Source of the DNA: Candidatus Magasanikiibacteriota bacterium
GTDB taxonomy: Bacteria; Patescibacteriota; Patescibacteriia; Magasanikbacterales; UBA922
Assembly (NCBI GenBank): GCA_041665025.1
Contig: JBAYJP010000001.1
Span: 16,207 to 80,206, forward strand
Reading direction: 5' to 3'
Length of the DNA stretch: 64,000 nt
In this document: positions 1 through 64,000 of the stretch, one piece after another
How positions within the stretch are numbered: the first letter of the stretch is position 1
How the letters are laid out: each line of letters starts with the position of its first letter
The notes under the pieces: generated by a model
What the model was told of the DNA's origin: nothing
The model's input: the letters and a program-made list of their open reading frames with translations, nothing else
Database searches by the model: none
Position numbers and translations under genes: made by a program

Positions 1-1
1 G

Positions 2-961
2 GTTAGTATGCCTGCATTTGATAATAATGATTTTTCTGGAGGAATAGATTCGAAAACGTATCAAACATATATTTCTGACCAAAATTTACCTTTGTTTAAT
101 CGTTCGATTGGTGGTACCTATCCATCTGGTTCAGTCATAAAACCTGCAATGGCATCTGCGGCTTTGCAAGAAAAAATTATCACGCCTACGACCTCATTTT
201 TAAGCAATGGCGGATTGAGAATCGGTGCATGGTTTTTTCCTGACTGGCTTGCCGGTGGCCATGGCATGACTAATGTGCGGAAATCGTTGGCATGGTCAGT
301 TAATACTTTTTATTATTATATTGGCGGGGGATACGGAGATTTTGTAGGATTAGGGGTTGAACGTATTGCTGAATATTTAAAGAGATTTGGGTTTTCCGCA
401 AAAACAGGTATTGATATTCCCGGAGAGGTAGAAGGGTTTTTGCCGAGTATGGAGTGGAAAAAGAAGACAAAAGGGGAACAATGGTATGTTGGAGATACAT
501 ATAATTTATCAATTGGACAGGGCGATTTTTTGACGACGCCCTTGCAGATTGCGATGATGACTTCGGTTGTCGCAAATGGTGGCACTTTGTACCAGCCCCG
601 CATGATAAAAGAAATTATAAATCCTGAAACAAATAAAAAGACTGAGGTTGAAACAAAAATTATCCGGTCCGAGGTAGTGGACCCTCTATATTTACAGACA
701 GTACGAGCAGGAATGAATGACTGCGTTATTTTGGGATCTTGTTGGATGCTCCGTAGTTTGCCTTTTTCCTCTGGAGGAAAGACAGGGACAGCCCAGTGGA
801 GCAGTAACAAAGATACCCATGCGTGGTTTACATCTTTTGCCCCTCTTGAGAATGCTCAAATTGTGGTCACTATCCTAGTTGAAGAAGGCGGTGAAGGGAG
901 CCTTACCGCAGAACCCATTGCTGCCGAATTTTATCAATGGTGGTCAACATATAAAAAATAA
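2..961 (+). CDS. Penicillin-binding protein, transpeptidase domain (5' end truncated at window edge)
   Basis: SxxK motif (GSVIKP), KTGTA motif and PBP transpeptidase-like sequence; ORF is open to the window start. Confidence 0.7.
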   Translation, partial: VSMPAFDNNDFSGGIDSKTYQTYISDQNLPLFNRSIGGTYPSGSVIKPAMASAALQEKIITPTTSFLSNGGLRIGAWFFPDWLAGGHGMTNVRKSLAWSVNTFYYYIGGGYGDFVGLGVERIAEYLKRFGFSAKTGIDIPGEVEGFLPSMEWKKKTKGEQWYVGDTYNLSIGQGDFLTTPLQIAMMTSVVANGGTLYQPRMIKEIINPETNKKTEVETKIIRSEVVDPLYLQTVRAGMNDCVILGSCWMLRSLPFSSGGKTGTAQWSSNKDTHAWFTSFAPLENAQIVVTILVEEGGEGSLTAEPIAAEFYQWWSTYKK

Positions 962-1077
962 TGATGGCTGTGGGTATGTGTGGATAAAGCTATTTGACCT
1001 CGCGAGTGCGTGTGTTATACTGTTTTCAACCGCTTCACGCGGGGTTATTTTTTTACTCCAATATAGGATAAAGCACT

Positions 1078-1545
1078 ATGGAAGACGATACACAAATTCA
1101 ATACATGACTCAAGAAAAAATTGACAACCTCAATGAAGAACTTGTTAATTTGAAAAACAATAAGATACCGGCACTTGCAAACAGAATTGATGAAGCCCGG
1201 CAAATGGGTGATTTGTCTGAAAATGCGGAATACCATGCCGCACGCGAAGATATGGCATGGGCGCAAAGCAGAGTTCAGGAAATTCAATATATTCTCGAAA
1301 ATGCTGTGGTTATTACTGACGACCACACGTCTGTGATACAAGTTGGTTCATCTATACGTGTTAGGTCAAATGGTATTGAAAAAGAATATAAAATTGTAGG
1401 TGCACAAGAAGCTGACCCTATTGCGGGAAAGATATCAAACGAGTCACCGCTCGGTAGTTCTTTTTTGGGAAAAAAGAAGGGGGATAAGGTTCAGGTCAAA
1501 TTGCCTTCAGGGATCCAAGAATATAAGATTATTGAAGTAAAATAA
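1078..1545 (+). CDS. greA: Transcription elongation factor GreA
   Basis: N-terminal coiled coil with GDLSENAEY motif, C-terminal FKBP-like domain, ~155 aa. Confidence 0.85.
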   Translation: MEDDTQIQYMTQEKIDNLNEELVNLKNNKIPALANRIDEARQMGDLSENAEYHAAREDMAWAQSRVQEIQYILENAVVITDDHTSVIQVGSSIRVRSNGIEKEYKIVGAQEADPIAGKISNESPLGSSFLGKKKGDKVQVKLPSGIQEYKIIEVK

Positions 1546-1563
1546 GCCAAAATATATTAGACA

Positions 1564-1595
1564 TGCCCCCGTATAGGGGGTATTTGTATTTTTTA
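1564..1595 (+). terminator. Rho-independent terminator after greA
   Basis: CCCCC-gtata-GGGGG hairpin followed by T-run. Confidence 0.6.
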
Positions 1596-1685
1596 CACTA
1601 TTTTGGTACAATAAATAAGCATATTAAGCCATTTTTTGAACATATGTTTTTTTGCTTTATTCTAATTTTTTTATAGAATAAATTT

Positions 1686-3779
1686 ATGGAAAAAGAATCT
1701 ACAAACATCCATGATGAGCGTATTATCCGCATTGAAAAACTCAATGAGCTTAAAGCAATGGATATAAACCCCTATCCAGCACGTTGTAGACGTACACATA
1801 CTCTTGCACAGGCACGGGACATAGGCGAAGGAGAACAGGCTGTGATTGTTGGTCGAATTATGACCAAACGTACCATGGGTAAAATTATTTTCTGTCATCT
1901 CCAAGACGAAAGCGGTCGTCTGCAAGTGGTCATCAAGTCAGATGTCATTGACACAGATAGTTTTACTTTATTTGAAAAAAAAATTGATTCAGCAGATATT
2001 ATTTCAGTTGAAGGAGAACGTTTTACAACTCAAAAAGGTGAGCCATCTATTTTAGCTAAAAAATGGTTTTTGCTCTCCAAGTCTCTCCTTCCATTACCAG
2101 ATAAGTTTCACGGTCTCAGCGACGAAGAAACTCGTTATCGAAAGCGCTATCTTGATTTTTTGGTTAATGTTGAACAGAGAGAAAAAATAGTAGTGAGATC
2201 AAAAATTCTCCGTTTTATACGTACATTTTTGGAAGAAAAGGGATTTGTTGAAGTTGAAACTCCGGTTCTTGAAACTATTGCCTCAGGTGCTATGGCACGC
2301 ACATTTGATACACATCTCAATGCATATGATTTGGATGTCCATTTGCGCATATGCATGGGAGAGCTTTGGCAAAAACGGTTGCTTGTTGGTGGATTTGAAA
2401 AAACATTTGAAATGGGAAGGGCTTTTCGTAACGAGGGTGTAGATCATCAGCACAATCCTGAATTCACTATGCTTGAATATTATTGGGCGTATGCTGATTA
2501 TGAAGATAACATGAAACTACATGAAGAAATGATTCCTTATATTATTGATAAAGCAATTGGAAAATTAGAAGTTGAAGTTGATGGACATCTCATTAATTTT
2601 AAGCCACCTTATCCGCGTGTGACATTTCATGACGCGGTGCTTGAACATTCAGGAATTGATATTGATGCTTATGAAGATCCAAAAGAATTGAGAGAAGTAA
2701 TGGTAAAAAAAGGATATGATCCTGAAAATATTACTGAACGAGGAAAATTATTAGATAATTTATATAAGCAATCAGCTCGTCCAAAGATTATACAACCTAC
2801 ATTTGTTTTGAATTATCCTGTTGAATTAAAACCTCTCGCAAAACTTTCTTTAAATCCGCACTACACGGAGATGTTTCAACTAATTGTGAATGGTTTTGAA
2901 TTGAGTAATTCATATACTGAATTAAATGATCCTCTCGATCAACGTAAGCGTTTTGAAGGCCAGACAAAAAATAAACAGCAAGGTGATGAAGAGGCAATGG
3001 AGAATGACTGGGATTATGTCGAGGCGCTTGAACATGGAATGCCACCGGCAACAGGAACAGGAATTGGTATTGATCGTTTTGCTGCACTCATCACAGGATC
3101 ACATACCTTGCGCGAAGTTACCGCTTTTCCCATCATGAAGCCGGCACCTCAAGAAATAAACAGTAATGAAACAAAACAAGTCAAAAATGATGTCAATGAA
3201 GAGCTTCCTGTGACACGAGACGAAGCATTGAGTCTCATAAAAAAATATACGAAAAAAGAAGCTAATTTAAATCATTACCTTGAATCTGAAGCAGTTATGA
3301 GAGCGTTGGCTCGGCATCTTGGGCGTAATGAAGACTATTGGGGCATGCTCGGGCTTTTGCATGATATCGATTGGGAAATTACTGAACACGACTCAACCCA
3401 ACACCTTACTAAGGCTCCTGATTTATTGCGTGAAATGAAATTTGACGAAGATTTTATTAATATCATTTTGTCGCATGGGTATGGCTTTGAATGTGCAGGC
3501 TTAAAAGATAAAAAAAGGACACAAGAACTAGAACATGCTCTTGCGTGTAGTGAGACAGTGACGGGCCTTATTTATGCGACCGCCCTTATGCGTCCGGAAA
3601 AAATAAATGGTCTTGAAGTTTCTTCGGTAAAGAAAAAATTTAAAGATAAAAAATTTGCAGCCAATGTTTCTCGGGAAGTAATTCTTGAATGTGAAAAAAT
3701 TGGGTTAACACTCGATAATTTTTTACAGATAGCGATCGACGCCATGAAAAAAATTGCTCCAAAAATAGGTTTAATTTAA
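1686..3779 (+). CDS. lysS: Lysyl-tRNA synthetase (class II) fused to a C-terminal HD-domain (YqeK-like) hydrolase module
   Basis: Class II aaRS motifs (FEMGRAFRNEGVDHQHNPEFTMLEYY, GIGIDR). About 190 extra C-terminal residues carry H...LLHDIDW...H...D HD-domain signatures. Confidence 0.85.
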   Translation: MEKESTNIHDERIIRIEKLNELKAMDINPYPARCRRTHTLAQARDIGEGEQAVIVGRIMTKRTMGKIIFCHLQDESGRLQVVIKSDVIDTDSFTLFEKKIDSADIISVEGERFTTQKGEPSILAKKWFLLSKSLLPLPDKFHGLSDEETRYRKRYLDFLVNVEQREKIVVRSKILRFIRTFLEEKGFVEVETPVLETIASGAMARTFDTHLNAYDLDVHLRICMGELWQKRLLVGGFEKTFEMGRAFRNEGVDHQHNPEFTMLEYYWAYADYEDNMKLHEEMIPYIIDKAIGKLEVEVDGHLINFKPPYPRVTFHDAVLEHSGIDIDAYEDPKELREVMVKKGYDPENITERGKLLDNLYKQSARPKIIQPTFVLNYPVELKPLAKLSLNPHYTEMFQLIVNGFELSNSYTELNDPLDQRKRFEGQTKNKQQGDEEAMENDWDYVEALEHGMPPATGTGIGIDRFAALITGSHTLREVTAFPIMKPAPQEINSNETKQVKNDVNEELPVTRDEALSLIKKYTKKEANLNHYLESEAVMRALARHLGRNEDYWGMLGLLHDIDWEITEHDSTQHLTKAPDLLREMKFDEDFINIILSHGYGFECAGLKDKKRTQELEHALACSETVTGLIYATALMRPEKINGLEVSSVKKKFKDKKFAANVSREVILECEKIGLTLDNFLQIAIDAMKKIAPKIGLI

Positions 3780-3863
3780 ATAATTTAATTATTGTTGTAG
3801 CGCACATGTGTGGTAGAAAAAATTTTTCGCCGTCTCATCTGCGTCTCGGATTGCAAAAGACAT

Positions 3864-4283
3864 ATGAAAAAAGTAATGTTATTCGGCACGTTTGATATTG
3901 TACATGCGGGACATATTCATATGTTCAGACAAGCGCGAGAGTATGGTGACTACTTAGTTGTGTCTGTTGCACGCGACATAAATGCAGAAAAAGTAAAAGG
4001 GGAAGCTCCTTTGCATAATGAACAAGAACGTTTGGAGTTTTTAAAACATATTGATTTGATTGACGAGGTAGTTTTGGGGGCTATCGAAGATCCTTATCAT
4101 CATATTAGTATCGTGCGTCCTCATGTCATTGCACTGGGGTATGACCAAAAGACGTATGTAGATAATCTTGCAAATGCATTGACTCAGTATGGTATTGAAG
4201 CTGAAATTGTGAGGCTTCGCCCGTATGAAGAACAGAGGTTTAAAAGTAGCAAATTAAAAAAATACATGGAACGAATCGTCTAA
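3864..4283 (+). CDS. Cytidylyltransferase-family protein (TagD glycerol-3-phosphate cytidylyltransferase / RibL-like)
   Basis: MKKVMLFGTFDIVHAGH nucleotidyltransferase HxGH motif, closely patterned on TagD; an internal ATG is taken as the start. Confidence 0.65.
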   Translation: MKKVMLFGTFDIVHAGHIHMFRQAREYGDYLVVSVARDINAEKVKGEAPLHNEQERLEFLKHIDLIDEVVLGAIEDPYHHISIVRPHVIALGYDQKTYVDNLANALTQYGIEAEIVRLRPYEEQRFKSSKLKKYMERIV

Positions 4284-4284
4284 T

Positions 4285-5319
4285 ATGAAAAAGACTAAAC
4301 TGCTTATTGCAACAACTAATCAGCATAAATTTAAAGAGTTTTCCTACGTGCTTGGTTCATTTCCTTTTGTACAGCTCGTTGGACTAAAAGACTTAAAAAA
4401 GAAGATGATCGAACCAGAAGAGACAGGCAAAACGTTAAGTGAAAATGCATTTATTAAAGCGGAGTACTATGCACAAAAAACCGGTTTAATTACGTTAGCA
4501 GACGATACGGGCATATTTATTGATACACTAGGAGGATGGCCGGGTGTTACCAGTGCTCGGATAGGGTCAACTGATGAAGAACGCCGCGGTATCGTTCTTG
4601 GCAGAATGAAAGGAAAGAAAAATAGAAAAGCTCATTTTAGATGTACTCTGGTATTGTATGATCCTCAATCAGGTACTTCTTTTATCGCACATGGTGAAAA
4701 AGAGGGGAGAGTCACTGAAAAACCTGTAGGAAATAAGTTTACTTTTGATTCAATATTTTTTATACCTGAAAAAAGAAAAACATACGCAGAAATGAATCTG
4801 GATGAAAAAAATGCAATTAGTCATAGAGGCAAAGCATTAACAAAAGTTAAATATTATTTACAGAATCAATATGGTACAAAACATATTGTCGTCCCGTTTG
4901 GCTTGGTGATAAAAAATGGAAAAATTTTACTTCTAAAAAGAAATGATCCTCATCGTCCTGCGTATCATGGTAAGTGGGAATTTCCTGGCGGTAGCGTTGA
5001 GTACGGCGAGGCAATACATGACAACGTAGTGCGTGAAGTTCATGAAGAAACGGGATACAAAGTTCAGGTAGTCAAAATGCTTCAGCATATCGCGACCGAC
5101 AAACAATCATATCCCACATACAAATATCAAGTCTATCTAATTCCACATGTGTGCAAAATTGTTGGGGGAAAAGGTAACCCATCAGATTCCGAAAATCTTG
5201 GTCAAAAATTTGTCGATTTGGATAAAGTATCGACATATGATTTGATTGGGAATGACAAAAAAATGTTTAAAAAGTTTTTGCCGGAGTTGAAAAAGATTGT
5301 CAATTTAAATAAAAAATGA
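4285..5319 (+). CDS. Non-canonical purine NTP pyrophosphatase (Ham1/RdgB) fused to a NUDIX hydrolase domain
   Basis: N-terminal Ham1 pattern (LLIATTNQHKFKEF...). C-terminal Nudix box GGSVEYGEAIHDNVVREVHEETGY. Confidence 0.75.
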   Translation: MKKTKLLIATTNQHKFKEFSYVLGSFPFVQLVGLKDLKKKMIEPEETGKTLSENAFIKAEYYAQKTGLITLADDTGIFIDTLGGWPGVTSARIGSTDEERRGIVLGRMKGKKNRKAHFRCTLVLYDPQSGTSFIAHGEKEGRVTEKPVGNKFTFDSIFFIPEKRKTYAEMNLDEKNAISHRGKALTKVKYYLQNQYGTKHIVVPFGLVIKNGKILLLKRNDPHRPAYHGKWEFPGGSVEYGEAIHDNVVREVHEETGYKVQVVKMLQHIATDKQSYPTYKYQVYLIPHVCKIVGGKGNPSDSENLGQKFVDLDKVSTYDLIGNDKKMFKKFLPELKKIVNLNKK

Positions 5320-5323
5320 GGAT

Positions 5324-5725
5324 ATGAAAAATATAATTTATAAAAAAATTCAAAACTTTCTTTTATGGTTATTAGGATTAATTGATATCGGGAGCCTAAT
5401 AGTATTTATCGATTCACAAAAATTTATAGACAAAACAGAAGTGAAAGAAGTCTGGTTATTATATTTATTAGTATTTGGTGTTCTAATTCCATTTTTGGGT
5501 ATTTGTTTAATAGCTTCATATTTTTTACTGAGAAGTAAACAAAACACAAGGCAAAAATTAGGAAAAAATATCGGGGTGGTAGTTTCTGGCATATATATTG
5601 TTTTTTTAATTTTTGCAATGATTTATTATGAATTAATTGGTTTAACTGTTATTTTGCAAATTTTTGCTTATACAACTCTAATTGTGTTGCTGCTAAAAAA
5701 TAAATTTACTGTTATTAAAAATTAA
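5324..5725 (+). CDS. Hypothetical small polytopic membrane protein
   Basis: Hydrophobic helices, no recognisable motif. Confidence 0.4.
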   Translation: MKNIIYKKIQNFLLWLLGLIDIGSLIVFIDSQKFIDKTEVKEVWLLYLLVFGVLIPFLGICLIASYFLLRSKQNTRQKLGKNIGVVVSGIYIVFLIFAMIYYELIGLTVILQIFAYTTLIVLLLKNKFTVIKN

Positions 5726-5733
5726 TTCTTTAT

Positions 5734-6969
5734 ATGCTTGACATCAAACTTATCCGTGAAAATACAGATGAAGTTAAACAAAATTGTATAAATAGGAATG
5801 TAAAAGTCAATATTGACCAATTGTTACAATTGGACGAAGAGCGTAGAGATTTTCGTCAACAGGTCGATGATTTACGTGCAGAACGAAATAGAAAATCAAA
5901 AGGTAAACCGACAGAAGACGAAATAGTTCGTATGCGCGAAGTGGGGGATAAGATTAAACAACTAGAAGATCGTTTGCTTGAAATTGAAGACGCACACAGC
6001 GCATTACTTTTGCAGGTACCAAATATGACGCACGGGGAATCTCCTATTGGTGGTGAAGAAGATTTTAAAGTGGTAGAAGAGTGCGGGAACATACCTCAAT
6101 TTGATTTTGAGCCTAAGGACCACGAGGAACTCATGCTCGAACATGATTTAATTGATTTTGAAAGAGGCGCGAAGGTGACAGGAAGCAAATTTTATTTTGT
6201 AAAAAATGACATGGTAAGAATGAACCAGGCGCTAATCAACTACGGGCTTGACGTGGTCACTGCACATGGATTTACTATGGTTGAAACACCGGATCTTGCA
6301 AAACATGAAATCCTTCTTGGCGCAGGATTTAATCCGCGAGGAACAGAAAAACAGATTTATAACATTGTTGAGGAAGAATTGAGCTTGGTTGGTACTGCGG
6401 AAATCACCATGCTCGGCTACCACGCAAATGAGGTTTTGGATTTTAGTAATGGATCAAAAAAATATGTTGCCTTGTCACATTGTTTCCGAACCGAAGCGGG
6501 TTCATATGGCCGGACAAGCAAAGGATTGTATCGTGTTCATCAATTTACCAAATTGGAAATGTTTATCTTTTGTAAGCCCGAAGATAGTGAAAAACATCAT
6601 CAAGAACTATTATCCATTGAAAAAGAAATTTGTGACGGGCTTGAACTACCCTATCGTGTCATCGATATTGCGTCGGGTGATTTAGGCGGACCCGCGTATC
6701 GAAAATACGATATCGAAGCTTGGATGGTCATGAACCAAGGATATGGTGAGATTACGAGTACGAGCAACTGCACAGATTATCAGGCACGACGTCTAAATAT
6801 TAGATATAAGAAAGAGGATGGAACTTTGGACTTTGTTCATACACTCAATGGTACTGCGGTAGTACTCAGTCGTTTTCCTATTGCGATTATTGAAAATTAT
6901 CAGCAGAAAGATGGAAGTATAAAAGTACCAGAGGTATTGAAGAAATGGTTGGGAAAAGAAAAAATTTAG
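5734..6969 (+). CDS. serS: Seryl-tRNA synthetase
   Basis: N-terminal coiled-coil arm, class II core motifs, ~410 aa. Confidence 0.9.
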   Translation: MLDIKLIRENTDEVKQNCINRNVKVNIDQLLQLDEERRDFRQQVDDLRAERNRKSKGKPTEDEIVRMREVGDKIKQLEDRLLEIEDAHSALLLQVPNMTHGESPIGGEEDFKVVEECGNIPQFDFEPKDHEELMLEHDLIDFERGAKVTGSKFYFVKNDMVRMNQALINYGLDVVTAHGFTMVETPDLAKHEILLGAGFNPRGTEKQIYNIVEEELSLVGTAEITMLGYHANEVLDFSNGSKKYVALSHCFRTEAGSYGRTSKGLYRVHQFTKLEMFIFCKPEDSEKHHQELLSIEKEICDGLELPYRVIDIASGDLGGPAYRKYDIEAWMVMNQGYGEITSTSNCTDYQARRLNIRYKKEDGTLDFVHTLNGTAVVLSRFPIAIIENYQQKDGSIKVPEVLKKWLGKEKI

Positions 6970-6970
6970 T

Positions 6971-7687
6971 ATGAAAGAAAGCCTGATTATCCTCCCCGGT
7001 TGGGGAGGGACAAAAGAAACATGGCAAAAATTTGTTGATATTGCACAACAAGATTTTGATGTACATGTAATTAATTTACCATGTTTTGGCGACGAACCAT
7101 GCCCAGAGGAAGTGTGGGGAGTAGAGCAATATGCTGACTTTGTAAAAAACAAACTCTCCGAACTCCGAACTCCGAACTCCGAACTAATACTGTTAGGCCA
7201 TAGTTTTGGCGGGGCTGTCGCTCTACAGTGTGCAGTTTCAAATCCAGACATGTTTTCAAAATTGATTCTAAGCGGAGCAGCTATATTTAGACCAGAACGA
7301 ACGATACGTAAAATTTTTTTTAAATCGATCGCTCGAGCAGGTATGTATCTATTCAAACTTCCTTTTCTAGAAAAATTTGATTCATTTGCAAAAAAGTTAT
7401 TATACACAGTTGCACATTCTGATTACAATGAAACATCTGGCATAAAGAGAGACATTTTTAAAAAAATTATTGAACAAGATAGGGGAGAGCTTTTACCTCA
7501 AGTCAACATACCTACTCTCCTTGTCCATGGGACGCTTGATACGTATGTCCCTGTGGCGTATGCACGTAGAGCTACAAAATTAATTCCCGACGCAAAATTA
7601 GAAATAATTGACAGGGGAAAACATGGTTTGCATATCCAACAACCTGAACATTTTTATACAGTTATTAAACAATTTGCTGAAAGTTAG
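6971..7687 (+). CDS. Alpha/beta-fold hydrolase (esterase/lipase family)
   Basis: GHSFGG nucleophile elbow, C-terminal D/H. Contains an in-frame (CTCCGAA)x4 heptamer repeat at 7156-7183. Confidence 0.7.
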   Translation: MKESLIILPGWGGTKETWQKFVDIAQQDFDVHVINLPCFGDEPCPEEVWGVEQYADFVKNKLSELRTPNSELILLGHSFGGAVALQCAVSNPDMFSKLILSGAAIFRPERTIRKIFFKSIARAGMYLFKLPFLEKFDSFAKKLLYTVAHSDYNETSGIKRDIFKKIIEQDRGELLPQVNIPTLLVHGTLDTYVPVAYARRATKLIPDAKLEIIDRGKHGLHIQQPEHFYTVIKQFAES

Positions 7688-7690
7688 TAT

Positions 7691-9292
7691 ATGGTTTCAT
7701 CTCTAAACATCACCATTGCTTTTTTTTGGGTCTTAAGCGCTTTTATAGACTACAGCAATCTTTGTTATGTCTGGCAATTGAAATGGTATCGCGTAGATCG
7801 ATTCAAAGATTTTCTTTCGACGGAACAAGGAAAAAGATTTGCCTTTAGCTATACTATTTTTTGGAGATCAGTAGCAATATTTTTTTTCTTCCTTCTACCT
7901 TTTGACAGCGTTCCCACATTTAAGTGGATACTCCTGTTTTTTTATATCATTGATTTTATCCATACATGTCTTGGTCTGTATAGGAGAAAGATAAAACATC
8001 CTACATTTAGCCTGAAGGCAATACTTATTGTCGCGGTTTCCATGATTGTCGAAGCATCCTGGCTCTTATATTCACGTGATTGGTACGTTTTACTTTTTGC
8101 TTTGATATTACGTTTTTTCATCATAGCTATTGTCGTCTTTGTCTTAAATACACTTACTAACCTTATTAAAAAATATTTCTTTTACAGAGCAGAAAAAAAA
8201 TTAAGACACTTCCCAGGTTTGACTGTTATTGGAATTACCGGGAGCTACGGGAAAACGACCGTAAAAGAATTCTTATATCAGATACTTTCGACAAAATTTA
8301 AGGTAGTACGAACTCCAAAAAACGTAAATAGTGATATTGGTATTAGCCGTTTTATTTTATCTACAGATTTTGAAGGTGTTGATGTTTTTATTGTCGAGAT
8401 AGGTGCGTATGCTCGCGGTGACGTACAGCTTGTGTGCGATATTATTCATCCAAAAATCGGCATCCTTACCGCAATCAATGCTCAGCATCTAAGCTTATTT
8501 GGGTCCCTCAAAAATATTCAGGATACAAAATATGAACTTTTACGATCACTGCCAAGAGACGGTTTAGCCATCACCAATTCGGATAATCCATATTGCATAG
8601 AATATATTCATGAGTTGGATTGCAGAGTTGAAACGTTTGGTACAGAAGAAGAAAACAACCCGACCTGTCTTATTACAGACATTCATACAGGACCGCAAGG
8701 CGTGGGAGGTACCGTAAGGTTTAGAAAAGGTAGCGAAATTATAGAAGGGTCAGTTGAAACACATCTTGTTGGTGAACATAATGCGTTAAATGTTGCACCG
8801 TGTTTGTTAGTTGCATCTTTTTTAGGCATGCATCGTAAAGAAAATATGGAAGCTGTCAGAAATCTTAAAAATCCAGAAAATATGCTCCGTATCTATTCAT
8901 ATGGTAGTACGACGATAATTGATGACAGTTACAATTCAAATCCAGATGGTTTCCGCGCGGCATTATTTATACTTTCAAAATATCCCTCACATCGCCGTAG
9001 AATAGTTGTTACTCGAGGAATGCTTGAACTTGGAGATTTAAGCAATGAACTGCATAGACAAATAGGAGGAGAAATCGCATTTATTGGTGATGAATTAGTT
9101 ATTATTACGCCTGACTTCATAGAGCCATTAACGCAAGGTGTTGGTACAAAATACAATACAGAGATTACCATAAAAACAAATCCTGAAAAGCTTGTTGAAT
9201 ACATGAAGAAGTTTAAATCTACAGATAGTGTAATCTTGTTGGAAAATAGAATTCCTGCTGTGTTTAAAAAAGAGTTAGACCAAAAAATGTAA
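7691..9292 (+). CDS. Mur ligase family protein (MurF-like D-Ala-D-Ala adding enzyme) with N-terminal polytopic membrane domain
   Basis: GITGSYGKTT P-loop and IDDSYNSNP C-terminal Mur ligase motif. The first ~170 aa are TM-rich and replace the usual MurF N-domain. Confidence 0.65.
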   Translation: MVSSLNITIAFFWVLSAFIDYSNLCYVWQLKWYRVDRFKDFLSTEQGKRFAFSYTIFWRSVAIFFFFLLPFDSVPTFKWILLFFYIIDFIHTCLGLYRRKIKHPTFSLKAILIVAVSMIVEASWLLYSRDWYVLLFALILRFFIIAIVVFVLNTLTNLIKKYFFYRAEKKLRHFPGLTVIGITGSYGKTTVKEFLYQILSTKFKVVRTPKNVNSDIGISRFILSTDFEGVDVFIVEIGAYARGDVQLVCDIIHPKIGILTAINAQHLSLFGSLKNIQDTKYELLRSLPRDGLAITNSDNPYCIEYIHELDCRVETFGTEEENNPTCLITDIHTGPQGVGGTVRFRKGSEIIEGSVETHLVGEHNALNVAPCLLVASFLGMHRKENMEAVRNLKNPENMLRIYSYGSTTIIDDSYNSNPDGFRAALFILSKYPSHRRRIVVTRGMLELGDLSNELHRQIGGEIAFIGDELVIITPDFIEPLTQGVGTKYNTEITIKTNPEKLVEYMKKFKSTDSVILLENRIPAVFKKELDQKM

Positions 9293-9322
9293 TCCTGTAA
9301 TTTATCAAGTATAACTAATCCC

Positions 9323-10552
9323 ATGATTTTTACCGGTTTTCAACCTAACGCGACCAAAAAGGATCTGAGTATTGCCCTCTCCTTTTTATTATTACCGTGG
9401 AAATGGTTTCTTTTACGCAAAGGCATAGCTACTTTACAGGTAGAGGAATGGCTACAAAAATATTTTTTAGTTCCGTATGCAGTAACATTTGATAGCGGAC
9501 GCACCGCACTTCAAAAATCTCTTGAGGCGTTAGAGATAGAAAAAGGAGATGAGGTCCTGGTACAGGCTTATACGTGTATGGTAGTAAGTAATGCCATACA
9601 TTTTGCCATGGGCACCCCCGTATATGTAGATATATTGCATGACTATACAATGGATCCAGAAGATTTAAAAAATAAAATTACCTCAAAAAGTAAAGTACTT
9701 ATTATTCAACATACTTTTGGCCAGGCGGCCCATGTAGACAAATTAGTTGCCATTGCACAGGAGCACGGACTCAAGATAATTGAGGATTGTGCTCATTCGT
9801 TGGGAGCTACCTATAAAGGAAAACTTACGGGGACTTTTGGTGATATTGGCATGTTTAGTTTTGGTAGTGATAAAGTGATTTCATGTATACGCGGTGGCGC
9901 TACAATAACATCTGACTCCTCATTGGGTGAAAAATTACAAAAGCTTTCTGACGGGCTTCCTCTGACAAGACGTTTGAAAGTTATCCAGTATTTGATTACT
10001 ATTCCATTTTTCGCCGCTGGGAAGCCTCTATATAAATTTGGCGGAAAGATTTTTCTTGCTGTATGCAAGTATTTAAATGTCACGGGACGCATCATGTACG
10101 AAAAAGAGAAGAGGGGAGAGAGTGTAAAAGGTTATCCCTCAAAATTGCCTCAGGCACTTGCTGTCTTGCTTTTATCTCAATTGGATAGTTTAAAATCTTT
10201 CAATGAACATAGGAAAAGTATTGCGCATATCTTTTTTTCGCATGTTATGCATAAAAAAGTTCTTCCTGAGGATTATCCTGAACATATATTTTTACGGTTT
10301 CCTTTACAAGTTTCTAACATCAAAGAGTTGCACCGTGAGTCAAAAAGACGAGGAATTTTGCTCGGCAATTGGTATGATACCGTGATTGCACCAAAAGATT
10401 GCGATATTTCAAAGTCTGGTTATATTTTGGGGTCATGCCCGAGAGCTGAAAAGATGTCCTCAAATTCAATTAATTTGCCCACAGATATCCACATAACAGA
10501 AAAAGATGCTCTATATATCTCAAATTTTATAAATACGTATGCCCGTTTTTGA
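9323..10552 (+). CDS. DegT/DnrJ/EryC1/StrS-family PLP-dependent sugar aminotransferase
   Basis: FDSGRTAL...GDEV...YTC...VDI pattern typical of the DegT family; start uncertain. Confidence 0.75.
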   Translation: MIFTGFQPNATKKDLSIALSFLLLPWKWFLLRKGIATLQVEEWLQKYFLVPYAVTFDSGRTALQKSLEALEIEKGDEVLVQAYTCMVVSNAIHFAMGTPVYVDILHDYTMDPEDLKNKITSKSKVLIIQHTFGQAAHVDKLVAIAQEHGLKIIEDCAHSLGATYKGKLTGTFGDIGMFSFGSDKVISCIRGGATITSDSSLGEKLQKLSDGLPLTRRLKVIQYLITIPFFAAGKPLYKFGGKIFLAVCKYLNVTGRIMYEKEKRGESVKGYPSKLPQALAVLLLSQLDSLKSFNEHRKSIAHIFFSHVMHKKVLPEDYPEHIFLRFPLQVSNIKELHRESKRRGILLGNWYDTVIAPKDCDISKSGYILGSCPRAEKMSSNSINLPTDIHITEKDALYISNFINTYARF

Positions 10553-11531
10553 AATTAAAAAACAAGATGAATGGCCAGAGCAAGAAGAGTTTCTTCAATC
10601 ATACACCTATGGTGAATTTTTAATTTCCCTTAGTAAAAAAGTTTTGAGATTGTGCATACAAGTGGGCGAGGAGAAGATATATGTACAAGCAGTTGAACAT
10701 ATTATGTTTCGTTTCATTACATTTTTGTATATACCGCGCATGTATATCGCGCCTATTTTTTTTGAGAAACTTGTACAATATGCAAAAAAAAAGAATTATA
10801 CATTTATTAGGTTAGAGCCTTCCCAACAAATGAATCTTTCTTCAGTAAAATTACAAGAAGTAAAAAATAGACAGCCTCAATACACATGGATTTTAGATAT
10901 TAATAAGACTACTGAACAGTTATTGCAAGAAATGCATTCTAAAACAAGATATAATATTCGCGTGGCAGAAAAAAAAGAAGTATACATCGACCACGTCAAA
11001 AATTTAGATGTATTTTTAAAACTCAATGAGACAACCACAGAACGGAATAAATTTATAAGCCATCCTAGGCAGTATATTGAAAAATTGCTCTCCCTCTCAG
11101 ACGTATTTCAATTTAATGCATACATTGATAAGACTCCCGTAGCATCTGCAATAATTTTGCGTCATCAAAAATCATTTATATATCTGCTTGGTGCTTCATC
11201 AAATGAATATAGAAATGCCATGTCCCCTTATCTATTGCATTGGGATATTATTAATACAGGCAAAAAAGAGGGAATTGATACCTATGATTTTTGGGGTATT
11301 GCTCCTCCTGCAAAAAAGGAAAATGTAGGCACTGTTTGCTTTCACACCTATTGTTTTGAGGACATACACCCACTATCTGGTGTTTCACGTTTTAAAGCAG
11401 GTTGGGGAGGAGCAGTGAAATCTTATCCTCAAGCCTATGAAATTATAATTAATCCGCTGACATATATAATCGTCAAATTTATATATGCACTTCGTGGAAG
11501 AAATAGGATAGTAGGACATCCTGATAATTAG
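10539..11531 (+). CDS. FemAB-family peptidoglycan peptidyltransferase (paralog 1)
   Basis: FemABX-like motifs (YDFWGIAPP, FKAGWGG). Confidence 0.7.
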   Translation: MPVFEIKKQDEWPEQEEFLQSYTYGEFLISLSKKVLRLCIQVGEEKIYVQAVEHIMFRFITFLYIPRMYIAPIFFEKLVQYAKKKNYTFIRLEPSQQMNLSSVKLQEVKNRQPQYTWILDINKTTEQLLQEMHSKTRYNIRVAEKKEVYIDHVKNLDVFLKLNETTTERNKFISHPRQYIEKLLSLSDVFQFNAYIDKTPVASAIILRHQKSFIYLLGASSNEYRNAMSPYLLHWDIINTGKKEGIDTYDFWGIAPPAKKENVGTVCFHTYCFEDIHPLSGVSRFKAGWGGAVKSYPQAYEIIINPLTYIIVKFIYALRGRNRIVGHPDN

Positions 11532-11539
11532 TTTGGAGT

Positions 11540-12580
11540 ATGAATACATCGTCATATAGTTTAAAGCAGATTATAGACCCTCACGAATGGCAGACTTTTT
11601 TGTTGAAACAAGAATACATGCTCATGACCCAATCATGGAATTATTTTAATTTTTATAAATTGATGGATGAAGAAGCTTGGATTTTTGGGGTATATAGTGG
11701 CGATACACTTGTGGGCGGGGCATTTGTAACAACCGTGCATGCGAAGCGAGGTAATTTTTTATATATTCCATACGGTCCTATTGCCGAAGATAACCACAAA
11801 GTACATGTACTATCTTTATTAACTCAACAGCTTAAAAAAATAGGAAAAGAACATAACTATGTTTGCATTCGCATAAGCCCATTTTGGGATAATAATACTG
11901 ACAATAAAAAATTGTTTGAGGAATTACATTTTCAAAATGCACCCATGCATACGCTTGCCGAGACTACTTGGATCCTTGGTTTGTCTGATGATAGTGAGAC
12001 GCTTCTCAAAAATATGGAGAAAAATCACCGAAATTTGATAAAACGCTGTGAAAAAGAAGGTGTTACCATACAGGTCTCAGATGACATAGGAGAACTTCAA
12101 ACATTCCAGAAACTTCATGATGAGACTGCAAAAAGACATAATTTTGTTCGTTTTCCAAATGAATATATTGAGAAAGAATTCTCATCTTTCAATCCCAATC
12201 ACGAAGTCCTAGTACTATCTGCCTATTTGCCGGACGGTAGGCTTGATTCCTCTGCTGTTGTGTATTTTTATGGCACTATGGCCGCTTATCGTCATGGTGC
12301 ATCGCTTATGCAAGATAAGCGTCTTCCCACGTCGTATGCACTGCAATGGTGTGCAATTAACGAAGCAAAGAAGCGCGGACTTAAGTATTACAATTTTTGG
12401 GGTATTGCCCCTCAGGGTGCTCCTAAAAATCATCCATTCACCGGTATAACACATTTCAAAAAAGGATTTGGAGGTTTTGAAAAAGATCTCTTACCCTGTC
12501 AAGATTTAGGACTCTCATGGAAATACTATCCCATGCAACTATTAGAAAAATTCCGCAAACTCAAACGAGGCTTTTCCTAA
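11540..12580 (+). CDS. FemAB-family peptidoglycan peptidyltransferase (paralog 2)
   Basis: YNFWGIAPQG, FKKGFGG motifs; tandem with paralog 1. Confidence 0.7.
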   Translation: MNTSSYSLKQIIDPHEWQTFLLKQEYMLMTQSWNYFNFYKLMDEEAWIFGVYSGDTLVGGAFVTTVHAKRGNFLYIPYGPIAEDNHKVHVLSLLTQQLKKIGKEHNYVCIRISPFWDNNTDNKKLFEELHFQNAPMHTLAETTWILGLSDDSETLLKNMEKNHRNLIKRCEKEGVTIQVSDDIGELQTFQKLHDETAKRHNFVRFPNEYIEKEFSSFNPNHEVLVLSAYLPDGRLDSSAVVYFYGTMAAYRHGASLMQDKRLPTSYALQWCAINEAKKRGLKYYNFWGIAPQGAPKNHPFTGITHFKKGFGGFEKDLLPCQDLGLSWKYYPMQLLEKFRKLKRGFS

Positions 12581-12595
12581 AGTCTAACCTATAAC

Positions 12596-13624
12596 ATGTC
12601 TGTCCTTCGCAAAGTCTTCAACCATCATAAAATGAAGCGCCAACTCGGTTGGCAGTTTAAGCGTTCCCGATCAAAGGTAAAATCTATAATGGGAACAGAC
12701 AGACATGCTAAGGATTTTTCTTGGCATGGAACAAACGCAAATCCATATCTCGTTCATGACAAAGAGGACAAGAGAATTTTTTTGTATGTAGTAATACTTT
12801 GTGTATCAATTTTAGGTATATTTATTTTCGCAGTATATAGTTCAGCCTTTACTATCAATCGTATTACGATCGGCGGCCTCGAACGTATCTCTGATAATGA
12901 AATGAGAAATGCAGTGCATGGTATTCTTGATTTTGAAATTCTTGGCATACTGCCCAAGCGAGGATATTTCCTTGCAGATGCTGAGGAAATTAAGAATATT
13001 TTAATGAATCGTTTTCCTATTGAACACGTGGTGGTTCAAAAACGTTTTCCTGATAAATTGAATATATTGGTGCAAGAAAAAATATCCCAGGTCATTTATG
13101 ATAACGGAAAGACATATTGTTATATGGACGTGGAAGGAAAGGTCGTTGAAATTATTCGTTCAGTCAGTCAGTATGAATGGGATGAAAAAACCAAAACTAC
13201 AACGAGTACGGATGCACTAGGGAATGAAATAAATACAACTGAAGTTATAGAGAGAAATCACAAACCAGATACTCTTTCAGTAGTTAAAGAGATGGGGAAT
13301 TATCCTGTTATTTATGACAAAAGACATCCTACCATTGAATTGGGGGCTACACCACTCACATCAGATAGGGTAAGAGAGGTCGTTGACTGGTTTAATAATT
13401 TGCGTGATAAAAAATGGTCAACATTGTCATATGTGAGTATTGAAAATGAGGATAATATATACCTACACATGAGACAGGGGAGTTGGTATATCAAAACAAG
13501 ATCCGGGCGTTCTGTAGATCAACAAATTAGCGAAATTGAAACGCTCATTAATCAAAAAATTTTTGATCTTAATTCCTTGGAATATATTGACACAAGATAT
13601 TCAGATAGAATTTATTGGCAATAG
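12596..13624 (+). CDS. Cell division protein FtsQ/DivIB-like (TM anchor + POTRA)
   Basis: Cytoplasmic basic N-terminus, single TM, ITIGGLERISDNE POTRA-like segment; sits in a cell-wall gene context. Confidence 0.5.
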   Translation: MSVLRKVFNHHKMKRQLGWQFKRSRSKVKSIMGTDRHAKDFSWHGTNANPYLVHDKEDKRIFLYVVILCVSILGIFIFAVYSSAFTINRITIGGLERISDNEMRNAVHGILDFEILGILPKRGYFLADAEEIKNILMNRFPIEHVVVQKRFPDKLNILVQEKISQVIYDNGKTYCYMDVEGKVVEIIRSVSQYEWDEKTKTTTSTDALGNEINTTEVIERNHKPDTLSVVKEMGNYPVIYDKRHPTIELGATPLTSDRVREVVDWFNNLRDKKWSTLSYVSIENEDNIYLHMRQGSWYIKTRSGRSVDQQISEIETLINQKIFDLNSLEYIDTRYSDRIYWQ

Positions 13625-13687
13625 CCTATGTAATAAAGATACATAATAGAGGAGAGGATAGGGTTTTTGCTCTGTATATAGTTTGAT

Positions 13688-14141
13688 AGTGTGTCGCACA
13701 ATATATCTTATGCGACACTATATACTATAGAACCCAGTCCACCTGGGTTTCCCTAAGGTGTTGACTCTAGAAATTAACCAATATAGTTGCATAGATTAAA
13801 ACCATACTTCTTATACTAGCTAAGAGAGCCTCTAGCGCAGATGTGTGGAATTATAGTATCTAATTACAAACTCGGGTATATATGATGCCCTGCTAATATT
13901 TTCCGACACAACAAGTTTTTGTTTCAAAAAGGCCAGGTAATCTTGTATGACTTTTTTTAAAAAAAATTACTCCTAAGTTGTGTATTAGCTAGAAAATTTA
14001 AAATATTGTAATAGTATATCTAAAATTAATTTATAAAAAAATATAATAAAATACATGACACACAGACCATGTATTTTTTATAGTATTGTCTCCCCTGTTT
14101 TGACATTTCTAAAAATAGAAGAAATATTGTGCGACACTAGT
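13688..14141. mobile_element. MITE-like non-coding element (~455 bp, AT-rich) with ~18-bp terminal inverted repeats
   Basis: TAGTGTGTCGCACAATAT at 13688-13705 and its reverse complement ATATTGTGCGACACTAG at 14124-14141. Lies between convergent genes and has no ORF >60 aa. Confidence 0.45.
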
Positions 14142-14145
14142 GCTT

Positions 14146-14664
14146 TTATTCATTTATTTTGATAAACGCACTATAGGCCTCACGTAACAGTTTCGCGTCT
14201 TCAAGCGCGTTATGCTGAGTGTAAGATTCTTTATTAATACCAAGTTCTTTAAAAAATGAATCATTACGCATACTCTCAGGATCATACCCTCTTGCAAATA
14301 AAATACTTGCAAAATCAAGCGGGATCCAGAATGCCGGATGTTCCTTTGGATCACCAAAAAATTTATACCAATAGACTGCATCAAACTGATTTACATAGGC
14401 CATAAGATAAGGCTTTTCTTTTCTATCTTTTCCTATAAAATTCCATATTTCCTCTCTTGCAATTTCTTTATCCACTCTCTCCCCCGTCAAAAATGGTAAA
14501 ACTTTTTTTGTAACCCACGGATGAATCTCTAAGCCTTCATATTCTAGTTCGAGGTATAATTCCTCCCCTGTTTGTTTTATAAGCCCAATAGACAAAAGCT
14601 CACCTTTGGTAATATCAAGGTGAGTGAATTCAGTATCGAAAAATATTATTTTAGAAGAAAACAT
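14146..14664 (-). CDS. DEDD-family 3'-5' exonuclease (DnaQ/oligoribonuclease-like)
   Basis: Exo I motif FFDTEFT, Exo III motif HNALEDA. Confidence 0.65.
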   Translation of the reverse strand: MFSSKIIFFDTEFTHLDITKGELLSIGLIKQTGEELYLELEYEGLEIHPWVTKKVLPFLTGERVDKEIAREEIWNFIGKDRKEKPYLMAYVNQFDAVYWYKFFGDPKEHPAFWIPLDFASILFARGYDPESMRNDSFFKELGINKESYTQHNALEDAKLLREAYSAFIKINE

Positions 14665-14668
14665 ATCT

Positions 14669-15919
14669 CTAATAATCCTTAACGAGATAGTTCAATGGAT
14701 TCACTGGAATACCATTTTTACGTATTTCAAAATGTAGATGAGGACCGGTAGTAAAAGGACCTGCTCCCACGGTACCTGGAGTAGCACCCGAATACCCTAT
14801 CAGGTCTCCACGGCTTACATATTGGTCTTCTGACACGGAAATTGAGCTCATATGTCCATACACCGTAGAAAATCCACCAGAGTGTATAATCATGACATAG
14901 GCATAACAAGACGCTGTTGTACACGTACGAGCACGGGCAATATAGCCTGATTTTGTGGCGTGTATTGCCGTCCCATGCGAAGCGCGGATATCTATGGCTG
15001 GGTGCTCAAAGATGTTTCGGTATGGATAGTTCTCATCATGAAAATATGCAGTGACGTATCTGCTCTGCGTTGGCCATGAAAACTGTGTGTCATCTTCGAC
15101 ACCAGAAAATCGCTGCTCTTCTTCTAGTTTGCGTCGAACTTGTTGTTCAATACTTGAAATTTCGGCATCAATCTGCTGATAAATTTTACGCAAATTTGCA
15201 AGCTGAGTTTTGTATTGCAATTCAGAAGATTTGGTTGCAAATAAAAGTTGTTCCTTGTATTCTCCTTGTTCTTCAAGATCTTTTTTTCTATTATCCAATT
15301 TTTGTTTCAATTCTTCGTAACTTAATTTTCGTTCCTCGGTTTGTTGTTTTTTATTTTCCAAATCTTCTTTTGCGAGGCGTATAGTCTTCGTGCTTTCTCC
15401 CATGTCACGTTCAACATTTTTTACATAATGAACACGTCCATAAAAATCTGAAAATGAATCATACGCTGCCAAAATTTCAATATACTTTTTGTTATTCTCG
15501 TAATGCAGTGTGCGTATAAGCTCGGCAAGAATCTTTTTCTGTCGAGTTATAACCTGCTCTTTTTCTGAAATAGAGAGTCCTAAACTTTCTATTTCCAAAG
15601 TTAACGTGCCTAATTTTTCTTCTGTAGCTTCTATATCTAGCTCAATTTGAACGGTATAATTATCTAAAATGGCAATTTGGTTTGAAAGAGATACTGCCTC
15701 ACTTTGTTTTTGCTGAACTTTTTTCTTATATTCTTCAATGCTTTGTTCAAGTTGTCTTACTTTTTCTTTTTTTTCTGCAATTTGTCTATTAAGTTCGTCT
15801 ATTTCTGCCTTGTTTCCTCCAGTATCTTCTGAAAAAACAAAAGCAGGCCTTAATACAAGACCACCCACGATGAAGAGGAAGATACTCACTACAAGAAGTA
15901 GCGTTTGTCTTTTGTTCAC
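14669..15919 (-). CDS. M23 peptidase with long coiled coil (EnvC-like murein hydrolase/activator)
   Basis: C-terminal M23 LytM motifs (HxxxD-like, GPHLHFEIR), N-terminal TM and heptad-rich coiled coil. The ORF track starts at 16108, inside gltX, and is rejected in favour of a GTG at 15919. Confidence 0.7.
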   Translation of the reverse strand: MNKRQTLLLVVSIFLFIVGGLVLRPAFVFSEDTGGNKAEIDELNRQIAEKKEKVRQLEQSIEEYKKKVQQKQSEAVSLSNQIAILDNYTVQIELDIEATEEKLGTLTLEIESLGLSISEKEQVITRQKKILAELIRTLHYENNKKYIEILAAYDSFSDFYGRVHYVKNVERDMGESTKTIRLAKEDLENKKQQTEERKLSYEELKQKLDNRKKDLEEQGEYKEQLLFATKSSELQYKTQLANLRKIYQQIDAEISSIEQQVRRKLEEEQRFSGVEDDTQFSWPTQSRYVTAYFHDENYPYRNIFEHPAIDIRASHGTAIHATKSGYIARARTCTTASCYAYVMIIHSGGFSTVYGHMSSISVSEDQYVSRGDLIGYSGATPGTVGAGPFTTGPHLHFEIRKNGIPVNPLNYLVKDY

Positions 15920-15974
15920 ATGCAGTAAATAAAAACACCAGATAGTTACTCCAGTGTTTAGTATATCATATTTT

Positions 15975-17444
15975 TTATAACATGCTAAGAGCGTTCTTAA
16001 CGCGATCGAGTGTTTTTTCTTTACCAAGTGCCACAGCAATCTCGAGAGGGCCTGGGGAATTCTTTTGTCCTGAGAGTGCGACACGCATAGGCCATAAGAC
16101 ATCCCCATTTCCCCATGCCTTCTCTTTAATCCAGGGCAGGATCTGTTTTTCCAGTGTTTCCTTAGACCACTCCCCCTCTAAACTATTCAAAAATTCAAGC
16201 AATGCGATTAATTTTTCTTTTGTCTGTTCTTTGGTAGATTTTTTCCACACAAGAAGTTCTGCTTCGTAGTCTAGTGTATTGGAAAAAATGAATGTGACAT
16301 TTTCTACCAGTTCGACAAGAGTAGACGCTCTCCCCTGCTCCAGTGCAACTACATCCCGAATCCCGAATCCCGAATCCGGAATCTTAAGACTTTCTTTTTC
16401 AAAAAAAGATTTACATCTTTCCGCTAGCTCTGCAGAATCAAGACTCATAATATACTGCTTATTGTACCAATTCAATTTTTCACGATTAAACACAGCCGCA
16501 GGCTTATGTACTTTACTAAAATCAAATTCCTTTTCAAGTTCTGCCAAACTAAAAATTTCTTTTTCTCCACCAGGGTTCCAACCTAAAAATGCAATAAAAT
16601 TAATGATTGCTTCTGGTAGATAACCTTTCTGTTTAAAATCTTCAACTGATACGTCTCCATGTCGTTTACTTAATTTTTGTTTTTCTTCATTTATAAGCAT
16701 GGAAAGATGGCCGAACTGTGGCAATTCCCAACCAAACATGTTGTATAAGGTAATATGCTTAGGTGTTGAAGGCAACCATTCTTCACCACGGATAACATGG
16801 GTAACTTCCATAAGGTGGTCATCTACAACAACGGCTAAATGATAAGTTGGGAATCCATCAGCCTTAACGAGAACTTGATCATCGGCTAATTCATTCTTAA
16901 ATTCAACTTTCCCTCGTACCATGTCGTCTACGACCGTAACCCCAGTTTTTGGCATTTTCATGCGCATGATACACTTCTCCCCTGCCGTAACGCGTTTTTG
17001 AGCCTCTACAACGTCTAAATCTCGACAATGACCATCATAACCCGTAGGCATTTTATTTAATTCTTGATATTTTCTAACTTCCTCAAGACGTTCTTTACTA
17101 CAAAAACAATAATATGCATGACCTTGCTCAATGAGCTGATTAGCGTATTTTTTGTAAATATCCAAACGCTGTGATTGTATATATGGCCCTTTATCACCTT
17201 TTTGAATAACTTTTCCTTCATCATTTACATCAACGCCTTCATCAATACTAATTCCTGCCCATGTGAGTGAATTAATCATATTTTCAGTGCCACCCTCAAC
17301 AAATCGCTCCTGGTCAGTATCTTCTATACGCATCATAAAGATACCACCATTTTTTTTGGCAAATAAATAAGAATATAGAGCAGTACGAAGACCTCCTACA
17401 TGTAGAAAACCGGTTGGACTTGGGGCAAAACGTGTTTTGATCAT
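15975..17444 (-). CDS. gltX: Glutamyl-tRNA synthetase
   Basis: Class I HIGH-like motif (PSPTGFLHVGG) and KLSKR motif. Contains an in-frame (TCCCGAA)x3-4 heptamer repeat at 16354-16381. Confidence 0.9.
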   Translation of the reverse strand: MIKTRFAPSPTGFLHVGGLRTALYSYLFAKKNGGIFMMRIEDTDQERFVEGGTENMINSLTWAGISIDEGVDVNDEGKVIQKGDKGPYIQSQRLDIYKKYANQLIEQGHAYYCFCSKERLEEVRKYQELNKMPTGYDGHCRDLDVVEAQKRVTAGEKCIMRMKMPKTGVTVVDDMVRGKVEFKNELADDQVLVKADGFPTYHLAVVVDDHLMEVTHVIRGEEWLPSTPKHITLYNMFGWELPQFGHLSMLINEEKQKLSKRHGDVSVEDFKQKGYLPEAIINFIAFLGWNPGGEKEIFSLAELEKEFDFSKVHKPAAVFNREKLNWYNKQYIMSLDSAELAERCKSFFEKESLKIPDSGFGIRDVVALEQGRASTLVELVENVTFIFSNTLDYEAELLVWKKSTKEQTKEKLIALLEFLNSLEGEWSKETLEKQILPWIKEKAWGNGDVLWPMRVALSGQKNSPGPLEIAVALGKEKTLDRVKNALSML

Positions 17445-18199
17445 AAATATGACATTAAAATCCCTGCAGAAACTGCAACATTTAGAGATTCTGCCTCTCC
17501 TCCACCTGGGATAGTATACCGTTCATCAACCAATTCATCAAGCTCTGATCTAATGCCGTGAGATTCGCTTCCAAATAGATAGACCGTCTTCTTCACAGGC
17601 TTAAGCGTATCAATATTTTTTCCCTTTGTATCCAACGCTTTGACCTTGTACCCAAAATCATTTTTTAGCTTTACAATTGAATTAACTAAATGGTCTGACT
17701 CAAAAATATTGAGATGAAAAATAGAACCCATAGTACTGCGAACTACTTTTTCATTATACGGGTCAACAGAATCTTCTGATAAAAGAATATTTTTTACACC
17801 AAACCAGTCTGCTGTGCGTATTATGGTTCCTAAATTACCAGGGTCTTTGACCCCATCGAGACATATAATTGGTCCTTCTACTAGATCTTCTAAATAAAAT
17901 TCTGGTTGTGAAATTACTATCAACATTCCGGGGAATGTATCTGTTGTTTTTATCTCGTCGACTTCTTTTCTACCGCAAAATTCAATTGGAATACTTTTTA
18001 TGTTCAATAGTTTTATTATTTTTTGTATGTCTTCTTCATCCCTACGAATGCCTTCAACAACAGCCAAAATGACTTCTGCGTCTGCAGTAAGTGCTTCTTC
18101 CACACCCTTTATACCTTCCACAACAAACTCTTTAAATTCTCGCCTGTATTTCTTTTGTTGGAGTTGATTAAGATGTTTGATAATTTTGTGTGATAGCAT
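17441..18199 (-). CDS. TrmH/SpoU-family RNA 2'-O-methyltransferase (RlmB-like)
   Basis: SPOUT fold motifs (GNLGTIIRTA, LFGSESHG). Confidence 0.75.
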   Translation of the reverse strand: MLSHKIIKHLNQLQQKKYRREFKEFVVEGIKGVEEALTADAEVILAVVEGIRRDEEDIQKIIKLLNIKSIPIEFCGRKEVDEIKTTDTFPGMLIVISQPEFYLEDLVEGPIICLDGVKDPGNLGTIIRTADWFGVKNILLSEDSVDPYNEKVVRSTMGSIFHLNIFESDHLVNSIVKLKNDFGYKVKALDTKGKNIDTLKPVKKTVYLFGSESHGIRSELDELVDERYTIPGGGEAESLNVAVSAGILMSYL

Positions 18200-18306
18200 A
18201 TATTATGTTGATAATTATTTTCTACTCAGCGCTTGACTTAAAGGTAAGTATAACAAATACTTGTGCCACGAGCGACCCGTCTCGCATAGGTAGTAGGAGG
18301 AAAAAG

Positions 18307-18543
18307 ATGGCCGTCTCAGTGCAAGTGATTCGACAGATGATCGAACAGGCAAAACACTCGCATCGTGTACTCCGTATTGTGCACGCACACAACGGAGACC
18401 CCCGTGAGTGTGTCAACGATGAACTGAATCCCAGACACGCCCAGGTTCGAGGTGAACTCGTAGTGTGTCTCCAGGGTCCTGACATCGCTGTCTCCGCGAT
18501 CGTCTGTGTGGAGCTGGTGTGGAACCAGCCCCTGTGCAGCTGA
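18307..18543 (+). CDS. Small hypothetical protein (78 aa) encoded in a GC-rich foreign-looking island
   Basis: Perfect AGGAGG Shine-Dalgarno 6 nt upstream of the ATG, C/G-ending codon usage unlike neighbours, followed by a strong terminator. Confidence 0.3.
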   Translation: MAVSVQVIRQMIEQAKHSHRVLRIVHAHNGDPRECVNDELNPRHAQVRGELVVCLQGPDIAVSAIVCVELVWNQPLCS

Positions 18544-18568
18544 ACTGTTGTACGTGAACGTGTCGTCG

Positions 18569-18607
18569 CCCCCACCAGTGTTTTCACTTGGTGGGGCTTC
18601 GTTTTTA
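18569..18607 (+). terminator. Rho-independent terminator (plus-strand orientation)
   Basis: CCCCCACCAGTG-tttt-CACTTGGTGGGG hairpin followed by TTCGTTTTT. Confidence 0.6.
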
Positions 18608-19366
18608 AGGAGCTTTTTTAAAAACATTTAAAAATAAAAAAAATAATGTTGCCTTTATTATTCTCCCTATTCGCTTTGGTTCATATAATAACCGAAACAA
18701 CCACTCCAAACCAATTTTTCTCATCCATGCCGGAGCTCGTTTCTTCATGCCTGCAGTATAGTCAAATGCTCCGCCGACACCCATTGCAATTTTTACACTT
18801 GGCAAATCTTTTAGATTCTCATGAATCCATCTTTCTTGCTTCACATGCCCGAATGCGATGAACAATATATCTGGCTGAGCCATGGTTATCTCTGCTATTA
18901 ATTCATCGTTTTTTTCTTTATCATATTTTAATTGGTAATTAGCAACTAGTAATTTATGTCCCCGGTGAAGCCCAGCGATTTTTAAATTTGGGAACTTATT
19001 TTGAATTACTAATTTCAAATTACTAATTACCTCAGAGCTGTCTGACCCAAGAAAATAAACTGAATACTTTTTTTGTTCAGCAAGTTTGCATATATCCAAC
19101 ATAAAATCTACGCCGGGAATTCGCTCTATCTTTTCTCTTGAAACAAGTTGTATACCTCGTCCATCACAAATATTTAGATCACTTGAGTTGAGAATATCCT
19201 TAAATTCTCTATCTTTTTGGGCGTCAACGAGCATTTCAGGATTGGGTGTAAATATCTTATATTGTTTGTTAGATTCTAAAAATTCAGCAACCTTCTGAAG
19301 TGCTTTTGATTTATCTAGTATATCAATACGAACATCTAAAATTTTTATAAAATCCTGGTTCATCAT
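18605..19366 (-). CDS. WecB/TagA/CpsF-family glycosyltransferase (N-acetylmannosaminyltransferase-like)
   Basis: Family pattern throughout (ICDGRGI...AFGHVKQERW...GVGGAFD); an internal Met is taken as the start. Confidence 0.75.
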   Translation of the reverse strand: MMNQDFIKILDVRIDILDKSKALQKVAEFLESNKQYKIFTPNPEMLVDAQKDREFKDILNSSDLNICDGRGIQLVSREKIERIPGVDFMLDICKLAEQKKYSVYFLGSDSSEVISNLKLVIQNKFPNLKIAGLHRGHKLLVANYQLKYDKEKNDELIAEITMAQPDILFIAFGHVKQERWIHENLKDLPSVKIAMGVGGAFDYTAGMKKRAPAWMRKIGLEWLFRLLYEPKRIGRIIKATLFFLFLNVFKKAP

Positions 19367-19427
19367 GGAAATTCTAGTAATCTGTGTTTTGTAAAATTTT
19401 GAACACAGACCACCAAGATCGCCAGGA

Positions 19428-19991
19428 TCAACCATGATTTGTCAATCGATAACTCTCCACTATTGAATAGGATGATCCTTCAATAGTCAGTTTACTCTCC
19501 ATAATCTCTATCGAATCAACCTGCCATGACACATTTTCTAAAACGATATCTTGTAACCCAGCCAATTTGAAACCCATCTTATTTCTTCCAAGCGTTATAT
19601 GTGGCTTCCAAATCTTTAAATCGACACTAATCCCCTTATTAACCAAAGCATCGGTTAATTCTTTCTGTAAACGATTACTGATTCGAGAATGATCAAAAAC
19701 TTTTGCTATAATAACTTTTGGATGTTGTAAATCTGGAAATGCATCAATTTTATCAAGCTCAAATGAGATGGAGTTATATTTTATTGCGAGGTCTCTTACT
19801 TTTTCCCTTACTATATCAAGGATATTATCCTCAATTTCTCCTAAAAATTGTACTGTGATATGAAGTCCATCCAGGTTTGTCCAATTCACGCGGATATGTC
19901 TATTTTTATCTTTAAGGGTGTTCTGTACTATTTCCAGTGCTTCTTTTGCCTTATCGGATATATAAAAAGAGATAAATATCCTTCTTGACAT
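19428..19991 (-). CDS. 2H-family RNA 2',3'-cyclic phosphodiesterase / 2'-5' RNA ligase (LigT/ThpR)
   Basis: Two H-x-T/S-x motifs (LHITVQFLG, PHITLGR). Confidence 0.7.
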   Translation of the reverse strand: MSRRIFISFYISDKAKEALEIVQNTLKDKNRHIRVNWTNLDGLHITVQFLGEIEDNILDIVREKVRDLAIKYNSISFELDKIDAFPDLQHPKVIIAKVFDHSRISNRLQKELTDALVNKGISVDLKIWKPHITLGRNKMGFKLAGLQDIVLENVSWQVDSIEIMESKLTIEGSSYSIVESYRLTNHG

Positions 19992-20030
19992 ACAGAATTT
20001 AGCTTAGTTATGGTATAATACTATCATATC

Positions 20031-20058
20031 TTGACAACATTTTCCAGTATGGTATATT
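20031..20058 (+). promoter_or_regulatory. Sigma-70-type promoter for clpB (TTGACA-N16-TATATT)
   Basis: Canonical -35/-10 hexamers with 16-nt spacing, ~125 nt upstream of the clpB start. Confidence 0.5.
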
Positions 20059-20083
20059 AGCACTCTTACATTAAGAGTGATAA
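20057..20083 (+). promoter_or_regulatory. CIRCE element (HrcA operator) upstream of clpB
   Basis: TTAGCACTC-N9-GAGTGATAA versus consensus TTAGCACTC-N9-GAGTGCTAA (1 mismatch), overlapping the -10. Confidence 0.75.
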
Positions 20084-20183
20084 TACTCCCTAGTCCAGTC
20101 TTGACTTACTGATTACGGATAATACTGATTTACTGATGATAATTTATATCCGTAAATCAGAGTTATCTGTAATCCGTAAACAT

Positions 20184-22829
20184 ATGATACCTCAAAACTT
20201 TACGCACAAATCCCAAGAAGCCATACAGAGCGCACAACAAATTGCACTCGACTATGGTCAACAACAAATTGAACCTCCCCATCTTTTTTTGGCGTTGCTC
20301 GAGCAAGAAGAAGGCGTTGTTGTCTCTATTTTTAAAAAATTAAATGTTAATATCAAGGAACTCACAGACCTTGTGGAACAACTAACCGAAAAAATTCCCA
20401 AACAAACCCATATCCAAGGAGCTGCCATTGGACAGGTTTTACTTGGGCAAGCAATGCTGTATGTCCTTCAACAAGCTAATAATGAAGCAAAAAAAATGAA
20501 AGATGATTTTATCAGTGTAGAACATTTGTTGCTTGCTTTTTTAACTAACAAAAATCCTATTTCAGATGCATTGCAACGTCAAGGCGTCCAGTATCAGGAT
20601 ATTTTGAAAGTACTCGTTTCTATCCGTGGTACCCAACGGGTGGACTCTCCAGAACCTGAGACAAAATATCAAGCTCTTGAGAAATATGGTATGAATTTAA
20701 CTGATCGTGCACGAAAAGAAAAGCTTGATCCAGTCATTGGACGCGATGATGAAATCCGCCGTGTTATGCAAGTACTTTCACGCAGGACGAAAAATAATCC
20801 GGTCCTTATTGGTGAACCTGGAGTAGGTAAAACAGCAGTAGCAGAAGGATTGGCTCAACGTATTGTAAATGGGGACGTGCCAGAAAATTTGCAAGACAAA
20901 GAAATTATCGCGCTTGATATTGGTTCGCTTTTGGCAGGGACCAAATTTCGCGGTGAATTTGAAGAACGTTTCAAAGCAATTATCAAAGAAATTACCGACT
21001 CCAACGGAAAAATTATTTTGTTTATAGACGAATTACACAGTATTGTAGGTGCAGGAAGTTCTGAAGGTGCGGTAGACGCTTCAAACATGCTAAAACCAGG
21101 CCTTGCGCGCGGAGAATTGCATATCATTGGTGCTACCACACTAAAAGAATATCAGAAGCACATTGAAAAAGACGCGGCATTTGAACGCCGTTTTCAACCT
21201 ATTATGGTTGTCGAGCCTTCCCAGGATGATGCAATCGCTATACTCCGTGGTATAAAAGAAAAATATGAGGTACACCACGGCGTGCGCATCACAGACTCCG
21301 CCATTATCTCTGCGGTCTCTTTGTCCCACCGCTATATTACTGATCGTTTTTTGCCAGATAAGGCAATTGATCTGATAGATGAAGCCGCGTCAGCCCTCAA
21401 GATGCAGATAGATTCAATGCCAGACGACCTTGATAAAATGAAGCGCAAGATGATGAAAATCGAGATTGAATTGCGCGCACTCAAAAAAGAACAAAATGAA
21501 GATGTAAAAGCCCGTGAAAAACAACTCAAAGAAGAACTTGCAAATTTGAAAGAACAAAGCAAGGAAATTGAAATGCAGTGGAATAATGAAAAAGAAATTA
21601 TCACAAAAATTCGTGAGAATAAAAAAGAAATTGACAAACTCAAACAACATGCAGATATAGAAGAACGCAAAGGCGACCTACAAAAAGTTGCTGAGATTCG
21701 GTATGGAAAAATTCCTATGATAGAAGAAGCAACCAAAAAATTTGAAATTAAACTTGCTGATCTGCAAAAAAATAATAGTATTCTAAAAGAAGAAGTGACA
21801 GAGGAAGATATTGCCCGTGTTGTCTCACGATGGACAGGCGTACCCATAAACAAAATGTTGCAAGATGAGGTAATTAAACTCGCAAAAATGGAAGACGAAC
21901 TTTCACACCGTGTCATAGGTCAACTTGAAGCAATACGATCAATATCCAATGCAATACGCCGAAGCCGAGCTGGTATTTCTGAAGAAAAGCGACCGATAGG
22001 ATCTTTCATCTTTATGGGTCCTACCGGGGTTGGTAAAACAGAGCTTGCAAAAACACTTGCTGAATTTTTGTTTAATGACGAAAATTCTCTGGTGCGTGTA
22101 GACATGAGCGAATATATGGAAAAGCACGCAGTAAGCAAGATGATTGGCTCCCCTCCTGGCTATGTCGGATTTGATGAGGGCGGACAATTGACTGAAATTA
22201 TCAGAAGAAAACCTTATTCTGTCATTTTGTTTGATGAGATAGAAAAGGCTCATCCTGATGTATTTAATATCATGCTTCAAATTCTGGAAGATGGGCAATT
22301 GACTAATTCAAAAGGACGACGGGTTAATTTCAAAAATACGGTCATTATTATGACGAGCAATATTGCAAGCGACATTATTATGCAAATGGGACGAACCGGA
22401 GACTTTGGTTTTGAGGAAAAACATAATGTAAAAGGTACATCTAAACAAAAAGAAGAAAAAATAAATGAACGTGTTATGGAAGCTCTTCGCGAGCACTTCA
22501 AACCAGAATTTTTGAATCGAGTTGATGAAATTATTATTTTTCATACCCTCCAGACAGGACATATTCGTACTATTGTTGATTTGCAACTCAAACATATTGC
22601 GCAGAGGCTTGAAAAACAGAAAATAAAGTTAGATATTACAGACAAAGCAAAAGACTGGCTCGCCAAAAAAGGTTATGATGAAAATTTGGGTGCTCGTCCT
22701 CTCAGGCGCGTCATCCAGACAGACTTGCTTGATGAGCTTGCCATGCAGATTATTGAAAAAAAAATCAGCGAAGGCGACGAAGCAAAAGTTGATATTTCAA
22801 AGAACAAGATTGAAATAAAGAAAAAATAA
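20184..22829 (+). CDS. clpB: ATP-dependent chaperone ClpB
   Basis: Two AAA+ modules ([16 protein letters not shown] Walker A), long coiled-coil middle domain, Clp N-domain. Confidence 0.9.
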
Positions 22830-22840
22830 TTATCAAAAAC

Positions 22841-22870
22841 AAAAACACCCCGCTAAGTGGGTGTTTTTCA
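22841..22870. terminator. Bidirectional rho-independent terminator
   Basis: AAAACACCC-gctaagt-GGGTGTTTTT with A/T runs on both sides, between convergent clpB and the ferredoxin gene. Confidence 0.7.
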
Positions 22871-22877
22871 ATATTAC

Positions 22878-23120
22878 TTATTGTTCAGGAAATATTTGTT
22901 TGCCTTCCTCATCATACAAGAGTATTGCAAGTACTGGACAGGACTGTGCCGCAAGCAAAATCATATCCTCCTGCGTACCATCAGGGTCTACCACGTATGC
23001 GAGGTTATTTTCATCCATCTGAAAGACTCCGGGTGCTACTACGACACATGATTGTGCGCCTATACATTTTTGCTTATCCACGACGATTCGTCTCATCTTT
23101 CCTCCATTTCGTATTTTCAT
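22878..23120 (-). CDS. Single-cluster [4Fe-4S]/[3Fe-4S] ferredoxin
   Basis: MKI..V..D.C..CG.C..V.P..F...D....AYV...G......LAAQSCP..AI pattern. Confidence 0.6.
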   Translation of the reverse strand: MKIRNGGKMRRIVVDKQKCIGAQSCVVVAPGVFQMDENNLAYVVDPDGTQEDMILLAAQSCPVLAILLYDEEGKQIFPEQ

Positions 23121-23174
23121 TGATATATCTTCGGGCAAATTATCTGGCAATCTTGGTTCTGGCATATGGCATAT

Positions 23175-23465
23175 TTATAAATCTCCTAAAAAATTTTCAG
23201 AGGCAAAAAGTTCTTCTTCACTCAGTCTTTTGAATGGATCTCCACGTTGCTTTTGTACATGTTCTTCAATAGTGTCAGGATTACTATAATGAAAAATCTG
23301 TGTTCCGTCAACAAGAACATTAGGTCCTCTTTGGCAATGTCCGAGACAACTGCAGTAATTCACTTGTCTGTCTTTGCTTTCTTTAGATGAAGATAAAAGA
23401 TTATAAATTTTTTGTGATCCTCTCTTTGAGCACATCTCTCCAGAACATACTTCTATACCTTGCAT
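23175..23465 (-). CDS. Thioredoxin-like [2Fe-2S] ferredoxin (NuoE-like)
   Basis: Cys pattern VCSGEMCS ... YCSCLGHCQRGPNV. Confidence 0.5.
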   Translation of the reverse strand: MQGIEVCSGEMCSKRGSQKIYNLLSSSKESKDRQVNYCSCLGHCQRGPNVLVDGTQIFHYSNPDTIEEHVQKQRGDPFKRLSEEELFASENFLGDL

Positions 23466-23483
23466 AGCTCTGATTATTTTATT

Positions 23484-23768
23484 TTAAACACCCATCATAT
23501 TGCGAACTTTTTCTGGTAATTTCCATGGCGGATCAAATGTTATCCGGACAAAAACAGTACCAAACCCCAGTTCTCGTACCGCATTTTCCACTTCTTCTTT
23601 CAAGAATGATTGAAGATGGCACAGAGGGGTTGTGAGCGTCATAACAATTTCCGCATCATTTTCTTTAATATTTATTTCATAAATAAAACCAAGAGTCCAC
23701 ACATCAATCCCAATGTCTGGATCTAGAACTGTCTTGAGTTTTTCTATAACTTCTTCACGTGTAATCAT
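23484..23768 (-). CDS. DUF59/MIP18-family Fe-S cluster assembly protein (SufT-like)
   Basis: VLDPDIGIDVWTLGFIY...TLTTPLCHL hallmark. Confidence 0.7.
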   Translation of the reverse strand: MITREEVIEKLKTVLDPDIGIDVWTLGFIYEINIKENDAEIVMTLTTPLCHLQSFLKEEVENAVRELGFGTVFVRITFDPPWKLPEKVRNMMGV

Positions 23769-23780
23769 AAGATAAAAAAA

Positions 23781-24443
23781 TTAATCAGCTCCGTAATACT
23801 TCTCACTATAAAATCGAATGAGCTGTTCAATTTCTGGAATCGCTTCCGGGCTTGCTGCGCCAACTTTAAGTTTATGCTGCACTTCTTCAAGAGTTTTTGC
23901 ACCCTCAAGTACTGCCTCTTCTATATCATGATCAGTGATATTAAGTTCTTTATCAATAATTTTTGCACCAGACGTGATTATTCTGCTATGCTGGCCCATT
24001 CTTCGAAACCAGTCATTCACTGCGGATTGTAATGCTTTGTCGCCGAGTACTGAACAGTGAATTTTACGTGCGGGAAGTCCCCCAAGCCTCGTCATAATGT
24101 CTTGAGGCCTAACCTTAAGAGCCTCTTCAATCGTCATCCCACCATTTTCAGTAAGCATCACAGATAGCATTGAGGTTGAGGCAATTGCGCTCCCACAACC
24201 AAATGTTTGCCACTTGCAGTCAATTATTTTTTCAGTTTTTGGATCAATACTAATCCACATAACCATTTCATCCCCACAAGCAGGTGAACCTACTCGACCA
24301 ATCGCATAGTCACTATATTTATCTTCCTCGCCATGGAACAAAATATTTTGAGGATTAAAAAAATGCTCTTTGACAATATCTGAGTACAGCCAAGAACCAC
24401 CTTGTTTATCTCTAATTTTTGCACCTGCATGCTGTTCTTCCAT
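23781..24443 (-). CDS. nifU: NifU-type Fe-S scaffold (IscU-like N-domain + BFD-like middle domain)
   Basis: GSPACGD and GCGSAIAS scaffold cysteines, C-terminal extension. Confidence 0.75.
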   Translation of the reverse strand: MEEQHAGAKIRDKQGGSWLYSDIVKEHFFNPQNILFHGEEDKYSDYAIGRVGSPACGDEMVMWISIDPKTEKIIDCKWQTFGCGSAIASTSMLSVMLTENGGMTIEEALKVRPQDIMTRLGGLPARKIHCSVLGDKALQSAVNDWFRRMGQHSRIITSGAKIIDKELNITDHDIEEAVLEGAKTLEEVQHKLKVGAASPEAIPEIEQLIRFYSEKYYGAD

Positions 24444-24458
24444 ACTATATATAAAATA

Positions 24459-25745
24459 TTATCGCTGATGATACTGTGCGTGTATATTTTCTTTTGGATT
24501 CTGTTTCAAATCTACCGGACTGATCTGTCTAAGCGTCTCGACAATACCTGGTAAATATTTCATCACATATTCAATTTCTTCTTTGGTATTCCGTTTCCCT
24601 AAGCTGAATCGTAAACTGCCATGTGCATATTCATAAGGCAACCCAAGTGCAAGCAATACATGCGAAGGATCAAGTGAATCTGACGTGCAAGCTGAACCAG
24701 TAGAACACATAATTCCATATTCATCCAAATACAGCAATAATGCTTCACCTTCAATATCTAATATAGAAATATTCAAATTATTTGGTAAACGTTTTAATTC
24801 GCCTTCTGCACTTTTTTTTGAATCTAAATCCGGTCCATTAAGCCTTATTTTAGGGATTTTTTTTTGTAGTAATTCCCAAAAATAATTTCTTAACTCAATA
24901 AGACGTCTATTTTCTTCTTCCCTATTTTTCTGAGCAAGTTCAAATGCTTTTGCAAAACCAACTATACCGGGAATATTTTCCGTACCAGCCCGTAGACGCA
25001 TTTCCTGGCTACCCCCGACAACAAGTGGTTCTATGGAGACATTCCGTCGCCTATAGAGTAATCCAACACCTTTTGGACCATATATTTTGCTTGCATTTAT
25101 CGTCATGCAATCAACATGCAATTTTTCTACATCTAACTCAAACACACCCGCAGCCTGGCATGCGTCTGAATGAAAGTAAGGATAGCTGGTTGCATTCTCT
25201 TTTCTCCACTTCAGAATTTCTCGTCCAATATCTGCAATCGGTTCTACACTCCCTATTTCATTATTTGCGTACATGATGGTGACGAGAATAGTATCCTCAC
25301 GAAGAGCCTTCTTTACTTGTTTTGCCGTCACAAAACCATAGACGTCCACGTCCAAATACGTGATTTCAAAACCCTCTTTTTCCAGTTTTTGACACGCATG
25401 CAAAACCGCATGATGTTCAATTTTGGTTGTAATAATGTGTTTGCCTTTGTCTTTGTATTTTCGTGCAATACCCAAAATAGCCAAATTATCTGACTCAGTT
25501 CCCCCTCCGGTAAATAGTATAGTATCAGGTAATGTATGGAGTAATTGAGCAATACTACGCCGAGCATCATTAAGTGCACCATTAACCTCGCGTGCAGAGG
25601 TATACAAAGCAGAAGGATTTTCAAAATGATCTGTCCAATATGGTTCCATTATATGCAAGACTTGTGGATCAAGATATGTTGTTGCTGCGTGATCAAGATA
25701 TACTAGTTTTTTTTCATGGGGTATTTTCAGAGAATGTGAGACCAT
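24459..25745 (-). CDS. nifS: Cysteine desulfurase (NifS/IscS, class V aminotransferase)
   Basis: YLDHAATT N-terminus, PLP lysine region, active-site loop with Cys (STGSACTS). Confidence 0.85.
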   Translation of the reverse strand: MVSHSLKIPHEKKLVYLDHAATTYLDPQVLHIMEPYWTDHFENPSALYTSAREVNGALNDARRSIAQLLHTLPDTILFTGGGTESDNLAILGIARKYKDKGKHIITTKIEHHAVLHACQKLEKEGFEITYLDVDVYGFVTAKQVKKALREDTILVTIMYANNEIGSVEPIADIGREILKWRKENATSYPYFHSDACQAAGVFELDVEKLHVDCMTINASKIYGPKGVGLLYRRRNVSIEPLVVGGSQEMRLRAGTENIPGIVGFAKAFELAQKNREEENRRLIELRNYFWELLQKKIPKIRLNGPDLDSKKSAEGELKRLPNNLNISILDIEGEALLLYLDEYGIMCSTGSACTSDSLDPSHVLLALGLPYEYAHGSLRFSLGKRNTKEEIEYVMKYLPGIVETLRQISPVDLKQNPKENIHAQYHQR

Positions 25746-25751
25746 AAAATA

Positions 25752-26159
25752 TTATACCCGATCAAGAATGCGAGTTTGATTCAATACCTGTTCAATATGT
25801 TTATTTATTTTTGAAAATAGATCGCATGCCGTACATGTCTTTTTACGCGGGCAATCCATTCCTTTGGTACAATCGGTAATGCCAAATGGGCCATCTACAG
25901 CGGTCATCAGTTCTTTTAACGTAATATGTTTAGGATTGATCAAACAATAATAACCTCCCCGCACGCCACGTGCTGCGTCTATAAAATTAGCTTTTTTTAA
26001 TGAACGAGCAATACGTTGTAAAAAAAGAAACGAAATTTTGCTATCAACAGCAAATTTTCTTAAACTCAAATATTCATCTTTTTTAAGTTTTGACAATGCA
26101 TACATAAGCTGCAATGCATAGTCAACTTGTTTACTCATGTGGATCATATGGCTATTCAA
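25752..26159 (-). CDS. iscR: Rrf2-family transcriptional regulator (IscR-like, Fe-S binding)
   Basis: N-terminal wHTH (YALQLM...LS...FA) and C-terminal CTKGMDCPRKKTC cysteine triad. Confidence 0.7.
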   Translation of the reverse strand: MNSHMIHMSKQVDYALQLMYALSKLKKDEYLSLRKFAVDSKISFLFLQRIARSLKKANFIDAARGVRGGYYCLINPKHITLKELMTAVDGPFGITDCTKGMDCPRKKTCTACDLFSKINKHIEQVLNQTRILDRV

Positions 26160-26258
26160 TTAAAAAAATAATACTTTGAGAGTATGATATACAAAACACC
26201 ATGAATTGTCAACAGAAGAAAAAGGAGAGGGATGTGAATAACTCACTGGTTTCTTCGA

Positions 26259-26843
26259 TTAGAAGGGAAGCGTTAGATTAATGCCCTTTCCAGAGCTTGA
26301 TTCTTGGTTAAAGGAGTTTTCAATAACATCAAAATTAACTGCAAAAGGCTGTATTTCGCCTGTCAGCGTCGGAAAATACAGCATGCGATTTTTCTTTCCA
26401 TATTCATACAACTCCTTTGTTACTTTTACATCTTGCTCGCAATATTTCTTTATTTCATCCATTTTCCCCTCCTCATACCATGTCTGTGCTTGCAGACCAT
26501 CGGCGCTTTTACTTATTTGCAATGTTGCCTGGGCAATATCATTCAATCTATATCTCTTGCCTGTTGATTCTTTGATGATTTTCAAAATATCAAGATTTTG
26601 AAAACGAAGTAAGTCTCCTGTATAGTATTTATTGAGAATGGGGAGATCAAAGTGCTCGCTATTATAGCCAATGATACACTGTGCCTTTTCAAGAATGGGC
26701 CACAGCTGCTTTAGCTCTGACTCTTCAAATGAAGTATATGTGCTAGTTTCGTATTGATAGATAGAAACAACGGTAACCTTGACGGTATCCATATTTTTTA
26801 GGTCACCATATGTTTCGATGTCTAATACTACTTCACGAGACAT
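26259..26843 (-). CDS. DEDD-family 3'-5' exonuclease-like protein
   Basis: LDIETYG, YNSEHFDLPIL, YCEQDVKVT motifs. Confidence 0.5.
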   Translation of the reverse strand: MSREVVLDIETYGDLKNMDTVKVTVVSIYQYETSTYTSFEESELKQLWPILEKAQCIIGYNSEHFDLPILNKYYTGDLLRFQNLDILKIIKESTGKRYRLNDIAQATLQISKSADGLQAQTWYEEGKMDEIKKYCEQDVKVTKELYEYGKKNRMLYFPTLTGEIQPFAVNFDVIENSFNQESSSGKGINLTLPF

Positions 26844-26891
26844 AACAAAATAAAAAGATTAAAAGATTTCAAAACTAGAAGATTACCGGAT

Positions 26892-27245
26892 TTATTTGAC
26901 TTTTTTAAACTTAACAGAAAAAATGGGTTCGTAATTATTGTTGTCTGCGTCAGTAATCTCAACAATCTCCCCTTTTGTTACTTTTGACAATGCAATATCT
27001 GATAATAATTCCATATCAGAATCAATATCAATTTTTATATCTTCGAGTTCTGTCATCTCTTTTGAAAATTGTTCACGTATTGAAATTTCAATTCGTTTCA
27101 TCGTCTCACGCACACTTTTTCTTTTCTCCACGAGATCCTGATATTCTGTGTTACCTACCAGCGCATCTTTGTACATTGAGCGCAAGTCTTTTTGTTTGCG
27201 CTTTGCTTCTTGCACCCGATTAAAAACTGATTGAATGTCTTGCAT
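26892..27245 (-). CDS. Hypothetical coiled-coil protein
   Basis: ORF only; charged heptad-like sequence. Confidence 0.3.
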   Translation of the reverse strand: MQDIQSVFNRVQEAKRKQKDLRSMYKDALVGNTEYQDLVEKRKSVRETMKRIEISIREQFSKEMTELEDIKIDIDSDMELLSDIALSKVTKGEIVEITDADNNNYEPIFSVKFKKVK

Positions 27246-27287
27246 AAAAATATAAGGTTATGAGCTTGCATATTTTATCATATAAAA

Positions 27288-27318
27288 AGAAAAACTCCAA
27301 GTGTGGAGTTTTATCTTG
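27288..27318 (-). terminator. Rho-independent terminator (minus-strand orientation) downstream of the glutaredoxin gene
   Basis: AACTCCA-agtg-TGGAGTT hairpin flanked by A/T runs. Confidence 0.5.
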
Positions 27319-27333
27319 TTATGTATAGTAGAT

Positions 27334-27570
27334 TTATCCTTGAATCCCAAGCGCCATATTTATTCTCATCTTATCAAAACCGATAATAATAGTGCCATTC
27401 ACATCAAGCACTGGGACGCCCATTTGTCCTGACTTTTCTATCATTTCCCGCGCCTTGTCTTGATCATGCGCGACGTTATAATCCACAAACTCAATGCTAC
27501 GTTCTTGCAAATACTGTTTAGCCAAAACACAATATGGGCATGTGGGTGTTGAGTAGACTGCTACTGACAT
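27334..27570 (-). CDS. Glutaredoxin-like protein (NrdH/Grx)
   Basis: CPYC active site, thioredoxin fold length; an internal Met is taken as the start. Confidence 0.65.
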   Translation of the reverse strand: MSVAVYSTPTCPYCVLAKQYLQERSIEFVDYNVAHDQDKAREMIEKSGQMGVPVLDVNGTIIIGFDKMRINMALGIQG

Positions 27571-27686
27571 AGATATATTAATTAATGATAACAATATACA
27601 GAATGCCAATAATGCGTGCTCAGGTCAACTGTGGATAACTGCTAAAACAAAAAACCAGGGCTATACCTGGTTTTTAACATATCTAT

Positions 27687-29474
27687 TTATTTCTTTCGTG
27701 CTGCTTTAACTCGTTCGACATCTTTCAAAATTTGCTTACGCAGACGGATGCTCTTTGGTGTTACTTCAAGAAATTCATCTTCTGCCATCACTTCCAAACC
27801 TCGTTCGAGGGTCAATTCCATTGGTGGCACCAATTGTATTGCCATGTCAGCGTTTGATGAACGCATATTGGTAAGATGTTTGCCTTTGATAGGATTTACC
27901 GTCATATCCTGTCCTTTGGATGTATTGCCAATGACCTGGCCATCGTAGACATCCACATTTGGTGCGACAAATAATGTACCACGATCTTGCAAGTTTGCGA
28001 GTGAGTATGCAAGTACTTTTCCTGTTTCCCCAGAAATCATAGATCCGACATCGCGCTTATCAATTTCACCTGCGTGGGGCTTAAATCCCAATACTTCACT
28101 ACACAAAATACCTTCTCCACGTGTATCAACAATAAACTCACTGCGATAACCCAAAAGTCCACGCGTGGGAATTTCGTAAATCAAGCGCGTATGATTTTGT
28201 TCTGGACGCATTTCTTTCATCACGCCTTTTCGTTTTGACATTTTTTCTATCACGGTCCCACAACATTCCTGTGGAATATCTATCGTGACTTCTTCAAATG
28301 GTTCACATGTTACCCCATCAATTTCTTTGATAATAACCTGGGGCTGAGATACCTGCAATTCGAATCCTTCACGGCGCATATTTTCTAGTAAAATAGCCAC
28401 GTGCAATTCCCCTCTTCCAAATACTTTGTAATAATCTACTGCGGAAAAGTCTATTTTCAAACCAACATTAACTTCCAATTCTTTTTCCAAACGTTCTTTG
28501 ATTTGTCTATTCGTAACAAATTTTCCTTCTTTGCCTGCAAACGGAGAATTATTCACCAAAAAATTAAGTGAAATCGTTGGTTCATCAATTTTGATAGCAG
28601 GCAAGAGCTCCGCGTCACGGCTCGCGCACACAGTATCGCCAATATAAATGTCTGGCAATCCTGCAATCATCACAATATCTCCCGCAACAACCTCAGAAAC
28701 TTCTTTCCGGGTAATACCTTCAAACGTAAACATCTTCGTAATGCCCCCTGAAATGATTTGACCGTCATGCTTTTTCAAAAATACTTTATCAGTCATTTTC
28801 AAAACACCCTGGTACATGCGGCCGATACCCATGCGGCCAAGATAGTTGTCATATGCCAGATTGAATGGTTGGAATGTGAAAGGCAATGTAGTATCTACTT
28901 TTACCGCAGAAACTTTTTCCAAAATAGTATCCAAAAGCGGAGTAAGATCATTTGATTCATCTGTTAATTTCATTTTTGCAATTCCTAATTTTGCAATGGC
29001 GTACACCGTAGTAAAATCAAGTTGTTCATCATTGGCACCAAGATCCATAAATAATTCCAAAACTTTTTCTTGGGTCCATTCTGGCCGAGCGGCTGGCTTG
29101 TCAATTTTATTTATAACTACAATAGGCTTAAGTCCAAGTTCGAGTGATTTTTTCAAAACAAATTTTGTCTGTGGCATGGGGCCTTCTTGCGCATCTACCA
29201 CAAGTAAGACTGAATCAATGGATCTAAGCACGCGTTCAACCTCTGAACCAAAATCCGCATGACCTGGAGTGTCTACAATATTTATTTTTGTATCCTTATA
29301 GAAAACAGATGTATTTTTTGAATAAATCGTAATACCGCGCTCTTTTTCAAGCGCGTTGCTGTCCATACTCACACTGTCATCTGTCACCATGCCGGTCTGC
29401 TTCATAAGAGCATCGGTGAGACGAGTTTTGCCATGGTCTACATGGGCGATGATTGCAATATTTCTGATTTCCAT
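27687..29474 (-). CDS. typA: Translational GTPase TypA/BipA
   Basis: AHVDHGKT G1, DTPGHADF G3, EF-G-like domain order. Confidence 0.9.
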   Translation of the reverse strand: MEIRNIAIIAHVDHGKTRLTDALMKQTGMVTDDSVSMDSNALEKERGITIYSKNTSVFYKDTKINIVDTPGHADFGSEVERVLRSIDSVLLVVDAQEGPMPQTKFVLKKSLELGLKPIVVINKIDKPAARPEWTQEKVLELFMDLGANDEQLDFTTVYAIAKLGIAKMKLTDESNDLTPLLDTILEKVSAVKVDTTLPFTFQPFNLAYDNYLGRMGIGRMYQGVLKMTDKVFLKKHDGQIISGGITKMFTFEGITRKEVSEVVAGDIVMIAGLPDIYIGDTVCASRDAELLPAIKIDEPTISLNFLVNNSPFAGKEGKFVTNRQIKERLEKELEVNVGLKIDFSAVDYYKVFGRGELHVAILLENMRREGFELQVSQPQVIIKEIDGVTCEPFEEVTIDIPQECCGTVIEKMSKRKGVMKEMRPEQNHTRLIYEIPTRGLLGYRSEFIVDTRGEGILCSEVLGFKPHAGEIDKRDVGSMISGETGKVLAYSLANLQDRGTLFVAPNVDVYDGQVIGNTSKGQDMTVNPIKGKHLTNMRSSNADMAIQLVPPMELTLERGLEVMAEDEFLEVTPKSIRLRKQILKDVERVKAARKK

Positions 29475-29502
29475 ACGTATATCAATCTAATACTTTATTT
29501 TT

Positions 29503-29516
29503 AGGCTAAATTTAGC
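29503..29516. promoter_or_regulatory. Perfect 14-bp palindrome GGCTAAATTTAGCC in the divergent typA/DUF1059 promoter region
   Basis: Seen directly; candidate operator. Confidence 0.3.
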
Positions 29517-29680
29517 CGAATTATATATGAATATATTTAAAATGTCAAGCCTTAGGCACTAATCCTCATAATTTAAATAATAACTTCCCCTAACATCTAT
29601 GAAATATTGGCTTATTTGACTTAACGTAAATTAAACTGATATGCTAAAAATATCCAATTAATTCATTTAATTAATTCTAT

Positions 29681-29875
29681 ATGAAAACATTATCTTGCAA
29701 AAGTATGGGTATCGATTGTGATTTTGTGGCAGAAGCAGAAACTGACGAAGAGGTGATAAAAAAAGGTCTAGAACATGCCGATGACGAACATACGGAATAC
29801 ATGGAAAAAATGAGAACGACCATGTCTGAACAGCAGATTATGGATGCGGCTAAGATGAAAATCAAAACCGTCTAG
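29681..29875 (+). CDS. DUF1059-family small protein
   Basis: MKxxxCKxxGxDCDFVAxAETxEEV..K..EHA pattern. Confidence 0.5.
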   Translation: MKTLSCKSMGIDCDFVAEAETDEEVIKKGLEHADDEHTEYMEKMRTTMSEQQIMDAAKMKIKTV

Positions 29876-29884
29876 CTCACACAA

Positions 29885-29914
29885 AAAACTGCTCAAATAG
29901 TCGGGCAGTTTTTT
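29885..29914. terminator. Bidirectional rho-independent terminator
   Basis: AAAACTGC-tcaaatagtcgg-GCAGTTTTTT. Confidence 0.65.
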
Positions 29915-29934
29915 GTAATTATATTTTCTTTATT

Positions 29935-30387
29935 TTATTCATTAACTTTCTGGAGTTGTACGCTACCAGGTTGAGGCATCTCTGGTCTCATCTGTACTGT
30001 TTGCGCGGTAATACTTCCATCTTGGTTTGTTTTTCCATTTATCATAAGATTTTGACCCACGTTTAAATCATCCGTCGTTCCTTCGGATGATTTCATAACT
30101 TGTGTCGATGATGAAAAATAAATAAGTTTTGAACCGCCATCTTGCAACTTCAATGTCATGCTCGTTGCATCTTTTGAGAGCAATTCACCTGTTGCGAACC
30201 CTTGACCATTCTGAACATTTCCACCACCCTGACGCATAGCAGCACCTTGCCCCATAAAATTTCCTCTGCCAGCAAAATTAGGGAGATTTGTTTGTTGCTT
30301 TGATTGCTCATACTTCATACCACCAAAAAAACTTCCTAGACCAACGACGATTGCTGTGATTGCCACAATGAGAATTGTTTTTTTCAT
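29935..30387 (-). CDS. Hypothetical secreted/membrane-anchored G/Q-rich protein
   Basis: N-terminal TM/signal sequence, low-complexity region. Confidence 0.35.
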   Translation of the reverse strand: MKKTILIVAITAIVVGLGSFFGGMKYEQSKQQTNLPNFAGRGNFMGQGAAMRQGGGNVQNGQGFATGELLSKDATSMTLKLQDGGSKLIYFSSSTQVMKSSEGTTDDLNVGQNLMINGKTNQDGSITAQTVQMRPEMPQPGSVQLQKVNE

Positions 30388-30425
30388 ATAGAAAAATAAA
30401 TAAATTTTTAATTAAAATTTTAAAC

Positions 30426-31652
30426 TTACTGATAACGTAATGCTTCTATAGGATTAAGCCGTGCTGCTCGTTTTGCTGGATAATATCCAAATAAAATTCC
30501 TACTAATGCAGAAATGCCAAACGACATAATAATTGAAGAGCTATTGACCACTGTAGTTGTTCCACTTAGTTTATAAATAACCCATGCAGCAAACCATCCC
30601 ACTACAATGCCAATAACTCCCCCGATAAAAGTAAGGGCAACCGACTCTGCCAAGAATTGGGCACTGATATCTTTATTTGTTGCTCCGAGTGATTTACGCA
30701 AACCTATTTCTCGCGTTCTTTCGGTAACCGTGGTCAACATCATATTCATAATTCCAATTCCTCCAACAAAAAGTGAAATTCCACCAATTGCGCCAAGTAA
30801 GAGAGTGAGTGTTCCTGATACTTCCGACGCAGCACCCAATATATCTGCCTGGTTTAAAATACTAAAATCAGCGCTCAGAGCGTCAGTAATGTGATGACGT
30901 TGTAACAACAGACTCTGCACTTCTGCTTGAACCTGGCTCATGCTATCGGCAGACGTAGCTTGGATATTGATATTACTTACGGATTCGTTTCCCGTAAGAT
31001 ACTGTTGTGCGGTAGTAATGGGAATATAAATAAGATCATCAGAACTTCCCAACCCTGTTCCACCTTTTGCCTGAGTAACACCAATTACCGAATATTGCTG
31101 ACCGTCAATGCGTATTTTTTGCCCAATTGGATTGACACCTGCTCCAAACAAATCATCACGTGTGGTAGGTCCAAGTACTGCCACCCGCGCATGTGAGTTT
31201 ATTTGATTTTCACTTATAGCAACACCCAGATCAATTGCGACTGTTTTAATAGTAAAATAATGTGTATCAATTCCATAAATACTGGTGTTCGTATTCTGCC
31301 CTTTTACAATCACCTGTTTACGCGAACTGACGGTTGGCGCGATTGCTTCAATATTTTCTATTTTTTCGTTTATTGCTTCACTATCACCAATGGTCAATGT
31401 TTGTGAAGAACCTGCACCACCCCTTACAATATTACCACCAGACTGTCTCTGGCTTCCCGGCGTGACTACGAGTAAATTTGTCCCCAACGATTCTATTCTA
31501 CTCGATATATCCTGGGTTGCACCCTGGCCAACAGATATCATGGCAATAACTGACGCGATACCAATAACAATACCCAAAATAGTCAAGGCAGAGCGAGACT
31601 TATTTGAAGATAATGAAAAATATGTTTCTTCAAAGAGGTCTGAAAATATCAT
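30426..31652 (-). CDS. ABC transporter permease (MacB/FtsX family)
   Basis: TM1, large periplasmic MacB-like core domain, C-terminal FtsX 3-TM bundle. The 5' extension of the tracked ORF is rejected because it is translated from a dispersed repeat. Confidence 0.75.
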   Translation of the reverse strand: MIFSDLFEETYFSLSSNKSRSALTILGIVIGIASVIAMISVGQGATQDISSRIESLGTNLLVVTPGSQRQSGGNIVRGGAGSSQTLTIGDSEAINEKIENIEAIAPTVSSRKQVIVKGQNTNTSIYGIDTHYFTIKTVAIDLGVAISENQINSHARVAVLGPTTRDDLFGAGVNPIGQKIRIDGQQYSVIGVTQAKGGTGLGSSDDLIYIPITTAQQYLTGNESVSNINIQATSADSMSQVQAEVQSLLLQRHHITDALSADFSILNQADILGAASEVSGTLTLLLGAIGGISLFVGGIGIMNMMLTTVTERTREIGLRKSLGATNKDISAQFLAESVALTFIGGVIGIVVGWFAAWVIYKLSGTTTVVNSSSIIMSFGISALVGILFGYYPAKRAARLNPIEALRYQ

Positions 31653-31664
31653 ACATGGTATATT

Positions 31665-31775
31665 ATTTACGACGCAGGTGAACGAAATGGCAGCCCAAGC
31701 TGACATTTCCGAGCCGAGGAGTAACTACAGGATCAATACCTCGTGAGCTTGCTCCGAGGATCCTTTATTGATTCG
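31665..31775. repeat. Dispersed ~110-bp repeat element, copy A
   Basis: ~82 nt nearly identical (1 mismatch) to the reverse complement of 39343-39425; inserted between the ABC ATPase stop and the permease start. Confidence 0.55.
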
Positions 31776-32493
31776 GGTTTGAATTTTTCGTTTTAGTGTC
31801 ACTTAAAATTCTTCCGTCTTTAATTTCAATCACTCGATTTGCGTAAGCTGCTACATTTTTATCGTGGGTAATAAGGATAATGGTGTGTCCATGTTCTCTA
31901 TTTAAATTCTGGAATGTATGCAAGACTACCTCCCCTGTTTTTGAGTCTAAATTTCCTGTAGGTTCATCTGCCAAAATAATATCTGGATTATTTACCAATG
32001 CTCGCGCGATAGCAACGCGTTGCATCTGTCCACCAGAAAGTTCATTTGAAAGATGTTTCCATCTATCTTCATCTAATCCTACAGCACGCAGAGCCACTTC
32101 AGCTTTTTCCTTTCTTTTTGACCTTTCAAGTGTTGTATCATATATGAACGGAAGTGAGACATTGCGCATCACTGTGGAACGTGCAAGTAAATTAAATGAT
32201 TGAAAAACAAATCCAATTTTTTGCGAACGAATATGAGCTACGTCGTCATCAGCAAGAGAAAAAACATCTTGCCCATCCAAAAAAAAATTTCCATCAGTAG
32301 GTCTGTCAAGCGCACCTAAGATATTCATGAGTGTTGATTTTCCAGAACCTGAAGGACCAATGATTGCGACAAATTCGCCTTTTTCAATAGAAAAACTCAC
32401 ATCACTCAGTACGGTAAGATAGTCTTCTCCTATTTTGTAGGTCTTTGTGAGATGTTTGCACTGAATCATATTATAGAATACCACCTGGGCCAC
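31765..32493 (-). CDS. ABC transporter ATP-binding protein (MacB/LolD-like)
   Basis: Walker A GPSGSGKST, signature LSGGQMQRVAIARAL, Walker B ILADEPT. Confidence 0.85.
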   Translation of the reverse strand: MAQVVFYNMIQCKHLTKTYKIGEDYLTVLSDVSFSIEKGEFVAIIGPSGSGKSTLMNILGALDRPTDGNFFLDGQDVFSLADDDVAHIRSQKIGFVFQSFNLLARSTVMRNVSLPFIYDTTLERSKRKEKAEVALRAVGLDEDRWKHLSNELSGGQMQRVAIARALVNNPDIILADEPTGNLDSKTGEVVLHTFQNLNREHGHTIILITHDKNVAAYANRVIEIKDGRILSDTKTKNSNPNQ

Positions 32494-34369
32494 CTACTGG
32501 AAAATTTCCGTTTCCTCCTTGGCGTGATGGATTATTTTGCTGTGTAGAATTTGTTGTGTTGGTACTATTGACACGCACTGTTTGAGTAATGATAGTCTCG
32601 CCTTCAGACAAACCCTGTATAATTTCTGTCATGGTATCGTTGGTTAAACCAGTGGTAACATATTTTTTTTCTATCTTTCCATTATTTTGTTCTTCGACAT
32701 AATTTCCTTGGACGTCAGATTTAATTGCAGAACTTTCAACCATAAGTATATCATTTTTGCTATTGGTTATAATTTCCGCGCTTACACTCATATTTGGCTT
32801 TATGCGCTCGTCTTGTACATCAAAAGCTATTTTCACTGTATAACTCACAACGCCCTGACTTACAGTGCCTAAGTTATCAATTTCAACTACTTTTCCGGTT
32901 ATTTCCAAATCTTCAACAGCATCAAATGTAAGATTTACTTTTTGTTCTAACTTAACTTTTGCAATATCTACCTCGTTAAGTGTTATTTCTGCAATTTTTT
33001 GAGAAGTAATAATAGACGCTATAGTAGAGCCAGAACTAATACTATCTCCACGACTTATCGGTACGTCCACAATAACTCCTTCAAATGGCGCTTTTACATA
33101 ATGATTTGATAAACTCTGTTGTGCAGACCACAAATCATTTCTACGCTGTTCAACGGTGAGTTTTTGGTTTTGTATATCAAGTTCATCGTTGCCATCTTTC
33201 AAGTCATCATATTTAACTTCTAATTCTTTTATATTGCGCTCCGCCTGTACGATAGCAATAGGATTGTTAACTTCCATTTCTTTCAAACTTCTTTCCGCGT
33301 TGACAATACTTTCTTCACTATCTTCAACAGTCCGATCATTACTAAGTAAGCTCGATACATGTGAATTATTTTGAGACGTATATGAAGCCAATTCAGTTTC
33401 ATATTCTGATACCTTATCAAAAACTTCCAAATCTCGAGATTCTCGATATTCAGACCAAAAATCGACAACATTAGCCGTCTCTTTTACAGCATCTGCAACC
33501 TGTTTGCTTGTTTCGAGTGTGTCAACCAAAAGCTGCATAATAGTATCTTTATCTGAATATCTTGTGGTATTTTTGAAAGATACAACTACAGCATCATATG
33601 ATTTTTTTGCTATATTATACGCAACTTTCGCATCAGTGACATAATCACTCATTTTTTCCCGATTATCTGAGTCAGAATATAAAATTGAATTAACAAATGA
33701 ACCATCATTAAAGCCATACCCACCCAAGGTCGGTTCAGATTTAGATAAATCAGAACTCAATAATACACTATATATACCACCCATAATATCTGGCAAGTCT
33801 AAAAAAGTGCTTGCTACAGTATTGTAGGCATCTTCATATGATTTCTCTAATGTATCTTCTGCTTTTTGTTTTGTTTCCACGGTTTGTTCATATTCAGTTT
33901 CTTGACTAACCTTTAATTTAGTTAGATCCTCTTGGGCTTTGAGCAGAGAATTTTCAGCCGTAAGCAATGTTGCGTCAGACGCTGGGGACAATAATTCGTT
34001 CAATTGCAACTGTGCGAGATCCAAATTTATTTTTGCCTGATTTACACTTAACGCTGAATCTCGCGAATCTGTCTGGGCTAATACATCACCTTCTTTTACC
34101 GTTTGTCCGTTTTTAATATTGAGTGTAACAACATCGCCAGATGCTTCTGACTTTATGTCAACTTGACTAACTGGCGATACTTGCCCCGTACCGCTTATGG
34201 TCGTCGAGAGTAAACCGCGTTCAACAGTCCCCGTAACGTATGTTACTTGTTCTGTTTTGGAAAATATTTTTTGCCAACCCATGTAGCCCCCTACACCAAA
34301 TACCGCAAGTGCTATAATCACGCGCCATTTTTTATTTTTTATAAAATTAAGTATCTTATTCATATGCAA
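32471..34369 (-). CDS. Periplasmic adaptor / membrane fusion protein (HlyD/MacA-like) with extended coiled coil
   Basis: N-terminal TM, biotinyl-lipoyl-like segments flanking a long coiled coil, C-terminal beta-barrel region; operonic with the ABC genes. Confidence 0.65.
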   Translation of the reverse strand: MHMNKILNFIKNKKWRVIIALAVFGVGGYMGWQKIFSKTEQVTYVTGTVERGLLSTTISGTGQVSPVSQVDIKSEASGDVVTLNIKNGQTVKEGDVLAQTDSRDSALSVNQAKINLDLAQLQLNELLSPASDATLLTAENSLLKAQEDLTKLKVSQETEYEQTVETKQKAEDTLEKSYEDAYNTVASTFLDLPDIMGGIYSVLLSSDLSKSEPTLGGYGFNDGSFVNSILYSDSDNREKMSDYVTDAKVAYNIAKKSYDAVVVSFKNTTRYSDKDTIMQLLVDTLETSKQVADAVKETANVVDFWSEYRESRDLEVFDKVSEYETELASYTSQNNSHVSSLLSNDRTVEDSEESIVNAERSLKEMEVNNPIAIVQAERNIKELEVKYDDLKDGNDELDIQNQKLTVEQRRNDLWSAQQSLSNHYVKAPFEGVIVDVPISRGDSISSGSTIASIITSQKIAEITLNEVDIAKVKLEQKVNLTFDAVEDLEITGKVVEIDNLGTVSQGVVSYTVKIAFDVQDERIKPNMSVSAEIITNSKNDILMVESSAIKSDVQGNYVEEQNNGKIEKKYVTTGLTNDTMTEIIQGLSEGETIITQTVRVNSTNTTNSTQQNNPSRQGGNGNFPVGGPGGIL

Positions 34370-34426
34370 AAAAATTTAGAAACCCGCTCCATACGGAATG
34401 AAACGGGCCAACTAAATCTTTGTGTA

Positions 34427-34906
34427 TTAGTTGTTTTGTGTGTTTGTATTATTTGTATTTTGTTGCATCATCTTGCCCATGCCACGGCGTCCACCTTTCA
34501 TATTTTCTCCCATATTGCCTTTATGTTCAGACATATACGTCAGACGCTGATCTGCTTGAGCTTGAGTGATAATGCCTTGGCTTACAAGCGTGGAAAACCA
34601 TTGTTTCATTTCCTCTTGACGCAAAGCTTGCATTTTTGTCTTCAAATCTTCGTCACTTATTCCTTTTTCTTTGGCTAGGTCATGAATATTTTTTCCCTGT
34701 GCCCAAGCACCTTTCATCTCATCTGCAGTAATACCGAGTATTTGAGCTCCTTCATCCATTTTTGTTTGAAATTGCTCTGCTGCTTTTGCAGGATCTATTT
34801 TTGATATCATACCCATACCAAAACCTCCAAATGCCTTTGCCGTACCGCCGAGTGCCAAAAGAGCGATAGCTACTGCTGGCACAATAATTACATATTTATT
34901 TTTCAT
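34427..34906 (-). CDS. Hypothetical secreted protein
   Basis: Signal peptide, no motif recognised. Confidence 0.35.
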   Translation of the reverse strand: MKNKYVIIVPAVAIALLALGGTAKAFGGFGMGMISKIDPAKAAEQFQTKMDEGAQILGITADEMKGAWAQGKNIHDLAKEKGISDEDLKTKMQALRQEEMKQWFSTLVSQGIITQAQADQRLTYMSEHKGNMGENMKGGRRGMGKMMQQNTNNTNTQNN

Positions 34907-35035
34907 AGATTGTAGAAGTTAAAAGTTAGTTTGTTGGCTAGCCATTTCTATATAGTATTACAATATACAAGACTATATTATTTCAAACCAAAAAGCGCGT
35001 ATAGAAGCGCTTTCTTTCTTAAAATGACCACCTAC

Positions 35036-35944
35036 TTACTCTATAGGCAGATATTTTTCTAAACACTCCCCAAAGCAGATCTCGGGAGTATTGTGATTTT
35101 GAGCACAGCCCTTAACGCACACGCGCGCTTCTGAATTCATCAACATTTTGATGCGCGGTGGACCAAAACGACGTTCAATGCCTCTATCAATCATAGGCAT
35201 TTTTCCTTCAGGGATAACTTTAATCTCAAATGCCTTAAATACATCCTTCGTCCTTTCTCCTACAGCCGCGACAAATAGTCCTTGTTCAAGTTGAGGGATA
35301 TTTTTTTTATTCAAATTTTCTATATCTATGACTATAATTTCTTGGGGGGTTTGGATGGTTGCAGAATTTTTATCGAGAGCAATGACACGTCCTGCAATAC
35401 CCCACATACGTTTACCCATTCCTTGTCCAAAAAAAGGACGAAGTATCATGCCATGAGGTTTTCCACCAAATGCCTGGCGTTCAATAATTTCGGCAACATG
35501 TACAAATGTAAACACCGTACCGAGAGCCATAATGCTTAGAACTAACACAAGGGATACATAACTAAATGGCTTAGCGTACAATGCACCTGTCTTTTTCAAA
35601 ATAAATCCTGCGATAAAAATAAGGGCAATAAAAACTACAACAAGCGTATATGGAAATGACTCAAGAAATGCAAACACTCCTCTACTTCCAAAGCTTAAAT
35701 ACCACAAATTATCTGTTTCACGTAGATAAAATAATAACAAACAAAAGAGAAGAACGGCACCGAGGATGGTAAGGGCTAATGCACTCCCCATACCCCATTT
35801 TTCGACCCAAAAAATATACTTAGACCGGAGCTTCACGTTGCCGCTCTTGATCTCAGACATTATTTTGTCTTCTATATTTTGTGTACTATGTTTGTCTTCC
35901 ATATAATGTTTTACCCAAAGATTCTTTGATAATTTTTTTTCCAC
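35036..35944 (-). CDS. Membrane protein, candidate anti-sigma factor
   Basis: Immediately downstream of and overlapping the ECF sigma gene; TM segments and a C-terminal Cys-rich tail. Confidence 0.4.
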   Translation of the reverse strand: MEKKLSKNLWVKHYMEDKHSTQNIEDKIMSEIKSGNVKLRSKYIFWVEKWGMGSALALTILGAVLLFCLLLFYLRETDNLWYLSFGSRGVFAFLESFPYTLVVVFIALIFIAGFILKKTGALYAKPFSYVSLVLVLSIMALGTVFTFVHVAEIIERQAFGGKPHGMILRPFFGQGMGKRMWGIAGRVIALDKNSATIQTPQEIIVIDIENLNKKNIPQLEQGLFVAAVGERTKDVFKAFEIKVIPEGKMPMIDRGIERRFGPPRIKMLMNSEARVCVKGCAQNHNTPEICFGECLEKYLPIE

Positions 35945-36470
35945 GCATAATCAGGGTACCTACCGTATTGCGCGGAATACGCAGGATATCACTTATTTCT
36001 TCGTAGCTCTTTTGTTCAAAAAAGTACAAGATAATTGGCTCACGATATTTATCTTTCATAGCAGTCAACGCCTGTTCGACAACTGTCTTAGTAAGCGATG
36101 CATCGACTGATTTGCCCAAATCAATATTTTGATCAATAATTTCCCATTCACTTTCATCGATAGAAACTACTTCTTTGCGATATTTTTTTATCATGTTCAA
36201 AGCTTCGTTGTGTGCAATGCGGTATATCCACGGAGAAAATCTTTTATGAACATTAAAATCATTGAGATTCCTATATGCTTTAATAAAAACATCTTGAAGT
36301 ACATCTTCAAGTTCATCGTCCCTACGAATAAATTTTCTCAAATAATGGGAGAGTTTTGTCTGATAGCGCCTGATAATCTCGCTGTATAATTCTTTATCGT
36401 TTTGTCGAATTATGGCTATCAGCTCTTCGTCGGTCAAATTTTCTTGAGACGGCATATATACAGTATACAA
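35886..36470 (-). CDS. RNA polymerase sigma-70 factor, ECF subfamily
   Basis: Region 2 (FSPWIYRIAHNEALN) and region 4 HTH (SYEEISDILRIPRNTVGTLIMRGKK). Confidence 0.8.
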   Translation of the reverse strand: MYTVYMPSQENLTDEELIAIIRQNDKELYSEIIRRYQTKLSHYLRKFIRRDDELEDVLQDVFIKAYRNLNDFNVHKRFSPWIYRIAHNEALNMIKKYRKEVVSIDESEWEIIDQNIDLGKSVDASLTKTVVEQALTAMKDKYREPIILYFFEQKSYEEISDILRIPRNTVGTLIMRGKKIIKESLGKTLYGRQT

Positions 36471-36536
36471 CTGCGACCTTAAAAATATTTCAAACTACCT
36501 CTTAGTTTAGACTAAAATACAAAAATAATAAAGGAT

Positions 36537-36785
36537 CTATTCCAAATCTTCTCCTATATCTCTTTTTTCTTGATAGTACCTATATACTCCTATAAGAAGT
36601 ATCACTATACCTCCAACAAGGACAAACCATCCTATATATATTATGAGCCTTGTTTCAAAGAATTTAAAAAGAGCTACGGCTAAGACAAGAACAGACATAC
36701 TGGTCCGTACATAGGATAAAAACGTCCTTTCATTTGAATGAAGTGAGCGCTTTTTTTCCAATTTTAAACTTGGTTGTTTGTCCAT
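36537..36785 (-). CDS. DUF202 (YidH-like) small membrane protein
   Basis: NERTFLSYVRTSMS motif and two TM helices. Confidence 0.5.
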   Translation of the reverse strand: MDKQPSLKLEKKRSLHSNERTFLSYVRTSMSVLVLAVALFKFFETRLIIYIGWFVLVGGIVILLIGVYRYYQEKRDIGEDLE

Positions 36786-36795
36786 AATTTTAATT

Positions 36796-38010
36796 TTATT
36801 GAATAAGTTTATTTCTTTTTATCATCTTCACTAGCGCAATATATATAATAAAAATCATGAGAACAGCAAACATATAGGCCTGGTAGGCATATCGGGTAAT
36901 TCCTTCTTCTATCGTGGGGTCAAAAAAAACAAAAGAAATATATCCAGCTATAATAAACAATAGTACCACGACTGCAGCCATTTTATACGATAAAAGGTTT
37001 ATTATTTTGGCTTTTAATTCCACAAAAAAACTATGTATGATGTAACCGAGTATTGGCCATACAAATATCAGAGGCAAAGCAAAAATTCGTGCTTCCTGCG
37101 AACGCGCGGTATATAGGGTAAGAGGTGTATTAATACCTACCGTCAGGATGGAAGCCCAGAGAAAAAATTTTATATGTACATCACGTTTTGATTTTAATCG
37201 AACGTACTCAAAAAGAATAATTATCCAAGGAAACAACACAAGGAAAGGCATAATAATACTTTCTTTTGTGTATTGTATGCTTTGGAAATTGTAATGCCAC
37301 TCAAAAAAACGTTCTTCTTGTAAATAGTCCACGCTACCACCAATACCATTAATTAAACTGCCATAGCCTATATAATATGCACCATACAGCATACTAGCTA
37401 TGGTTATACTGACAAGTACGGGACGAAGCGCAAGGTCGCGAGAAGTATACGCTAAAAAACATAAACCAGGTATGAGAATCAGACTCGTTTCTCGCGCAAC
37501 TGCGGATAAAAATAAACTAAGAGAAAACAACCTATATCTTTTTTGAAATAAAAAAATAAGAGTGGTAAACAAAAGTGCATATTGTACTGGTTCATCGTAG
37601 GTATGCATGTTGGTTGCAAATGCAAACACGATACTAAACGTAAGATAAAATAACAACAAACTCCATATACCAGCACCATGCGAAAAACGAAGTACACGAA
37701 CTAATATATATAATAGAAGGCCATCTGCCATTAAAAAAAATGCGTGAACAATAATGATCGCGCTTCCTATAGGAATGTCAAATAAGACGTGAAAACCGTA
37801 GACAAAATTGTTTGTCAAAGGTCTCATGGCAAACACAGGGTGGGTGGTGTGCAGGGTGTACCCACTTTCTATATGTTCCCAGTTTATTTTTTTATTCTCA
37901 ACAGCATAGCCATTATAGGTACTTTCAATTAACCATATGTGCATACATACCATACATAGTGTGGAACATACCGCTACCACCGTGGCAAAAAACAAATTTT
38001 TCCTTTCCAT
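36796..38010 (-). CDS. Polytopic integral membrane protein (possibly a glycosyltransferase/polymerase-like envelope enzyme)
   Basis: 10 or more predicted TM helices. The start is set at MERKNLFF, just downstream of a minus-strand hairpin/T-run. Confidence 0.4.
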   Translation of the reverse strand: MERKNLFFATVVAVCSTLCMVCMHIWLIESTYNGYAVENKKINWEHIESGYTLHTTHPVFAMRPLTNNFVYGFHVLFDIPIGSAIIIVHAFFLMADGLLLYILVRVLRFSHGAGIWSLLLFYLTFSIVFAFATNMHTYDEPVQYALLFTTLIFLFQKRYRLFSLSLFLSAVARETSLILIPGLCFLAYTSRDLALRPVLVSITIASMLYGAYYIGYGSLINGIGGSVDYLQEERFFEWHYNFQSIQYTKESIIMPFLVLFPWIIILFEYVRLKSKRDVHIKFFLWASILTVGINTPLTLYTARSQEARIFALPLIFVWPILGYIIHSFFVELKAKIINLLSYKMAAVVVLLFIIAGYISFVFFDPTIEEGITRYAYQAYMFAVLMIFIIYIALVKMIKRNKLIQ

Positions 38011-38024
38011 ACAGAAATATATAA

Positions 38025-38050
38025 AAACTCCCTTTTGGGAGTTTAAAATG
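38025..38050 (-). terminator. Hairpin + T-run (minus orientation) between arfB and the membrane protein gene
   Basis: AACTCCC-aaaa-GGGAGTT followed by TTTTTATAT on the minus strand. Confidence 0.45.
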
Positions 38051-38333
38051 ATTTTTTGTCGGATCAACAAAATCAGCACAATTAAACACAAATATCCTCC
38101 CGCGTATGCTTACGCTATGAGCGTGCAAACAAACGTTGTGTGCATATAGTTTTATCGTATAACGCGACACCTTTTGCCGTCAACCCCTGTGGACAGATTA
38201 CATGTGCCAAATATCCTTGACAAAAATGTACGAATGAATCAAAAACTATATATACGACACAAATTAAAATTGACGTGGGGGTATATGCTCACCGTATATA
38301 AAAAAGTAACTTCACTCAGTGAAGTTACTTTTT

Positions 38334-38750
38334 CTATTCATCAAAATTTTTTTTACGGTATTTTTTGACATCTGAACGTATTTTTTTAGTCGTAAGTCTT
38401 TTTAATTTAGAAGCATAGGTAGGCCGTGTTGGCTTGCGCTTTTTTGGTATATACAGCGCTTCATTCACCAACTTTTGCAAACGCACGGTAGCTATTTCCC
38501 GATTTTGAATCTGGGATCGTTCTTCTTCTGACATGACCACAATCTCATCTTCACTGTTCAATCTATTACGCAATACAACTCGTATACGTTGTCTTTGTTC
38601 ATCAAGCAACACGGCAGACGCGCCCACATTCCAATGAATAATAACTTTCGTGGAAGTCTTATTTACATTCTGTCCTCCAGCGCCAGAAGATCGCGCAAAC
38701 GTGATGCGCAGTTCTGATTCGGGGATATATAACCTTTTTTTTCTATCCAT
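38334..38750 (-). CDS. arfB: Alternative ribosome-rescue factor ArfB (peptidyl-tRNA hydrolase, RF-1 domain)
   Basis: GGQ motif in RSSGAGGQNVNKT, basic C-terminal tail. Confidence 0.75.
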   Translation of the reverse strand: MDRKKRLYIPESELRITFARSSGAGGQNVNKTSTKVIIHWNVGASAVLLDEQRQRIRVVLRNRLNSEDEIVVMSEEERSQIQNREIATVRLQKLVNEALYIPKKRKPTRPTYASKLKRLTTKKIRSDVKKYRKKNFDE

Positions 38751-38870
38751 ATGGCCATAAGTGTAACATTGCGGGCCTTTTTTTTCAATAAAAAACATGC
38801 TACTATAATGCATATGCAATTACCCTACAGAAAACCAGGAAAATTTAGCCAGATGAAGCAAGACAACCTC

Positions 38871-39317
38871 ATGACACAAAAAAAATTTGATGAAATTGAA
38901 AAAAAACTTGCTCATTTGAAAAAAATACTTCGGCCACAAGCAGCAGAAGAGGTTGCCCGTTTGGCTGAAACAGGAGATTTCTCAGAAAATGCAGGGTATC
39001 AAAATGCCAAAGCTCGACTGAGAACTATTAACCACACGATTCTTTTTCTGGAAAACAAGACGACTAACGCAAGCATCATTCCTGCACACAAAAGTACCAC
39101 TACCGTCGAAATAGGGACAGAAGTAACGGTACTTTGTGATGATAACAAAACAAAAAAATTCCTTATACTCGGATCTTCTGAGACAAATCCAGGCAAGGGC
39201 GTTATTTCTCACAATTCACCCATGGGTTCCTCACTGATAGGACATCGTGTGGGTGATGTGGTATCAGTAAAATTAAAAACTTCTACAATAGACTACAAAA
39301 TTTTACAAATCCAATAA
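38871..39317 (+). CDS. GreA/GreB-family transcription factor (second paralog)
   Basis: GDFSENAGY motif, C-terminal FKBP-like domain. A downstream ATG is chosen because the tracked ORF start overlaps arfB. Confidence 0.65.
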   Translation: MTQKKFDEIEKKLAHLKKILRPQAAEEVARLAETGDFSENAGYQNAKARLRTINHTILFLENKTTNASIIPAHKSTTTVEIGTEVTVLCDDNKTKKFLILGSSETNPGKGVISHNSPMGSSLIGHRVGDVVSVKLKTSTIDYKILQIQ

Positions 39318-39430
39318 AGGATCCTCGAATCAACCTGCCTGCCGGCAGGCAGGGCTATGAGGTATTGATCCTGTAGTTACTCCTCGGCTCGGAAATGTCA
39401 GCTTGGGCTGCCATTTCGCTCACCTGCGTC
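39318..39430. repeat. Dispersed ~110-bp repeat element, copy B (inverted relative to copy A)
   Basis: Contains a perfect palindrome CCTGCCTGCCGGCAGGCAGG and an ~82-nt near-identity to the reverse complement of copy A. Confidence 0.55.
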
Positions 39431-39454
39431 GTAAATAAAACTCCGATATTAAAA

Positions 39455-39478
39455 AAATAGGCATGCTGCCTATTTTTT
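39455..39478. terminator. Bidirectional terminator between the convergent Gre paralog and zupT genes
   Basis: AAATAGGCAgcaTGCCTATTTTTT. Confidence 0.65.
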
Positions 39479-39488
39479 GAATATAAAA

Positions 39489-40250
39489 TTAATGGGTATC
39501 TCCTATTTTTAGAACAAACATAAGAGCCACTCCTACAAAAAAACAGATAAACGCAATGAGTGACTTGCCAAATTTGGATTCTTTGTGGAGTTCAGGGATG
39601 AGATCAGACGCCGATACGTAGATAAATCCTCCAGCAGTCAATGCAACCAAAAATGGCATAAATCCATGAGTCATCTGGCCAAGTGCCACGCCAGCTAACG
39701 CCCCCAAAATTGCAAGCGTTGCTGAGAAAAAATTATAAACCAGCGCCTTTAATTTGCTAAATCCACCATAAATAAGAACGCCGAAATCAGATATTTCTTG
39801 TGGAATCTCATGAATGATGACGCCGATAGTGGTGGCTATGCCAAGCGTGGTACTAAGTGAAAAAGCGGCTGCGATGACCATGCCATCTATAAAGTTATGA
39901 AAACCATCACCAATGATATTGAGATACGTAAATGGGTGTACACTACATTCCCCACCATGTTTGTGACAATGATGCCAGTGCAATACACGCTCCAAAATAA
40001 AAAATAATGCAAACCCAAAGAGTACTGCAACAAATATTACGTCACTGTTGGCTCCTCCTTCAACACTTTCAACTGCTTCGGGAATGAGATGCAAAAATGC
40101 ACTGCCCATAAGAGAACCGGCCGAAATCGCCACAAGATAAAAAACAATTTTGTGCAGTATCTCATGTTTTATGGCTAGTGTAATAACACCAATAAATGAA
40201 ATTGCGCTGACGGCAAGTGTGGCAATGATAGAATTAATTAGAATATCCAT
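39489..40250 (-). CDS. zupT: ZIP-family zinc transporter (ZupT-like)
   Basis: HEIPQEISDFGVL signature, His-rich loop, 8 TM. Confidence 0.8.
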   Translation of the reverse strand: MDILINSIIATLAVSAISFIGVITLAIKHEILHKIVFYLVAISAGSLMGSAFLHLIPEAVESVEGGANSDVIFVAVLFGFALFFILERVLHWHHCHKHGGECSVHPFTYLNIIGDGFHNFIDGMVIAAAFSLSTTLGIATTIGVIIHEIPQEISDFGVLIYGGFSKLKALVYNFFSATLAILGALAGVALGQMTHGFMPFLVALTAGGFIYVSASDLIPELHKESKFGKSLIAFICFFVGVALMFVLKIGDTH

Positions 40251-40264
40251 ATATGTAATAATAA

Positions 40265-40642
40265 TTATGAGTTGCACTGATTACAAACTCCGGTTAATGT
40301 TAGTTGATGATACACATGTTTAAAATGTTTAACATTTTTAAATGAATGAGTACATTTAATTTTTTCCATATATCCACATTTTTTGCATATAATATGATGG
40401 TGAGGTTCATCTGCGAGACAATATTTTTTTTCTTTTCCAAACAACTCTACATGTACCATATGTAATTCTTCAAATACATTGAGTGTTCGATACACAGACG
40501 CCTGATCAACTCCTTTTATATTCTTGTGCATGTCCTGCGCTGACAACGATGTATGGTGGTTGGATAAAAACTGAAGTATAGCACTGCGTGGCTTCGTCAT
40601 TTTGTATCCTGCGTGTTCTAATATATTTGCAAAATCTTTCAT
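40265..40642 (-). CDS. zur: Fur-family metalloregulator (Zur-like)
   Basis: Fur fold with HHH..CxxC ... CxxC; operonic with zupT. Confidence 0.75.
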   Translation of the reverse strand: MKDFANILEHAGYKMTKPRSAILQFLSNHHTSLSAQDMHKNIKGVDQASVYRTLNVFEELHMVHVELFGKEKKYCLADEPHHHIICKKCGYMEKIKCTHSFKNVKHFKHVYHQLTLTGVCNQCNS

Positions 40643-40660
40643 ATATGTACACCTTAACAC

Positions 40661-40681
40661 AATTGCGAATCATTTGCAATT
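40661..40681. promoter_or_regulatory. Candidate Zur/Fur box
   Basis: Near-palindrome AATTGCGAATCATTTGCAATT ~20 nt upstream of the zur start. Confidence 0.4.
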
Positions 40682-40756
40682 ATAGATGTGGATAAAAAAA
40701 CTACCCTATACGGCAGTTTTTTCTTTGGAATACACATTTTTGTTGGCCCTACCTAC

Positions 40757-41797
40757 CTACTCATTACTGTGCTTAAATTCCCCAACAATTTCTTCTAAAA
40801 TATCATGAAAACTAATAATACCTACCACGTTAGCTGTTGTTTTATCAGTAATGAGCACGATACTGATTGACGACCTTTTGAGACGTTCTATAGCTACAAG
40901 TGATGGCACATCTGCATGAATACGCATAACTGGCTGTATCAGGGATTTTAAATCCATATGTTCCAAACCCTTGTCAAACAAGTGACTTAGAACATCCTTC
41001 GCTTCAATCGCCCCAATATTGTTGTCTATATCTCCATCACAAACAGGAAAAACAGACCGATCACTGCCAATAATTTTTTTTCTCACGACGTCAATTGGAT
41101 CGTGTATATCCAGCCACACGACCTCTTTGCTTGGTGTCATAAAATCCTTTATGGGCCGATTTCCTAAATGGAATATGCTCTCCACCATTTTTTGTTCCGA
41201 TCGTTCAAATATACCACTCTCCGCGCCTTCCGCTATGAGCAGTTTTATTTCCTCTTCAGTAACCATTTGTTCAGAAGTAGGAGTGATGCGAAATACTTTA
41301 AGTAATCCATTCGTTGATACGCTAAGCAATTTTACTAGAGGAGTAAAAATGTTCATTACTATTTTTATGGTGCCAGCAACTTTTAAAGACCTTTTTTCTG
41401 GATTTGATAACGCCATTTGTTTTGGTACCAGTTCACCAATTACTAATGACAAGTAGGTAATTATAATGACCACGATAGTTACGCTGATTGCGCCGCTATA
41501 TGGAGAAACAAAGGGAAATCGCATTAAGTATGTCTCTACATGCTCGGCAACAGTTGCCCCGCCAAATGCACCTGCCAAAATACCGATCGTGGTAATACCA
41601 ATTTGTATTGCTGAAAGCATTTCCGAAGATTTCCGGGTTAAAAAAAGAGCATTTTGCGCCTTTTTGTTTCCTTGTTTTGAGAGAAGTTTAAGTCTACTTT
41701 TTTTGACACTAAGCAATGCTATTTCGGACATAGAAAAATAGCCATTCAAGATAATGAGAGCAATTATAAGAAAGATTTCGATACTAATATTAGACAT
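40757..41797 (-). CDS. CNNM/TlyC-family transporter (DUF21 + CBS pair + CorC_HlyC)
   Basis: Four N-terminal TM helices, tandem CBS region, C-terminal transporter-associated domain. Confidence 0.75.
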   Translation of the reverse strand: MSNISIEIFLIIALIILNGYFSMSEIALLSVKKSRLKLLSKQGNKKAQNALFLTRKSSEMLSAIQIGITTIGILAGAFGGATVAEHVETYLMRFPFVSPYSGAISVTIVVIIITYLSLVIGELVPKQMALSNPEKRSLKVAGTIKIVMNIFTPLVKLLSVSTNGLLKVFRITPTSEQMVTEEEIKLLIAEGAESGIFERSEQKMVESIFHLGNRPIKDFMTPSKEVVWLDIHDPIDVVRKKIIGSDRSVFPVCDGDIDNNIGAIEAKDVLSHLFDKGLEHMDLKSLIQPVMRIHADVPSLVAIERLKRSSISIVLITDKTTANVVGIISFHDILEEIVGEFKHSNE

Positions 41798-41879
41798 ACT
41801 GACTTTATAATTTTATTTTACCACATATTGAGCCTCTTTTATACACCATTTATGTAAAAAATCGTCTATTCGACGATTT

Positions 41880-43331
41880 TTATAACCGACTTAAATCCAA
41901 CTGTTCATCAAATCTAATTTGTTTTACAAAGTCGGGCATATGGCTAATAAGAATTATTGCACCCTCATACTTATTTATTGCCTGCGCGATAATGGGTATA
42001 TGGCGAAAATTAATGTGGTTAGTTGGTTCGTCAAACACGAGAAGTCCTGGTCTCATAAGCACGAGCCGCGCAAAAGAGAGTAGACCTTTTTGGCCTTCGG
42101 ACAAATGAGAAATTGTAAGACCCATATATTCACCGGTGAGCAAAAAACCTGCGGCAACGGCACGCATTTCTTGGATATCTATCCCTTCTGCTAATACGCT
42201 TTTCAATGAATCAAATACTGTTTGGCTATAATCCAATGTGGCAAAATCCTGGCTATAATACCCCACCCGCGTATCTTTCAAAATCAGTGCCCCTTCAGCG
42301 TTTCCCTGTACCAACGAACGCAACAACGTGCTCTTGCCGATACCATTTGGTCCGGAAATCAAAAGTCTATCTCGCTGACGCAATACGATATCAACTTCTT
42401 TGAGTATTGGTTCGTGATCTTTGATTATTTTTACTGATGAGATAGTTACGACATTGCCAATAATACCCTGAGCAGGGATGGTGAATTCTCTAATCGTTTT
42501 ATCTTCACGTCTGACATCTACTTTATTTTCCTCAAGCTCTTCAATCTCTTCTTTTAGTTTACTTGCGAGTCTGCGCATCTTACCACCTTTGTTAGAAAAA
42601 AAATTGACCTTGTCCTTGTTATCCTGTATTTCTTTTTTCAATTGAGCATTTTTCTTTATTTCTCGCTCTATTCTCGTTGAGATTTCTTCCACTACTGAAT
42701 AATAATCGCCTACGTATGTTTCAATTTTTTTGGTAAATACGTCAAGATAAATAACCCCCTCGGTAAAACAATTCAAAAAATCCGCATCATGAGAAATGAC
42801 AATTACCGTCTTTTCATACATGACGAGAAATTGTATCAGATGGTCAATGCCATCTTTATCCAAATTATTTGTTGGTTCATCCAACAGTAAGATGTCAGGA
42901 TTTTGTATCAACGCAAAAGCCAACAAAATTCTGGCTTGCTGACCGCCGGATAAATCCCCTACTTTTCTATCAAGTGGGACAGCCACATTTACTGCTTCCA
43001 TTACTTTACTTATCTGACTTTTGATATTACCCGGAACACTCTCAAATGCTTTTTCAAAATATTCTTCGACCGTTAGCGCCATATCTTCCTTGGCAATCAC
43101 CTGCTTGGCTGTGGCGATAGTCGCATTGTTTGAAACATATACATTACCTTGCGTAGGTTTTAGATCACCTTTTGTCAATTTGAATATTGTACTTTTTCCT
43201 GCACCATTTTGCCCCATCAAGGTTATCTTTGCTCCGGTACGTATACTAAAACAAACCTCGTCTAAAACTGGTTTTTTATCAGCATATTCAAATGTGACAT
43301 TATCAAATCTCAAAATCACTTCTTCATTCAT
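41880..43331 (-). CDS. ABC-F family ATPase (tandem ABC domains, no TMD)
   Basis: Two Walker A motifs (GQNGAGKST, GPNGIGKST), two LSGGQ-like signatures, linker between them. Confidence 0.8.
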   Translation of the reverse strand: MNEEVILRFDNVTFEYADKKPVLDEVCFSIRTGAKITLMGQNGAGKSTIFKLTKGDLKPTQGNVYVSNNATIATAKQVIAKEDMALTVEEYFEKAFESVPGNIKSQISKVMEAVNVAVPLDRKVGDLSGGQQARILLAFALIQNPDILLLDEPTNNLDKDGIDHLIQFLVMYEKTVIVISHDADFLNCFTEGVIYLDVFTKKIETYVGDYYSVVEEISTRIEREIKKNAQLKKEIQDNKDKVNFFSNKGGKMRRLASKLKEEIEELEENKVDVRREDKTIREFTIPAQGIIGNVVTISSVKIIKDHEPILKEVDIVLRQRDRLLISGPNGIGKSTLLRSLVQGNAEGALILKDTRVGYYSQDFATLDYSQTVFDSLKSVLAEGIDIQEMRAVAAGFLLTGEYMGLTISHLSEGQKGLLSFARLVLMRPGLLVFDEPTNHINFRHIPIIAQAINKYEGAIILISHMPDFVKQIRFDEQLDLSRL

Positions 43332-43480
43332 ATAATATAAAATAATTTGAGTACAAATAATCTCATAAACCAAACTCATTGTCAAAGAAAATTCTGTTTT
43401 TGTTCATGAAAACAAAAAACCTTTATAAAGGTTTTTTGCGAGCTCGTCGGGCCGGATTCGAACCGGCGACCAATTGGTTA

Positions 43481-44038
43481 CACTTATCTACTGCTTACGC
43501 AATAGCGTGGACTATCTCATTCACCTTTCCTAGGTGATAGGGCGCTTGTGTTGGATTATTGCTGGGACTCACCAACTAGTCTCTGCACCTGCCTTCGCTA
43601 AAACTACACATATGTAGCATCCCAGCGAAGGATTGGCTCAGGATTACCCCGCCATGACGGGGCTCCCCTGAATTCACCCTATTTTTCAATCCCAATTTCT
43701 TGGGAAAGCTGCACTATACCTGCATGAACCTCACGGTGACAATTAGCACAAAGCATTACGCATTTGTCTAACTCTTTTACTACTCTTGACCAAGCCCTAG
43801 TCAATCCATCTTTGGATATGCCAAACTCTTTTTGCTTAGCGTCAAGATGATGGAAATCAAATGCTTCTAGGCATTTATGATAACCACATATCATGCATTT
43901 GCCGCCTTTGTACTCAACAGCCATTGCTCGGATTTTTCTTCTCCGTTTATCAACAGCTTGAATGAGATACTTGGCACGGACACGGTATATTCTTTTGTCT
44001 TTTACCATAATAACATATTATAGCAAAGACTGTGTTCT
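43481..44038 (-). ncRNA. Group I self-splicing intron (within the tRNA-Asn gene) carrying a homing endonuclease ORF
   Basis: Q-like GUAAUCCUGAGCC, R-like GUGCAGAGACUAGU and S-like GAGAUAGUCCAC core elements are visible. Intron ends in G and the 5' exon ends in U. Confidence 0.6.
43679..44008 (-). CDS. HNH homing endonuclease (intron-encoded)
   Basis: CxxC...HH...N...CxxCH HNH/zinc-finger pattern (CMICGYHKCLEAFDFHHLD...CANCHREVH); located inside the intron. Confidence 0.7.
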   Translation of the reverse strand: MVKDKRIYRVRAKYLIQAVDKRRRKIRAMAVEYKGGKCMICGYHKCLEAFDFHHLDAKQKEFGISKDGLTRAWSRVVKELDKCVMLCANCHREVHAGIVQLSQEIGIEK

Positions 44039-44183
44039 ACAGCCAACTGCTCTACCGCTGAGCTACCGACGAATATAACAGCAAATAGTATACAAACTAT
44101 ACCGATTTATGTCAATACAGTGCATATAACTTGAAAAATTGCCTATATACAGGTATACTTGTGGAGTTATTAAAATAAATTTC

Positions 44184-45035
44184 ATGAAAACTAGAATTAT
44201 TGATGGAAAGGCAATTGCGGAAAAAATCCTCAAAAAACTTTCCCGCCACGTTGCACAGCTCAAAAAACAAGGCATACAACCAAAGCTTGCGGTTGTTTTT
44301 GTGGGAAAAAATAAACCTTCAAAAACATATATTAGACGCAAACGGGAGGCGGCCGAAAAAGTCGGCATTGATTTTGCCTTGCACCATTTTCCTGCAGACA
44401 TTTCCAAAGATGTATTAATTAAGAATATTGTAAACATCCAAAAAGATAAAAAACTCAATGGGCTTATTGTCCAACTGCCTCTTCCTGAACCGCTCTACAC
44501 AACTGGTGTATTAAACGCAATTAAGCCAGAGCTTGATGTTGACTGCCTTACTGACGCACAATTGGGAAAATTAGTCATGAATACTTCTTATATCACTCCC
44601 CCAACCCCCACAGCGGTCTGTGCTATTTTGGATGAACTTCACATTGATCCAAAAGGAAAAAATATTACTATCATTGGCGCTGGTGCACTTGTGGGCAAAC
44701 CTTTATCTATTATGCTATCCAATATGCAAGCCACGGTAACGCTCTGCAATAAATGTACCAAAAATATCAAAGAAAAATGTTTGCATGCAGACATTATAGT
44801 AACTGCAGTTGGGAAAAAAGATTTGCTCACGGCTGATATGGTAAAAAAAGATGCAATTGTCATTGACACTGGCATTGTATTTGAAAAAGGAAAGATGTAT
44901 GGTGATGTAGACTTTAAAAATGTTTCAAAAAAGGCTTCAGCCATAACACCTACCCCGGGTGGTGTGGGTCCCATCACGGTCGCACTTTTGCTACAGAATG
45001 TCATCACTATTGCAAAACAAAAGATGATGTTATGA
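44184..45035 (+). CDS. folD: Bifunctional methylene-THF dehydrogenase/methenyl-THF cyclohydrolase
   Basis: FolD family pattern (IIDGKAIA...YIRRK...GAGALVGKP...PGGVGP). Confidence 0.9.
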   Translation: MKTRIIDGKAIAEKILKKLSRHVAQLKKQGIQPKLAVVFVGKNKPSKTYIRRKREAAEKVGIDFALHHFPADISKDVLIKNIVNIQKDKKLNGLIVQLPLPEPLYTTGVLNAIKPELDVDCLTDAQLGKLVMNTSYITPPTPTAVCAILDELHIDPKGKNITIIGAGALVGKPLSIMLSNMQATVTLCNKCTKNIKEKCLHADIIVTAVGKKDLLTADMVKKDAIVIDTGIVFEKGKMYGDVDFKNVSKKASAITPTPGGVGPITVALLLQNVITIAKQKMML

Positions 45036-45745
45036 AAATAGTTATCGTCATCCCCACATACAACGAAAAAGAAAATATTGAAAAATTAATCAAAAAAATT
45101 TTTGATTTAAAAATTGATGGACTGGAACTCTTAGTCGTTGATGATAATTCTCCTGACGGCACAGCCCAAGTGATATATAATCTTCAATCTTCAATCTTCA
45201 ATCTTCACATATTAAGACGCAAAGGAAAACTGGGTTTGGGGTCCGCGTATATTGCTGGTTTTAAAAAGGCGTTAGAGCTCGGGGCTGACTATATTTTTGA
45301 AATGGATGCGGACTTTTCACACGACCCTCTTGATATCCCGCGTATGCTCAGAGCAGTTCAAGACGCAGATTTGGTCATTGGCTCGCGTAAGGTTGAGGGA
45401 GGAAAAATCACTGGCTGGGGTTGGTTTCGTACTTTTGAGAGCAATGGAGCTATGTGGTTCTCGCGGTTTTTACTTGGACTCAAGGTGCGAGACGTGACTG
45501 CTGGATTTCGCTGTTTCAAGCGTGATGTCTTGCTTTCGATTGGTCTAGATTCAATAAAAAGTAATGGCTATGCCTTTCAAGAAGAACTTTTATATCTTAC
45601 CCAAAAAGCCGGCTTTACCATCACTGAAATCCCTGTTATATTTAGAGATAGAAGGGAAGGAAAATCCAAATTAAGTAAAAAAGATATAATTGAATTTTTT
45701 ATAAGAATAATTAAACTTCGATTTTATGGTAGAGACGAGCGGTAA
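45032..45745 (+). CDS. GT2 polyprenol-phosphate mannosyl/glycosyltransferase (Dpm1-like)
   Basis: VIVIPTYNE, DDNSPDGT, DADFSHDP motifs. Contains an in-frame (AATCTTC)x4 heptamer repeat at 45179-45206. Confidence 0.8.
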   Translation: MKIVIVIPTYNEKENIEKLIKKIFDLKIDGLELLVVDDNSPDGTAQVIYNLQSSIFNLHILRRKGKLGLGSAYIAGFKKALELGADYIFEMDADFSHDPLDIPRMLRAVQDADLVIGSRKVEGGKITGWGWFRTFESNGAMWFSRFLLGLKVRDVTAGFRCFKRDVLLSIGLDSIKSNGYAFQEELLYLTQKAGFTITEIPVIFRDRREGKSKLSKKDIIEFFIRIIKLRFYGRDER

Positions 45746-46142
45746 TGCAACAGTAGATGCCTTGTTATCATTCAGGGATAGTTTGGGACGTGTAAGAAAT
45801 GAACAACGCCTTAGACTTTTATTTCCCGATAGAAATCAATCACAAATAGCGGAACTTGCAAAACTATTTTCTTTTGAAAATTCAAAGACTTTTCAATTTC
45901 CTACGAAGACAGAATTTAATGGCGAACCGGGAGTTTTTAGCAAGGACCATACACAAGTACGCTATTATCATTCGCTGTCATCGGATGACTGGGAACAAAA
46001 AGGTGGTCCGATTTTAATTGAATTTGAAGATGGAAATGTATGGTATTGCCCCAACGCTAGACTTGAAGAAAAATCTACGATATTCAAACTTGAACCTGGT
46101 GACATAGAGAAGATAAAAAAACAACTTACTCCCCTATTATAA
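45726..46142 (+). CDS. Hypothetical protein
   Basis: ORF only. Confidence 0.3.
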   Translation: MVETSGNATVDALLSFRDSLGRVRNEQRLRLLFPDRNQSQIAELAKLFSFENSKTFQFPTKTEFNGEPGVFSKDHTQVRYYHSLSSDDWEQKGGPILIEFEDGNVWYCPNARLEEKSTIFKLEPGDIEKIKKQLTPLL

Positions 46143-46143
46143 A

Positions 46144-46178
46144 AATCCACCCCACATGAGGTGGATTTTAAATTTTTT
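46144..46178. terminator. Bidirectional rho-independent terminator
   Basis: ATCCACC-ccacatga-GGTGGAT followed by TTTAAATTTTTT. Confidence 0.6.
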
Positions 46179-46197
46179 ATCAATTTCCTTTTAATTT

Positions 46198-47217
46198 CTA
46201 TATTTCTTCCACTATTTCTTCTATTTCTTCAATTGTATTCACTCGTACCAATTTACTCCGAATCTCTTTCATTCCTTCCAACCCTTTAAAATAAAAAGCT
46301 AAATGTTTCCGCAGTCCTACTATTCCCCTTTCCCCATAGTGCTGAATTTGAAGTTGAGCATGACGTAATATCACATCTTTTCTTTCTTGCAACGAAATTA
46401 GTGATCGATGATTAGCAATCGACGATAACAACCAGGGGTTCCCCAAGGCTCCTCGTCCAATCATTACTCCATCTGCTCCGGTCGTCTCTAAACATCGCTC
46501 AATATCTTCAGGCGAAGTAATATCTCCATTCGCTATCACGGGTATTTTAACACACTTCTTCGCCTCCCCTATCATCTCCCAGTTTGCCTTTCCACTATAG
46601 CCCTGGACTTTTGTCCTTCCGTGGATCGAAAGAGCATCAACACCAGCCTGTTCTAGCTTTTGCGCAAATTCCAGTATTTCACCTTCTTTAGACCATCCAA
46701 GACGGGTTTTAACACTTATAGGAACCCCCAAATTGGCGTTTTTGAGGGCTTTTACTATCTCTACCGCCCTATTGTGGTCTTTCATAAGCGCAGCGCCAGA
46801 ATCAGCCTTTCCAGCTATTTTCGGAACAGGGCAACCCATATTGATGTCTACCCCAAATTCATCCCGAGCGGAGCGGAGCGGAGAGAAGGGTCTTTCGAAG
46901 GATTCCATTTTTGGATTAAAAAATTTCTCTGTAATAATACGAGCCGCTTCTACAATCACCTCCGGCTTACTTCCAAACAACTGTAACACAATCGACCTCT
47001 CAATTTCTTCAAACTTGCACATGTTTAATGTCTTTTCATTGCCACGCACAATCGCCTCTGCACTAACCATTTCTCTAAAAATTATAAATTCTTTATGTAT
47101 TCCTTTTTCCTTTTTCCTTAATTCTTGTACCTCTCTACATAATATCGAAAACGGCTGATCTGTATAGTCAGCCATAGGCGCGAGAGCAATGATTGGTTTG
47201 TTTTCAATCCATGTCAT
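46198..47217 (-). CDS. tRNA-dihydrouridine synthase (DusB-like)
   Basis: FMN-binding TIM barrel (LAPMADYTD, NMGCP, catalytic Cys region). Contains (GAGCG)x3 at 46866-46880. Confidence 0.8.
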   Translation of the reverse strand: MTWIENKPIIALAPMADYTDQPFSILCREVQELRKKEKGIHKEFIIFREMVSAEAIVRGNEKTLNMCKFEEIERSIVLQLFGSKPEVIVEAARIITEKFFNPKMESFERPFSPLRSARDEFGVDINMGCPVPKIAGKADSGAALMKDHNRAVEIVKALKNANLGVPISVKTRLGWSKEGEILEFAQKLEQAGVDALSIHGRTKVQGYSGKANWEMIGEAKKCVKIPVIANGDITSPEDIERCLETTGADGVMIGRGALGNPWLLSSIANHRSLISLQERKDVILRHAQLQIQHYGERGIVGLRKHLAFYFKGLEGMKEIRSKLVRVNTIEEIEEIVEEI

Positions 47218-48035
47218 ATATCAAGCGGACTTTTTATTTCTGCTAAATTATTCCTCGCCACATGCGTATAAATCTGTGTCGTTTGCAACTTCGCATGACC
47301 CAATAGTTCTTGAATATACCTGATATCTGTCCCGTTTTCAAGCAAATGAGTAGCAAAACTATGGCGCAAAGTGTGGGGAGAGACTTTTTTTCTCAAACCA
47401 GCTTTTTGCGCCGCCTGCGAGACAATTTTTTGTATTGTCGCCTCAGTCAGCCTTTCTCCTCTTCCATTGGTAAAAAGAAAGTCATCTTTATTTTTCAACC
47501 CAGCTTGGACTTCCAAAATAGATAACAATTTTCTAGGCAATACAACCAGCCTATCTTTCTTACCCTTACCTTGAAACACCCTCAACATTTTTCTATCTAT
47601 ATCAATATCACACATCTTGATATGTGTCAGTTCACTTACGCGCACTCCGGTACCATACAATAAACTGATGATACAATTATGTTTGGGGTTGGTAGTCACC
47701 TCTATCATTTTATTCACTTCTTCTTTTGATAAAACAACGGGTAAATACTTATTTTTCTTAGGTTGCTTGATATGTAAAAAAAAATTTCTTTTCCAAATCT
47801 GGCCATAATAAAAATGAAGAGCGTTGTAAGCTACTGCAACGGTACTAGAAGAAACTTTTTGTCCCAAATAATCTAAATAATTTTTAATGTCCTCGGTATT
47901 AGCTTCTCGCGGATCTTTCTGGCAAAACCGCAACAACTCTTCATTATAATGAACATAAGAATCAATAGTGCTTCGACTATAGTTACGGATCCTCAATTCT
48001 CTTTCTAAATTGGAAAAAGTATTGTTTTCCAACAT
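47214..48035 (-). CDS. Tyrosine site-specific recombinase (XerC/D / integrase family)
   Basis: R...HxLRHSFATHLL...LLGHAKLQTTQIYTHV catalytic R-H-R-Y constellation. ATGA overlap with dusB; divergent from the downstream array. Confidence 0.8.
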   Translation of the reverse strand: MLENNTFSNLERELRIRNYSRSTIDSYVHYNEELLRFCQKDPREANTEDIKNYLDYLGQKVSSSTVAVAYNALHFYYGQIWKRNFFLHIKQPKKNKYLPVVLSKEEVNKMIEVTTNPKHNCIISLLYGTGVRVSELTHIKMCDIDIDRKMLRVFQGKGKKDRLVVLPRKLLSILEVQAGLKNKDDFLFTNGRGERLTEATIQKIVSQAAQKAGLRKKVSPHTLRHSFATHLLENGTDIRYIQELLGHAKLQTTQIYTHVARNNLAEIKSPLDI

Positions 48036-48302
48036 ACTTAGTGATAAAATATCATCAACCTATACCCTACTGGGGTATAAGCAAAAATTCACAAAAATTA
48101 TAGCATAACTAAGCCTTTTATGCCAAAAGTTGGCATAAAGGTAGTTAGGCGAAATATTCCTTTTCTTTTTTGGGCTATCGCCCAATTGTTTTAAAAAATT
48201 TTAAAATTTCTTTTTCATTAATTAAAGAGGGGAAAAAGGTGTTTTCTCCGCTCCGCTACGAAAACGATTTATTTATAAGGGGAAAACTAATACAATAACC
48301 AC

Positions 48303-49964
48303 ATGAACAAAAAAATCATAAAATTATCAGTGTTTCTGCTTATCGGTCATTTTTTTATTTTCCCCGAAGCCGCCCATGCAGTAATTCCGCCGGATTTTAT
48401 TTTTAATATCGGAACACAGATAGCTCAATTCTTTTCGATAATTGCAATATTTTTTACTGCCATTCTTGGAACATTTTTTCAGTTTTTCAAGACAAGATAT
48501 TATGCACTTAAACATAAAAAAATAATTCTAAGCCTAACTATCATTGGAATTATAGCAGTATCTCTTACCTCATCTTATTTTTACGCAACATACAAACAAA
48601 AAGCTGAATATCAAAAGTGGCTCAAAGAAAGCCAACAATATAGTACAAACCAAAATACTCAAAATGCCAATTTAGATTATGATAATGACGGATTAACCGA
48701 TCTTGAAGAAACAAATTTCGGCACTGATCTTAATAATCCTGATACAGACGGCGATGGATATTCCGACGGCGAAGAAGTTAAAAATGGATATAATCCAAAC
48801 GGTCCTGGGAAATTTGGAGAAGAAGGCATAAACGAAGACGCAAATGACCAATTAAATATCGGCACTGAAAGTAACAAGAACATCGATACATCTGCTAAAA
48901 AATTTATCTCCAGTGTAAATGTAACTGATAACGCCGCAAGATTTATTAGTGAATACTACGGAAATATCGCTAACGGCAATTTAGAGCAAGCCTATGAGAT
49001 GTCTAAAAAAACTGTTAGCTTTGAGACCTTTAAGGGTTGGTATCTAAAAACATCTAAAATAACATTAGATAAATTGGTTCGAATTGATGAAAAAAAATCA
49101 TCCATAGAATTAACTTTATACGAGGACGGCACATTCACAAGATATGGCGTTTTGATGACCTTAACTTTACAAAGTGAAATACCAGTAAGAGTTGAGAAAT
49201 CGGAAGTTAAAATTTTGGCTCAAGGGTTGATTAATAATCAAAATATTTCTGTTGATGAAAATAAAACTGCCCAAGAGTATGATTTTTTTACGAAAAATGA
49301 AAACACAAACATACTTGTTACAAATCAAGATTTTAAAAATATCACAGACAGCCAGCAAAGTGATTATATTGTTTTAGACGCAAGAGAAGATATTGAATAC
49401 GAAAATGGCTATTTCCCCGGAAGTTTACATATTCGCTTTGCGGACTTAAAAGCAGGTCGTTGGATCGAATTACCAAAAGATAAGCCTGTTTATGTAATTT
49501 GTTGGTCTGGAATTCGAGGCAAAGAAGTAGCCGAATTTTTGAGAACCAAAAAAATTGTGTCTTCTTATTTGGAGAATGGCGCTAACGGCTGGGTTGAATT
49601 TGGCGGAAAATGGATCGGAGAAATCAAATTCGGGGAAAAATATACAGATCCAAAATATCAAATCGTTTTTAGTACGGATGATGTTAAAAAGAAAGTAACA
49701 GAGGGTGTGGTTCTTGTTGATACGAGAGAACCGTATAAATTCAATCAGTCAAATATAGCAGGAAGCGTCAATATTCCAATTATGTACACTCCAACTATCA
49801 ATCTTGAAAAGACATTTAGCCAAGTTCCAGTGAATAGCAAGGTTATTACAGTATGCGACGGATACGTTAATTGTTTTGATGCTAAAATTACGGGTGTTGA
49901 ACTGGAAAGACGTGGACATCAATTTTTAGGCAGATATAACAAACCTTGGGAATATGAAAAATAA
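48303..49964 (+). CDS. Secreted protein with Ca-binding D-x-D-x-DG repeats and two C-terminal rhodanese domains
   Basis: N-terminal TM/signal, DYDNDGLTDLEE...DTDGDGYSDGEE, rhodanese active-site loops CWSGIRG and CDGYVNC. Confidence 0.6.
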   Translation: MNKKIIKLSVFLLIGHFFIFPEAAHAVIPPDFIFNIGTQIAQFFSIIAIFFTAILGTFFQFFKTRYYALKHKKIILSLTIIGIIAVSLTSSYFYATYKQKAEYQKWLKESQQYSTNQNTQNANLDYDNDGLTDLEETNFGTDLNNPDTDGDGYSDGEEVKNGYNPNGPGKFGEEGINEDANDQLNIGTESNKNIDTSAKKFISSVNVTDNAARFISEYYGNIANGNLEQAYEMSKKTVSFETFKGWYLKTSKITLDKLVRIDEKKSSIELTLYEDGTFTRYGVLMTLTLQSEIPVRVEKSEVKILAQGLINNQNISVDENKTAQEYDFFTKNENTNILVTNQDFKNITDSQQSDYIVLDAREDIEYENGYFPGSLHIRFADLKAGRWIELPKDKPVYVICWSGIRGKEVAEFLRTKKIVSSYLENGANGWVEFGGKWIGEIKFGEKYTDPKYQIVFSTDDVKKKVTEGVVLVDTREPYKFNQSNIAGSVNIPIMYTPTINLEKTFSQVPVNSKVITVCDGYVNCFDAKITGVELERRGHQFLGRYNKPWEYEK

Positions 49965-51996
49965 CGTCATTCAATCTCAAGAGATTGACCAAAATAAAAA
50001 ATATTTAGGTAATAAGACGCTTAATCTACAAAAGCTCGTAGATTGGGGTTTCCATGTTCCAAAATTTATTGCAATACCTTCGCACATCTCTAGCAATTTA
50101 TACTCAGATGAAAATCTGAAAAAAGAAATAGCCCAAGAAGCAATAAGAATTTTGCAATGCAAAAAATATGCAGTGAGATCAAGCGCTTTAATTGAAGACG
50201 GTGAGAACAGGTCATTCGCCGGCCAATTCAACACTAAACTAAACTTATCCAGCAACGAGCTAATTGGAGGAATAGGCGAGGTGTTAAAGCAGGCAAACGA
50301 TTTTCTTCACGATGAACTTGATAAATTTTCAATAATTATTCAGGAATATATTGCACCCGATATTTCGGGAGTTACTTTTACGCGAAATCCACATGGTAGT
50401 AGAGAAATGATAATTGAATACGGATTTTGCGAAGGAGAAAAAATAGTAAGCGGAGAAATAAAACCAGAAAAAACCTCTTTTTATTGGAACGAACAAGACA
50501 TTAAATTGCCCAAACAATTTTTAACAAACCGAGTAATTAAAAAATTCAAAGAAATCGAAAACAAAAGTAAATTTCCGCAAGACATTGAGTGGTGTATTAA
50601 AGACAACAAATTTTATTTGCTACAAACAAGGCCAATAACAACAATTACCAGCAAACAATACGAGCAAATAAATTTTTTAGAAAAACAATTATCGGAAAGA
50701 GAAGAATATTTTTTTGAAAAAACAGAAATTTCAGAAATTGCACCACGACCGACAGAATTTACTCTAAGTCTTTTGAAGACTATTTACTCTCAAAATGGAC
50801 CAGTAAGCAGGGTTTATAAAAAGTACGGCGTTAATTTTACCGATACAAACTTTTTGAAAATTATAGGAAATGAGCTTTTCGTAGATAAAGAAAGAGAAAT
50901 CCAAGGATTGCTTCCATGTTATAGTTATTTGCAAAATCAAAATTTTGTTCCCAAATTCAGCTACTATTCCCAAATGATTCCAACGATAAAAAATCTTTTC
51001 TTTCTAAATAAAATTAGAACGAATGGCTACGAGAAAATATTTCAAGATTTAAAAACAAGAATTGAAACAACTAATCAAGGCAAAAATTATCAAACAGCGT
51101 TAAAAGTTTTTTTAGAGGATTATAAATTAATTTTTGAAACCAACCTCTTATCAGGCTTAGCTATAAAAAAACTAAATTCTCTGCTTAAAAATGAAGTCGT
51201 AAAATTACCAGATATTTTAAATGAAAGCAGTGTTTTTATTGATTTAAATAAATATAAAGTCTCATCACCTCAAAATTTAAAGGGTAATTCTTTAGAAATT
51301 GCTGATGAATCAAATTTTTCAGCTACTGAAAAAACTGAGAGGCAATCAAGCGACAAAGTATCGCAATGGTGGAAAAAAATATCCGATTTCAAGAAAAAAA
51401 TACTTCAAGACAAAATTAAGGAAGCTATAATCTATAATCGTTTAAGAGAATTAGGGAGGTGTTTGACGATCAAAAACATAAACGCAATAAGGAACTTTTT
51501 ATTAAGTTATGCGAAAAATCAAGGATTTAACGACTTACAGAATATTTATTTTACCAGTATCAATGAAGTTATTAATGATCGGGCTGATAAAATAGTTTGT
51601 AAAAAAAGAAAAAATATTTACGACCAATACAATGATTATAAGCTGCCAAACTCAATTACTTCATCATTTATCCAAAAGAGAACAGGAATTTTAGGCGTTT
51701 CCGCAGGATTAACGCAAGGTATTTTGCAAAATCACGAATACCTAGATTCGGAAAAATCAGATGACTCAAAAATTATTTTGTATACTGAAATATTATCGCC
51801 GAACTTAACAAAATATTTTGACAGGATTTCAGGAATTGTTTCAGAAAATGGAGGTTTATTATCGCATTTAGCAATCGTAGCTCGTGAAAATAACATCCCA
51901 GTTATAACTGGATTTTCATTATCAAATAGTATTTTAAAATTAGGCAATTCCGTGCAAATCGACGGTAGTAATGGTAAAATAGAAAAAATACAATAA
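49954..51996 (+). CDS. PEP-utilising-enzyme family phosphotransferase (PpsA-type ATP-grasp N-domain + C-terminal phosphohistidine swivel domain; rifampin-phosphotransferase-like architecture)
   Basis: SSALIEDGENRSFAGQFNT near the N-terminus and GGLLSHLAIVARENNIPVITG at the C-terminus; no TIM-barrel PEP domain. Confidence 0.6.
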   Translation: MKNNVIQSQEIDQNKKYLGNKTLNLQKLVDWGFHVPKFIAIPSHISSNLYSDENLKKEIAQEAIRILQCKKYAVRSSALIEDGENRSFAGQFNTKLNLSSNELIGGIGEVLKQANDFLHDELDKFSIIIQEYIAPDISGVTFTRNPHGSREMIIEYGFCEGEKIVSGEIKPEKTSFYWNEQDIKLPKQFLTNRVIKKFKEIENKSKFPQDIEWCIKDNKFYLLQTRPITTITSKQYEQINFLEKQLSEREEYFFEKTEISEIAPRPTEFTLSLLKTIYSQNGPVSRVYKKYGVNFTDTNFLKIIGNELFVDKEREIQGLLPCYSYLQNQNFVPKFSYYSQMIPTIKNLFFLNKIRTNGYEKIFQDLKTRIETTNQGKNYQTALKVFLEDYKLIFETNLLSGLAIKKLNSLLKNEVVKLPDILNESSVFIDLNKYKVSSPQNLKGNSLEIADESNFSATEKTERQSSDKVSQWWKKISDFKKKILQDKIKEAIIYNRLRELGRCLTIKNINAIRNFLLSYAKNQGFNDLQNIYFTSINEVINDRADKIVCKKRKNIYDQYNDYKLPNSITSSFIQKRTGILGVSAGLTQGILQNHEYLDSEKSDDSKIILYTEILSPNLTKYFDRISGIVSENGGLLSHLAIVARENNIPVITGFSLSNSILKLGNSVQIDGSNGKIEKIQ

Positions 51997-52119
51997 GGTG
52001 TTTTGGGCTACGGGCATTCACCCCTTTAATTCCCCTCTGCCCTTCGCCCAAAACGGAAAAAGAAATTTGAAAATTTTTTAAAACAACCAACTATCATCGG
52101 AAAAGAAAAGGAATACATC

Positions 52120-52221
52120 AGCTAACACGGCATATCTGGTTACGGCTTTTATACAAAAGCCTCCATCCATATTTGCCTTCGCTACGCTACGGCAAACATC
52201 AGATATGCCGATACGTTAGAC
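52120..52221 (+). repeat. attC-like imperfect palindromic intergenic repeat (site 1)
   Basis: 5' AGCTAAC-a-CGGCATATCTG ... CAGATATGCCG-atac-GTTAGAC 3'. The GTTAGAC end matches GTTRRRY, with bulged bases and internal hairpins. Confidence 0.35.
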
Positions 52222-52284
52222 GAAATAAATTATTTTTTCCTGTCCGATTTTTCAATTTTAATGGAAGGGGGTGAATTTTTGTGA

Positions 52285-53355
52285 TTGTTGACGAGGGGTA
52301 ATAATGGTATAAATAAACTTATGACAGAAAATAACTTTTCTCGGCCTACATTTTTAAAACCTGAGATAAAACTTGAAGCTGGTTACACCGATCCGGAAAA
52401 TGATGAAAAACATTTTTACCATGGAAATTTTGTAGTTGTGGCAGATCTAAAAAATATACCAAAAGAAATACGTGAAAAAATTCCTGGCGGATATATCTTA
52501 AAACAATATCAATCTGAAGAATACTCACCCAATTGGAATGAACTATTTGAAGCGGACAAAGAAGTAAATACAAATACAGCAGAAAAAAAAGGAACATGGG
52601 TGATTATCGACGCATTTGAAGACGCCTTTAACAAATTTGGTAGACGGCCGACTGTCAATGAAGTTCTTACTCTAATTTCAGACGACAAAAAAAGCGAAAT
52701 GGCTATCGATGAAAATTTTATCGTTCAAACACTAAAAAAATACTCTTTGGAAACAAAGGCTCGAAAACTTAAAAAACGCTATGAAGAAATAAAAAACGTT
52801 TTTTCAGATGAATTACCAAATATAATATTACCAACGCAATTTATTATTGGTGCTGAAGAAAACCGACAACACCCGGATCGCGATGGAGCAAAACGACTTT
52901 ACGAATTACAACCAAAAATCAATGCTTTAAAGTTACGCGGTACAAGGCCGGTACATGAATATCTCCATACTGGAGGCAATCCTGGAAAAAATTTTCTATA
53001 CGATAGCCCTCACGTACCAATACCAGAAAACATTATTAACATCGTAAAAATGTGGGCAAAACAGATAAAAGAAACCTTTCCAAAACAATGTGCGCAAATA
53101 AAAGAGGAACTTGAAAAATTTATTGAACTGGCACGTCCAATCCCAGAAAAAATGAATGAGATACCACACGATATGGTTCATCCTGTGAATGTTGGATTTA
53201 CAGCTGATGGCATTAGAATATTTGATATAAATTTAGTATTACCTAATTTGGATAAAGACGATAAACGGCGTAAAACTCTTTTTAATCCGGACATTTGGCT
53301 TGCTCGGTATAATCGCTTGTTAGATATTTGGAAAATAGTTTACGACGAATTGTAA
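52285..53355 (+). CDS. Hypothetical protein with kinase-like (APH/choline-kinase) catalytic-loop signature
   Basis: HDMVHPVNVGFTADGIRIFDINLV resembles the HGDxHPGN...IDxE Brenner/DFG-like region. Confidence 0.35.
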   Translation: MLTRGNNGINKLMTENNFSRPTFLKPEIKLEAGYTDPENDEKHFYHGNFVVVADLKNIPKEIREKIPGGYILKQYQSEEYSPNWNELFEADKEVNTNTAEKKGTWVIIDAFEDAFNKFGRRPTVNEVLTLISDDKKSEMAIDENFIVQTLKKYSLETKARKLKKRYEEIKNVFSDELPNIILPTQFIIGAEENRQHPDRDGAKRLYELQPKINALKLRGTRPVHEYLHTGGNPGKNFLYDSPHVPIPENIINIVKMWAKQIKETFPKQCAQIKEELEKFIELARPIPEKMNEIPHDMVHPVNVGFTADGIRIFDINLVLPNLDKDDKRRKTLFNPDIWLARYNRLLDIWKIVYDEL

Positions 53356-53460
53356 ACCACGGAGTAGGCGCAATTCACCCCTGCCCCTCTTGCTCCCCAC
53401 CAACGAAAAAATTCCCCCCCTACATTTGATAAAATCGGACAGAAAAAAATAATTTACATC

Positions 53461-53540
53461 GTACAACACCGAGTATCTGGTTTCGCTTCGCTTCACCCAT
53501 ATTGCTATCGCAACATCAGATACTCGGATATTGTGCTTAT
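53461..53540 (+). repeat. attC-like imperfect palindromic intergenic repeat (site 2)
   Basis: GTACAAC-ACCGAGTATCTGG ... CAGATACTCGG-atatt-GTGC; shares a central TTCGCTTCGCTTCACCCATATTGCTATCGCAACATC with site 4. Confidence 0.35.
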
Positions 53541-53560
53541 TTATCTTTTAAAATATTCTT

Positions 53561-54073
53561 ATGAAAACATTACTAATATCGATGATGGTCATCTCAGTAT
53601 TGATTCTAAACGGATGTACTAAAGAACGGCCTCAACCAAATTCTCTCAACGAAAAATCGACAATTAACGAAGTATCACCCACTCCAAATATTACTCAAGA
53701 AAAGAAGATGGCTGATTTTACGACAAGCTATATCCCGGACAGCTGGGTTATCGAAGAAAATTTTTTCTACAGTCCTGAAATGTATAATGCGCGAGAAGGT
53801 GGTCCCTATAGTTTGAACATTAATATAAACGAAAAATTTTCTTCTATAGACAATTATCTTAAAGATAAGAGCAATTGCGTTACAGATAAGACAGAATTTA
53901 AAATAAACAATTACCCAGCCGTCCGGTTTACGGATTCTTGCGCCTATGGGAAGCCTAAAATGACTCTTATGCAAATAAACGAGAATTTGGTTGAGGCTTT
54001 TAGCTATTCTTTTTCTGATGAATCAAAAGCAATAGTCAAAATATTGGAAACATTGGATATAAAAAATAAATAA
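53561..54073 (+). CDS. Hypothetical lipoprotein
   Basis: Signal peptide with lipobox (LNGC). Confidence 0.4.
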   Translation: MKTLLISMMVISVLILNGCTKERPQPNSLNEKSTINEVSPTPNITQEKKMADFTTSYIPDSWVIEENFFYSPEMYNAREGGPYSLNININEKFSSIDNYLKDKSNCVTDKTEFKINNYPAVRFTDSCAYGKPKMTLMQINENLVEAFSYSFSDESKAIVKILETLDIKNK

Positions 54074-54154
54074 GCACAACAGCGTATAACACGCTATATC
54101 CAAAATTTACTACGCTACGCTTTAGTAAACTTCGGATATAGCGATACGTTATGT
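54074..54154 (+). repeat. attC-like imperfect palindromic intergenic repeat (site 3)
   Basis: GCACAAC-ag-CGTAT-aacac-GCTATATCC ... GGATATAGC-g-ATACG-TTATGT. Confidence 0.35.
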
Positions 54155-54246
54155 GCCATAATAAAAAACCATTTATGTTTGACTTCTTAAAATTATTGTG
54201 GTAATTTCTATCTAAGATACTTTTATTTATTTTTAACATAAAATCT

Positions 54247-54504
54247 ATGGGCGAATTCAATTTAGAGGCAGAAGCTGCCGCTGCAGCAGCACGCACAGAT
54301 AGAGGAGTGCAAGAAAATGTATTTCGAGGATTACCGGAAGTACAACTTTCTTCTTTTACTCCCGAAATGGCTGCTGCATTAAGAAGCATGGATACCGAGA
54401 ATCCCGTACTAGAAAATGCAGAATTACAAGCTTATGTTGATACGCTTACTAAAGCCCAGCGCGACCAGCTCCAATCACAGGCTAGCAATGTAGACCCAGA
54501 ATAA
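54247..54504 (+). CDS. Small acidic Ala-rich hypothetical protein
   Basis: ORF with a hairpin terminator downstream (54568-54606). Confidence 0.3.
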   Translation: MGEFNLEAEAAAAAARTDRGVQENVFRGLPEVQLSSFTPEMAAALRSMDTENPVLENAELQAYVDTLTKAQRDQLQSQASNVDPE

Positions 54505-54752
54505 ATTACCACAACAATTTTAAGTAATGGTTTTTTATTACGTCACATAACAACCGATATCAGGTTCAAAAAATAGTGCTTTTCAATTTTAGTGGAAGCA
54601 CTATTTTTTTCTCCCATATGCCGGTACTTGAATTGTAAGTCTAAAGCGTTTACAATGAATGGTAGTGAAGTCAAAGAGTGTGCTAAAACAATGGCGCCAC
54701 TTCTGATATCGGCGAACATTGCACAAAATAAAAATTTAATTATTTTGCTACC

Positions 54753-55490
54753 ATGAAATTCAAAGAAGGATACAAATATACAAACCTCACCGGATACATA
54801 AATATTTTTTCCAACCCTCAATGGTATTTGGATACACAATCTGAACTCAAGGAATTTTTTTATGATTACGATGGTAATAAGGAAAACAAATCGCAAGAAT
54901 GGCTCGAGAAAAGAAACGAATTTGTAAAAATGGTTTGTGAACTTTTAGAAGCAGACCAAATTGCTCTTGGTGATTCTGGAATAAACTGGGATAAGGATCG
55001 TTCGCCAATAGATACAATTGTTATACACCATACCAGTACGCCATCAGACATCCCCATTGCAGCAATTAATGCACTAGGATTGATTCGTTTGTATGCACCA
55101 AATTACAGCAAAAAAGATGAAGAGCAATTTGGTCAACCAATTTGGTCAAACCATTTTTACAAAAACAGACAAACATTCATTGCTTATCATTACATAATCA
55201 GACAGGACGGGTCTTTTGAACATATACTACAAGATAACCAAACAGGTTGGCATTGTGGAAATTGGGATTATAACTGCCGAAGTATTGCGATTTGTTTTCT
55301 TGATGATCTAAAAGAAAAAAGACCGACTGAAAAAGCACTTCGAACAGCAAATGAAATCATAAAAAAATATCCAAATTGTAATATCCTAGGTCATAGAGAA
55401 ATTAAACCCACAACGACTTGCCCAGGTAATCTGTTTCTAGAGAAAGATGGTTGGAAAAACGACGTATTTCTGAAACCGCAAAATAATTAA
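54753..55490 (+). CDS. N-acetylmuramoyl-L-alanine amidase (amidase_2 / PGRP fold)
   Basis: IVIHHTS, AYHYII, GWHCGNW, ILGHREI...TCPG zinc-amidase motifs. Confidence 0.7.
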   Translation: MKFKEGYKYTNLTGYINIFSNPQWYLDTQSELKEFFYDYDGNKENKSQEWLEKRNEFVKMVCELLEADQIALGDSGINWDKDRSPIDTIVIHHTSTPSDIPIAAINALGLIRLYAPNYSKKDEEQFGQPIWSNHFYKNRQTFIAYHYIIRQDGSFEHILQDNQTGWHCGNWDYNCRSIAICFLDDLKEKRPTEKALRTANEIIKKYPNCNILGHREIKPTTTCPGNLFLEKDGWKNDVFLKPQNN

Positions 55491-55500
55491 ATTTTTACAT

Positions 55501-55579
55501 CGCACAACAGCGTGTATGCGGTTCCGCTTCGCTCCACCCATATTGCTAACGCAACATCGTATATACGCGGACGTTATAC
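55501..55579 (+). repeat. attC-like imperfect palindromic intergenic repeat (site 4)
   Basis: CGCACAAC-ag-CGTGTAT ... ATATACG-cggac-GTTATAC; the central part is ~85% identical to site 2. Confidence 0.35.
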
Positions 55580-55663
55580 GAAATAAATTTTTTCTTTTTA
55601 TTTTTCTCAAATGACTTACAATAGACATTATGGAAATAATGTTGATAAGACTAAACGATTAAA

Positions 55664-55909
55664 ATGCCAAATAACAAAAATACAAACTTTAGAAAGCTAT
55701 ACTCACATTTAGAATCAACTATAATAATATTTTTGTGGATTTCTATTTTCTTTTGGATCTTTTATGAAGGTTCGATTAATGCGGGTATTTGGGGAAAATG
55801 GAAAGGCTTAGAGATCATATTTCCACTCATCATTTCTTTCTTCATCTCATCAATTATAATATTGCCTCTGTATTTAATAAAAATATTTTTCAAAAGCAAG
55901 AAAAAATAA
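55664..55909 (+). CDS. Small membrane protein
   Basis: Two TM helices. Confidence 0.3.
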   Translation: MPNNKNTNFRKLYSHLESTIIIFLWISIFFWIFYEGSINAGIWGKWKGLEIIFPLIISFFISSIIILPLYLIKIFFKSKKK

Positions 55910-55996
55910 CAAGCTTTCAAAGGGGAATAAATTTGATTTATTTAAAAAGAAAAAACTTATATAATACCTACACCTTTTAGTTAATAAGAGATCAAT

Positions 55997-56281
55997 ATGA
56001 AAACGAAAAAAATAAAAATCACTACGGGTGTGGTTCATAAAGTTCCCAAGGATTTAGAGAAGGTTTTAAGCTCCAATCCTGATTTGCTTACCAAATGGAA
56101 TGGCCTAACCCCTCTATCTCGCAATGAGTGGATTTGTTGGGTCACTATTGTGAAAAAGCCAGAAACTCGTAATAAGCATATTGAACGCTTATCTGAAGAA
56201 CTCCTTGAGGGGGCAAAAAGACCTTGTTGTTGGCCAGGTTGTCCTCATCGCAGACCAAATGCGAAAAAATGGTTTAAGTAA
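55997..56281 (+). CDS. YdeI/OmpD-associated (DUF1905-like) family small protein
   Basis: WICWVTIVKKPETRNKHIERL resembles the AKKPETR hallmark. Confidence 0.45.
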   Translation: MKTKKIKITTGVVHKVPKDLEKVLSSNPDLLTKWNGLTPLSRNEWICWVTIVKKPETRNKHIERLSEELLEGAKRPCCWPGCPHRRPNAKKWFK

Positions 56282-56382
56282 CACACTTTTTTTCTTTCCC
56301 TTCGTTCCAAAAAAACTTGGTATATTTCTAATGTTAAAATGTATATAATTCTAAATAATATATAAGGTTTTTAAAATTCTTA

Positions 56383-56868
56383 ATGAGATATCATAATATG
56401 TCTAACATGTTCAAGCCCATCAAGGCAAAAAATGTAAAAGAATACTTAGCATCTATACCAGAAGAACGTAAAGAGACAATTTTGTTTCTGCACGATTTTA
56501 TTCAGAAAGTCTCACCAAAACTAAAAAGCCATTTTGCATATAATATGCTTGGGTATGGCTCGTTTGCCTATAAAAATTATAAAAGAGATGTGATCGAGTG
56601 GCCCATAGTGGCACTTGCCAGCCAGAAAAATTATATGAGTGTGTATGTATGTGCCGTGGAAGATGGTGAGTATCTGGCAGAAAAGTACAAGGATAAACTA
56701 GGCAAGGTAAGCGTGGGCAAGAGTTGTATTCGTTTCAAAAAACTGGATGACTTACATTTAGGGGCGTTAAAAAAAATTTTACAAAAATCAGCGAAACATC
56801 CAGGTCTTGTTGGTGCTGAGAAATATCGGAAAACCTCTGTAAAAAAACAATTGCATATAAAATCGTAA
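56383..56868 (+). CDS. DUF1801 (YdhG-like) family protein
   Basis: VKEYLASIPEERKETILFLHDFI...YGSF pattern. Confidence 0.4.
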   Translation: MRYHNMSNMFKPIKAKNVKEYLASIPEERKETILFLHDFIQKVSPKLKSHFAYNMLGYGSFAYKNYKRDVIEWPIVALASQKNYMSVYVCAVEDGEYLAEKYKDKLGKVSVGKSCIRFKKLDDLHLGALKKILQKSAKHPGLVGAEKYRKTSVKKQLHIKS

Positions 56869-56880
56869 CCTTTTGTAGGT

Positions 56881-57555
56881 ATGCCAACAAAAATTTTAAC
56901 TCATGTACTTCTTGATGCCCTAACTATCGTGTACATATTTTTTGGGTTGGAATACTTTACTCATTTTACACAAAATAATCTGGTACTTGTATTTTATATT
57001 GTTGCTTTATTGCATTTGATTGCGCTTGGAAGCGGACTTTATTCAAAAGTTCGCACATACGGCTCAGGAGGTTTACTTGGCGAACAAAAAAATAACTGGA
57101 CACATACTCTTCAATCTCTTGTCACTATCTTGGCATTTGCCAGTTCTTTGTGGCTCATATTTCCCGGTGTAGCAATTACCAAAATAATCAGTCACAACAT
57201 GCCTGGACTCGGCATACTTATTGTTTTATTTCTGTTATTCCCCTGGGTTTTGCTTGCGATTGGTATGTCACATGAACAAAAAAAATGGAAAACGCCTGCA
57301 CGTGAATATATGGTGACACAACTTCTGCCTTCATGTGCTACGTTGCTATTTTTCGCAACAAGCGAAACACTCATAAAAGCCACGGCACAAAATAATGCGA
57401 CCTCGCTCGATGATGTCGGTTTTGGAATTATTATGCTTGCTATTACCTACTTACCACTTCGATTATTACTTATGCTCAAACAGCCTATCAAAAAAATAGA
57501 TTTTGTTTCAGCGATTATCACATTTGGTTTGCTTGCCTACGCCATGGTTGCCTGA
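56881..57555 (+). CDS. Hypothetical polytopic membrane protein
   Basis: Six or more TM helices. Confidence 0.4.
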   Translation: MPTKILTHVLLDALTIVYIFFGLEYFTHFTQNNLVLVFYIVALLHLIALGSGLYSKVRTYGSGGLLGEQKNNWTHTLQSLVTILAFASSLWLIFPGVAITKIISHNMPGLGILIVLFLLFPWVLLAIGMSHEQKKWKTPAREYMVTQLLPSCATLLFFATSETLIKATAQNNATSLDDVGFGIIMLAITYLPLRLLLMLKQPIKKIDFVSAIITFGLLAYAMVA

Positions 57556-57589
57556 CATCTGTGGAAAACTTAATTTGACGATCTTGGGT

Positions 57590-57795
57590 ATTTACTGATA
57601 CACTCCATCTAGTTACAACTCACCACTATATCTGCTGGAAGAGGGTGCAAGTCCCTCACTGTGCCGCAACGGTATTCTCCGATTTAAATTCGGGGTCAGT
57701 CCGATCTTCAGATATGGTTTATTGCGTGGTTGCCAAAGGCAACGTCACGCAGTAATCCCGAGCAGGAACTTGTATTTTTTGAAACGTACATCAAA
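57590..57795 (+). ncRNA. Candidate cobalamin (B12) riboswitch
   Basis: GGAAGAGGGUGCAAGUCCCUCACUGU core resembles the conserved GGUGnnAnUCC...CCACUGU cobalamin-aptamer elements, and a degenerate AGUCCGA..CAGA B12-box-like stretch follows. Positioned in the 5' leader of DUF4430 genes. Confidence 0.4.
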
Positions 57796-57828
57796 AATCT
57801 TCCTATTCGGGGAGATTTTTTATTTTAT
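57796..57828 (+). terminator. Rho-independent terminator/attenuator at the 3' end of the riboswitch leader
   Basis: TCTTCC-tattcg-GGGAGA followed by TTTTTTATTTT, 9 nt before the downstream ATG. Confidence 0.5.
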
Positions 57829-57836
57829 TACTCACT

Positions 57837-58343
57837 ATGAAAAAACTACTCCTATTGTTTTCATTACTGGTCTTATTGAGTGGATGTTCTTTGCAAAAGA
57901 CTATAACACAACCATCAGTGAACAACGAGCAACAAGCAACTAGAACAAACAACAACCAACCGTCGAACGCTGATAATCGATCGTCAATTACCTCTAATTA
58001 TGAGTTACCCGTTACGAGTACACAAAAAACCATAGATACTCCAACACAAATAATCATCCCCGAGACACAACTCAAAATCAACAGCATCATCTATCCCCTC
58101 ACCCCAGGCAAAAACGTCTATGATGCGATGGCAGAACTTTCCCAAGTTTCATCACAACCCTTTATATTTTCTACCAAAAATTATCCAGGCATGGGACAAT
58201 TTGTAGAAGAAATAAATGGGATTAAAAATGATTTCAAGCAAAACAAATACTGGATTTATTACATCAACAACAAATCAGCCATCGCGGGCATTTCACAATA
58301 TATTATTCAGCAGGGGGACATAATCGAATGGAAGTATGAATAA
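57837..58343 (+). CDS. DUF4430-domain lipoprotein (transcobalamin beta-domain-like B12-binding module)
   Basis: Lipobox LSGCS. C-terminal pattern GQFVEEINGI...KYWIYYINN...GDIIEWKYE typical of DUF4430. Confidence 0.55.
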   Translation: MKKLLLLFSLLVLLSGCSLQKTITQPSVNNEQQATRTNNNQPSNADNRSSITSNYELPVTSTQKTIDTPTQIIIPETQLKINSIIYPLTPGKNVYDAMAELSQVSSQPFIFSTKNYPGMGQFVEEINGIKNDFKQNKYWIYYINNKSAIAGISQYIIQQGDIIEWKYE

Positions 58344-60045
58344 TAAATGCAAAATGAAAAATGCAAAATGCAAAATTTTCCTTATATTATTAATTACTTT
58401 GGCTGCTATATCTACACCGGTGTATGCCGAAGATGTTACAGAAGAAAATTTAGATGAACAAATTGATGAAACTCCAATAATATTAGAAGAAACACCATCT
58501 ACTCTGCCAGAAGAAGAACAGCCGACTGAAATACCTGAACCAACACTTGATCCGGAACCAAATCTAGAGCCAGAAGTAGAAGAAACGCTAGAACTCACTC
58601 CACCGGTTGAGGAAACTCCTCAAATAATCATGGAGACTATAAGCCAAAGCCAGATACAGAAAGCCGTAGATAAACTTTTAACATATCTAGAATCAGAGCA
58701 ATCCGAAGATGGAAAAATAATGGATGGTACCATTACTGATTGGTCAATACTTTCTTTTGGCGCCAATGAACAATACGCAGATGACATAAAAAATGGCACG
58801 TCCTCTCTTTTGGATTACGAAAAAAAATATAATTTGGATGATCCAAGCGATTTAAATTCATGTGCAACCTATCCGCGCCATATCCTTGCATTACTTGCTG
58901 CAGGTGTAGAGCAGACAGATTTCGCGATTATAGGCCTCAAAGAAAAAATGAATACCGTTTGTTATGCACATGGCATGTATGGATTACATGGGATTAATGA
59001 TGATGTATTTGCTTTACTTGCACTTTCTGCGCTTGATACAAGCCAGTCAGAGCCAATTATACAAGATATTGTCTCTACCACGCTGTCATGGCAAATAGAC
59101 AACGGTGCTTTTTCCTGGCCCGACTGGATGGACCCAAATCAGAAAGTCGCTGGGGATGATATTACTGGTGCGACCATAAATGCATTGACATATGCGAAGT
59201 CAAAAGGAGCTGTAATTTCTGATGACGTATTTTCCCAAGCAAAAAACTATTTGAAGACAACTCAACAAATGGACGGCGGATGGGGCTATGGATCGTCTGA
59301 TATTATGACTACAAGCTGGGTGCTTATGGGTATCAACTCGATGCAAGAAACTCAGCAAGATTGGTTTGTGACGTCTACAGGTAAAAACCCATGGCATCCA
59401 TTAGTAAATAATGTAAAAACAGATGGATTTTATGAATCTGCCTGGACGCCTGGTACGGTAGATTGGTTTGCCATGAAACACGCGGTTCCGGCACTGCTTC
59501 AAAAATCTTGGCCAATCATTTTGACTCCAAAAATAACTGACTTTTCTAAAGACACGACATTTACGTATGGTGGCGGAGGAGGTATTTCTCCAACTCCAAC
59601 TTCAGTGCCTACCACAACTATTGATATAGCTACAACAACCCTGCAAATTCTAGAAATAATCATACCCACCTCTACTCCAACATCAACAGTGAAAATTATA
59701 GAAACTCCGACAAGTACACCAACCACGACAATTGAAATACTGACAGAGCACACTGAAAAAATATCCAAAGAAATTGTGGTCCCCAACATAGAGCCTAAAA
59801 TCAAACCCGCATCAGTTCTTGGAACACGTGTTGTGGAACCAAAGAAGGATGAGCTAGCGCAAATTGACAAGGAAAAAAATACCAATACACCAGTAATTGA
59901 TGAAAATATTTTGGATGAAAAAATCCAGGCTGAAAATACCAGCCAAAGCCCTTTTTCAAACAAAAAAATGATACTTGGAGCTGGCATACCGCTCGGTGGG
60001 CTCTTGGTATATCTTGGTTTGAAATTCTCAAAGATAATGGTATAA
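58336..60045 (+). CDS. Surface-anchored protein with prenyltransferase/terpene-cyclase-like alpha-alpha toroid repeats, acidic and T/P-rich linkers, C-terminal TM anchor
   Basis: Signal peptide, QMDGGWGYGSSD-type repeats, TPTSTPTTT linkers, C-terminal hydrophobic helix. The first ~40 nt are an ATGCAAA-type heptamer repeat with ATGs in several frames, and the likely start is 58354 (MKNAKCKIFL...). Confidence 0.55.
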   Translation: MNNKCKMKNAKCKIFLILLITLAAISTPVYAEDVTEENLDEQIDETPIILEETPSTLPEEEQPTEIPEPTLDPEPNLEPEVEETLELTPPVEETPQIIMETISQSQIQKAVDKLLTYLESEQSEDGKIMDGTITDWSILSFGANEQYADDIKNGTSSLLDYEKKYNLDDPSDLNSCATYPRHILALLAAGVEQTDFAIIGLKEKMNTVCYAHGMYGLHGINDDVFALLALSALDTSQSEPIIQDIVSTTLSWQIDNGAFSWPDWMDPNQKVAGDDITGATINALTYAKSKGAVISDDVFSQAKNYLKTTQQMDGGWGYGSSDIMTTSWVLMGINSMQETQQDWFVTSTGKNPWHPLVNNVKTDGFYESAWTPGTVDWFAMKHAVPALLQKSWPIILTPKITDFSKDTTFTYGGGGGISPTPTSVPTTTIDIATTTLQILEIIIPTSTPTSTVKIIETPTSTPTTTIEILTEHTEKISKEIVVPNIEPKIKPASVLGTRVVEPKKDELAQIDKEKNTNTPVIDENILDEKIQAENTSQSPFSNKKMILGAGIPLGGLLVYLGLKFSKIMV

Positions 60046-60169
60046 TGAAGTTGTAAAGTTCAAAGTTATAACGTTATAAAGTTTTGGAAAACCAATGCCA
60101 ACTCCAAAATTATTAACTTATAGCTCTATAACTTTACAACTTGGAACATTATAACTTTCAACTAAAACT

Positions 60170-60562
60170 ATGCTTAAACATAAAATTTCATCTCTAAGTT
60201 TAATCATTATAGCGGTTAGTTTATTTATCACCGGTTGTGGCAATAGTCTTGTCAAAGGTGACAAAGAATACACCTACACACTCAATGTAAAAAAATCACC
60301 AACAAATGTCACTGCCATGGAATTAACCTCAACCGCAAAGGAGATGTCGCTTGGGTCAGCCATAACTGAATTAAAAAACTCAGGACAGCAGATCGCCTTG
60401 GCTGATGAAACAACCGAATACATGCGCGTGACAGAGATGCTCGGGGTCATCAATACCCAAGGCAAGCAATGGCATGCATATGTGAATAATACTAAAATTG
60501 AAGATACTAATTTGGGAGTTGCTATTAAACCAGACGATAATATTGAATGGAAATATGAGTAA
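60170..60562 (+). CDS. DUF4430-domain lipoprotein, paralog 2
   Basis: Lipobox ITGCG, same C-terminal ...NIEWKYE ending and pattern as 57837-58343. Confidence 0.55.
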   Translation: MLKHKISSLSLIIIAVSLFITGCGNSLVKGDKEYTYTLNVKKSPTNVTAMELTSTAKEMSLGSAITELKNSGQQIALADETTEYMRVTEMLGVINTQGKQWHAYVNNTKIEDTNLGVAIKPDDNIEWKYE

Positions 60563-61118
60563 ATCATCACGTATCACATATCACGTAACACATAACAAAC
60601 ATACATTATTTATTTTGATGTTAATTGTTGTTGGAATAAGTGCACGACTTTTGCCACATCCAGCGAATTTTAGCCCCGTGGCAGCTTTAGCGATATTTGG
60701 GTCATTGTACTTGCCACGAAAATGGGCGCTTGTACTGCCTTTGTCTACCATGTTTTTGAGTGATAGTATTATTGGATTTTACTCATGGCAAATCATGGCA
60801 AGTGTATACGCATCTTTTATTGCTACAGGCCTCCTCGCACTCTGGGCACGAAAACACAAGACATTTAGAACAGTCTTAGGTACAACGATTTTTGGATCAA
60901 TTATATTTTTTCTCGCCACAAATGCGGCAGTATGGGCATTTGGAACTATGTACGTACAGAATTTCTCCGGACTTTTACAAAGCTATTACATGGCACTCCC
61001 CTTTTTCCGCAACAGTTTATTAGGCGATTTATTTTTTGTGGGTATGTTGGTTGGTTTGGCTGAATTTATTTTACAAAAATCTAAAACCTACTCACTAACT
61101 AAACTATATGAGCGATAA
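60555..61118 (+). CDS. Small polytopic membrane protein, candidate ECF-type substrate-capture (S) component
   Basis: ~170 aa, 5-6 TM. Start overlaps the DUF4430 stop (ATGAGTAA), suggesting translational coupling. Confidence 0.35.
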   Translation: MSKSSRITYHVTHNKHTLFILMLIVVGISARLLPHPANFSPVAALAIFGSLYLPRKWALVLPLSTMFLSDSIIGFYSWQIMASVYASFIATGLLALWARKHKTFRTVLGTTIFGSIIFFLATNAAVWAFGTMYVQNFSGLLQSYYMALPFFRNSLLGDLFFVGMLVGLAEFILQKSKTYSLTKLYER

Positions 61119-61305
61119 AATGTATACAGCTGATTCTCTTCCTGCTCACATTATTGATGATATGCAAAGAAGACAAAAAGAAAGATGGGACAGACACCGA
61201 CAACAGCCATCTGTTGATGATGCCCCTCCACCTGGTTACGAACCTGAGGAGGAAAGAAGAGATGGAGGACAACCACGTGGACCAACAGAAATAGACATGA
61301 CCTAA
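61108..61305 (+). CDS. Small charged Pro-rich hypothetical protein
   Basis: ORF between genes, followed by the terminator at 61317-61345. Confidence 0.25.
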   Translation: MSDKMYTADSLPAHIIDDMQRRQKERWDRHRQQPSVDDAPPPGYEPEEERRDGGQPRGPTEIDMT

Positions 61306-61316
61306 AAAATTATAAT

Positions 61317-61345
61317 AAAACCACCCTATCAAGGTGGTTTTTACT
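61317..61345. terminator. Bidirectional rho-independent terminator
   Basis: AAACCACC-ctatcaa-GGTGGTTTTT. Confidence 0.6.
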
Positions 61346-61356
61346 ATGAACTCAAA

Positions 61357-62781
61357 TTATCCAAACTTCTCAAACTCAATCTCCTCGCCTGTATCAGTCT
61401 TAAACTTCGGCGCTGTATCCACTTCTTCAGTTGGTGCAAAAGTAGGTGCATCATATATAGCTTCCACAGGCAATCCCGCAGGGGGTTCGGCAGATTTGAC
61501 TGCAGCTTTTTGGATCATAGGCGTCTTCACATGAGACATGGGGAAATGCCAAATAGTTGCAAGCTCTTCAATATTCAAGACATATGGATTTGCGCCAATT
61601 TTGATCTTGCGTTTTTTGTATGCTTTCATAAGTACACTCTTTCTTCTGTTTGCTTTCACCACATTGCGGAGCCCTGTATGCACTTTCTTTACAATTGAAT
61701 TTGCGCTTGGAATATTGAACTGATTAATAGCACCAATAAGCGCATTTACACCGCGGGTCGGACTGAACACTTCCTTTCTTCCAATATATATACCACGAAT
61801 TTTTGTTTTAAATCCAATTTTTGCCATTTTTTCTTCCATAAGTTCAACCACTTTTACCTGGCCGGGCGTCATATATCTCAGTTTGTTTGGATCTTTTTTT
61901 ACCTCATGAGCTTCTTCTGCTTCAAAATTACCCCCACTCAGTATCTGAGCATTGACTTCACTCAGACCCTTTTTAAGCTCATTCATAAGTGGGTTATCCA
62001 AAATATGACCCATAATACCCTTTCCGTGTTTTTCTTCTTCTCCTATTAGTTCTTTCACTTGTTTAATTGCCTTTTCTTTCCAATGATTGTTTACCGGTTC
62101 AACAATAATTTGAAGCCACATCTGTTCTCCATGCCCAATGCGCGTGAAACTTTCTAGTAGCGTCCCCATTGGATCTTTCAAGACCGTATCCTTTGAAATA
62201 TTATGCTCAAATTCACGGTATGAACGTATAGGAAATGCATCATTCTCTGCCAAAGCAAAATCCGCTGCCCAGATATCATAATCATCATTCGGAAATGAGT
62301 CTGGCACAGTAGAGACATAATCTTCTATTTCTACTATTTCGGCTTCTGGGTACTGTGCATAAATAGTTGTCTCAATAAGATCACGGAATGCTACCTCTGT
62401 CCACACAATAAATTGTATATACCCGCCAATGCTTACAATCTCAAAACTAAAACAACGCTGTTTGAATCCATCTCTAAATTTCTCACGCAAATCAGGATTA
62501 TTGAGAGACCCTGCCAAATGCGCAAACATTTGTTCAACTGCTTTAGGCGTTTGCACATTGAGTTGGGGAATATCTATCGCAAGCACGACATATTTCCAAT
62601 CATGCATAAATTTATTTTCCCGTAATTTCGCATACAGATTAATCCCTGCGTAAAACAACAGATAAACCAAAACAAGCCACCCGCCAATAGCAAATACTCG
62701 AATAACAATCTCAAACGCTGTTGACTGCTCAAGAAATGCGATAATAAGTGCCACGTCAATTGTGAATGCGCCAAACTGCAT
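61357..62781 (-). CDS. Hypothetical membrane-anchored protein (474 aa)
   Basis: Two N-terminal TM helices, large soluble domain with no recognised motif. Confidence 0.5.
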   Translation of the reverse strand: MQFGAFTIDVALIIAFLEQSTAFEIVIRVFAIGGWLVLVYLLFYAGINLYAKLRENKFMHDWKYVVLAIDIPQLNVQTPKAVEQMFAHLAGSLNNPDLREKFRDGFKQRCFSFEIVSIGGYIQFIVWTEVAFRDLIETTIYAQYPEAEIVEIEDYVSTVPDSFPNDDYDIWAADFALAENDAFPIRSYREFEHNISKDTVLKDPMGTLLESFTRIGHGEQMWLQIIVEPVNNHWKEKAIKQVKELIGEEEKHGKGIMGHILDNPLMNELKKGLSEVNAQILSGGNFEAEEAHEVKKDPNKLRYMTPGQVKVVELMEEKMAKIGFKTKIRGIYIGRKEVFSPTRGVNALIGAINQFNIPSANSIVKKVHTGLRNVVKANRRKSVLMKAYKKRKIKIGANPYVLNIEELATIWHFPMSHVKTPMIQKAAVKSAEPPAGLPVEAIYDAPTFAPTEEVDTAPKFKTDTGEEIEFEKFG

Positions 62782-63198
62782 ATATAGTAGTCAATTTGAA
62801 AGACAAAAATTTTTTATAATGTACGAAATACGAAAGCTACGAAATATACAAAACTTCATTAAATTATTTCGAATTTTCGAAGTTTTCGTATTTCGTATAT
62901 GCTCTTTAGACATCGACCAATTTGAAAATAATCGGGTACAGCACAAGCACGCCCAAAAATGTCCACCACCAGCCAATAGTTCCTGAAACAAAACCTGCAA
63001 AATAAACAACAGCCAAAATAAGTACCGCAATGACGGTAACTAAATGGCGAATGACGGAATCGCTCATAAAATTAGTTCTTAGTTCTTAGTTCACAGCCAA
63101 TAGGTCATATTTTCTATTGGCTAAGAACTATTGGCTATGAACTTAATTATAGCACAAAACAAAAAAGCCCCCAAGGGGGCATATGATGTATAAGAGGA

Positions 63199-64000
63199 TT
63201 AATGGCGAGATGTGATTTTCTGCCATGTAACCAGAAATGGACTCGCCACAAATATAGAAGAATATGCGCCAAGGAAAATACCAATCCACAACGCGAGAGA
63301 AAAATATTTGATTGTCTCCCCACCCAAAAAGAATAGTGTCGCAAGTGGGAAAAGAGTGGTCAATGTCGTATTCAATGAGCGTGCCATAGTTTCGTTAACC
63401 GCGTAATTAACCGTTTCATCAAAATGTTCTGTACTTCTACGGATAAGATTTTCTCTAACACGATCAAATACAACAATAGTATCATTGACTGAATAACCAA
63501 GAATAGTAAGCAACGCAACCACAAACGCTACATCGACTTCTACACCCATAAATTTTCCCAGAAAGGCAAAAACACCGGCGGTAATAGTGACATCATGCAT
63601 AAGAGCAACAACGGCAACCACGCCGTACTTCCACGAAGCAACCGGTTTTGATACTTTCCTAAATGCATAAGCTATAAACAATATGATTGCCACACAGACC
63701 ACAATAATAGCGGTGACTGAACGTTGTTTTAGTTCTGCACTAACCGAAGGACCAATAGTTTCAAATCTTTGTTCAAGAACTTTTTGATCACCTTTTTCAT
63801 AACTCGTACGCAATAGATCAAGTAAATTTTGGTGTTCATCCTCAGTCAAAAAACGAGTTTTGACAATCATGTTGGTGTCTCCCGATGTCTGTACTACTGC
63901 ATTACCAAATGCAGACTCTACAGAACCACGAACTTCAGGAACTGCAGGACGCTCAGTAGTAAAAGAAACTTCCAAAACTGAACCTCCAGTAAAATCCATG
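63199..64000 (-). CDS. secF: Protein-export membrane protein SecF (or SecDF C-terminal half); 5' end beyond window
   Basis: TIVVFDRVRENL and SecD/F 6-TM pattern; ORF is open at the window end. Confidence 0.8.
   Translation of the reverse strand, partial: MDFTGGSVLEVSFTTERPAVPEVRGSVESAFGNAVVQTSGDTNMIVKTRFLTEDEHQNLLDLLRTSYEKGDQKVLEQRFETIGPSVSAELKQRSVTAIIVVCVAIILFIAYAFRKVSKPVASWKYGVVAVVALMHDVTITAGVFAFLGKFMGVEVDVAFVVALLTILGYSVNDTIVVFDRVRENLIRRSTEHFDETVNYAVNETMARSLNTTLTTLFPLATLFFLGGETIKYFSLALWIGIFLGAYSSIFVASPFLVTWQKITSRH

Follow-up and report, generated by a model that had tools for sequence, protein, structure and literature searches.

Here we describe a gene from Magasanikbacteria that encodes, in one frame, a class II lysyl-tRNA synthetase (LysRS) followed by an HD-domain module. 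The product is almost certainly a real fusion, in which a competent synthetase is tethered to a complete and intact HD metallo-phosphohydrolase that retains its full set of putative ligands. In DPANN archaea and Patescibacteria this HD hydrolase is normally a separate protein of ~190 aa encoded directly 3′ of lysS, and the two genes have merged in several lineages, Magasanikbacteria included. As to function, we tentatively rank first the reading that the module is a YqeK-like analogue that would clear dinucleoside polyphosphates made by LysRS.

A synthetase and an HD module in one reading frame

The features of the gene are listed below by their position in the 64-kb stretch of DNA that was analysed (the window). 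Residue numbers refer to the product, P0121, which is currently annotated only as a 'lysine--tRNA ligase' (full database name 'lysine--tRNA ligase [Candidatus Magasanikbacteria bacterium]').

1686..3779, + strand: complete LysRS::HD fusion ORF, uninterrupted from its ATG start, 697 aa plus stop
1842..2075, + strand: anticodon-binding OB fold of LysRS, residues 53-130 (Pfam PF01336, tRNA_anti-codon, 53.9 bits)
2121..3137, + strand: class II LysRS catalytic core, residues 146-484 (Pfam PF00152, tRNA-synt_2, 267.5 bits)
3144..3206, + strand: flexible linker APQEINSNETKQVKNDVNEEL, residues 487-507 (pLDDT <50 for residues 487-502 in the full-length AF2 model)
3207..3776, + strand: complete HDIG-type HD module, residues 508-697 (PF01966 and TIGR00277, both above cutoff)
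3273..3275, + strand: H530, first putative metal ligand, in the HYLESE motif; invariant
3360..3374, + strand: H559-D560 doublet within LLHDIDW (residues 559-563); H559, D560, D562 and W563 invariant
3402..3404, + strand: H573 (HLTKAP), putative second-metal ligand on the dinuclear pattern (PMC8177086); invariant
3474..3476, + strand: H597 (SHGYG), likewise a putative second-metal ligand; invariant
3552..3554, + strand: E623 (SETVTG), putative ligand, the acid at the position of the HD motif's terminal D
3624..3674, + strand: basic motif SVKKKFKDKKFAANVSR, residues 647-663, recognised by its conservation

A first, sequence-only reading of this DNA had taken the frame as a LysRS with an HD extension, and profile searches bear this out. 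The product is laid out as a class II LysRS (residues 1-487), a disordered linker of ~20 aa and an HD/HDIG module (residues 508-697). In an NCBIfam search, residues 10-486 match the lysS equivalog TIGR00499 at 524.1 bits (cutoff 427.6), and the LysRS part matches PRK00484 at 581 (cutoff 468); together with the OB-fold anticodon domain and the class II core, the equivalog match identifies a class II lysyl-tRNA synthetase, and the class II invariant residues are kept in 26 fused homologues. The C-terminal module is assigned to the HD superfamily and its HDIG type by matches to Pfam HD (PF01966, residues 528-604, 29.1-31.6 bits, cutoff 22) and NCBIfam HDIG (TIGR00277, residues 527-597, 37.7-40.8 bits, cutoff 27.6) and by invariant H530, H559-D560 and E623. 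It corresponds to the whole of a stand-alone ~190-aa protein, N-terminal helix included, and aligns end to end with 50 such proteins at 56-75% identity. AF2 folds both halves confidently on either side of the disordered linker, whose sequence varies among the fused homologues: in the full-length model the OB fold consists largely of beta structure at pLDDT >90, and the model of the HD module is all-helical (pLDDT 93.5, pTM 0.91).

Six invariant residues (H530, H559-D560, H573, H597 and E623) form the putative metal site in the order H..HD..H..H..E/D, and a six-residue pattern of the H..HD..H..H..D type is diagnostic of a dinuclear site, as in YqeK (PMC8177086). The earlier reading had allowed that the HD metal-binding residues might be missing on alignment; they are intact and invariant across the 26 fused homologues, H530 also throughout 51 family members and diverse architectures. 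The motif quoted at that time, H...LLHDIDW...H...D, stands for H530, LLHDIDW (residues 557-563), H573 and H597, but its last acidic candidate is E623 and not D. This residue lies within a long helix (614-634) and is invariantly E in the close family and E or D in distant members. The basic motif may bind phosphate or nucleic acid; K651, K653, F657 and R663 are invariant among the fused proteins, and the pattern [K][KR][FM]K.K.FA..V.R[ED] is kept in all architectures.

There is next to no chance that lysS and a separate HD gene have been joined by faulty sequencing, an overlooked stop codon or a chimeric assembly. The junction (3140-3210), in which the earlier reading had asked for a check for a frameshift or missed stop, proved clean, with neither a stop codon nor a homopolymer, and no in-frame ATG occurs between residues 484 and 530. 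The identical 697-aa protein is found on at least three contigs from different assemblies, and fused homologues that are 37-70% identical number in the dozens and come from two domains of life. These include ~26 further fused clusters from Patescibacteria and DPANN archaea (689-733 aa, 45-70% identity, both halves kept), 12 fused genes in other species-level genomes, and 10 more full-length fused representatives whose LysRS parts are 37-44% identical to the Magasanikbacteria LysRS. The architecture is thus far beyond chance or error. Split gene calls do happen, as in relative L003, which is annotated as two genes owing to an in-frame TAA; however, this single stop interrupts the first helix of the HD module, which is conserved, so that L003 represents a broken fusion, and we rejected it as an example of the ancestral two-gene state.

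Distribution of the HD family and its link to lysS

The HD family comprises 3606 clusters at 50% identity, mostly stand-alone proteins of ~190 aa whose database names are all generic. We examined 79 species genomes carrying close relatives of the HD module, a sample in which shared ancestry inflates the synteny counts. The HD is fused to LysRS in 12 of them; lysS lies directly upstream on the same strand in 22, with gaps mostly of -44 to +23 nt and often with overlap; it lies 2-7 genes upstream in nine; and in 36 there is no lysS within the flanks examined. Related genomes hold both the separate and the fused genes between which the first reading had wished to distinguish. Its impression that the architecture is unusual is accurate for ordinary bacteria, where family members are unlinked to lysS, but not for Patescibacteria and DPANN archaea, where lysS-HD pairing is common and fusion is recurrent. 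At one divergent Patescibacteria locus, for example, lysS and HD adjoin with a 4-nt overlap and share the PBP2-GreA-lysS synteny of the window.

Fusion has occurred independently at least three times, because in the LysRS tree the fused archaeal synthetases pair with adjacent-but-unfused LysRS as sisters (bootstrap 100, 100 and 64) and never with each other, forming a single group in 0 of 100 bootstraps. The tree of the HD domain, with very short internal branches and no bootstrap, supports weak conclusions only. The module is also dispensable, since a relative sharing 87% nucleotide identity cleanly lacks it and it is missing from many Magasanikbacteria.

The 150 best representatives include 28 long proteins, and in none of these is the HD partnered by an aminoacyl-tRNA synthetase (aaRS) other than LysRS. 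The partners other than LysRS are found in HD::Ham1, PAS-GGDEF::HD (P0280) and FtsY GTPase::HD proteins; a three-part LysRS::HAD::HD architecture and one HD-HIT gene pair are also present. Other add-ons, tRNA_bind+B3_4 (P0239) and DUF2000, occur on the same LysRS proteins; no literature on COG2316 or DUF2000 was found. In archaea, acylphosphatase, TrmY, Cbf5 and Hjc are recurrent neighbours of HD/lysS, which looks like inherited synteny and gives no functional clue.

In the window the gene order is greA, lysS::HD and then a 135-aa generic cytidylyl/adenylyltransferase (TIGR00125), with a Ham1::NUDIX sanitiser two genes downstream of the fusion. We considered whether the 135-aa protein might be NadD, mimicking a nadD-yqeK pair, and rejected this, as it is a generic TIGR00125 member that also persists in relatives lacking the HD. 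The 64-kb window contains no second HD copy or YqeK-like sequence elsewhere.

Candidate functions of the HD module

LysRS is a major source of Ap4A, a dinucleotide whose physiological role is still debated and which bacteria degrade by means of ApaH, YqeK and Nudix enzymes; in the ultra-small Patescibacteria and DPANN archaea, no Ap4A degrader is known to have been described. The coupling of LysRS to Ap4A removal that was proposed from the sequence alone is a reasonable functional guess. In the mechanism that we propose, the HD module would bind two metal ions through H530, H559/D560, H573, H597 and E623 and would hydrolyse a nucleotide by-product of LysRS adenylate chemistry, the likeliest substrates being the dinucleoside polyphosphates Ap4A, Ap4N and Ap3A that would arise when ATP or another NTP attacks lysyl-AMP. 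Since dinucleotide synthesis and removal would be co-expressed 1:1 and co-localised on one chain, the module could be a functional analogue of YqeK, ApaH and the NadD::YqeK 'proofreading' fusion, though it comes from a different HD family. Links beyond LysRS itself, namely Ham1, PAS-GGDEF, HAD, FtsY, HIT and the nearby Ham1::NUDIX, suggest nucleotide chemistry from gene context. Against the proposal, the family falls outside YqeK on its profiles and lacks the HDxxK lysine and the phosphatase-type Arg, the module is dispensable, 36 of the 79 genomes have no lysS in the flanks examined, and family members in ordinary bacteria are unlinked to lysS. For an Ap4A-type dinucleotide as substrate we put the odds somewhat short of even. 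The wider claim would make the family a new class of dinucleoside-polyphosphate (Ap4A/Np4N) hydrolases, possibly also decapping Np4-RNA, and the counterpart of ApaH/YqeK in DPANN archaea and Patescibacteria, sharing an operon with LysRS or repeatedly fused to it. This claim is speculative and more likely wrong than right.

A general hydrolase of pool or signalling nucleotides (dNTP/NTP, 8-oxo-GTP, (p)ppGpp, c-di-NMP or pApA), unrelated to LysRS products and linked to lysS through an inherited operon and the readiness with which overlapping genes fuse when genomes are streamlined, is in our estimation unlikely. Such an enzyme would suit the fusions to Ham1, HAD and GGDEF, the nucleotide-sanitising neighbourhood in the window with its Ham1::NUDIX, the weak matches of 15 of the 51 family members to dGTPase models, and the fact that PgpH, a c-di-AMP phosphodiesterase, has the best TM-score. 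It would also suit an HD that close relatives can dispense with and that in other phyla is unlinked to lysS, and YqeK itself acts on 8-oxo-GTP (PMC9426524). Neutral synteny is nevertheless a poor explanation of so recurrent a lysS-HD arrangement, with independent LysRS fusions and a lysS that is always upstream, on the same strand and often overlapping, in two domains of life and in deeply divergent LysRS clades.

Rather unlikely, too, is an RNA or tRNA phosphodiesterase or phosphatase that heals 2',3'-cyclic-phosphate/3'-phosphate ends of tRNA(Lys) or of tRNAs in general, or decaps Np4-capped RNA, with the tether uniting repair and charging. Structurally this activity fits as well as dinucleotide clearance, because the neighbours of the module are RNase Y, the Trm56 tail, PgpH and the GlyRS-beta HD: all 51 family members match HDIG, 49 also match RNase Y in its HD region, 46 match archaeal Trm56::HD in its HD tail (PRK12703; best E 7.6e-8), and the GlyRS-beta HD, which contacts the acceptor arm of tRNA (PMC8464048), is among the best structural matches (TM 0.49-0.54). 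The lysine-rich motif, which is conserved, might contact the backbone of a nucleic acid, no phosphatase-type Arg precedes the first His, and the tRNA-related add-ons tRNA_bind+B3_4 and DUF2000 sit on the same LysRS proteins. These add-ons, however, always co-occur with LysRS and so carry no independent information on the HD, and all similarity by structure or HMM stays at the level of the superfamily, the PDB giving no match at E<=1e-3. General tRNA-end repair would hardly account for pairing with LysRS alone, and the non-LysRS partners Ham1, GGDEF and FtsY are nucleotide enzymes.

It is very improbable that the HD has no catalytic role and serves tRNA binding or regulation instead. The degenerate GlyRS-beta HD, an aaRS HD fold contacting the acceptor arm (PMC8464048), provides a precedent, and GlyRS-beta chains appear in the Foldseek list. 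GlyRS-beta has lost the HD doublet (Ser393/Lys394), whereas here the doublet and the other putative ligands, six positions in all, are invariant in fused and free proteins alike, and in most cases this domain makes up a protein of its own.

A strongly conserved lysS-HD operon with several independent fusions across two domains of life gives a classic Rosetta-stone signal, which suggests that this uncharacterised HD family (~3600 clusters) acts on something that LysRS makes or uses. Should the substrate be Ap4A, as in the reading ranked first, the family would define a new group of hydrolases, the fusion would be the first single polypeptide that both makes and degrades Ap4A, and it would offer a natural single-chain system in which to measure the flux of alarmone synthesis and removal; should it be a tRNA end, a new aaRS-coupled repair activity would result. 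Our searches of the literature on LysRS or other aaRS with an HD domain, in DPANN or as fusions, returned only work on GlyRS-beta, and no paper on a LysRS-HD fusion or operon was found.

Comparison with YqeK and other HD and LysRS systems

YqeK (COG1713), the symmetrical Ap4A hydrolase of Firmicutes, resembles the module in several respects: a length of ~190 aa, an HD fold that is helical throughout, a helix at the N-terminus and after it a His, 28 residues and the HD doublet, six ligand-type residues in the order H..HD..H..H..acid, a place among the top Foldseek matches, and a genomic tie to an adenylyl-transfer enzyme (NadD for YqeK, LysRS here). The spacing after the doublet differs, however, being HD-13-H-24-H-26-E in the module and HD-32-H-26-H-18-D in S. 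pyogenes YqeK, and so do the terminal acid (Glu here, Asp in YqeK), the taxa (DPANN and Patescibacteria as opposed to Firmicutes) and the context (lysS as opposed to nadD-yqeK). Neither the HD domain of the window nor any of the 51 family members matches the YqeK model, even at E<=10, and just two of the 51 touch the NadD::YqeK model PRK07152 (E 0.014). YqeK structures 2ogi, 8wmy and 8jja head the list of PDB sequence matches at non-significant E values (0.17-0.43). Profile-profile alignment of the HD family with YqeK covers the N-terminal 57 columns only and ends at the HD doublet. The YqeK profile used for it was made from N-terminal fragments and spans ~120 residues, so that it informs on the N-terminal half; a single sequence extends as far as the fourth ligand, and the terminal Asp falls outside the profile. 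By Foldseek, YqeK scores TM 0.42-0.49 (E 0.02-0.1), no better than PgpH or the GlyRS-beta HD.

The HDxxK catalytic lysine of YqeK (K62 in S. pyogenes) is absent from the module, which reads HDIDW where the YqeK fragments read LLHDYAK. HD phosphatases share an Arg at position -3 from the first His (PMC8177086), and this too is absent from the module (ANLNH, compared with KRFKH in the YqeK fragments). There is no clustering or fusion of the module with nadD; its context is greA-lysS::HD, and the family is linked to lysS. With no YqeK HMM match, no HDxxK lysine, another ligand spacing and a weak fold match, the family label 'YqeK-like' given by the sequence-only reading is not supported, and the module is best placed, on these profiles and motifs, in a different HD family.

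The closest NCBIfam models are those of the RNase Y HD region, of the archaeal HD proteins TIGR00295 and of the Trm56 HD tail. TIGR00295 and Trm56::HD are the nearest models after generic HDIG (46-51 of 51 members, best E ~1e-7), and they too describe HD modules that are uncharacterised, in one case as part of a fusion with a tRNA enzyme; the module falls outside both, with 18.4 bits against a cutoff of 172 for TIGR00295 and 14.3 against 434 for PRK12703. Foldseek found no PDB structure matching the module at E<=1e-3, and all similarities are at superfamily level, the best TM-scores being those of PgpH (0.50-0.54) and the GlyRS-beta HD. The module resembles PgpH and the HD-GYP phosphodiesterases in its HDIG signature and in a ligand pattern of the dinuclear type. 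These enzymes are often paired with GGDEF cyclases, and P0280, in its fusion to PAS-GGDEF, would similarly join synthetase and hydrolase for a dinucleotide. The module differs from them in having no HH doublet, GYP motif, membrane domain or significant sequence match. The GlyRS beta subunit likewise places an HD fold inside an aaRS, but its HD is degenerate (PMC8464048) and the LysRS::HD module has intact ligands and also exists as a free protein. LysX (LysRS plus lysyl-phosphatidylglycerol synthase), whose model aligns to the LysRS part, is also a class II LysRS with an extra catalytic domain, although its partner is N-terminal and consumes Lys-tRNA, whereas that of LysRS::HD is a C-terminal phosphohydrolase.

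A parallel in logic exists with NadD. YqeK is fused to or clustered with this adenylyltransferase and hydrolyses its erroneous dinucleotide products (PMC9426524). The NadD::YqeK fusion of mycoplasmas (JCVI-Syn3A; PMC9426524) has another partner enzyme and another HD family, and its activity as a proofreading diphosphatase follows the same logic as the hydrolase activity that we propose for LysRS::HD.

Complete LysRS and ligand-intact HD enzyme on one chain

In the gene LysRS::HD a complete class II lysyl-tRNA synthetase (LysRS) and a complete HD enzyme with its ligands intact share one polypeptide, and selection has preserved this pairing of functions in two domains of life. The sequence-only reading had the ORF running on past LysRS into an HD domain, and Pfam and NCBIfam domain calls agree: the N-terminal 487 residues match lysS (TIGR00499, 524 bits against an equivalog cutoff of 427.6) and the C-terminus matches the HDIG domain (37.7 bits against 27.6). 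By sequence the protein belongs to the HD/HDIG superfamily and, in its N-terminal half, to class II LysRS. The HD residues quoted in that reading are present (H530, LLHDIDW at 557-563, H573, H597), with the exception of the final Asp, the last acidic candidate among the putative metal ligands being E623.

LysRS::HD, its domains and the two genes that follow it
1686-3779, + strand: LysRS::HD, uninterrupted ORF of 697 aa
residues 53-130 of LysRS::HD, + strand: tRNA_anti-codon OB fold (Pfam)
residues 146-484 of LysRS::HD, + strand: class II core, tRNA-synt_2 (Pfam)
residues 528-604 of LysRS::HD, + strand: HD domain (Pfam)
3876-4283, + strand: 135-aa adenylyl/cytidylyltransferase (TIGR00125; RfaE-II/TagD/RibL-like, below all equivalog cutoffs)
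4285-5319, + strand: RdgB/Ham1::MutT-like NUDIX fusion (TIGR00042, 166.8 bits against a cutoff of 145)

Both halves were folded confidently by AF2 (HD module alone, pLDDT 93.5 and pTM 0.91; full length, pLDDT 85.8 and pTM 0.63, with residues 487-502 below 50), and these models describe two independent modules joined by what is predicted to be a flexible tether.

That the fusion is an artefact of a frameshift or missed stop is excluded for practical purposes. The junction (3140-3210) is free of stops, homopolymers and in-frame ATGs, and an identical 697-aa product, named by NCBI 'lysine--tRNA ligase [Candidatus Magasanikbacteria bacterium]', recurs with unchanged gene order in different assemblies, on three contigs or more. 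A full-length search recovered about 26 fused clusters (689-733 aa, 97-100% query coverage, 45-70% identity) from Magasanikbacteria, other Patescibacteria and Gracilibacteria, and in 10 more full-length fused representatives identity to the LysRS half of the window protein drops to 37-44%. Loss of the metal-binding residues was looked for on the alignment of the 26 or so clusters, in which H530, H559, D560, D562, W563, H573 and H597 are invariant, as are the class II signature residues.

A terminator-like hairpin separates LysRS::HD from the upstream greA. The adenylyl/cytidylyltransferase directly 3' is kept in relatives without the HD module; the RdgB/Ham1 part of the next gene is a non-canonical NTP pyrophosphatase, whose fusion to NUDIX is conserved in relative loci L003, L004-L006 and L090 and gives the window another 'nucleotide-sanitising' fusion two genes on from LysRS::HD. 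GC falls to 0.24 at 5251-5750, across a 133-aa membrane-like ORF (5324-5725) with no Pfam match. ARAGORN found no tRNA genes in the whole window (1-64000). The M23 peptidase (14669-16108, - strand) and GluRS (15975-17444, - strand) ORFs overlap by 134 nt, probably through an over-extended peptidase start codon.

Linkage to lysS across genomes

With each GTDB species represented by a single genome, close relatives of the HD module turned up in 264 genomes. The 80 best loci, mostly DPANN archaea with some Patescibacteria, were taken further, and the HD ORF was callable in 79. The survey of fused against separate genes proposed in the sequence-only reading returned both states, in counts of loci that are not phylogenetically independent (63 clusters at 80% HD identity, 11 purely fused and 19 purely adjacent).

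Arrangement of the HD gene and lysS
LysRS::HD fusion: 12/79 loci
plain class II lysS directly upstream, same strand, most gaps -44 to +23 nt: 22/79
lysS 2-7 genes upstream, same strand: 9/79
no lysS within the flank examined: 36/79

The lysS-HD link reaches far past the window gene. A divergent Patescibacteria locus reads PBP2-GreA-lysS-HD, with a 4-nt overlap and synteny as in the window. Half of the 12 fusions are at loci that bear Pace-, Woese- or Diapherotrites archaeal labels, which are database taxonomy of MAG contigs and are supported by neighbouring genes in two of the six (L028, Hjc-cluster gene downstream; L015, recurrent acylphosphatase gene upstream). Hjc, Cbf5 and TrmY are among the recurrent neighbours at the archaeal-labelled loci, the expected picture for archaeal contigs. 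In many DPANN loci (L015 3782-4072; 23 archaeal loci spanning L015-L089) the acylphosphatase gene (PF00708) precedes lysS-HD by one or two genes and shares its strand, and the Hjc resolvase gene usually comes after HD.

In a simple bootstrapped NJ tree of LysRS halves (the HD tree did not resolve), fused archaeal sequences are sister to adjacent, unfused ones (L038+L088 100%, L027+L053 100%, L015+L034 64%) and a single fused archaeal clade has 0% bootstrap, a pattern that implies at least three fusion events within archaea alone. The module also undergoes loss. Many Magasanikbacteria have GreA-lysS-nucleotidyltransferase without HD, and two Magasanikbacteria whose loci are 87% identical in nucleotide sequence are set apart by a clean indel of ~630 nt, which coincides exactly with the linker and HD (L013 5948-6640 against L090 5478-5539, with a PDDEXK_3 gene next in both). 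In L003 (GCA_035092285.1), where the gene is otherwise a lysS::HD fusion, an in-frame TAA at 5995-5997 interrupts the module's conserved first helix and splits the annotation into genes of 525 and 183 aa; candidate explanations are a nonsense mutation, a sequencing error and a read-through site. DPANN loci L015 and L023-L088 have bacterial-type class II LysRS in two deep clades, and their HD domains form a shallow clade next to Patescibacteria sequences of greater divergence, a hint, with weak tree support, that the pair has moved between domains of life.

The HD family and its candidate substrates

Searched alone, the HD module matched 7977 proteins. The 120 top matches are without exception stand-alone 'HDIG/HD family' proteins of ~190 aa (57-76% identity), and the named entries among them belong to DPANN archaea. 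The fusion holds an entire stand-alone protein, N-terminal helix included. The family profile recovered 3606 clusters (50% identity) at E<=1e-3 and 1398 at E<=1e-10, under generic names throughout ('hydrolase', 'HD domain-containing protein', 'predicted hydrolase (HD superfamily)'), with no characterised member among them.

As a family assignment, YqeK, the symmetrical Ap4A hydrolase, was not borne out, and the family is distinct from it. Neither the window domain nor any of 51 members matched a YqeK model at E<=10; YqeK entries scored E 0.17-0.43 in a PDB sequence search; and hhalign aligned 57 columns only, up to the HD doublet (probability 81%), with a YqeK profile that is shallow and N-terminal only. 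Foldseek against PDB returned nothing at E<=1e-3 (TM 0.42-0.49 for YqeK, 0.50-0.54 for PgpH, 0.49-0.54 for the GlyRS-beta HD). YqeK has the HDxxK lysine and an Arg three residues before the first His, whereas the window family lacks both. Common to the two is the order H..HD..H..H..acid, which is invariant in every architecture of the family and which PMC8177086 describes as diagnostic of a dinuclear site.

HD partners alongside LysRS are LysRS::tRNA_bind::B3_4::HD, LysRS::DUF2000::HD and LysRS::HAD::HD; those without LysRS are FtsY with HD before the NG domain, HD::Ham1, PAS-GGDEF::HD, AMMECR1::HD and beta-propeller::HD. All retain the six ligand positions, and this listing holds no aaRS partner other than LysRS. 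In the DPANN FtsY (SRP receptor; 571-628 aa; L039 5785-7497, L050 4648-6366, L087 5680-7521, P0250) HD is inserted after an N-terminal amphipathic/acidic region and ahead of the NG GTPase domain. Closely related Magasanikbacteria LysRS also carries DUF2000 (PF09391) alone, besides DUF2000+HD, HAD+HD and tRNA_bind+B3_4+HD (proteins P0159, P0162, P0166, P0171, P0176, P0188, P0190, P0192, P0211, P0212, P0216, P0223, P0224, P0230, P0232; P0262, P0317, P0239), and in this group the C-terminal end of LysRS seems to be a preferred place for adding domains. In one bacterial arrangement a HIT-family (Hint/DcpS-like) gene lies 5 nt after a stand-alone HD gene (L008 5001-5956, L009 1892-2847). Adenylylated lysine and ApnA are substrates of HIT enzymes, so the pair may be informative about the substrate of the HD module.

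The HD module would be a dinuclear phosphohydrolase with a LysRS-specific substrate. To our knowledge YqeK, itself dinuclear, is the only HD enzyme that cleaves Ap4A. LysRS is the classic producer of Ap4A/Ap4N (review), and YqeK is fused or clustered with the adenylyl-transfer enzyme NadD, whose erroneous dinucleotide products it removes (PMC9426524). Because of this analogy, we tentatively rank first, at somewhat under an even chance, that the module clears dinucleoside polyphosphates produced by LysRS; the nucleotide-enzyme partners Ham1, GGDEF, HAD, FtsY and HIT lean the same way. Against it, the family fails every YqeK-specific sequence test, the models closest to it are either RNA-related or HD tails of archaeal tRNA enzymes, and the phosphatase-type Arg is missing. 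For these reasons two alternatives stay live: a general nucleotide sanitiser, which we consider doubtful, and an RNA/tRNA-end phosphodiesterase, more doubtful again. A non-catalytic role, as in GlyRS-beta, is unlikely because the ligands are invariant.

Relation to known systems

A full-text literature search over about 8 million papers found no description of a LysRS::HD fusion or lysS-HD operon; the architecture is already in public databases, annotated only as LysRS. The proposed working mode resembles that of YqeK or NadD::YqeK, although the HD module is not a member of the YqeK family. LysRS::HD may be classed as an aminoacyl-tRNA synthetase with an appended hydrolase, or as a synthetase-hydrolase pair for a nucleotide.

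Follow-up and report, generated by a model that had tools for sequence, protein, structure and literature searches.

The stretch of DNA analysed here (64,000 nt, hereafter the window) belongs to a contig of Candidatus Magasanikbacteria (Patescibacteria/CPR) produced by a metagenome assembler, its host being represented by a metagenome-assembled genome; the genome is AT-rich (37% GC). It carries short tandem arrays, most of them with a period of 7 nt, both inside genes and between them (Table 1). All the arrays listed in a first-pass annotation are present within about 5 nt of where that annotation had put them, including the intergenic CTCCG array that it had assigned to position 48241; five period-7 arrays (at 19004, 47100, 57923, 58345 and 60566) and three of period 8 (at 20102, 60048 and 62867) were absent from its list. 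Its description of the coding arrays as in-frame holds insofar as the host open reading frames remain open, but the array lengths (20-38 nt) are multiples of neither 3 nor 21. The two intergenic sites that it had called palindromic are indeed long hairpins with array-built arms: the first has 26-nt arms that are 88% complementary (-24.7 kcal/mol, z = -4.7), and the second is more stable still (-31.4 kcal/mol, z = -6.5).

Table 1. Tandem arrays and array-built hairpins in the window
Position	Strand	Repeat	Location
7156-7185	+	(CTCCGAA)x4.3, perfect	alpha/beta hydrolase, CDS 6971-7687
16353-16383	- (unit given on +)	(ATCCCGA)x4.4, one variant unit	gltX, 15975-17444, minus strand
18928-18955	-	degenerate heptamer array, 14/21 matches at lag 7	WecG variable loop
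19004-19030	-	(AATTACT)x3.9, 80% matches	WecG/TagA-family glycosyltransferase, gene 18605-19435, minus strand
20102-20137		(TGATTTAC)x4.5, period 8, weak (73% matches)	intergenic, immediately upstream of clpB
45179-45207	+	(AATCTTC)x4.1, perfect	GT2 polyprenol-phosphate mannose synthase, gene 45032-45745
46866-46883	-	(GAGCG)x3.6, pentamer; coding strand CTCCG	dusB
47100-47119	-	(TTCCTTT)x2.9; codes LRKKEKGI	dusB, 46198-47217, minus strand
48246-48257	+	(CTCCG)x2.4; reverse complement of dusB pentamer array	intergenic
57923-57960	+	(CAACAAG)x5.6, 78% matches	DUF4430 protein, 57837-58343, linker after lipoprotein signal peptide
58345-58376	+	(AAATGCA)x4.6	codons 4-14 (MNNKCKMKNAKCKI) of 569-aa protein, 58336-60045
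60048-60083		(AAGTTATA)x4.6, period 8, imperfect	intergenic
60566-60594	+	(ATCACAT)x4.1 or 14-mer x2.1	N-terminal tail, membrane protein, 60498-61118
62819-62900	-	hairpin, arms (TACGAAA)x3 + (TTTCGTA/TTTCGAAT)x3	intergenic
62822-62846		(TACGAAA)x3.3, with indel	within hairpin 62819-62900
63069-63148	-	hairpin, arms with (TTAGTTC)x3 + (CTATTGGCTAAGAA)x2.1	intergenic
63072-63092		(TTAGTTC)x3.0	within hairpin 63069-63148

At a TRF score of at least 36 the window holds nine period-7 arrays, against 0.09 expected from triplet-block shuffles, 200 of which yielded two such arrays at most; perfect period-7 arrays of at least three copies number four, where 100 first-order Markov simulations predict 0.00. 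Perfect arrays of at least three copies with periods of 6 or 8-15 were not found in the window. There is a small excess at periods 5, 8, 13 and 14 (one to three arrays each), and the remaining periods other than 7 are represented about as expected. Period 7 is dominant: in nine related genomes, as in the window, it exceeds each of the periods next to it. The excess is thus non-random and specific to this period, as the first-pass annotation had supposed. An AT-rich, metagenome-assembled contig might be suspected of generating such arrays by chance, through low-complexity composition or as an assembly artefact. The shuffles reject chance and composition, however; the same arrays appear in a Logan assembly, the peptides that they encode are conserved, and arrays also occupy orthologous sites in species assembled by other groups with other pipelines. 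We find an origin of this kind scarcely credible.

The excess is a property of a lineage and not a set of isolated accidents, since period-7 arrays reach densities of 14.1, 16.2 and 21.5 per 100 kb in the heptamer-rich genomes, compared with 1.9 in ten other Magasanikbacteria and 1.4 in non-CPR outgroups, while the window and its relatives have 0.11-0.19 exact lag-7 repeats per kb, versus 0.02 in other Magasanikbacteria and outgroups. About 24 of the 34 arrays (~70%) in our census sample (~190 kb from ten genomes, with genes defined by a crude longest-ORF rule) are coding, and their hosts include gltX, dnaX, dusB, fmt and core glycosyltransferases. The ratio of non-coding to coding array density is about 3 here, against 16-50 in other sequence sets. 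Coding arrays have a median of 4.3 copies, and tracts are short, spanning 2.9-5.6 copies. Some 30 different units are found among the 34 arrays, with no common motif; the CCGAA core to which attention had been drawn earlier occurs 36 times in the window against 41 expected (seven of these within two arrays), and it is not present in the array units of the relatives. That nearly each site has its own unit argues for a process of local copying and speaks against mobile elements and binding sites.

The encoded segments were compared with those of orthologues. Three added heptamer units would lengthen a protein by 7 aa (21 nt); most arrays instead correspond to a change of 0 to +2 aa and none to +7 aa, so that the earlier view of the arrays as slippage insertions is not supported. 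Four or five array sites are exactly length-neutral relative to array-free orthologues and others differ by 1-3 aa, although with orthologues only 50-81% identical in protein sequence, multi-step histories, such as an expansion and a deletion of equal size, are possible at any single site. Several coding array sites differ between genomes by 3, 6 or 9 nt, and not by multiples of 7. The hydrolase array codes for LSELRTPNSEL, directly followed by the GHSFGG nucleophile elbow, and involves no length change relative to three array-free orthologues (L007, L010 and L011); L004 has a different, AAATCAT-like heptamer at this site. In gltX the array (coding-strand unit ATTCGGG) specifies KIPDSGFGIRD, part of a variable loop, and is 2 aa longer than array-free orthologues. 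In the closest relative (L003) the same codons are occupied by (GACTTCA)x3.7, with no length change relative to six array-free orthologues.

The GT2 array codes for NLQSSIFNLH, spanning a helix end, a loop and the start of a strand in a model with a pLDDT of ~95 at this segment; it differs by 0 to +1 aa from array-free orthologues, with the encoded peptide conserved. The AATCTTC unit recurs, with one mismatch, in the GT2 gene of L038 and in decayed form in L123, L036, L120 and L122. Between the window and L038 the array is identical at 28 of 30 nt, compared with 0.716 in the rest of the gene (P = 0.004), and synonymous sites are otherwise only ~50% identical between genomes sharing the unit. 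Arrays in the second GT2, in L036 and L039, likewise correspond to 0 to +1 aa. In the WecG/TagA-family glycosyltransferase, the helix array encodes VISNLKLVI and aligns without gaps or length change with ten orthologues. Its unit GTAATTA is not stop-free when repeated in tandem, and, on reading the sequence by eye, the third unit has its mismatch at the very point at which a perfect copy would introduce an in-frame TAA. The variable loop of the same protein holds a degenerate array (AAATTAC TAGTTGC TAATTAC CAATTAA on the coding strand), which is homologous to an (ACAAGTT)x4.6 array in L004, and the corresponding loop in L003 contains an 8-mer array, (AGATCAAA)x3.8. Compared with the orthologues of L040 and L041, both dusB arrays lie within insertions, the heptamer array within one of +9 aa and the pentamer array within one of +10 aa (30 nt); these two count against a length-neutral mechanism.

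Classical slipped-strand expansion, in which one heptamer gains three units and the array remains prone to gain and loss, draws on the accepted mechanism of simple sequence repeat evolution (PMC4679880). Three units are also the sole in-frame step, the coding median is close to the four copies that such a step would leave, non-coding arrays vary in copy number across species, and the dusB arrays sit in insertions. Yet no site shows the +7 aa predicted relative to array-free orthologues, a lone heptamer provides no repeat on which to slip, and independent assemblies differ nowhere in copy number; we therefore regard this route as unlikely, though not negligible. As to the last point, one independent assembly is 100% identical to the window over 7.9 kb spanning two arrays, with no length variant, and a related species is represented by five assemblies that agree at 99.99-100% identity without any indel; protein clusters at 90% are all singletons. 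The unit gain and loss earlier envisaged for coding arrays is thus not observed across these assemblies, although, the populations being nearly clonal, its absence there is limited evidence.

The same comparison bears on the possibility that the arrays are contingency loci, that is, phase-variation switches in which the number of units turns genes on or off. The model for such a design is neuO of E. coli K1, whose coding sequence contains a heptanucleotide VNTR (5'-AAGACTC-3') of 3-53 copies (PMC13001214). As in neuO, non-triplet tracts lie within coding sequences or at their 5' ends, as exemplified by the arrays at codons 4-14 of the 569-aa protein (58345) and in the lipoprotein linker (57923); they are read through only in frame, three units corresponding to seven residues. 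The neuO tract, however, differs in length among strains as well as inside them, 65.6% of genomes have it out of frame, and its gene is a dispensable, phage-borne one for surface modification (PMC13001214), whereas the arrays described here have 3-5 copies, are invariant and in frame in all assemblies compared, nearly clonal as these are, and often reside in essential housekeeping genes (gltX, dnaX, dusB, fmt) and mid-gene in structured regions such as that of the GT2 synthase. A switching function accordingly appears very improbable.

Where the reading frame is irrelevant, the arrays behave differently. An array in the dnaX 5' UTR has 8.3 copies of its unit in L120 and 4.6 copies of the same unit in L121, and is absent from L122, which suggests real slippage. 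That this array is common to two species, that the DNA of the GT2 array is conserved above background, and that both intergenic hairpins fold strongly could be taken as signs of selected cis-elements, either binding sites or RNA structures (cold-shock-protein-type binding, Geobacter-like regulation, terminator or attenuator hairpins); heptamer repeats of other systems have been suggested to act in regulation (PMC2700814, PMC4679880). Almost every site nevertheless has a unit of its own, and species differ in the unit that they carry at one site, so that no common binding specificity is possible, and most arrays are intragenic, at positions set by protein tolerance. This explanation is improbable for the arrays as a group; it may suit a few intergenic ones without explaining the whole.

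Recurrence is seen in position and seldom in sequence: arrays are found in two to four genomes at seven protein sites (gltX aa353, hydrolase aa62, WecG aa138, GT2a aa50, GT2b aa42-51, GT2b aa112-122 and DnaX aa361), usually with unrelated units. Permissive sites alone could produce this pattern.

Over-represented iterations of 5-11 nt with heptanucleotides predominant have been reported by Mrazek, Guo and Shah (2007), who, as summarised elsewhere (PMC4679880, PMC4692102), proposed polymerase-linked slippage with a footprint of ~7 nt for the general heptanucleotide excess. Our arrays resemble those repeats in the dominance of period 7, the patchy lineage distribution and the site-specific units, and they likewise constitute over-represented 5-11-nt iterations of the LSSR(5-11) type. 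The typical LSSR(5-11) setting is different: those summaries place the repeats chiefly in genomes of large size (Burkholderia, Xanthomonas, cyanobacteria, actinobacteria) and mostly between genes, non-triplet units being disfavoured in coding sequence (PMC4679880, PMC4692102), whereas the window comes from a small-genome CPR lineage in which ~70% of arrays are coding and the arrays are mostly length-neutral relative to orthologues. Geobacter metallireducens has four tandem GGGACCG heptamers at 49 sites within and between genes (PMC2700814), similar to the arrays here in copy number and in intragenic as well as intergenic location; there a single unit is dispersed over all 49 sites in the manner of an element, while here nearly every site has its own. 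The cyanobacterial STRR, the GGGAATC-type repeats of Xanthomonas and Nostoc and the TAACTGA repeats of Beggiatoaceae are also lineage-enriched heptamer arrays (PMC4692102, PMC4679880), some convergent pairs of which form inverted repeats like the hairpins at 62.8-63.15 kb, but they comprise one or few characteristic units, in tens of copies and overwhelmingly intergenic. A dispersed single-unit family was rejected, given ~30 units in 34 mostly coding arrays. Borg elements (PMC9879509) offer a further parallel in an uncultured lineage, with perfect, recent, independently arising repeats rewriting protein segments; their intragenic units are divisible by three and add amino-acid repeats and disordered regions, unlike the 7-nt (in some cases 8- or 5-nt) units and conserved lengths found here, and the arrays were not assigned to this type.

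We rate it an even call that the arrays were left by a lineage-specific bias in mutation, in a subset of Candidatus Magasanikbacteria, with the polymerase misaligning in a 7-nt register. Such misalignment with the template, by 7 nt or occasionally by 8 or 5, would take place while DNA is replicated or resynthesised in repair, and would both generate short tandem arrays and homogenise their units. In non-coding DNA this would appear as ordinary gain or loss of units. In coding DNA, where a 7-nt change of length would ruin the reading frame, survivors would be mostly length-neutral: the misaligned strand would copy a few bases of a neighbouring unit and then realign, so that a unit overwrites adjacent sequence and nothing is added, as in templated multi-base substitution or quasi-repeat conversion. 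Selection would purge arrays that damage the protein, leaving those in variable loops, helix ends, linkers and N-terminal tails; growth of an array would stop at the next residue under constraint, and in different species arrays would arise repeatedly, or be retained, at shared sites.

Misalignment-realignment ('dislocation') mutagenesis and quasipalindrome correction, reportedly the subject of work by Kunkel and by Ripley, are forms of templated mutation by imperfect repeats. In such events clustered substitutions perfect an imperfect repeat without changing its length, the same behaviour as proposed for the coding arrays here, and they are known from individual hotspots in phage, E. coli and yeast. 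Templated mutation is not known to act throughout a genome in a fixed 7-nt register and so to shape protein sequences. Realignment past several mismatched bases is mechanistically demanding, and many directed steps would be required to build a perfect array of 30 nt. What the data show is the excess at one period, its restriction to a lineage, the location in genes, the scarcity of net length change, the recurrence by position and the change in copy number in a 5' UTR; the misalignment-realignment step, the 7-nt 'ruler' and the enzyme at work are inferred. A heptanucleotide excess is in itself already known from many bacterial genomes, and the unusual feature of this lineage is the high density of arrays inside genes. 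That these arrays take the place of tolerant protein segments while gene length stays the same speaks for an uncommon mutational process specific to the lineage and not for ordinary repeat insertion.

The window (37% GC, ~89% coding) contains all of the short tandem arrays listed by the first-pass annotation, at most a few bases from where they had been placed, and the gene names assigned there hold for the alpha/beta hydrolase, gltX, the GT2 polyprenol-phosphate mannose synthase and dusB. Tandem Repeats Finder (TRF) recovered five further period-7 arrays and three arrays of period 8 (see table). Four perfect arrays with three or more copies occur at period 7 and none at periods 6 and 8-15, against a first-order Markov expectation of 0.00. 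At a TRF score of at least 36, nine period-7 arrays stand against 0.09 per triplet-block shuffle (maximum 2 in 200 shuffles), well above compositional expectation, in partial support of the earlier suspicion of a repeat-generating process. Other periods are mostly near expectation, with small excesses at 5, 8, 13 and 14 (1-3 arrays each), and the lag spectrum of exact repeats of at least 9 nt has a single peak, at lag 7. Period-8 arrays turn up at sites like those of the heptamers, both in the window and in L003, its closest relative in the gltX comparison, suggesting that the register is mostly, not strictly, 7. An assembly artefact is ruled out by a Logan assembly that is 100% identical over 7,912 nt spanning two arrays; arrays at orthologous sites are also found in related species assembled by other groups.

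Coordinates of genes, arrays and other features in the window and in fetched regions or contigs (L numbers)
Feature	Source	Position	Strand	Remark
alpha/beta hydrolase	window	6971-7687		
gltX	window	15975-17444	minus	
GT2 polyprenol-phosphate mannose synthase	window	45032-45745		
dusB	window	46198-47217	minus	
further period-7 array	window	19004-19030		WecG helix
further period-7 arrays	window	47100, 57923, 58345, 60566		
period-8 arrays	window	20102-20137, 60048-60083, 62867-62893		
pentamer array in dusB	window	46867-46883		plus-strand sequence AGCGGAGCGGAG
intergenic pentamer array	window	48246-48257		CTCCGCTCCGCT
XerA/integron-integrase-like tyrosine recombinase	window	47214-48035	minus	
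class II Asp/Asn/Lys-type tRNA synthetase	window	1686-3779		OB fold + tRNA-synt_2, C-terminal HD domain, 697 aa
GC skew sign change	window	~12000-14000		
8-mer array in WecG	L003	8553-8582		AGATCAAA, x3.8, perfect
AATCTTC array with insertion	L039	6168-6260		GT2 gene
(CTATCCC)x22.4	L044	5546-5702		
(TCAGTAA)x5.9	L077	10733-10773		
(TCAGTAA)x3.9	L095	9055-9081		
Rep, recombinase and DNA methyltransferase genes	L036 / L037	959-3737 / 52-2368		

Within the species collection, Candidatus Magasanikbacteria UBA11699 comes nearest (GltX identity 81%). The GltX of the window has exact matches in a 282,756-nt metagenome contig (ENA ERZ27249449) and in a Logan contig, and the window's proteins have been deposited under Candidatus Magasanikbacteria. 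Orthologous regions of twelve Magasanikbacteria were obtained via gltX and seven further relatives via the GT2 protein; a metagenome scan with the latter gave only matches of at most 62% identity, mostly from gut and rumen organisms, which served as a control set and not as orthologues. Three of the gltX regions (L004, L006, L008) belong to records titled 'uncultured Gammaproteobacteria bacterium', yet are syntenic with, and 66-71% identical to, Magasanikbacteria, and these labels look wrong.

The first-pass annotation had hinted at an insertion or slippage origin of the arrays and suggested orthologue comparison as a check. Since the coding arrays have about four copies, such an origin would mean a gain of three units, that is +21 nt or +7 aa. 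Orthologue lengths contradict such a simple expansion: the arrays mostly replace residues rather than add them, and +7 aa was found at no compared site. Alignment of the perfect 30-nt hydrolase array with its array-free counterparts in L007, L010 and L011 needs no gap, nor does that of the WecG array at 19004 with ten orthologues (WecG being a WecG/TagA-family glycosyltransferase). In L003, the (GACTTCA)x3.7 array of gltX spans exactly as many codons as the matching segment of six array-free orthologues, and the window gltX array adds 2 aa. The GT2 array accounts for 0 to +1 aa relative to 21 homologues, and the arrays in the second GT2 gene of the relatives L036 and L039 likewise for 0 to +1 aa. 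Homologous arrays differ among themselves by 3, 6 or 9 nt. The few length differences of 6, 15 and 27 nt, considered as '7k +/- 1', are indistinguishable from chance, and no such rule is claimed. Replacement in place of insertion constrains the mechanism and makes simple slippage, one unit at a time, an unlikely origin for the coding arrays.

The exceptions lie in dusB, where, relative to the distant orthologues L040 and L041, insertions of +9 aa and +10 aa hold the heptamer and the pentamer array, respectively (the protein has three insertions, of 9, 9 and 10 residues), showing that expansion occurs as well. It clearly does in non-coding DNA: the (TTATTCC) array in the dnaX 5' UTR has 8.3 copies in L120 and 4.6 in L121 and is absent in L122. 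The dusB pentamer array and an intergenic one are exact 12-nt reverse complements of each other and flank a tyrosine recombinase gene together with the 5' part of dusB; this may be a coincidence of two low-complexity arrays or a recombination substrate.

Arrays recur at seven protein sites, each of them filled in two to four genomes and usually with different units. At GltX residue 353 the window has ATTCGGG and L003 GACTTCA; at hydrolase residues 62-66 the units are CTCCGAA in the window and AAATCAT-like in L004; at WecG residue 138, L004 has ACAAGTT, the window a decayed AAATTAC and L003 an 8-mer. DnaX residue 361 is occupied by AGCCATA in L121 and AATAAGG in L122. The second GT2 gene has one such site at residues 42-51 (AAGTCAA x5 in L039, AATTTTG x4.3 in L036, AAATCAK x5 in L121) and another at residues 112-122, with arrays in three genomes. 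At residue 50 of the first GT2, the window has a perfect AATCTTC array, L038 one with a single mismatch, and L123, L036, L120 and L122 decayed versions. Between the window and L038 this array is identical at 28 of 30 nt, versus 71.6% in the remaining gene, and at 8 of 10 third positions, versus 50%, an excess implying that the array has been conserved or re-homogenised at the DNA level. The unit of the WecG helix array, GTAATTA, is not stop-free in tandem, and direct reading of the sequence places the mismatch of its third unit where a perfect unit would give an in-frame TAA, so that the reading frame seems to be what keeps the array from being perfect. The recurrence of sites possibly reflects either old inherited arrays with unit turnover or repeated filling of permissive windows. 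In L039 the AATCTTC array, which we call ancestral, is interrupted by a 36-nt in-frame insertion holding a GC-rich mini-palindrome (CCGTCCGAAGGCGG) within an otherwise AT-rich gene.

Period-7 arrays reach 14.1 per 100 kb in the window, 16.2 in L003 and L004 and 21.5 in the GT2-syntenic relatives (L036, L038, L039, L120-L123), against 1.9 in ten other Magasanikbacteria (L005-L014) and 1.4 in 21 non-CPR outgroups; the heptamer bias is therefore a trait of some lineages in the phylum, and across the sets it does not follow GC content. The gut and rumen contigs (~1 Mb) show a period-7 excess too (10 per 100 kb), in agreement with the literature, in which heptanucleotides are the most abundant class of long simple sequence repeats (SSRs) in many bacteria (Mrazek et al. 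2007, as cited in PMC4679880 and PMC4692102). What is unusual relative to this known excess is the presence of arrays within genes. About 24 of the 34 arrays in heptamer-rich Magasanikbacteria (193 kb) are coding, one array of L120 counted among them actually lying in the dnaX 5' UTR, and the densities are 14.5 coding versus 43 non-coding per 100 kb, a ratio of ~3. The gut/rumen set has a coding density of 3.3 per 100 kb and a non-coding/coding ratio of 21; coding densities are 0-0.3 in the remaining sets and 5.3 in the small set D.

Among the genes that carry arrays are gltX, dnaX, dusB, fmt and core glycosyltransferases. Within the proteins, arrays fall in variable loops (GltX, WecG), the segment preceding the nucleophile elbow of the hydrolase, linkers (DnaX, a DUF4430 lipoprotein), N-terminal tails (58345, 60566 and the L004 hydrolase) and, in GT2, a stretch comprising a helix end, a loop and a strand start (helix 44-52, strand 58-62; AlphaFold model, pLDDT ~95). 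Such gene classes, together with the short tracts and the absence of variation among the assemblies compared, speak against phase variation. Hypermutability finds no support in copy number: two assemblies of the window organism are identical over a stretch including two arrays, and the L122 species, assembled five times from different samples, shows 99.99-100% identity and no indel. The populations are close to clonal, which makes this evidence weak. Protein clusters at 90% identity are all singletons for the array-bearing proteins and thus uninformative on copy number.

The gut and rumen contigs (L045-L119; 45-55% GC), from an unrelated set of organisms, have plentiful intergenic heptamer arrays, often in convergent pairs, and copy number there is polymorphic between samples: (TCAGTAA) is present x5.9 in L077, L087, L106, L109 and L112 and x3.9 in L095 and L097. 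A 100-kb metagenome contig (L044), whose GT2 is 57% identical to that of the window, carries a very long CTATCCC array and several more heptamer arrays within 2 kb.

The units are too diverse (~30 in 34 arrays) for a common binding site or mobile element. The CCGAA/CGAAA core that the first-pass annotation saw in several units shows no enrichment in the window and does not occur in the units of the relatives, and we treat it as coincidence. Mobile mini-elements or transposon footprints were rejected, since nearly every site has its own unit and the arrays mostly leave length unaltered. The dnaX 5' UTR array may have a regulatory or structural role, as may two intergenic hairpins with arms built from arrays (folding z-scores -4.7 and -6.5).

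These observations are consistent with a misalignment process that is lineage-specific and runs in a 7-nt register. In frame-indifferent DNA, misalignment would alter copy number; inside genes the surviving products would be length-neutral, the heptamer overwriting neighbouring sequence while the units stay alike. Misalignment followed by realignment, a mechanism known at individual mutational hotspots, would amount to templated substitution, or to conversion between quasi-repeats. Selection would restrict arrays to permissive segments, which would explain why their boundaries lie at conserved residues. Misalignment with realignment, and whatever sets the 7-nt ruler, are our inference. In its full form the reading is tentative, and we hold it to be rather doubtful: in a subset of Magasanikbacteria, some activity in replication or repair that works in a fixed 7-nt register would overwrite DNA in place with homogeneous, length-neutral tandem copies of a local heptamer, continually rewriting permissive segments of ~10 residues in housekeeping proteins that are conserved elsewhere, at sites that are long inherited while their units turn over. 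Among the ten largest unassigned ORFs of the window, no relevant replication or repair gene that would explain the bias was found; they include a class II tRNA synthetase-HD fusion (an unusual one), BipA, an HlyD-like protein, a MacB/FtsX permease, an ABC ATPase and a PPDK-like protein.

Two further features of these contigs were observed. The cumulative GC skew of the window changes sign where gene orientation switches from plus to minus, which could be a replication origin or terminus, or merely the strand switch. Beside the FolD-GT2 locus of one relative (L036/L037) lie a Rep gene (REP_ORF2-G2P/RepSA-like) and a large serine recombinase, with an N6/N4 DNA methyltransferase in the other copy; together they resemble an integrated element lying at the end of a contig.

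Over-representation of heptanucleotide SSRs is already known as a phenomenon. Four-unit heptamer elements inside genes are described in Geobacter metallireducens (PMC2700814), and neuO (PMC13001214) holds a well-studied in-gene heptanucleotide VNTR. For heptamer arrays in CPR bacteria no report was found in the literature searched, and as far as that literature shows, what is new is how densely the arrays occupy coding DNA, that they are length-neutral, and that their sites are conserved while the units turn over. The heptanucleotide excess has been known since 2007, and its cause is still guesswork about the polymerase, a footprint of ~7 nt having been proposed (Mrazek et al. 2007, as cited in PMC4679880 and PMC4692102). 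The Magasanikbacteria lineage gives an unusually clear view of the process: the compact genome means that arrays fall in conserved genes, and orthologues show what each array replaced. In CPR protein alignments and phylogenies the arrays give misleading local divergence. If the in-place model is true, a mutational force rewrites permissive protein segments, seven residues each time, and provides a sequence signature with which to hunt for the enzyme by comparing heptamer-rich with heptamer-poor sister lineages. Fixed-register overwriting would then count as a mode of templated mutagenesis, and of protein-loop evolution, that acts genome-wide and had not been described before.

Follow-up and report, generated by a model that had tools for sequence, protein, structure and literature searches.

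A GC-rich island with a putative 78-residue protein gene, antisense within the LigT-TagA-TrmH-GltX operon of a 'Candidatus Magasanikbacteria' genome

A short GC-rich island located antisense between the genes of a TrmH/SpoU methyltransferase and a WecG/TagA glycosyltransferase is probably a self-contained transcription unit within the LigT-TagA-TrmH-GltX operon, and it probably encodes a real protein of 78 residues. The island occupies positions 18250-18636 of the window, which is the whole stretch of 64 kb analysed here, from a 'Candidatus Magasanikbacteria' genome of the candidate phyla radiation (CPR). A protein gene is the better reading of it than a known non-coding RNA (ncRNA).

Composition and signals of the island

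The island has the highest GC content of the 64-kb window. Calculated over 150 nt at a time, the GC content peaks at 0.607 at position 18429, compared with a mean of 0.369 (sd 0.055) for the window, which places the peak at +4.3 sd. Over 200 nt at a time it is 0.54-0.58 across 18300-18599 and 0.30-0.42 nearby. The atypical composition is confirmed for the island as a whole (0.56 against 0.37). The 78-codon open reading frame (ORF) has a GC3 of 0.62, which is 7.5 sd over the host genes; the 57 window ORFs with a length of 150 aa or more have 0.32 ± 0.04, with a maximum of 0.40. The GC-rich island and the G/C-ending codons noted in a preliminary description of this DNA are thus both borne out. 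Structured RNAs account for other GC peaks in the window; the next two outside long ORFs are a group I intron and a candidate AdoCbl riboswitch, which makes an RNA role of the island more likely a priori.

The two neighbours were assigned from Pfam families on the called genes, and both are on the minus strand. The downstream neighbour in the operon codes for a SpoU/TrmH-family RNA methyltransferase of 252 aa (17441-18199), and the upstream neighbour for a WecG/TagA-family glycosyltransferase of 276 aa (PF03808, 18605-19435).

The signals of the island itself are on the plus strand. A promoter scan gives a sigma70-like promoter, TTGACT-17 nt-AATACT, at 18233..18261 with 9 of 12 matches; this is a match to the consensus only, and the transcription start is a predicted one. 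A -35 box of the type TTGAC(A/G/T) with a -10-like box behind it can be seen by eye at the equivalent position in the relatives L002, L065 and L149, and the -35 box of the L144 island, also read by eye, is TTGCAA. With a GC content of 0.32 the promoter region is AT-rich, and the GC-richness begins immediately downstream. The predicted 5' UTR (18268..18306, GC 0.54) contains the Shine-Dalgarno sequence AGGAGG at 18295-18300, and the segment AGGAGGAAAAAGATG at 18295-18309 has the form AGGAGG-N6-ATG. When both strands were scanned, AGGAGG-N4-9-ATG was found at only two further places in the window, so that the site, described earlier as the only perfect one in its vicinity, is one of only three in 64 kb. 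The coding sequence (18307..18543) runs from the ATG at 18307 to the TGA at 18541-18543, and the protein has a mass of 8.7 kDa and a pI of 6.5.

The 3' UTR with its intrinsic terminator is located at 18544..18606 and contains a hairpin (18570-18596), then CTTCGTTTTT. The hairpin has a folding energy of about -19 to -21.5 kcal/mol (z -4.0), and CUUCGUUUUU comes after it. The T-run at 18602-18606 shares 2 nt with the stop codon of the TagA-like gene at 18605-18607, in agreement with the overlap proposed earlier for a strong plus-strand terminator. A simple terminator scan made no call here because the T-run begins 6 nt past the stem. The same layout, a hairpin and (C/A)TTCG-N-TTTTT, is also present in L002, L144 and L065, with compensatory changes in the stem. 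On the minus strand there is no T-run beyond the hairpin, so the hairpin should not stop the operon transcript. In all eight islands compared, a Shine-Dalgarno sequence and a start codon are found shortly past the promoter, and the stop codon is 0-50 nt ahead of the terminator.

The slot in relatives and the antisense arrangement

The slot between TagA and TrmH is filled in five relatives (L002, L144/L145, L149 and L065) and empty in nine (L146, L148, L150, L153, L064, L155, L158, L066 and L067), five of which belong to the clade of the carriers. The relatives with a filled slot are of the Magasanikbacteria clade, and their TrmH proteins are 61-68% identical to that of the window. In the island-less relatives TagA and TrmH abut or overlap (-23 to 79 nt). 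The neighbourhoods also contain a GIY-YIG gene in L149 and unannotated ORFs of 118 aa in L076 and 128 aa in L150.

To reach TrmH and GltX, the operon transcript would read through the island in antisense. The small gene and the operon may then be coupled in their expression, by convergent transcription or by RNA-RNA pairing. In 'excludon'-type arrangements, a transcription unit is located antisense within an operon or between its genes. The island is similar to these in being a convergent unit between co-oriented genes that abut in relatives, and overlap with the operon transcript is therefore expected. It differs in that the unit placed in antisense is here a compact putative protein gene that ends in a terminator of its own.

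It is conceivable, though unlikely, that the unit has a dual function, in which the protein is made and the antisense orientation has the main selected role, tuning or uncoupling TrmH-GltX from LigT-TagA. This would operate by convergent transcription together with a very stable GC-rich duplex with the read-through RNA of the operon. All eight islands in the TagA|TrmH and TrmH|GltX slots are opposed to the operon, and the abutting of TagA and TrmH where the island is missing fits this reading as well. The interval between the island and TrmH has no promoter-like site on the minus strand, the hairpin lacks a U-tract on that strand, the GC-richness tracks the transcript, and the protein sequence is weakly constrained. 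However, the L144 island located between ClpB and LigT is co-oriented with its downstream gene, and the dN/dS below 1 of a type-B island gene (see below) indicates that the protein itself matters. The dual-function reading is compatible with the best explanation, that of a self-contained protein gene.

Coding frame, transcript and age of the gene

The 78-aa coding sequence has GC contents of 0.72, 0.36 and 0.62 at codon positions 1, 2 and 3 (chi-square p 2e-5). Position 2 is the lowest in seven of the eight island ORFs, with a significant difference in six. Such periodicity cannot distinguish the plus frame from the in-phase antisense frame, where an ORF of 103 aa has values of 0.55, 0.37 and 0.67, and frame-specific conservation was therefore relied on instead. 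The window ORF is similar to the L065 ORF (BLASTP E 5e-4, Smith-Waterman z 6.2-6.5). This similarity is confined to the frame pair +0/+0 (z 6.5); the next-best pair on the same strand has z 2.3 and the antisense pairs have z < 1. The nucleotide identities at codon positions 1, 2 and 3 are 0.45, 0.64 and 0.31, and the window and L065 islands do not match at the nucleotide level. Since the frame led by the Shine-Dalgarno sequence is the only one conserved with L065, the earlier view that the plus-strand ORF is the genuine feature and the overlapping frames are compositional artefacts can be retained.

Homologues of the 78-aa protein were found neither by a word-index search of 5.8 billion proteins nor by phmmer against 1.84 billion representatives, and a profile of the three-member family recovered just the two members known beforehand. 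No family was assigned to the protein in Pfam, PADLOC, PHROGs or the PDB sequences, and hmmscan against Pfam with E up to 10 gave none for the ORFs of the window, L065, L149, L144 and L002. The island gene has no relative in viral contigs (three scans), phage records or plasmids. In pairwise shuffle tests among the island ORFs only the pairs window-L065, L003-L068 and L068-L069 were significant, and the similarity between window and L149 is marginal (z 2.1). The ORFs that occupy this slot in L002 and L144 have no detectable sequence relation to the window ORF, and hhalign comparison of family A with type B and with the L144 and L002 ORFs indicated no relationship. By sequence comparison, homology at the protein level is established for the window-L065 pair alone. 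A cytosolic, fast-evolving orphan family is the description that the 78-residue protein rather likely deserves.

A dN/dS ratio of 0.28 (Fisher p 0.004) was obtained for the type-B island gene of L003 and L164, which belong to another clade; this pair represents an island family different from that of the window gene. It was used because no close variant of the window gene was found: the contigs with an L065-type ORF are identical or nearly identical with zero substitutions, and the cluster of a miscalled 121-aa ORF (discussed below) contains one and the same sequence only. The dN of the type-B gene is 13-25 times the dN of the flanking genes.

The properties of the transcript are to be considered together with those of the frame. 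In all eight islands the promoter region has a GC content of 0.17-0.42, the 5' UTR 0.50-0.54, the coding sequence 0.51-0.61 and the 3' UTR 0.54-0.83. All eight coding sequences fold better than their synonymous-codon permutations, with a mean z of -2.3 compared with -0.33 for host genes; L065, L149 and L069 have only a small excess (z -0.4 to -1.4). The plus strand of the island folds with z -3.3 to -3.4. This suggests that the GC-richness and the folding are maintained by RNA-level selection on the whole transcript. The GC-richness would be a property of the entire transcript and not the trace of a recent import, and the island mRNA would be stable and highly folded, carrying a stem-loop at its 5' end and ending in a strong terminator.

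These features bear on the proposal that the product is a structured ncRNA, either a small RNA or a cis-antisense RNA to the TagA-TrmH transcript, with the ORF as a by-product of the rarity of stop codons in GC-rich sequence. GC-rich islands are said to mark structured RNA genes in AT-rich genomes, and the next GC peaks of this window, the intron and the candidate riboswitch, follow that pattern. Like such islands, the present one is a sharp peak of GC content that has a promoter and a terminator of its own; unlike them, it has a translated-looking, frame-conserved ORF and no RNA family match. The folding of the plus strand, the UTRs that are GC-rich to the same degree as the coding sequence, and the coding sequences that are more folded than synonymous permutations would all be expected of an RNA gene. 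By our own estimate an open frame of 78 codons arises with a chance of roughly 5% at this composition; three further long ORFs overlap the island, and the proteins in the same slot are barely conserved. Against this, the similarity to L065 is restricted to a single frame, its identity decreases from codon position 2 to 1 to 3, and it is accompanied by no nucleotide-level match. A strong, properly spaced Shine-Dalgarno sequence is present in eight of eight islands, the analogous type-B gene has the dN/dS given above, the AF2 model is a compact and confident fold, and L065, L149 and L069 have weak folding z-scores.

The covariance searches agree with these objections. A permissive Rfam 15 scan of 18100-18750 gave matches at chance level only (best E 1.1), and E-value mode on the whole window and seven relatives found nothing in the islands and recovered the group I intron elsewhere in the window. 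Gathering mode found nothing in the window and eight relatives; it also missed the above-threshold group I intron, so its silence is weak evidence. ARAGORN found no tRNA or tmRNA in the island. An ncRNA as the sole product is thus quite improbable. The structured GC-rich ncRNA of the preliminary description does not hold as the main reading, given the coding signatures and the lack of an Rfam family. It survives in a weaker form: the transcript is over-structured, and its GC-richness tracks the transcript and not the codons. It is not the case that the region occurs in all relatives as a known RNA with an unconserved ORF.

The preliminary description had also regarded the island as a recently acquired gene, possibly of toxin or antitoxin type. 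Such an import from a GC-rich donor, not yet ameliorated, could account for the GC3 at 7.5 sd over the host and for the GC-shifted amino acid use (1 Lys and 6 Arg in the 78-aa protein, compared with 9.6% Lys and 4.2% Arg in the proteins of the host). Presence is patchy with clean empty sites in relatives, a GC-rich relative exists (L066, 54.5% GC), and the neighbourhood gathers other small insertions. However, the L065 homologue, which occupies the same slot, is saturated at synonymous sites, with an identity of 0.31 at position 3, and is still GC-rich, which points to long residence in low-GC genomes. The promoters are host-like and AT-rich, and the terminator layout is common to the carriers. 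No integrase, flanking repeats, att-like duplication or other insertion scars were found at the island, and no donor-like sequence was found among viral contigs, phages, plasmids or the 1.84 billion protein representatives. A recent import is for these reasons very improbable. A GC content about 20 points over that of the genome, UTRs included, in lineages with saturated synonymous sites cannot be explained by recent transfer. The gene has more plausibly been resident for a long time in low-GC genomes and has stayed GC-rich.

As for the toxin or antitoxin, a single ORF is located between promoter and terminator, with no partner gene and no match to a toxin-antitoxin or defence family in Pfam, PADLOC or PHROGs. 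A type II toxin-antitoxin module was rejected, as there is no second adjacent small gene and no toxin or antitoxin family match.

The gene resembles the small ORFan genes of bacteria: these are short, evolve fast, occur patchily, lack homologues and are poorly annotated. ORFans are reportedly more AT-rich than their host as a rule; in contrast, the GC content of the island gene exceeds that of its host by 20 points, and the counterparts in seven other genomes are likewise more GC-rich.

The island is also overlapped by minus-strand ORFs of 121 aa and 103 aa and by a 117-aa extension on the plus strand. The 121-aa ORF (18222..18587, minus strand) is the longest in the island, is called as a gene by ENA, JGI and Logan, is among the genes called in L001 and is present in a protein collection. 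We judge it to be an artefact of GC-richness, and there is next to no chance that it is the gene: its GC contents of 0.44, 0.62 and 0.55 are highest at position 2, which is not coding-like, its GTG start is located in the terminator stem without a Shine-Dalgarno sequence, the antisense frames are not conserved with L065 or L149, and the NCBI annotation of a relative has either the plus frame or no gene at all.

Predicted fold and significance

The AF2 model of the 78-aa protein has a pLDDT of 81.5 and a pTM of 0.68; it was obtained from an alignment of three sequences, and two of five models were confident. The predicted elements are a helix (residues 5-18) and strands at residues 20-28, 31-40, 45-48, 51-54 and 65-72. 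In a Foldseek search of the PDB, WYL domains, SspB and Hfq were on top (TM 0.5-0.64, E 0.15-1), and phage proteins with WYL domains and SspB were also among the matches in BFVD. Over all fold matches the E-values are 0.09-1, with TM about 0.5-0.65. The model of the ORF in the L144 slot, of low confidence (pLDDT 62), matched almost only Hfq, with 18-22% identity and E 0.2-0.6. The protein may possibly have an N-terminal helix and a bent five-stranded sheet in an Sm-like (Hfq/WYL/SspB) architecture.

The likeness to Hfq includes a comparable size (about 70-100 aa), a free-standing small gene and the high rank of Hfq chains in the PDB search with the window model. The elements, a helix at about 5-18 and then five strands, are predicted in the order and at the positions that they have in Hfq. 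The sequences do not follow. The Pfam models of Hfq (PF17209), LSM and WYL have no match among the island ORFs, neither the family-A profile nor the L144 ORF found an Sm-like protein among the PDB sequences, and BLASTP could not align the L144 ORF with E. coli Hfq. Comparison by hhalign with an Hfq alignment gave E 0.026 for the L144 ORF and 0.78 for the family profile, at a probability of <2%. The window ORF has neither the Sm2 motif [YF]KHAI nor the proximal-face residues Q8, F/Y42, K56 and H57, and the L144 ORF has FNQIVSV at the position of the Sm2 motif. The island gene also differs from a core RNA chaperone in its very rapid evolution and in its variable presence among close relatives.

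The WYL domain and the N-domain of SspB are the best Foldseek matches of the window model (probability 0.80-0.97, TMq 0.50-0.64), but their E-values are 0.15-1. WYL is the ligand-sensing Sm-like barrel of CapW, BrxR, PafBC and DriD, and in the known cases it is fused to a wHTH DNA-binding domain. In contrast, the 78-aa protein is stand-alone, without any further domain. It has no match to the Pfam family PF13280, and no defence genes were found near the island.

From the modelled fold, the protein might bind nucleic acid, most likely RNA, and probably as an oligomer. A broader proposal is that the islands represent a hidden, very fast-evolving, stand-alone Hfq/Sm-like family in CPR (Magasanikbacteria) genomes, with transcripts kept GC-rich and folded by selection against the AT bias of the genome, an antisense location in the operon and a dual role of protein and antisense RNA. 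Standard gene callers would overlook such a family by choosing the wrong strand. Taken as a whole this is speculative and rather doubtful.

The finding is a well-supported new small gene and not a new kind of system. It points to an annotation blind spot, in which GC-rich small genes in low-GC CPR genomes are put on the wrong strand or missed. Since the pipelines call the 121-aa antisense ORF, the 78-aa sequence is missing from protein databases; the true protein is missing even from a collection of 15 billion sequences, and homology searches come back empty. RNA chaperones are not known to have been described from the candidate phyla radiation, and a literature search found no such report. 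If the Sm-like fold is right, divergent Hfq-like proteins would be present in these bacteria.

Layout of the island and search for known RNAs

The island occupies 18250-18636 on the plus strand and is flanked by two minus-strand genes, one encoding a SpoU/TrmH-family RNA methyltransferase and the other a WecG/TagA-family glycosyltransferase. The gene run is M23 peptidase, GltX, TrmH, island, TagA and LigT, with a divergent ClpB gene adjoining, all on an ENA metagenome contig of 282 kb. The TrmH protein is labelled 'Candidatus Magasanikbacteria' (candidate phyla radiation) in public sources. The GC content of the window is 36.9% overall; in 150-nt windows the mean is 0.369 (sd 0.055) and the peak is 0.607, at 18429. 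The island is statistically exceptional, being the GC maximum and the only stretch above 0.55. A promoter scan gave a promoter-like site, TTGACT-17-AATACT, at 18233-18261 (+). The sequence AGGAGG-N6-ATG follows at 18295-18309 (+); the pattern AGGAGG-N4-9-ATG occurs at three places in the 64 kb, this one included. The 78-codon ORF (18307-18543, +) is followed by a terminator hairpin (18570-18596, +) with a folding energy of about -20 kcal/mol and a z-score of -4.0, and then by CTTCGTTTTT, whose T-run shares 2 nt with the convergent gene's stop codon. Every point observed in the preliminary description, a GC-rich island with a strong SD, a small ORF and its own terminator, was thus confirmed by GC windows, sequence and folding.

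A structured GC-rich ncRNA had also been considered. Excess folding is present, the plus strand being more stable than dinucleotide shuffles (z -3.4) and the minus strand less so (z -1.8). ARAGORN found nothing in the window. Rfam in gathering mode gave no match in the window, and this mode is unreliable here. Because its fast filters lost a group I intron which the E-value mode scored at 65.6 bits against a threshold of 50, its silence is weak evidence in this genome, and the permissive scans are therefore the informative ones. The best E-value in a permissive scan of 18100-18750 was 1.1, and no match fell inside the island in E-value mode over the whole window, or inside the islands of seven relatives' loci. 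The island is not a known RNA.

The intron (RF00028, 43488-43736, minus strand) is the insert in a tRNA-like gene at 43441-44085 (-), which, read by eye, is apparently split near the anticodon loop by about 550-600 nt. The 5' half is the reverse complement of approximately 44040-44085, containing TCGTCGGTAGCTCAGCGGTAGAGCAGTTGG, and the 3' half that of 43441-43487, ending GGTCGCCGGTTCGAATCCGGCCCGACGAGCTC. The insert contains a 109-aa ORF (43679-44008) with Cys/His spacing that is HNH-like by eye. The locus, missed by ARAGORN and by Rfam gathering mode, has the window's highest GC peak after that of the island. A small GC peak coincides with a candidate AdoCbl (B12) riboswitch at 57612-57754 (+; 43.5 bits, below the Rfam threshold of 50; E 1e-4), upstream of a 168-aa ORF (57837-58343, lipoprotein-like N-terminus) and a 569-aa ORF. 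An apparent 61-aa ORF rich in charged residues (MYTADSLPAH..., 61121-61306, +) has an internal AGGAGG-N9-ATG and a composition near that of the host; a hairpin and T-run lie 3' of it at about 61320-61345.

Islands among relatives

Loci of relatives were gathered from genomes and metagenomes with the TrmH protein as the query, together with contigs encoding its closest homologues. A GC-rich TagA/TrmH gap of 300-413 nt was found in five distinct Magasanikbacteria genomes (the window and loci L002, L144/L145, L149 and L065), the carriers' TrmH being 61-68% identical to that of the window. Nine relatives (L146, L148, L150, L153, L064, L155, L158, L066 and L067) are island-less: their TagA and TrmH genes overlap or lie at most 79 nt apart, with no island remnant between them. 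In a rough neighbour-joining tree of TrmH, carriers and five non-carriers are intermixed in one clade. A separate clade (L003, L068, L069 and L164) has similar islands displaced by one gene, in the TrmH/GltX gap. Every island has a common layout: an AT-rich promoter region abutting the start of the neighbour gene, then a GC-rich 5' UTR, an SD and a small ORF running against the operon, and finally a hairpin with (C/A)TTCG-N-TTTTT or a like sequence after it.

The TrmH/GltX neighbourhood seems to collect small insertions, and its slots differ between relatives. L149 has a free-standing GIY-YIG gene (3337-3654), L076 a 118-aa ORF (435-791) and L150 a 128-aa ORF (3266-3652). L158 (4869-5090) and L159 (4869-5117) have an opposite-strand ORF of 65-82 aa with a CxxC motif (zf-dskA_traR, E 0.1), which in L158 adjoins a DDE transposase. 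A further GC-rich unit (0.60) is located in the ClpB/LigT gap of L144 and L145 (440-770). The unit has a promoter-like site and a 66-aa ORF whose C-terminus is hydrophobic (GC1/2/3 0.52/0.43/0.69), and 10-20 nt separate the end of its terminator-like hairpin from the LigT start; it is oriented like LigT and has no Rfam match. Genome GC varies widely within the group, the 6.8-kb locus L066 (TrmH 57% identical) having 54.5% against 33-44% in its relatives.

Coding evidence and predicted fold

ORF length was not counted as evidence in GC-rich DNA, and the case for the SD-led frame rests on comparison with relatives. That frame is overlapped by three further long ORFs, and a 121-aa antisense ORF was chosen by the ENA, JGI and Logan pipelines; the island gene is mis-annotated in public data. 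The window ORF aligns with that of L065 over 45 residues (BLASTP E 5e-4), with a Smith-Waterman score of 47 against 22 +/- 4 for shuffles. Among the frame pairs, +0/+0 alone stands out (z 6.5); the next same-strand pair has 2.3 and every antisense pair is below 1. The SD-led plus-strand frame picked in the preliminary description is the right one. The island interiors of the window and L065 have no blastn similarity, and nucleotide identity in the aligned codons is 0.45 at position 1, 0.64 at position 2 and 0.31 at position 3, which in sequence terms is the pattern of a selected protein with saturated synonymous sites. GC2 is the lowest codon position in seven of eight island ORFs (significant in six), and all eight have a purine-rich position 1; this composition is supportive at most, since the in-phase antisense frame shows it likewise. 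Clear homology to the window protein is confined to L065, with L149 marginal; the slot ORFs of L002 and L144 showed no relation to it in any sequence test.

The GC-rich genes between TrmH and GltX, here called type B, form a second family of small genes in this other, Magasanikbacteria-like clade, encode 105-108 aa and are antisense to the operon (L003 3953-4279, L068 1863-2183, L069 3830-4150 and 4245-4460, L164 1501-1827); L069 seems to have two copies in tandem. L003 and L164, 97.3% identical over 2.8 kb, provided a dN/dS pair for this analogous island. Over the 327 nt of the type-B ORF the two differ at 25 sites, compared with 50 in 2456 nt elsewhere (Fisher p 5e-7), a divergence about four times that of the flanks. 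All 25 are GC<->AT changes and 20 are transitions. With dN 0.053 and dS 0.19 the ORF has an omega of 0.28, which is below 1 at p 0.004, while omega is 0.03-0.04 for GltX and TrmH. Frame conservation, the codon-position pattern and the type-B dN/dS together indicate that the island genes are translated and constrained, with an estimated protein-level evolution 13-25 times faster than that of their neighbours.

Database searches with the 78-aa product, as had been proposed, found no known family. Pfam, PADLOC, PHROGs and PDB sequences gave no match to the protein, nor did 5.8 billion clustered proteins, 1.84 billion representatives, viral contigs, phage records or plasmids, and its exact sequence is absent from the protein collection. 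A toxin or antitoxin role, suggested earlier, is not supported, as neither Pfam nor PADLOC gave a match. AlphaFold2, run on the window ORF aligned with the L065 and L149 ORFs as given in the database, predicted a helix (5-18) and five strands (pLDDT 81.5, pTM 0.68; two of five models confident from this three-sequence alignment). Foldseek against the PDB matched this model to WYL domains (CapW, BrxR, PafBC, DriD), SspB and many Hfq chains (TM 0.5-0.64, E 0.15-1), all of which we take to be Sm-like barrels. Comparable scores were obtained in BFVD for SspB, WYL-domain proteins and small uncharacterised phage proteins. The L144 slot ORF gave a low-confidence model (pLDDT 62) in which the elements come in the same order, and Hfq, at 18-22% identity, accounts for nearly all of that model's top 50 matches. 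The likeness of both models to Hfq is one of predicted shape, sequence-level tests of Hfq membership having failed. Two partly independent supports make the Sm-like fold a lead; they do not amount to a classification.

Composition and antisense arrangement

GC3 is 0.52-0.78 in island ORFs against 0.32 +/- 0.04 (maximum 0.40) in host ORFs, and island proteins have 0-5 Lys and 6-10 Arg each, compared with 9.6% Lys and 4.2% Arg in host proteins. The shift extends beyond the codons. In all eight islands the 60 nt upstream of the predicted start of transcription are AT-rich (GC 0.17-0.42), and the 5' UTR (0.50-0.54), CDS (0.51-0.61) and 3' UTR with the hairpin (0.54-0.83) are GC-rich. The CDS folds more stably than permuted synonymous codons in all eight, with z from -0.4 to -5.0 and a mean of -2.3, compared with a mean of -0.33 for host gene segments. 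The recent acquisition proposed in the preliminary description does not explain this composition, because the window and L065 genes are synonymously saturated and still GC-rich in hosts with GC3 near 0.3; the island did not arrive recently. GC-richness across its whole transcript seems to have been maintained, and the simplest reading is selection on the transcript, for stability, folding or pairing with antisense operon RNA.

In island-less relatives TagA abuts TrmH, so the two genes are presumably co-transcribed. No minus-strand promoter-like site was found between the island and TrmH in the promoter scan of the window, and no U-tract follows the island hairpin on the minus strand. Transcription of the operon probably continues across the island on its antisense strand, in which case the operon transcript would overlap, and could pair with, the small gene's transcript over about 340 nt.

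Taken at the level of sequence and model, the island is a small protein gene, apparently transcribed on its own, whose family is fast-evolving and undescribed and has a predicted Sm-like shape. Our best guess, held with modest confidence, is that the window product is a nucleic-acid-binding protein whose structured mRNA may also overlap the operon transcript.
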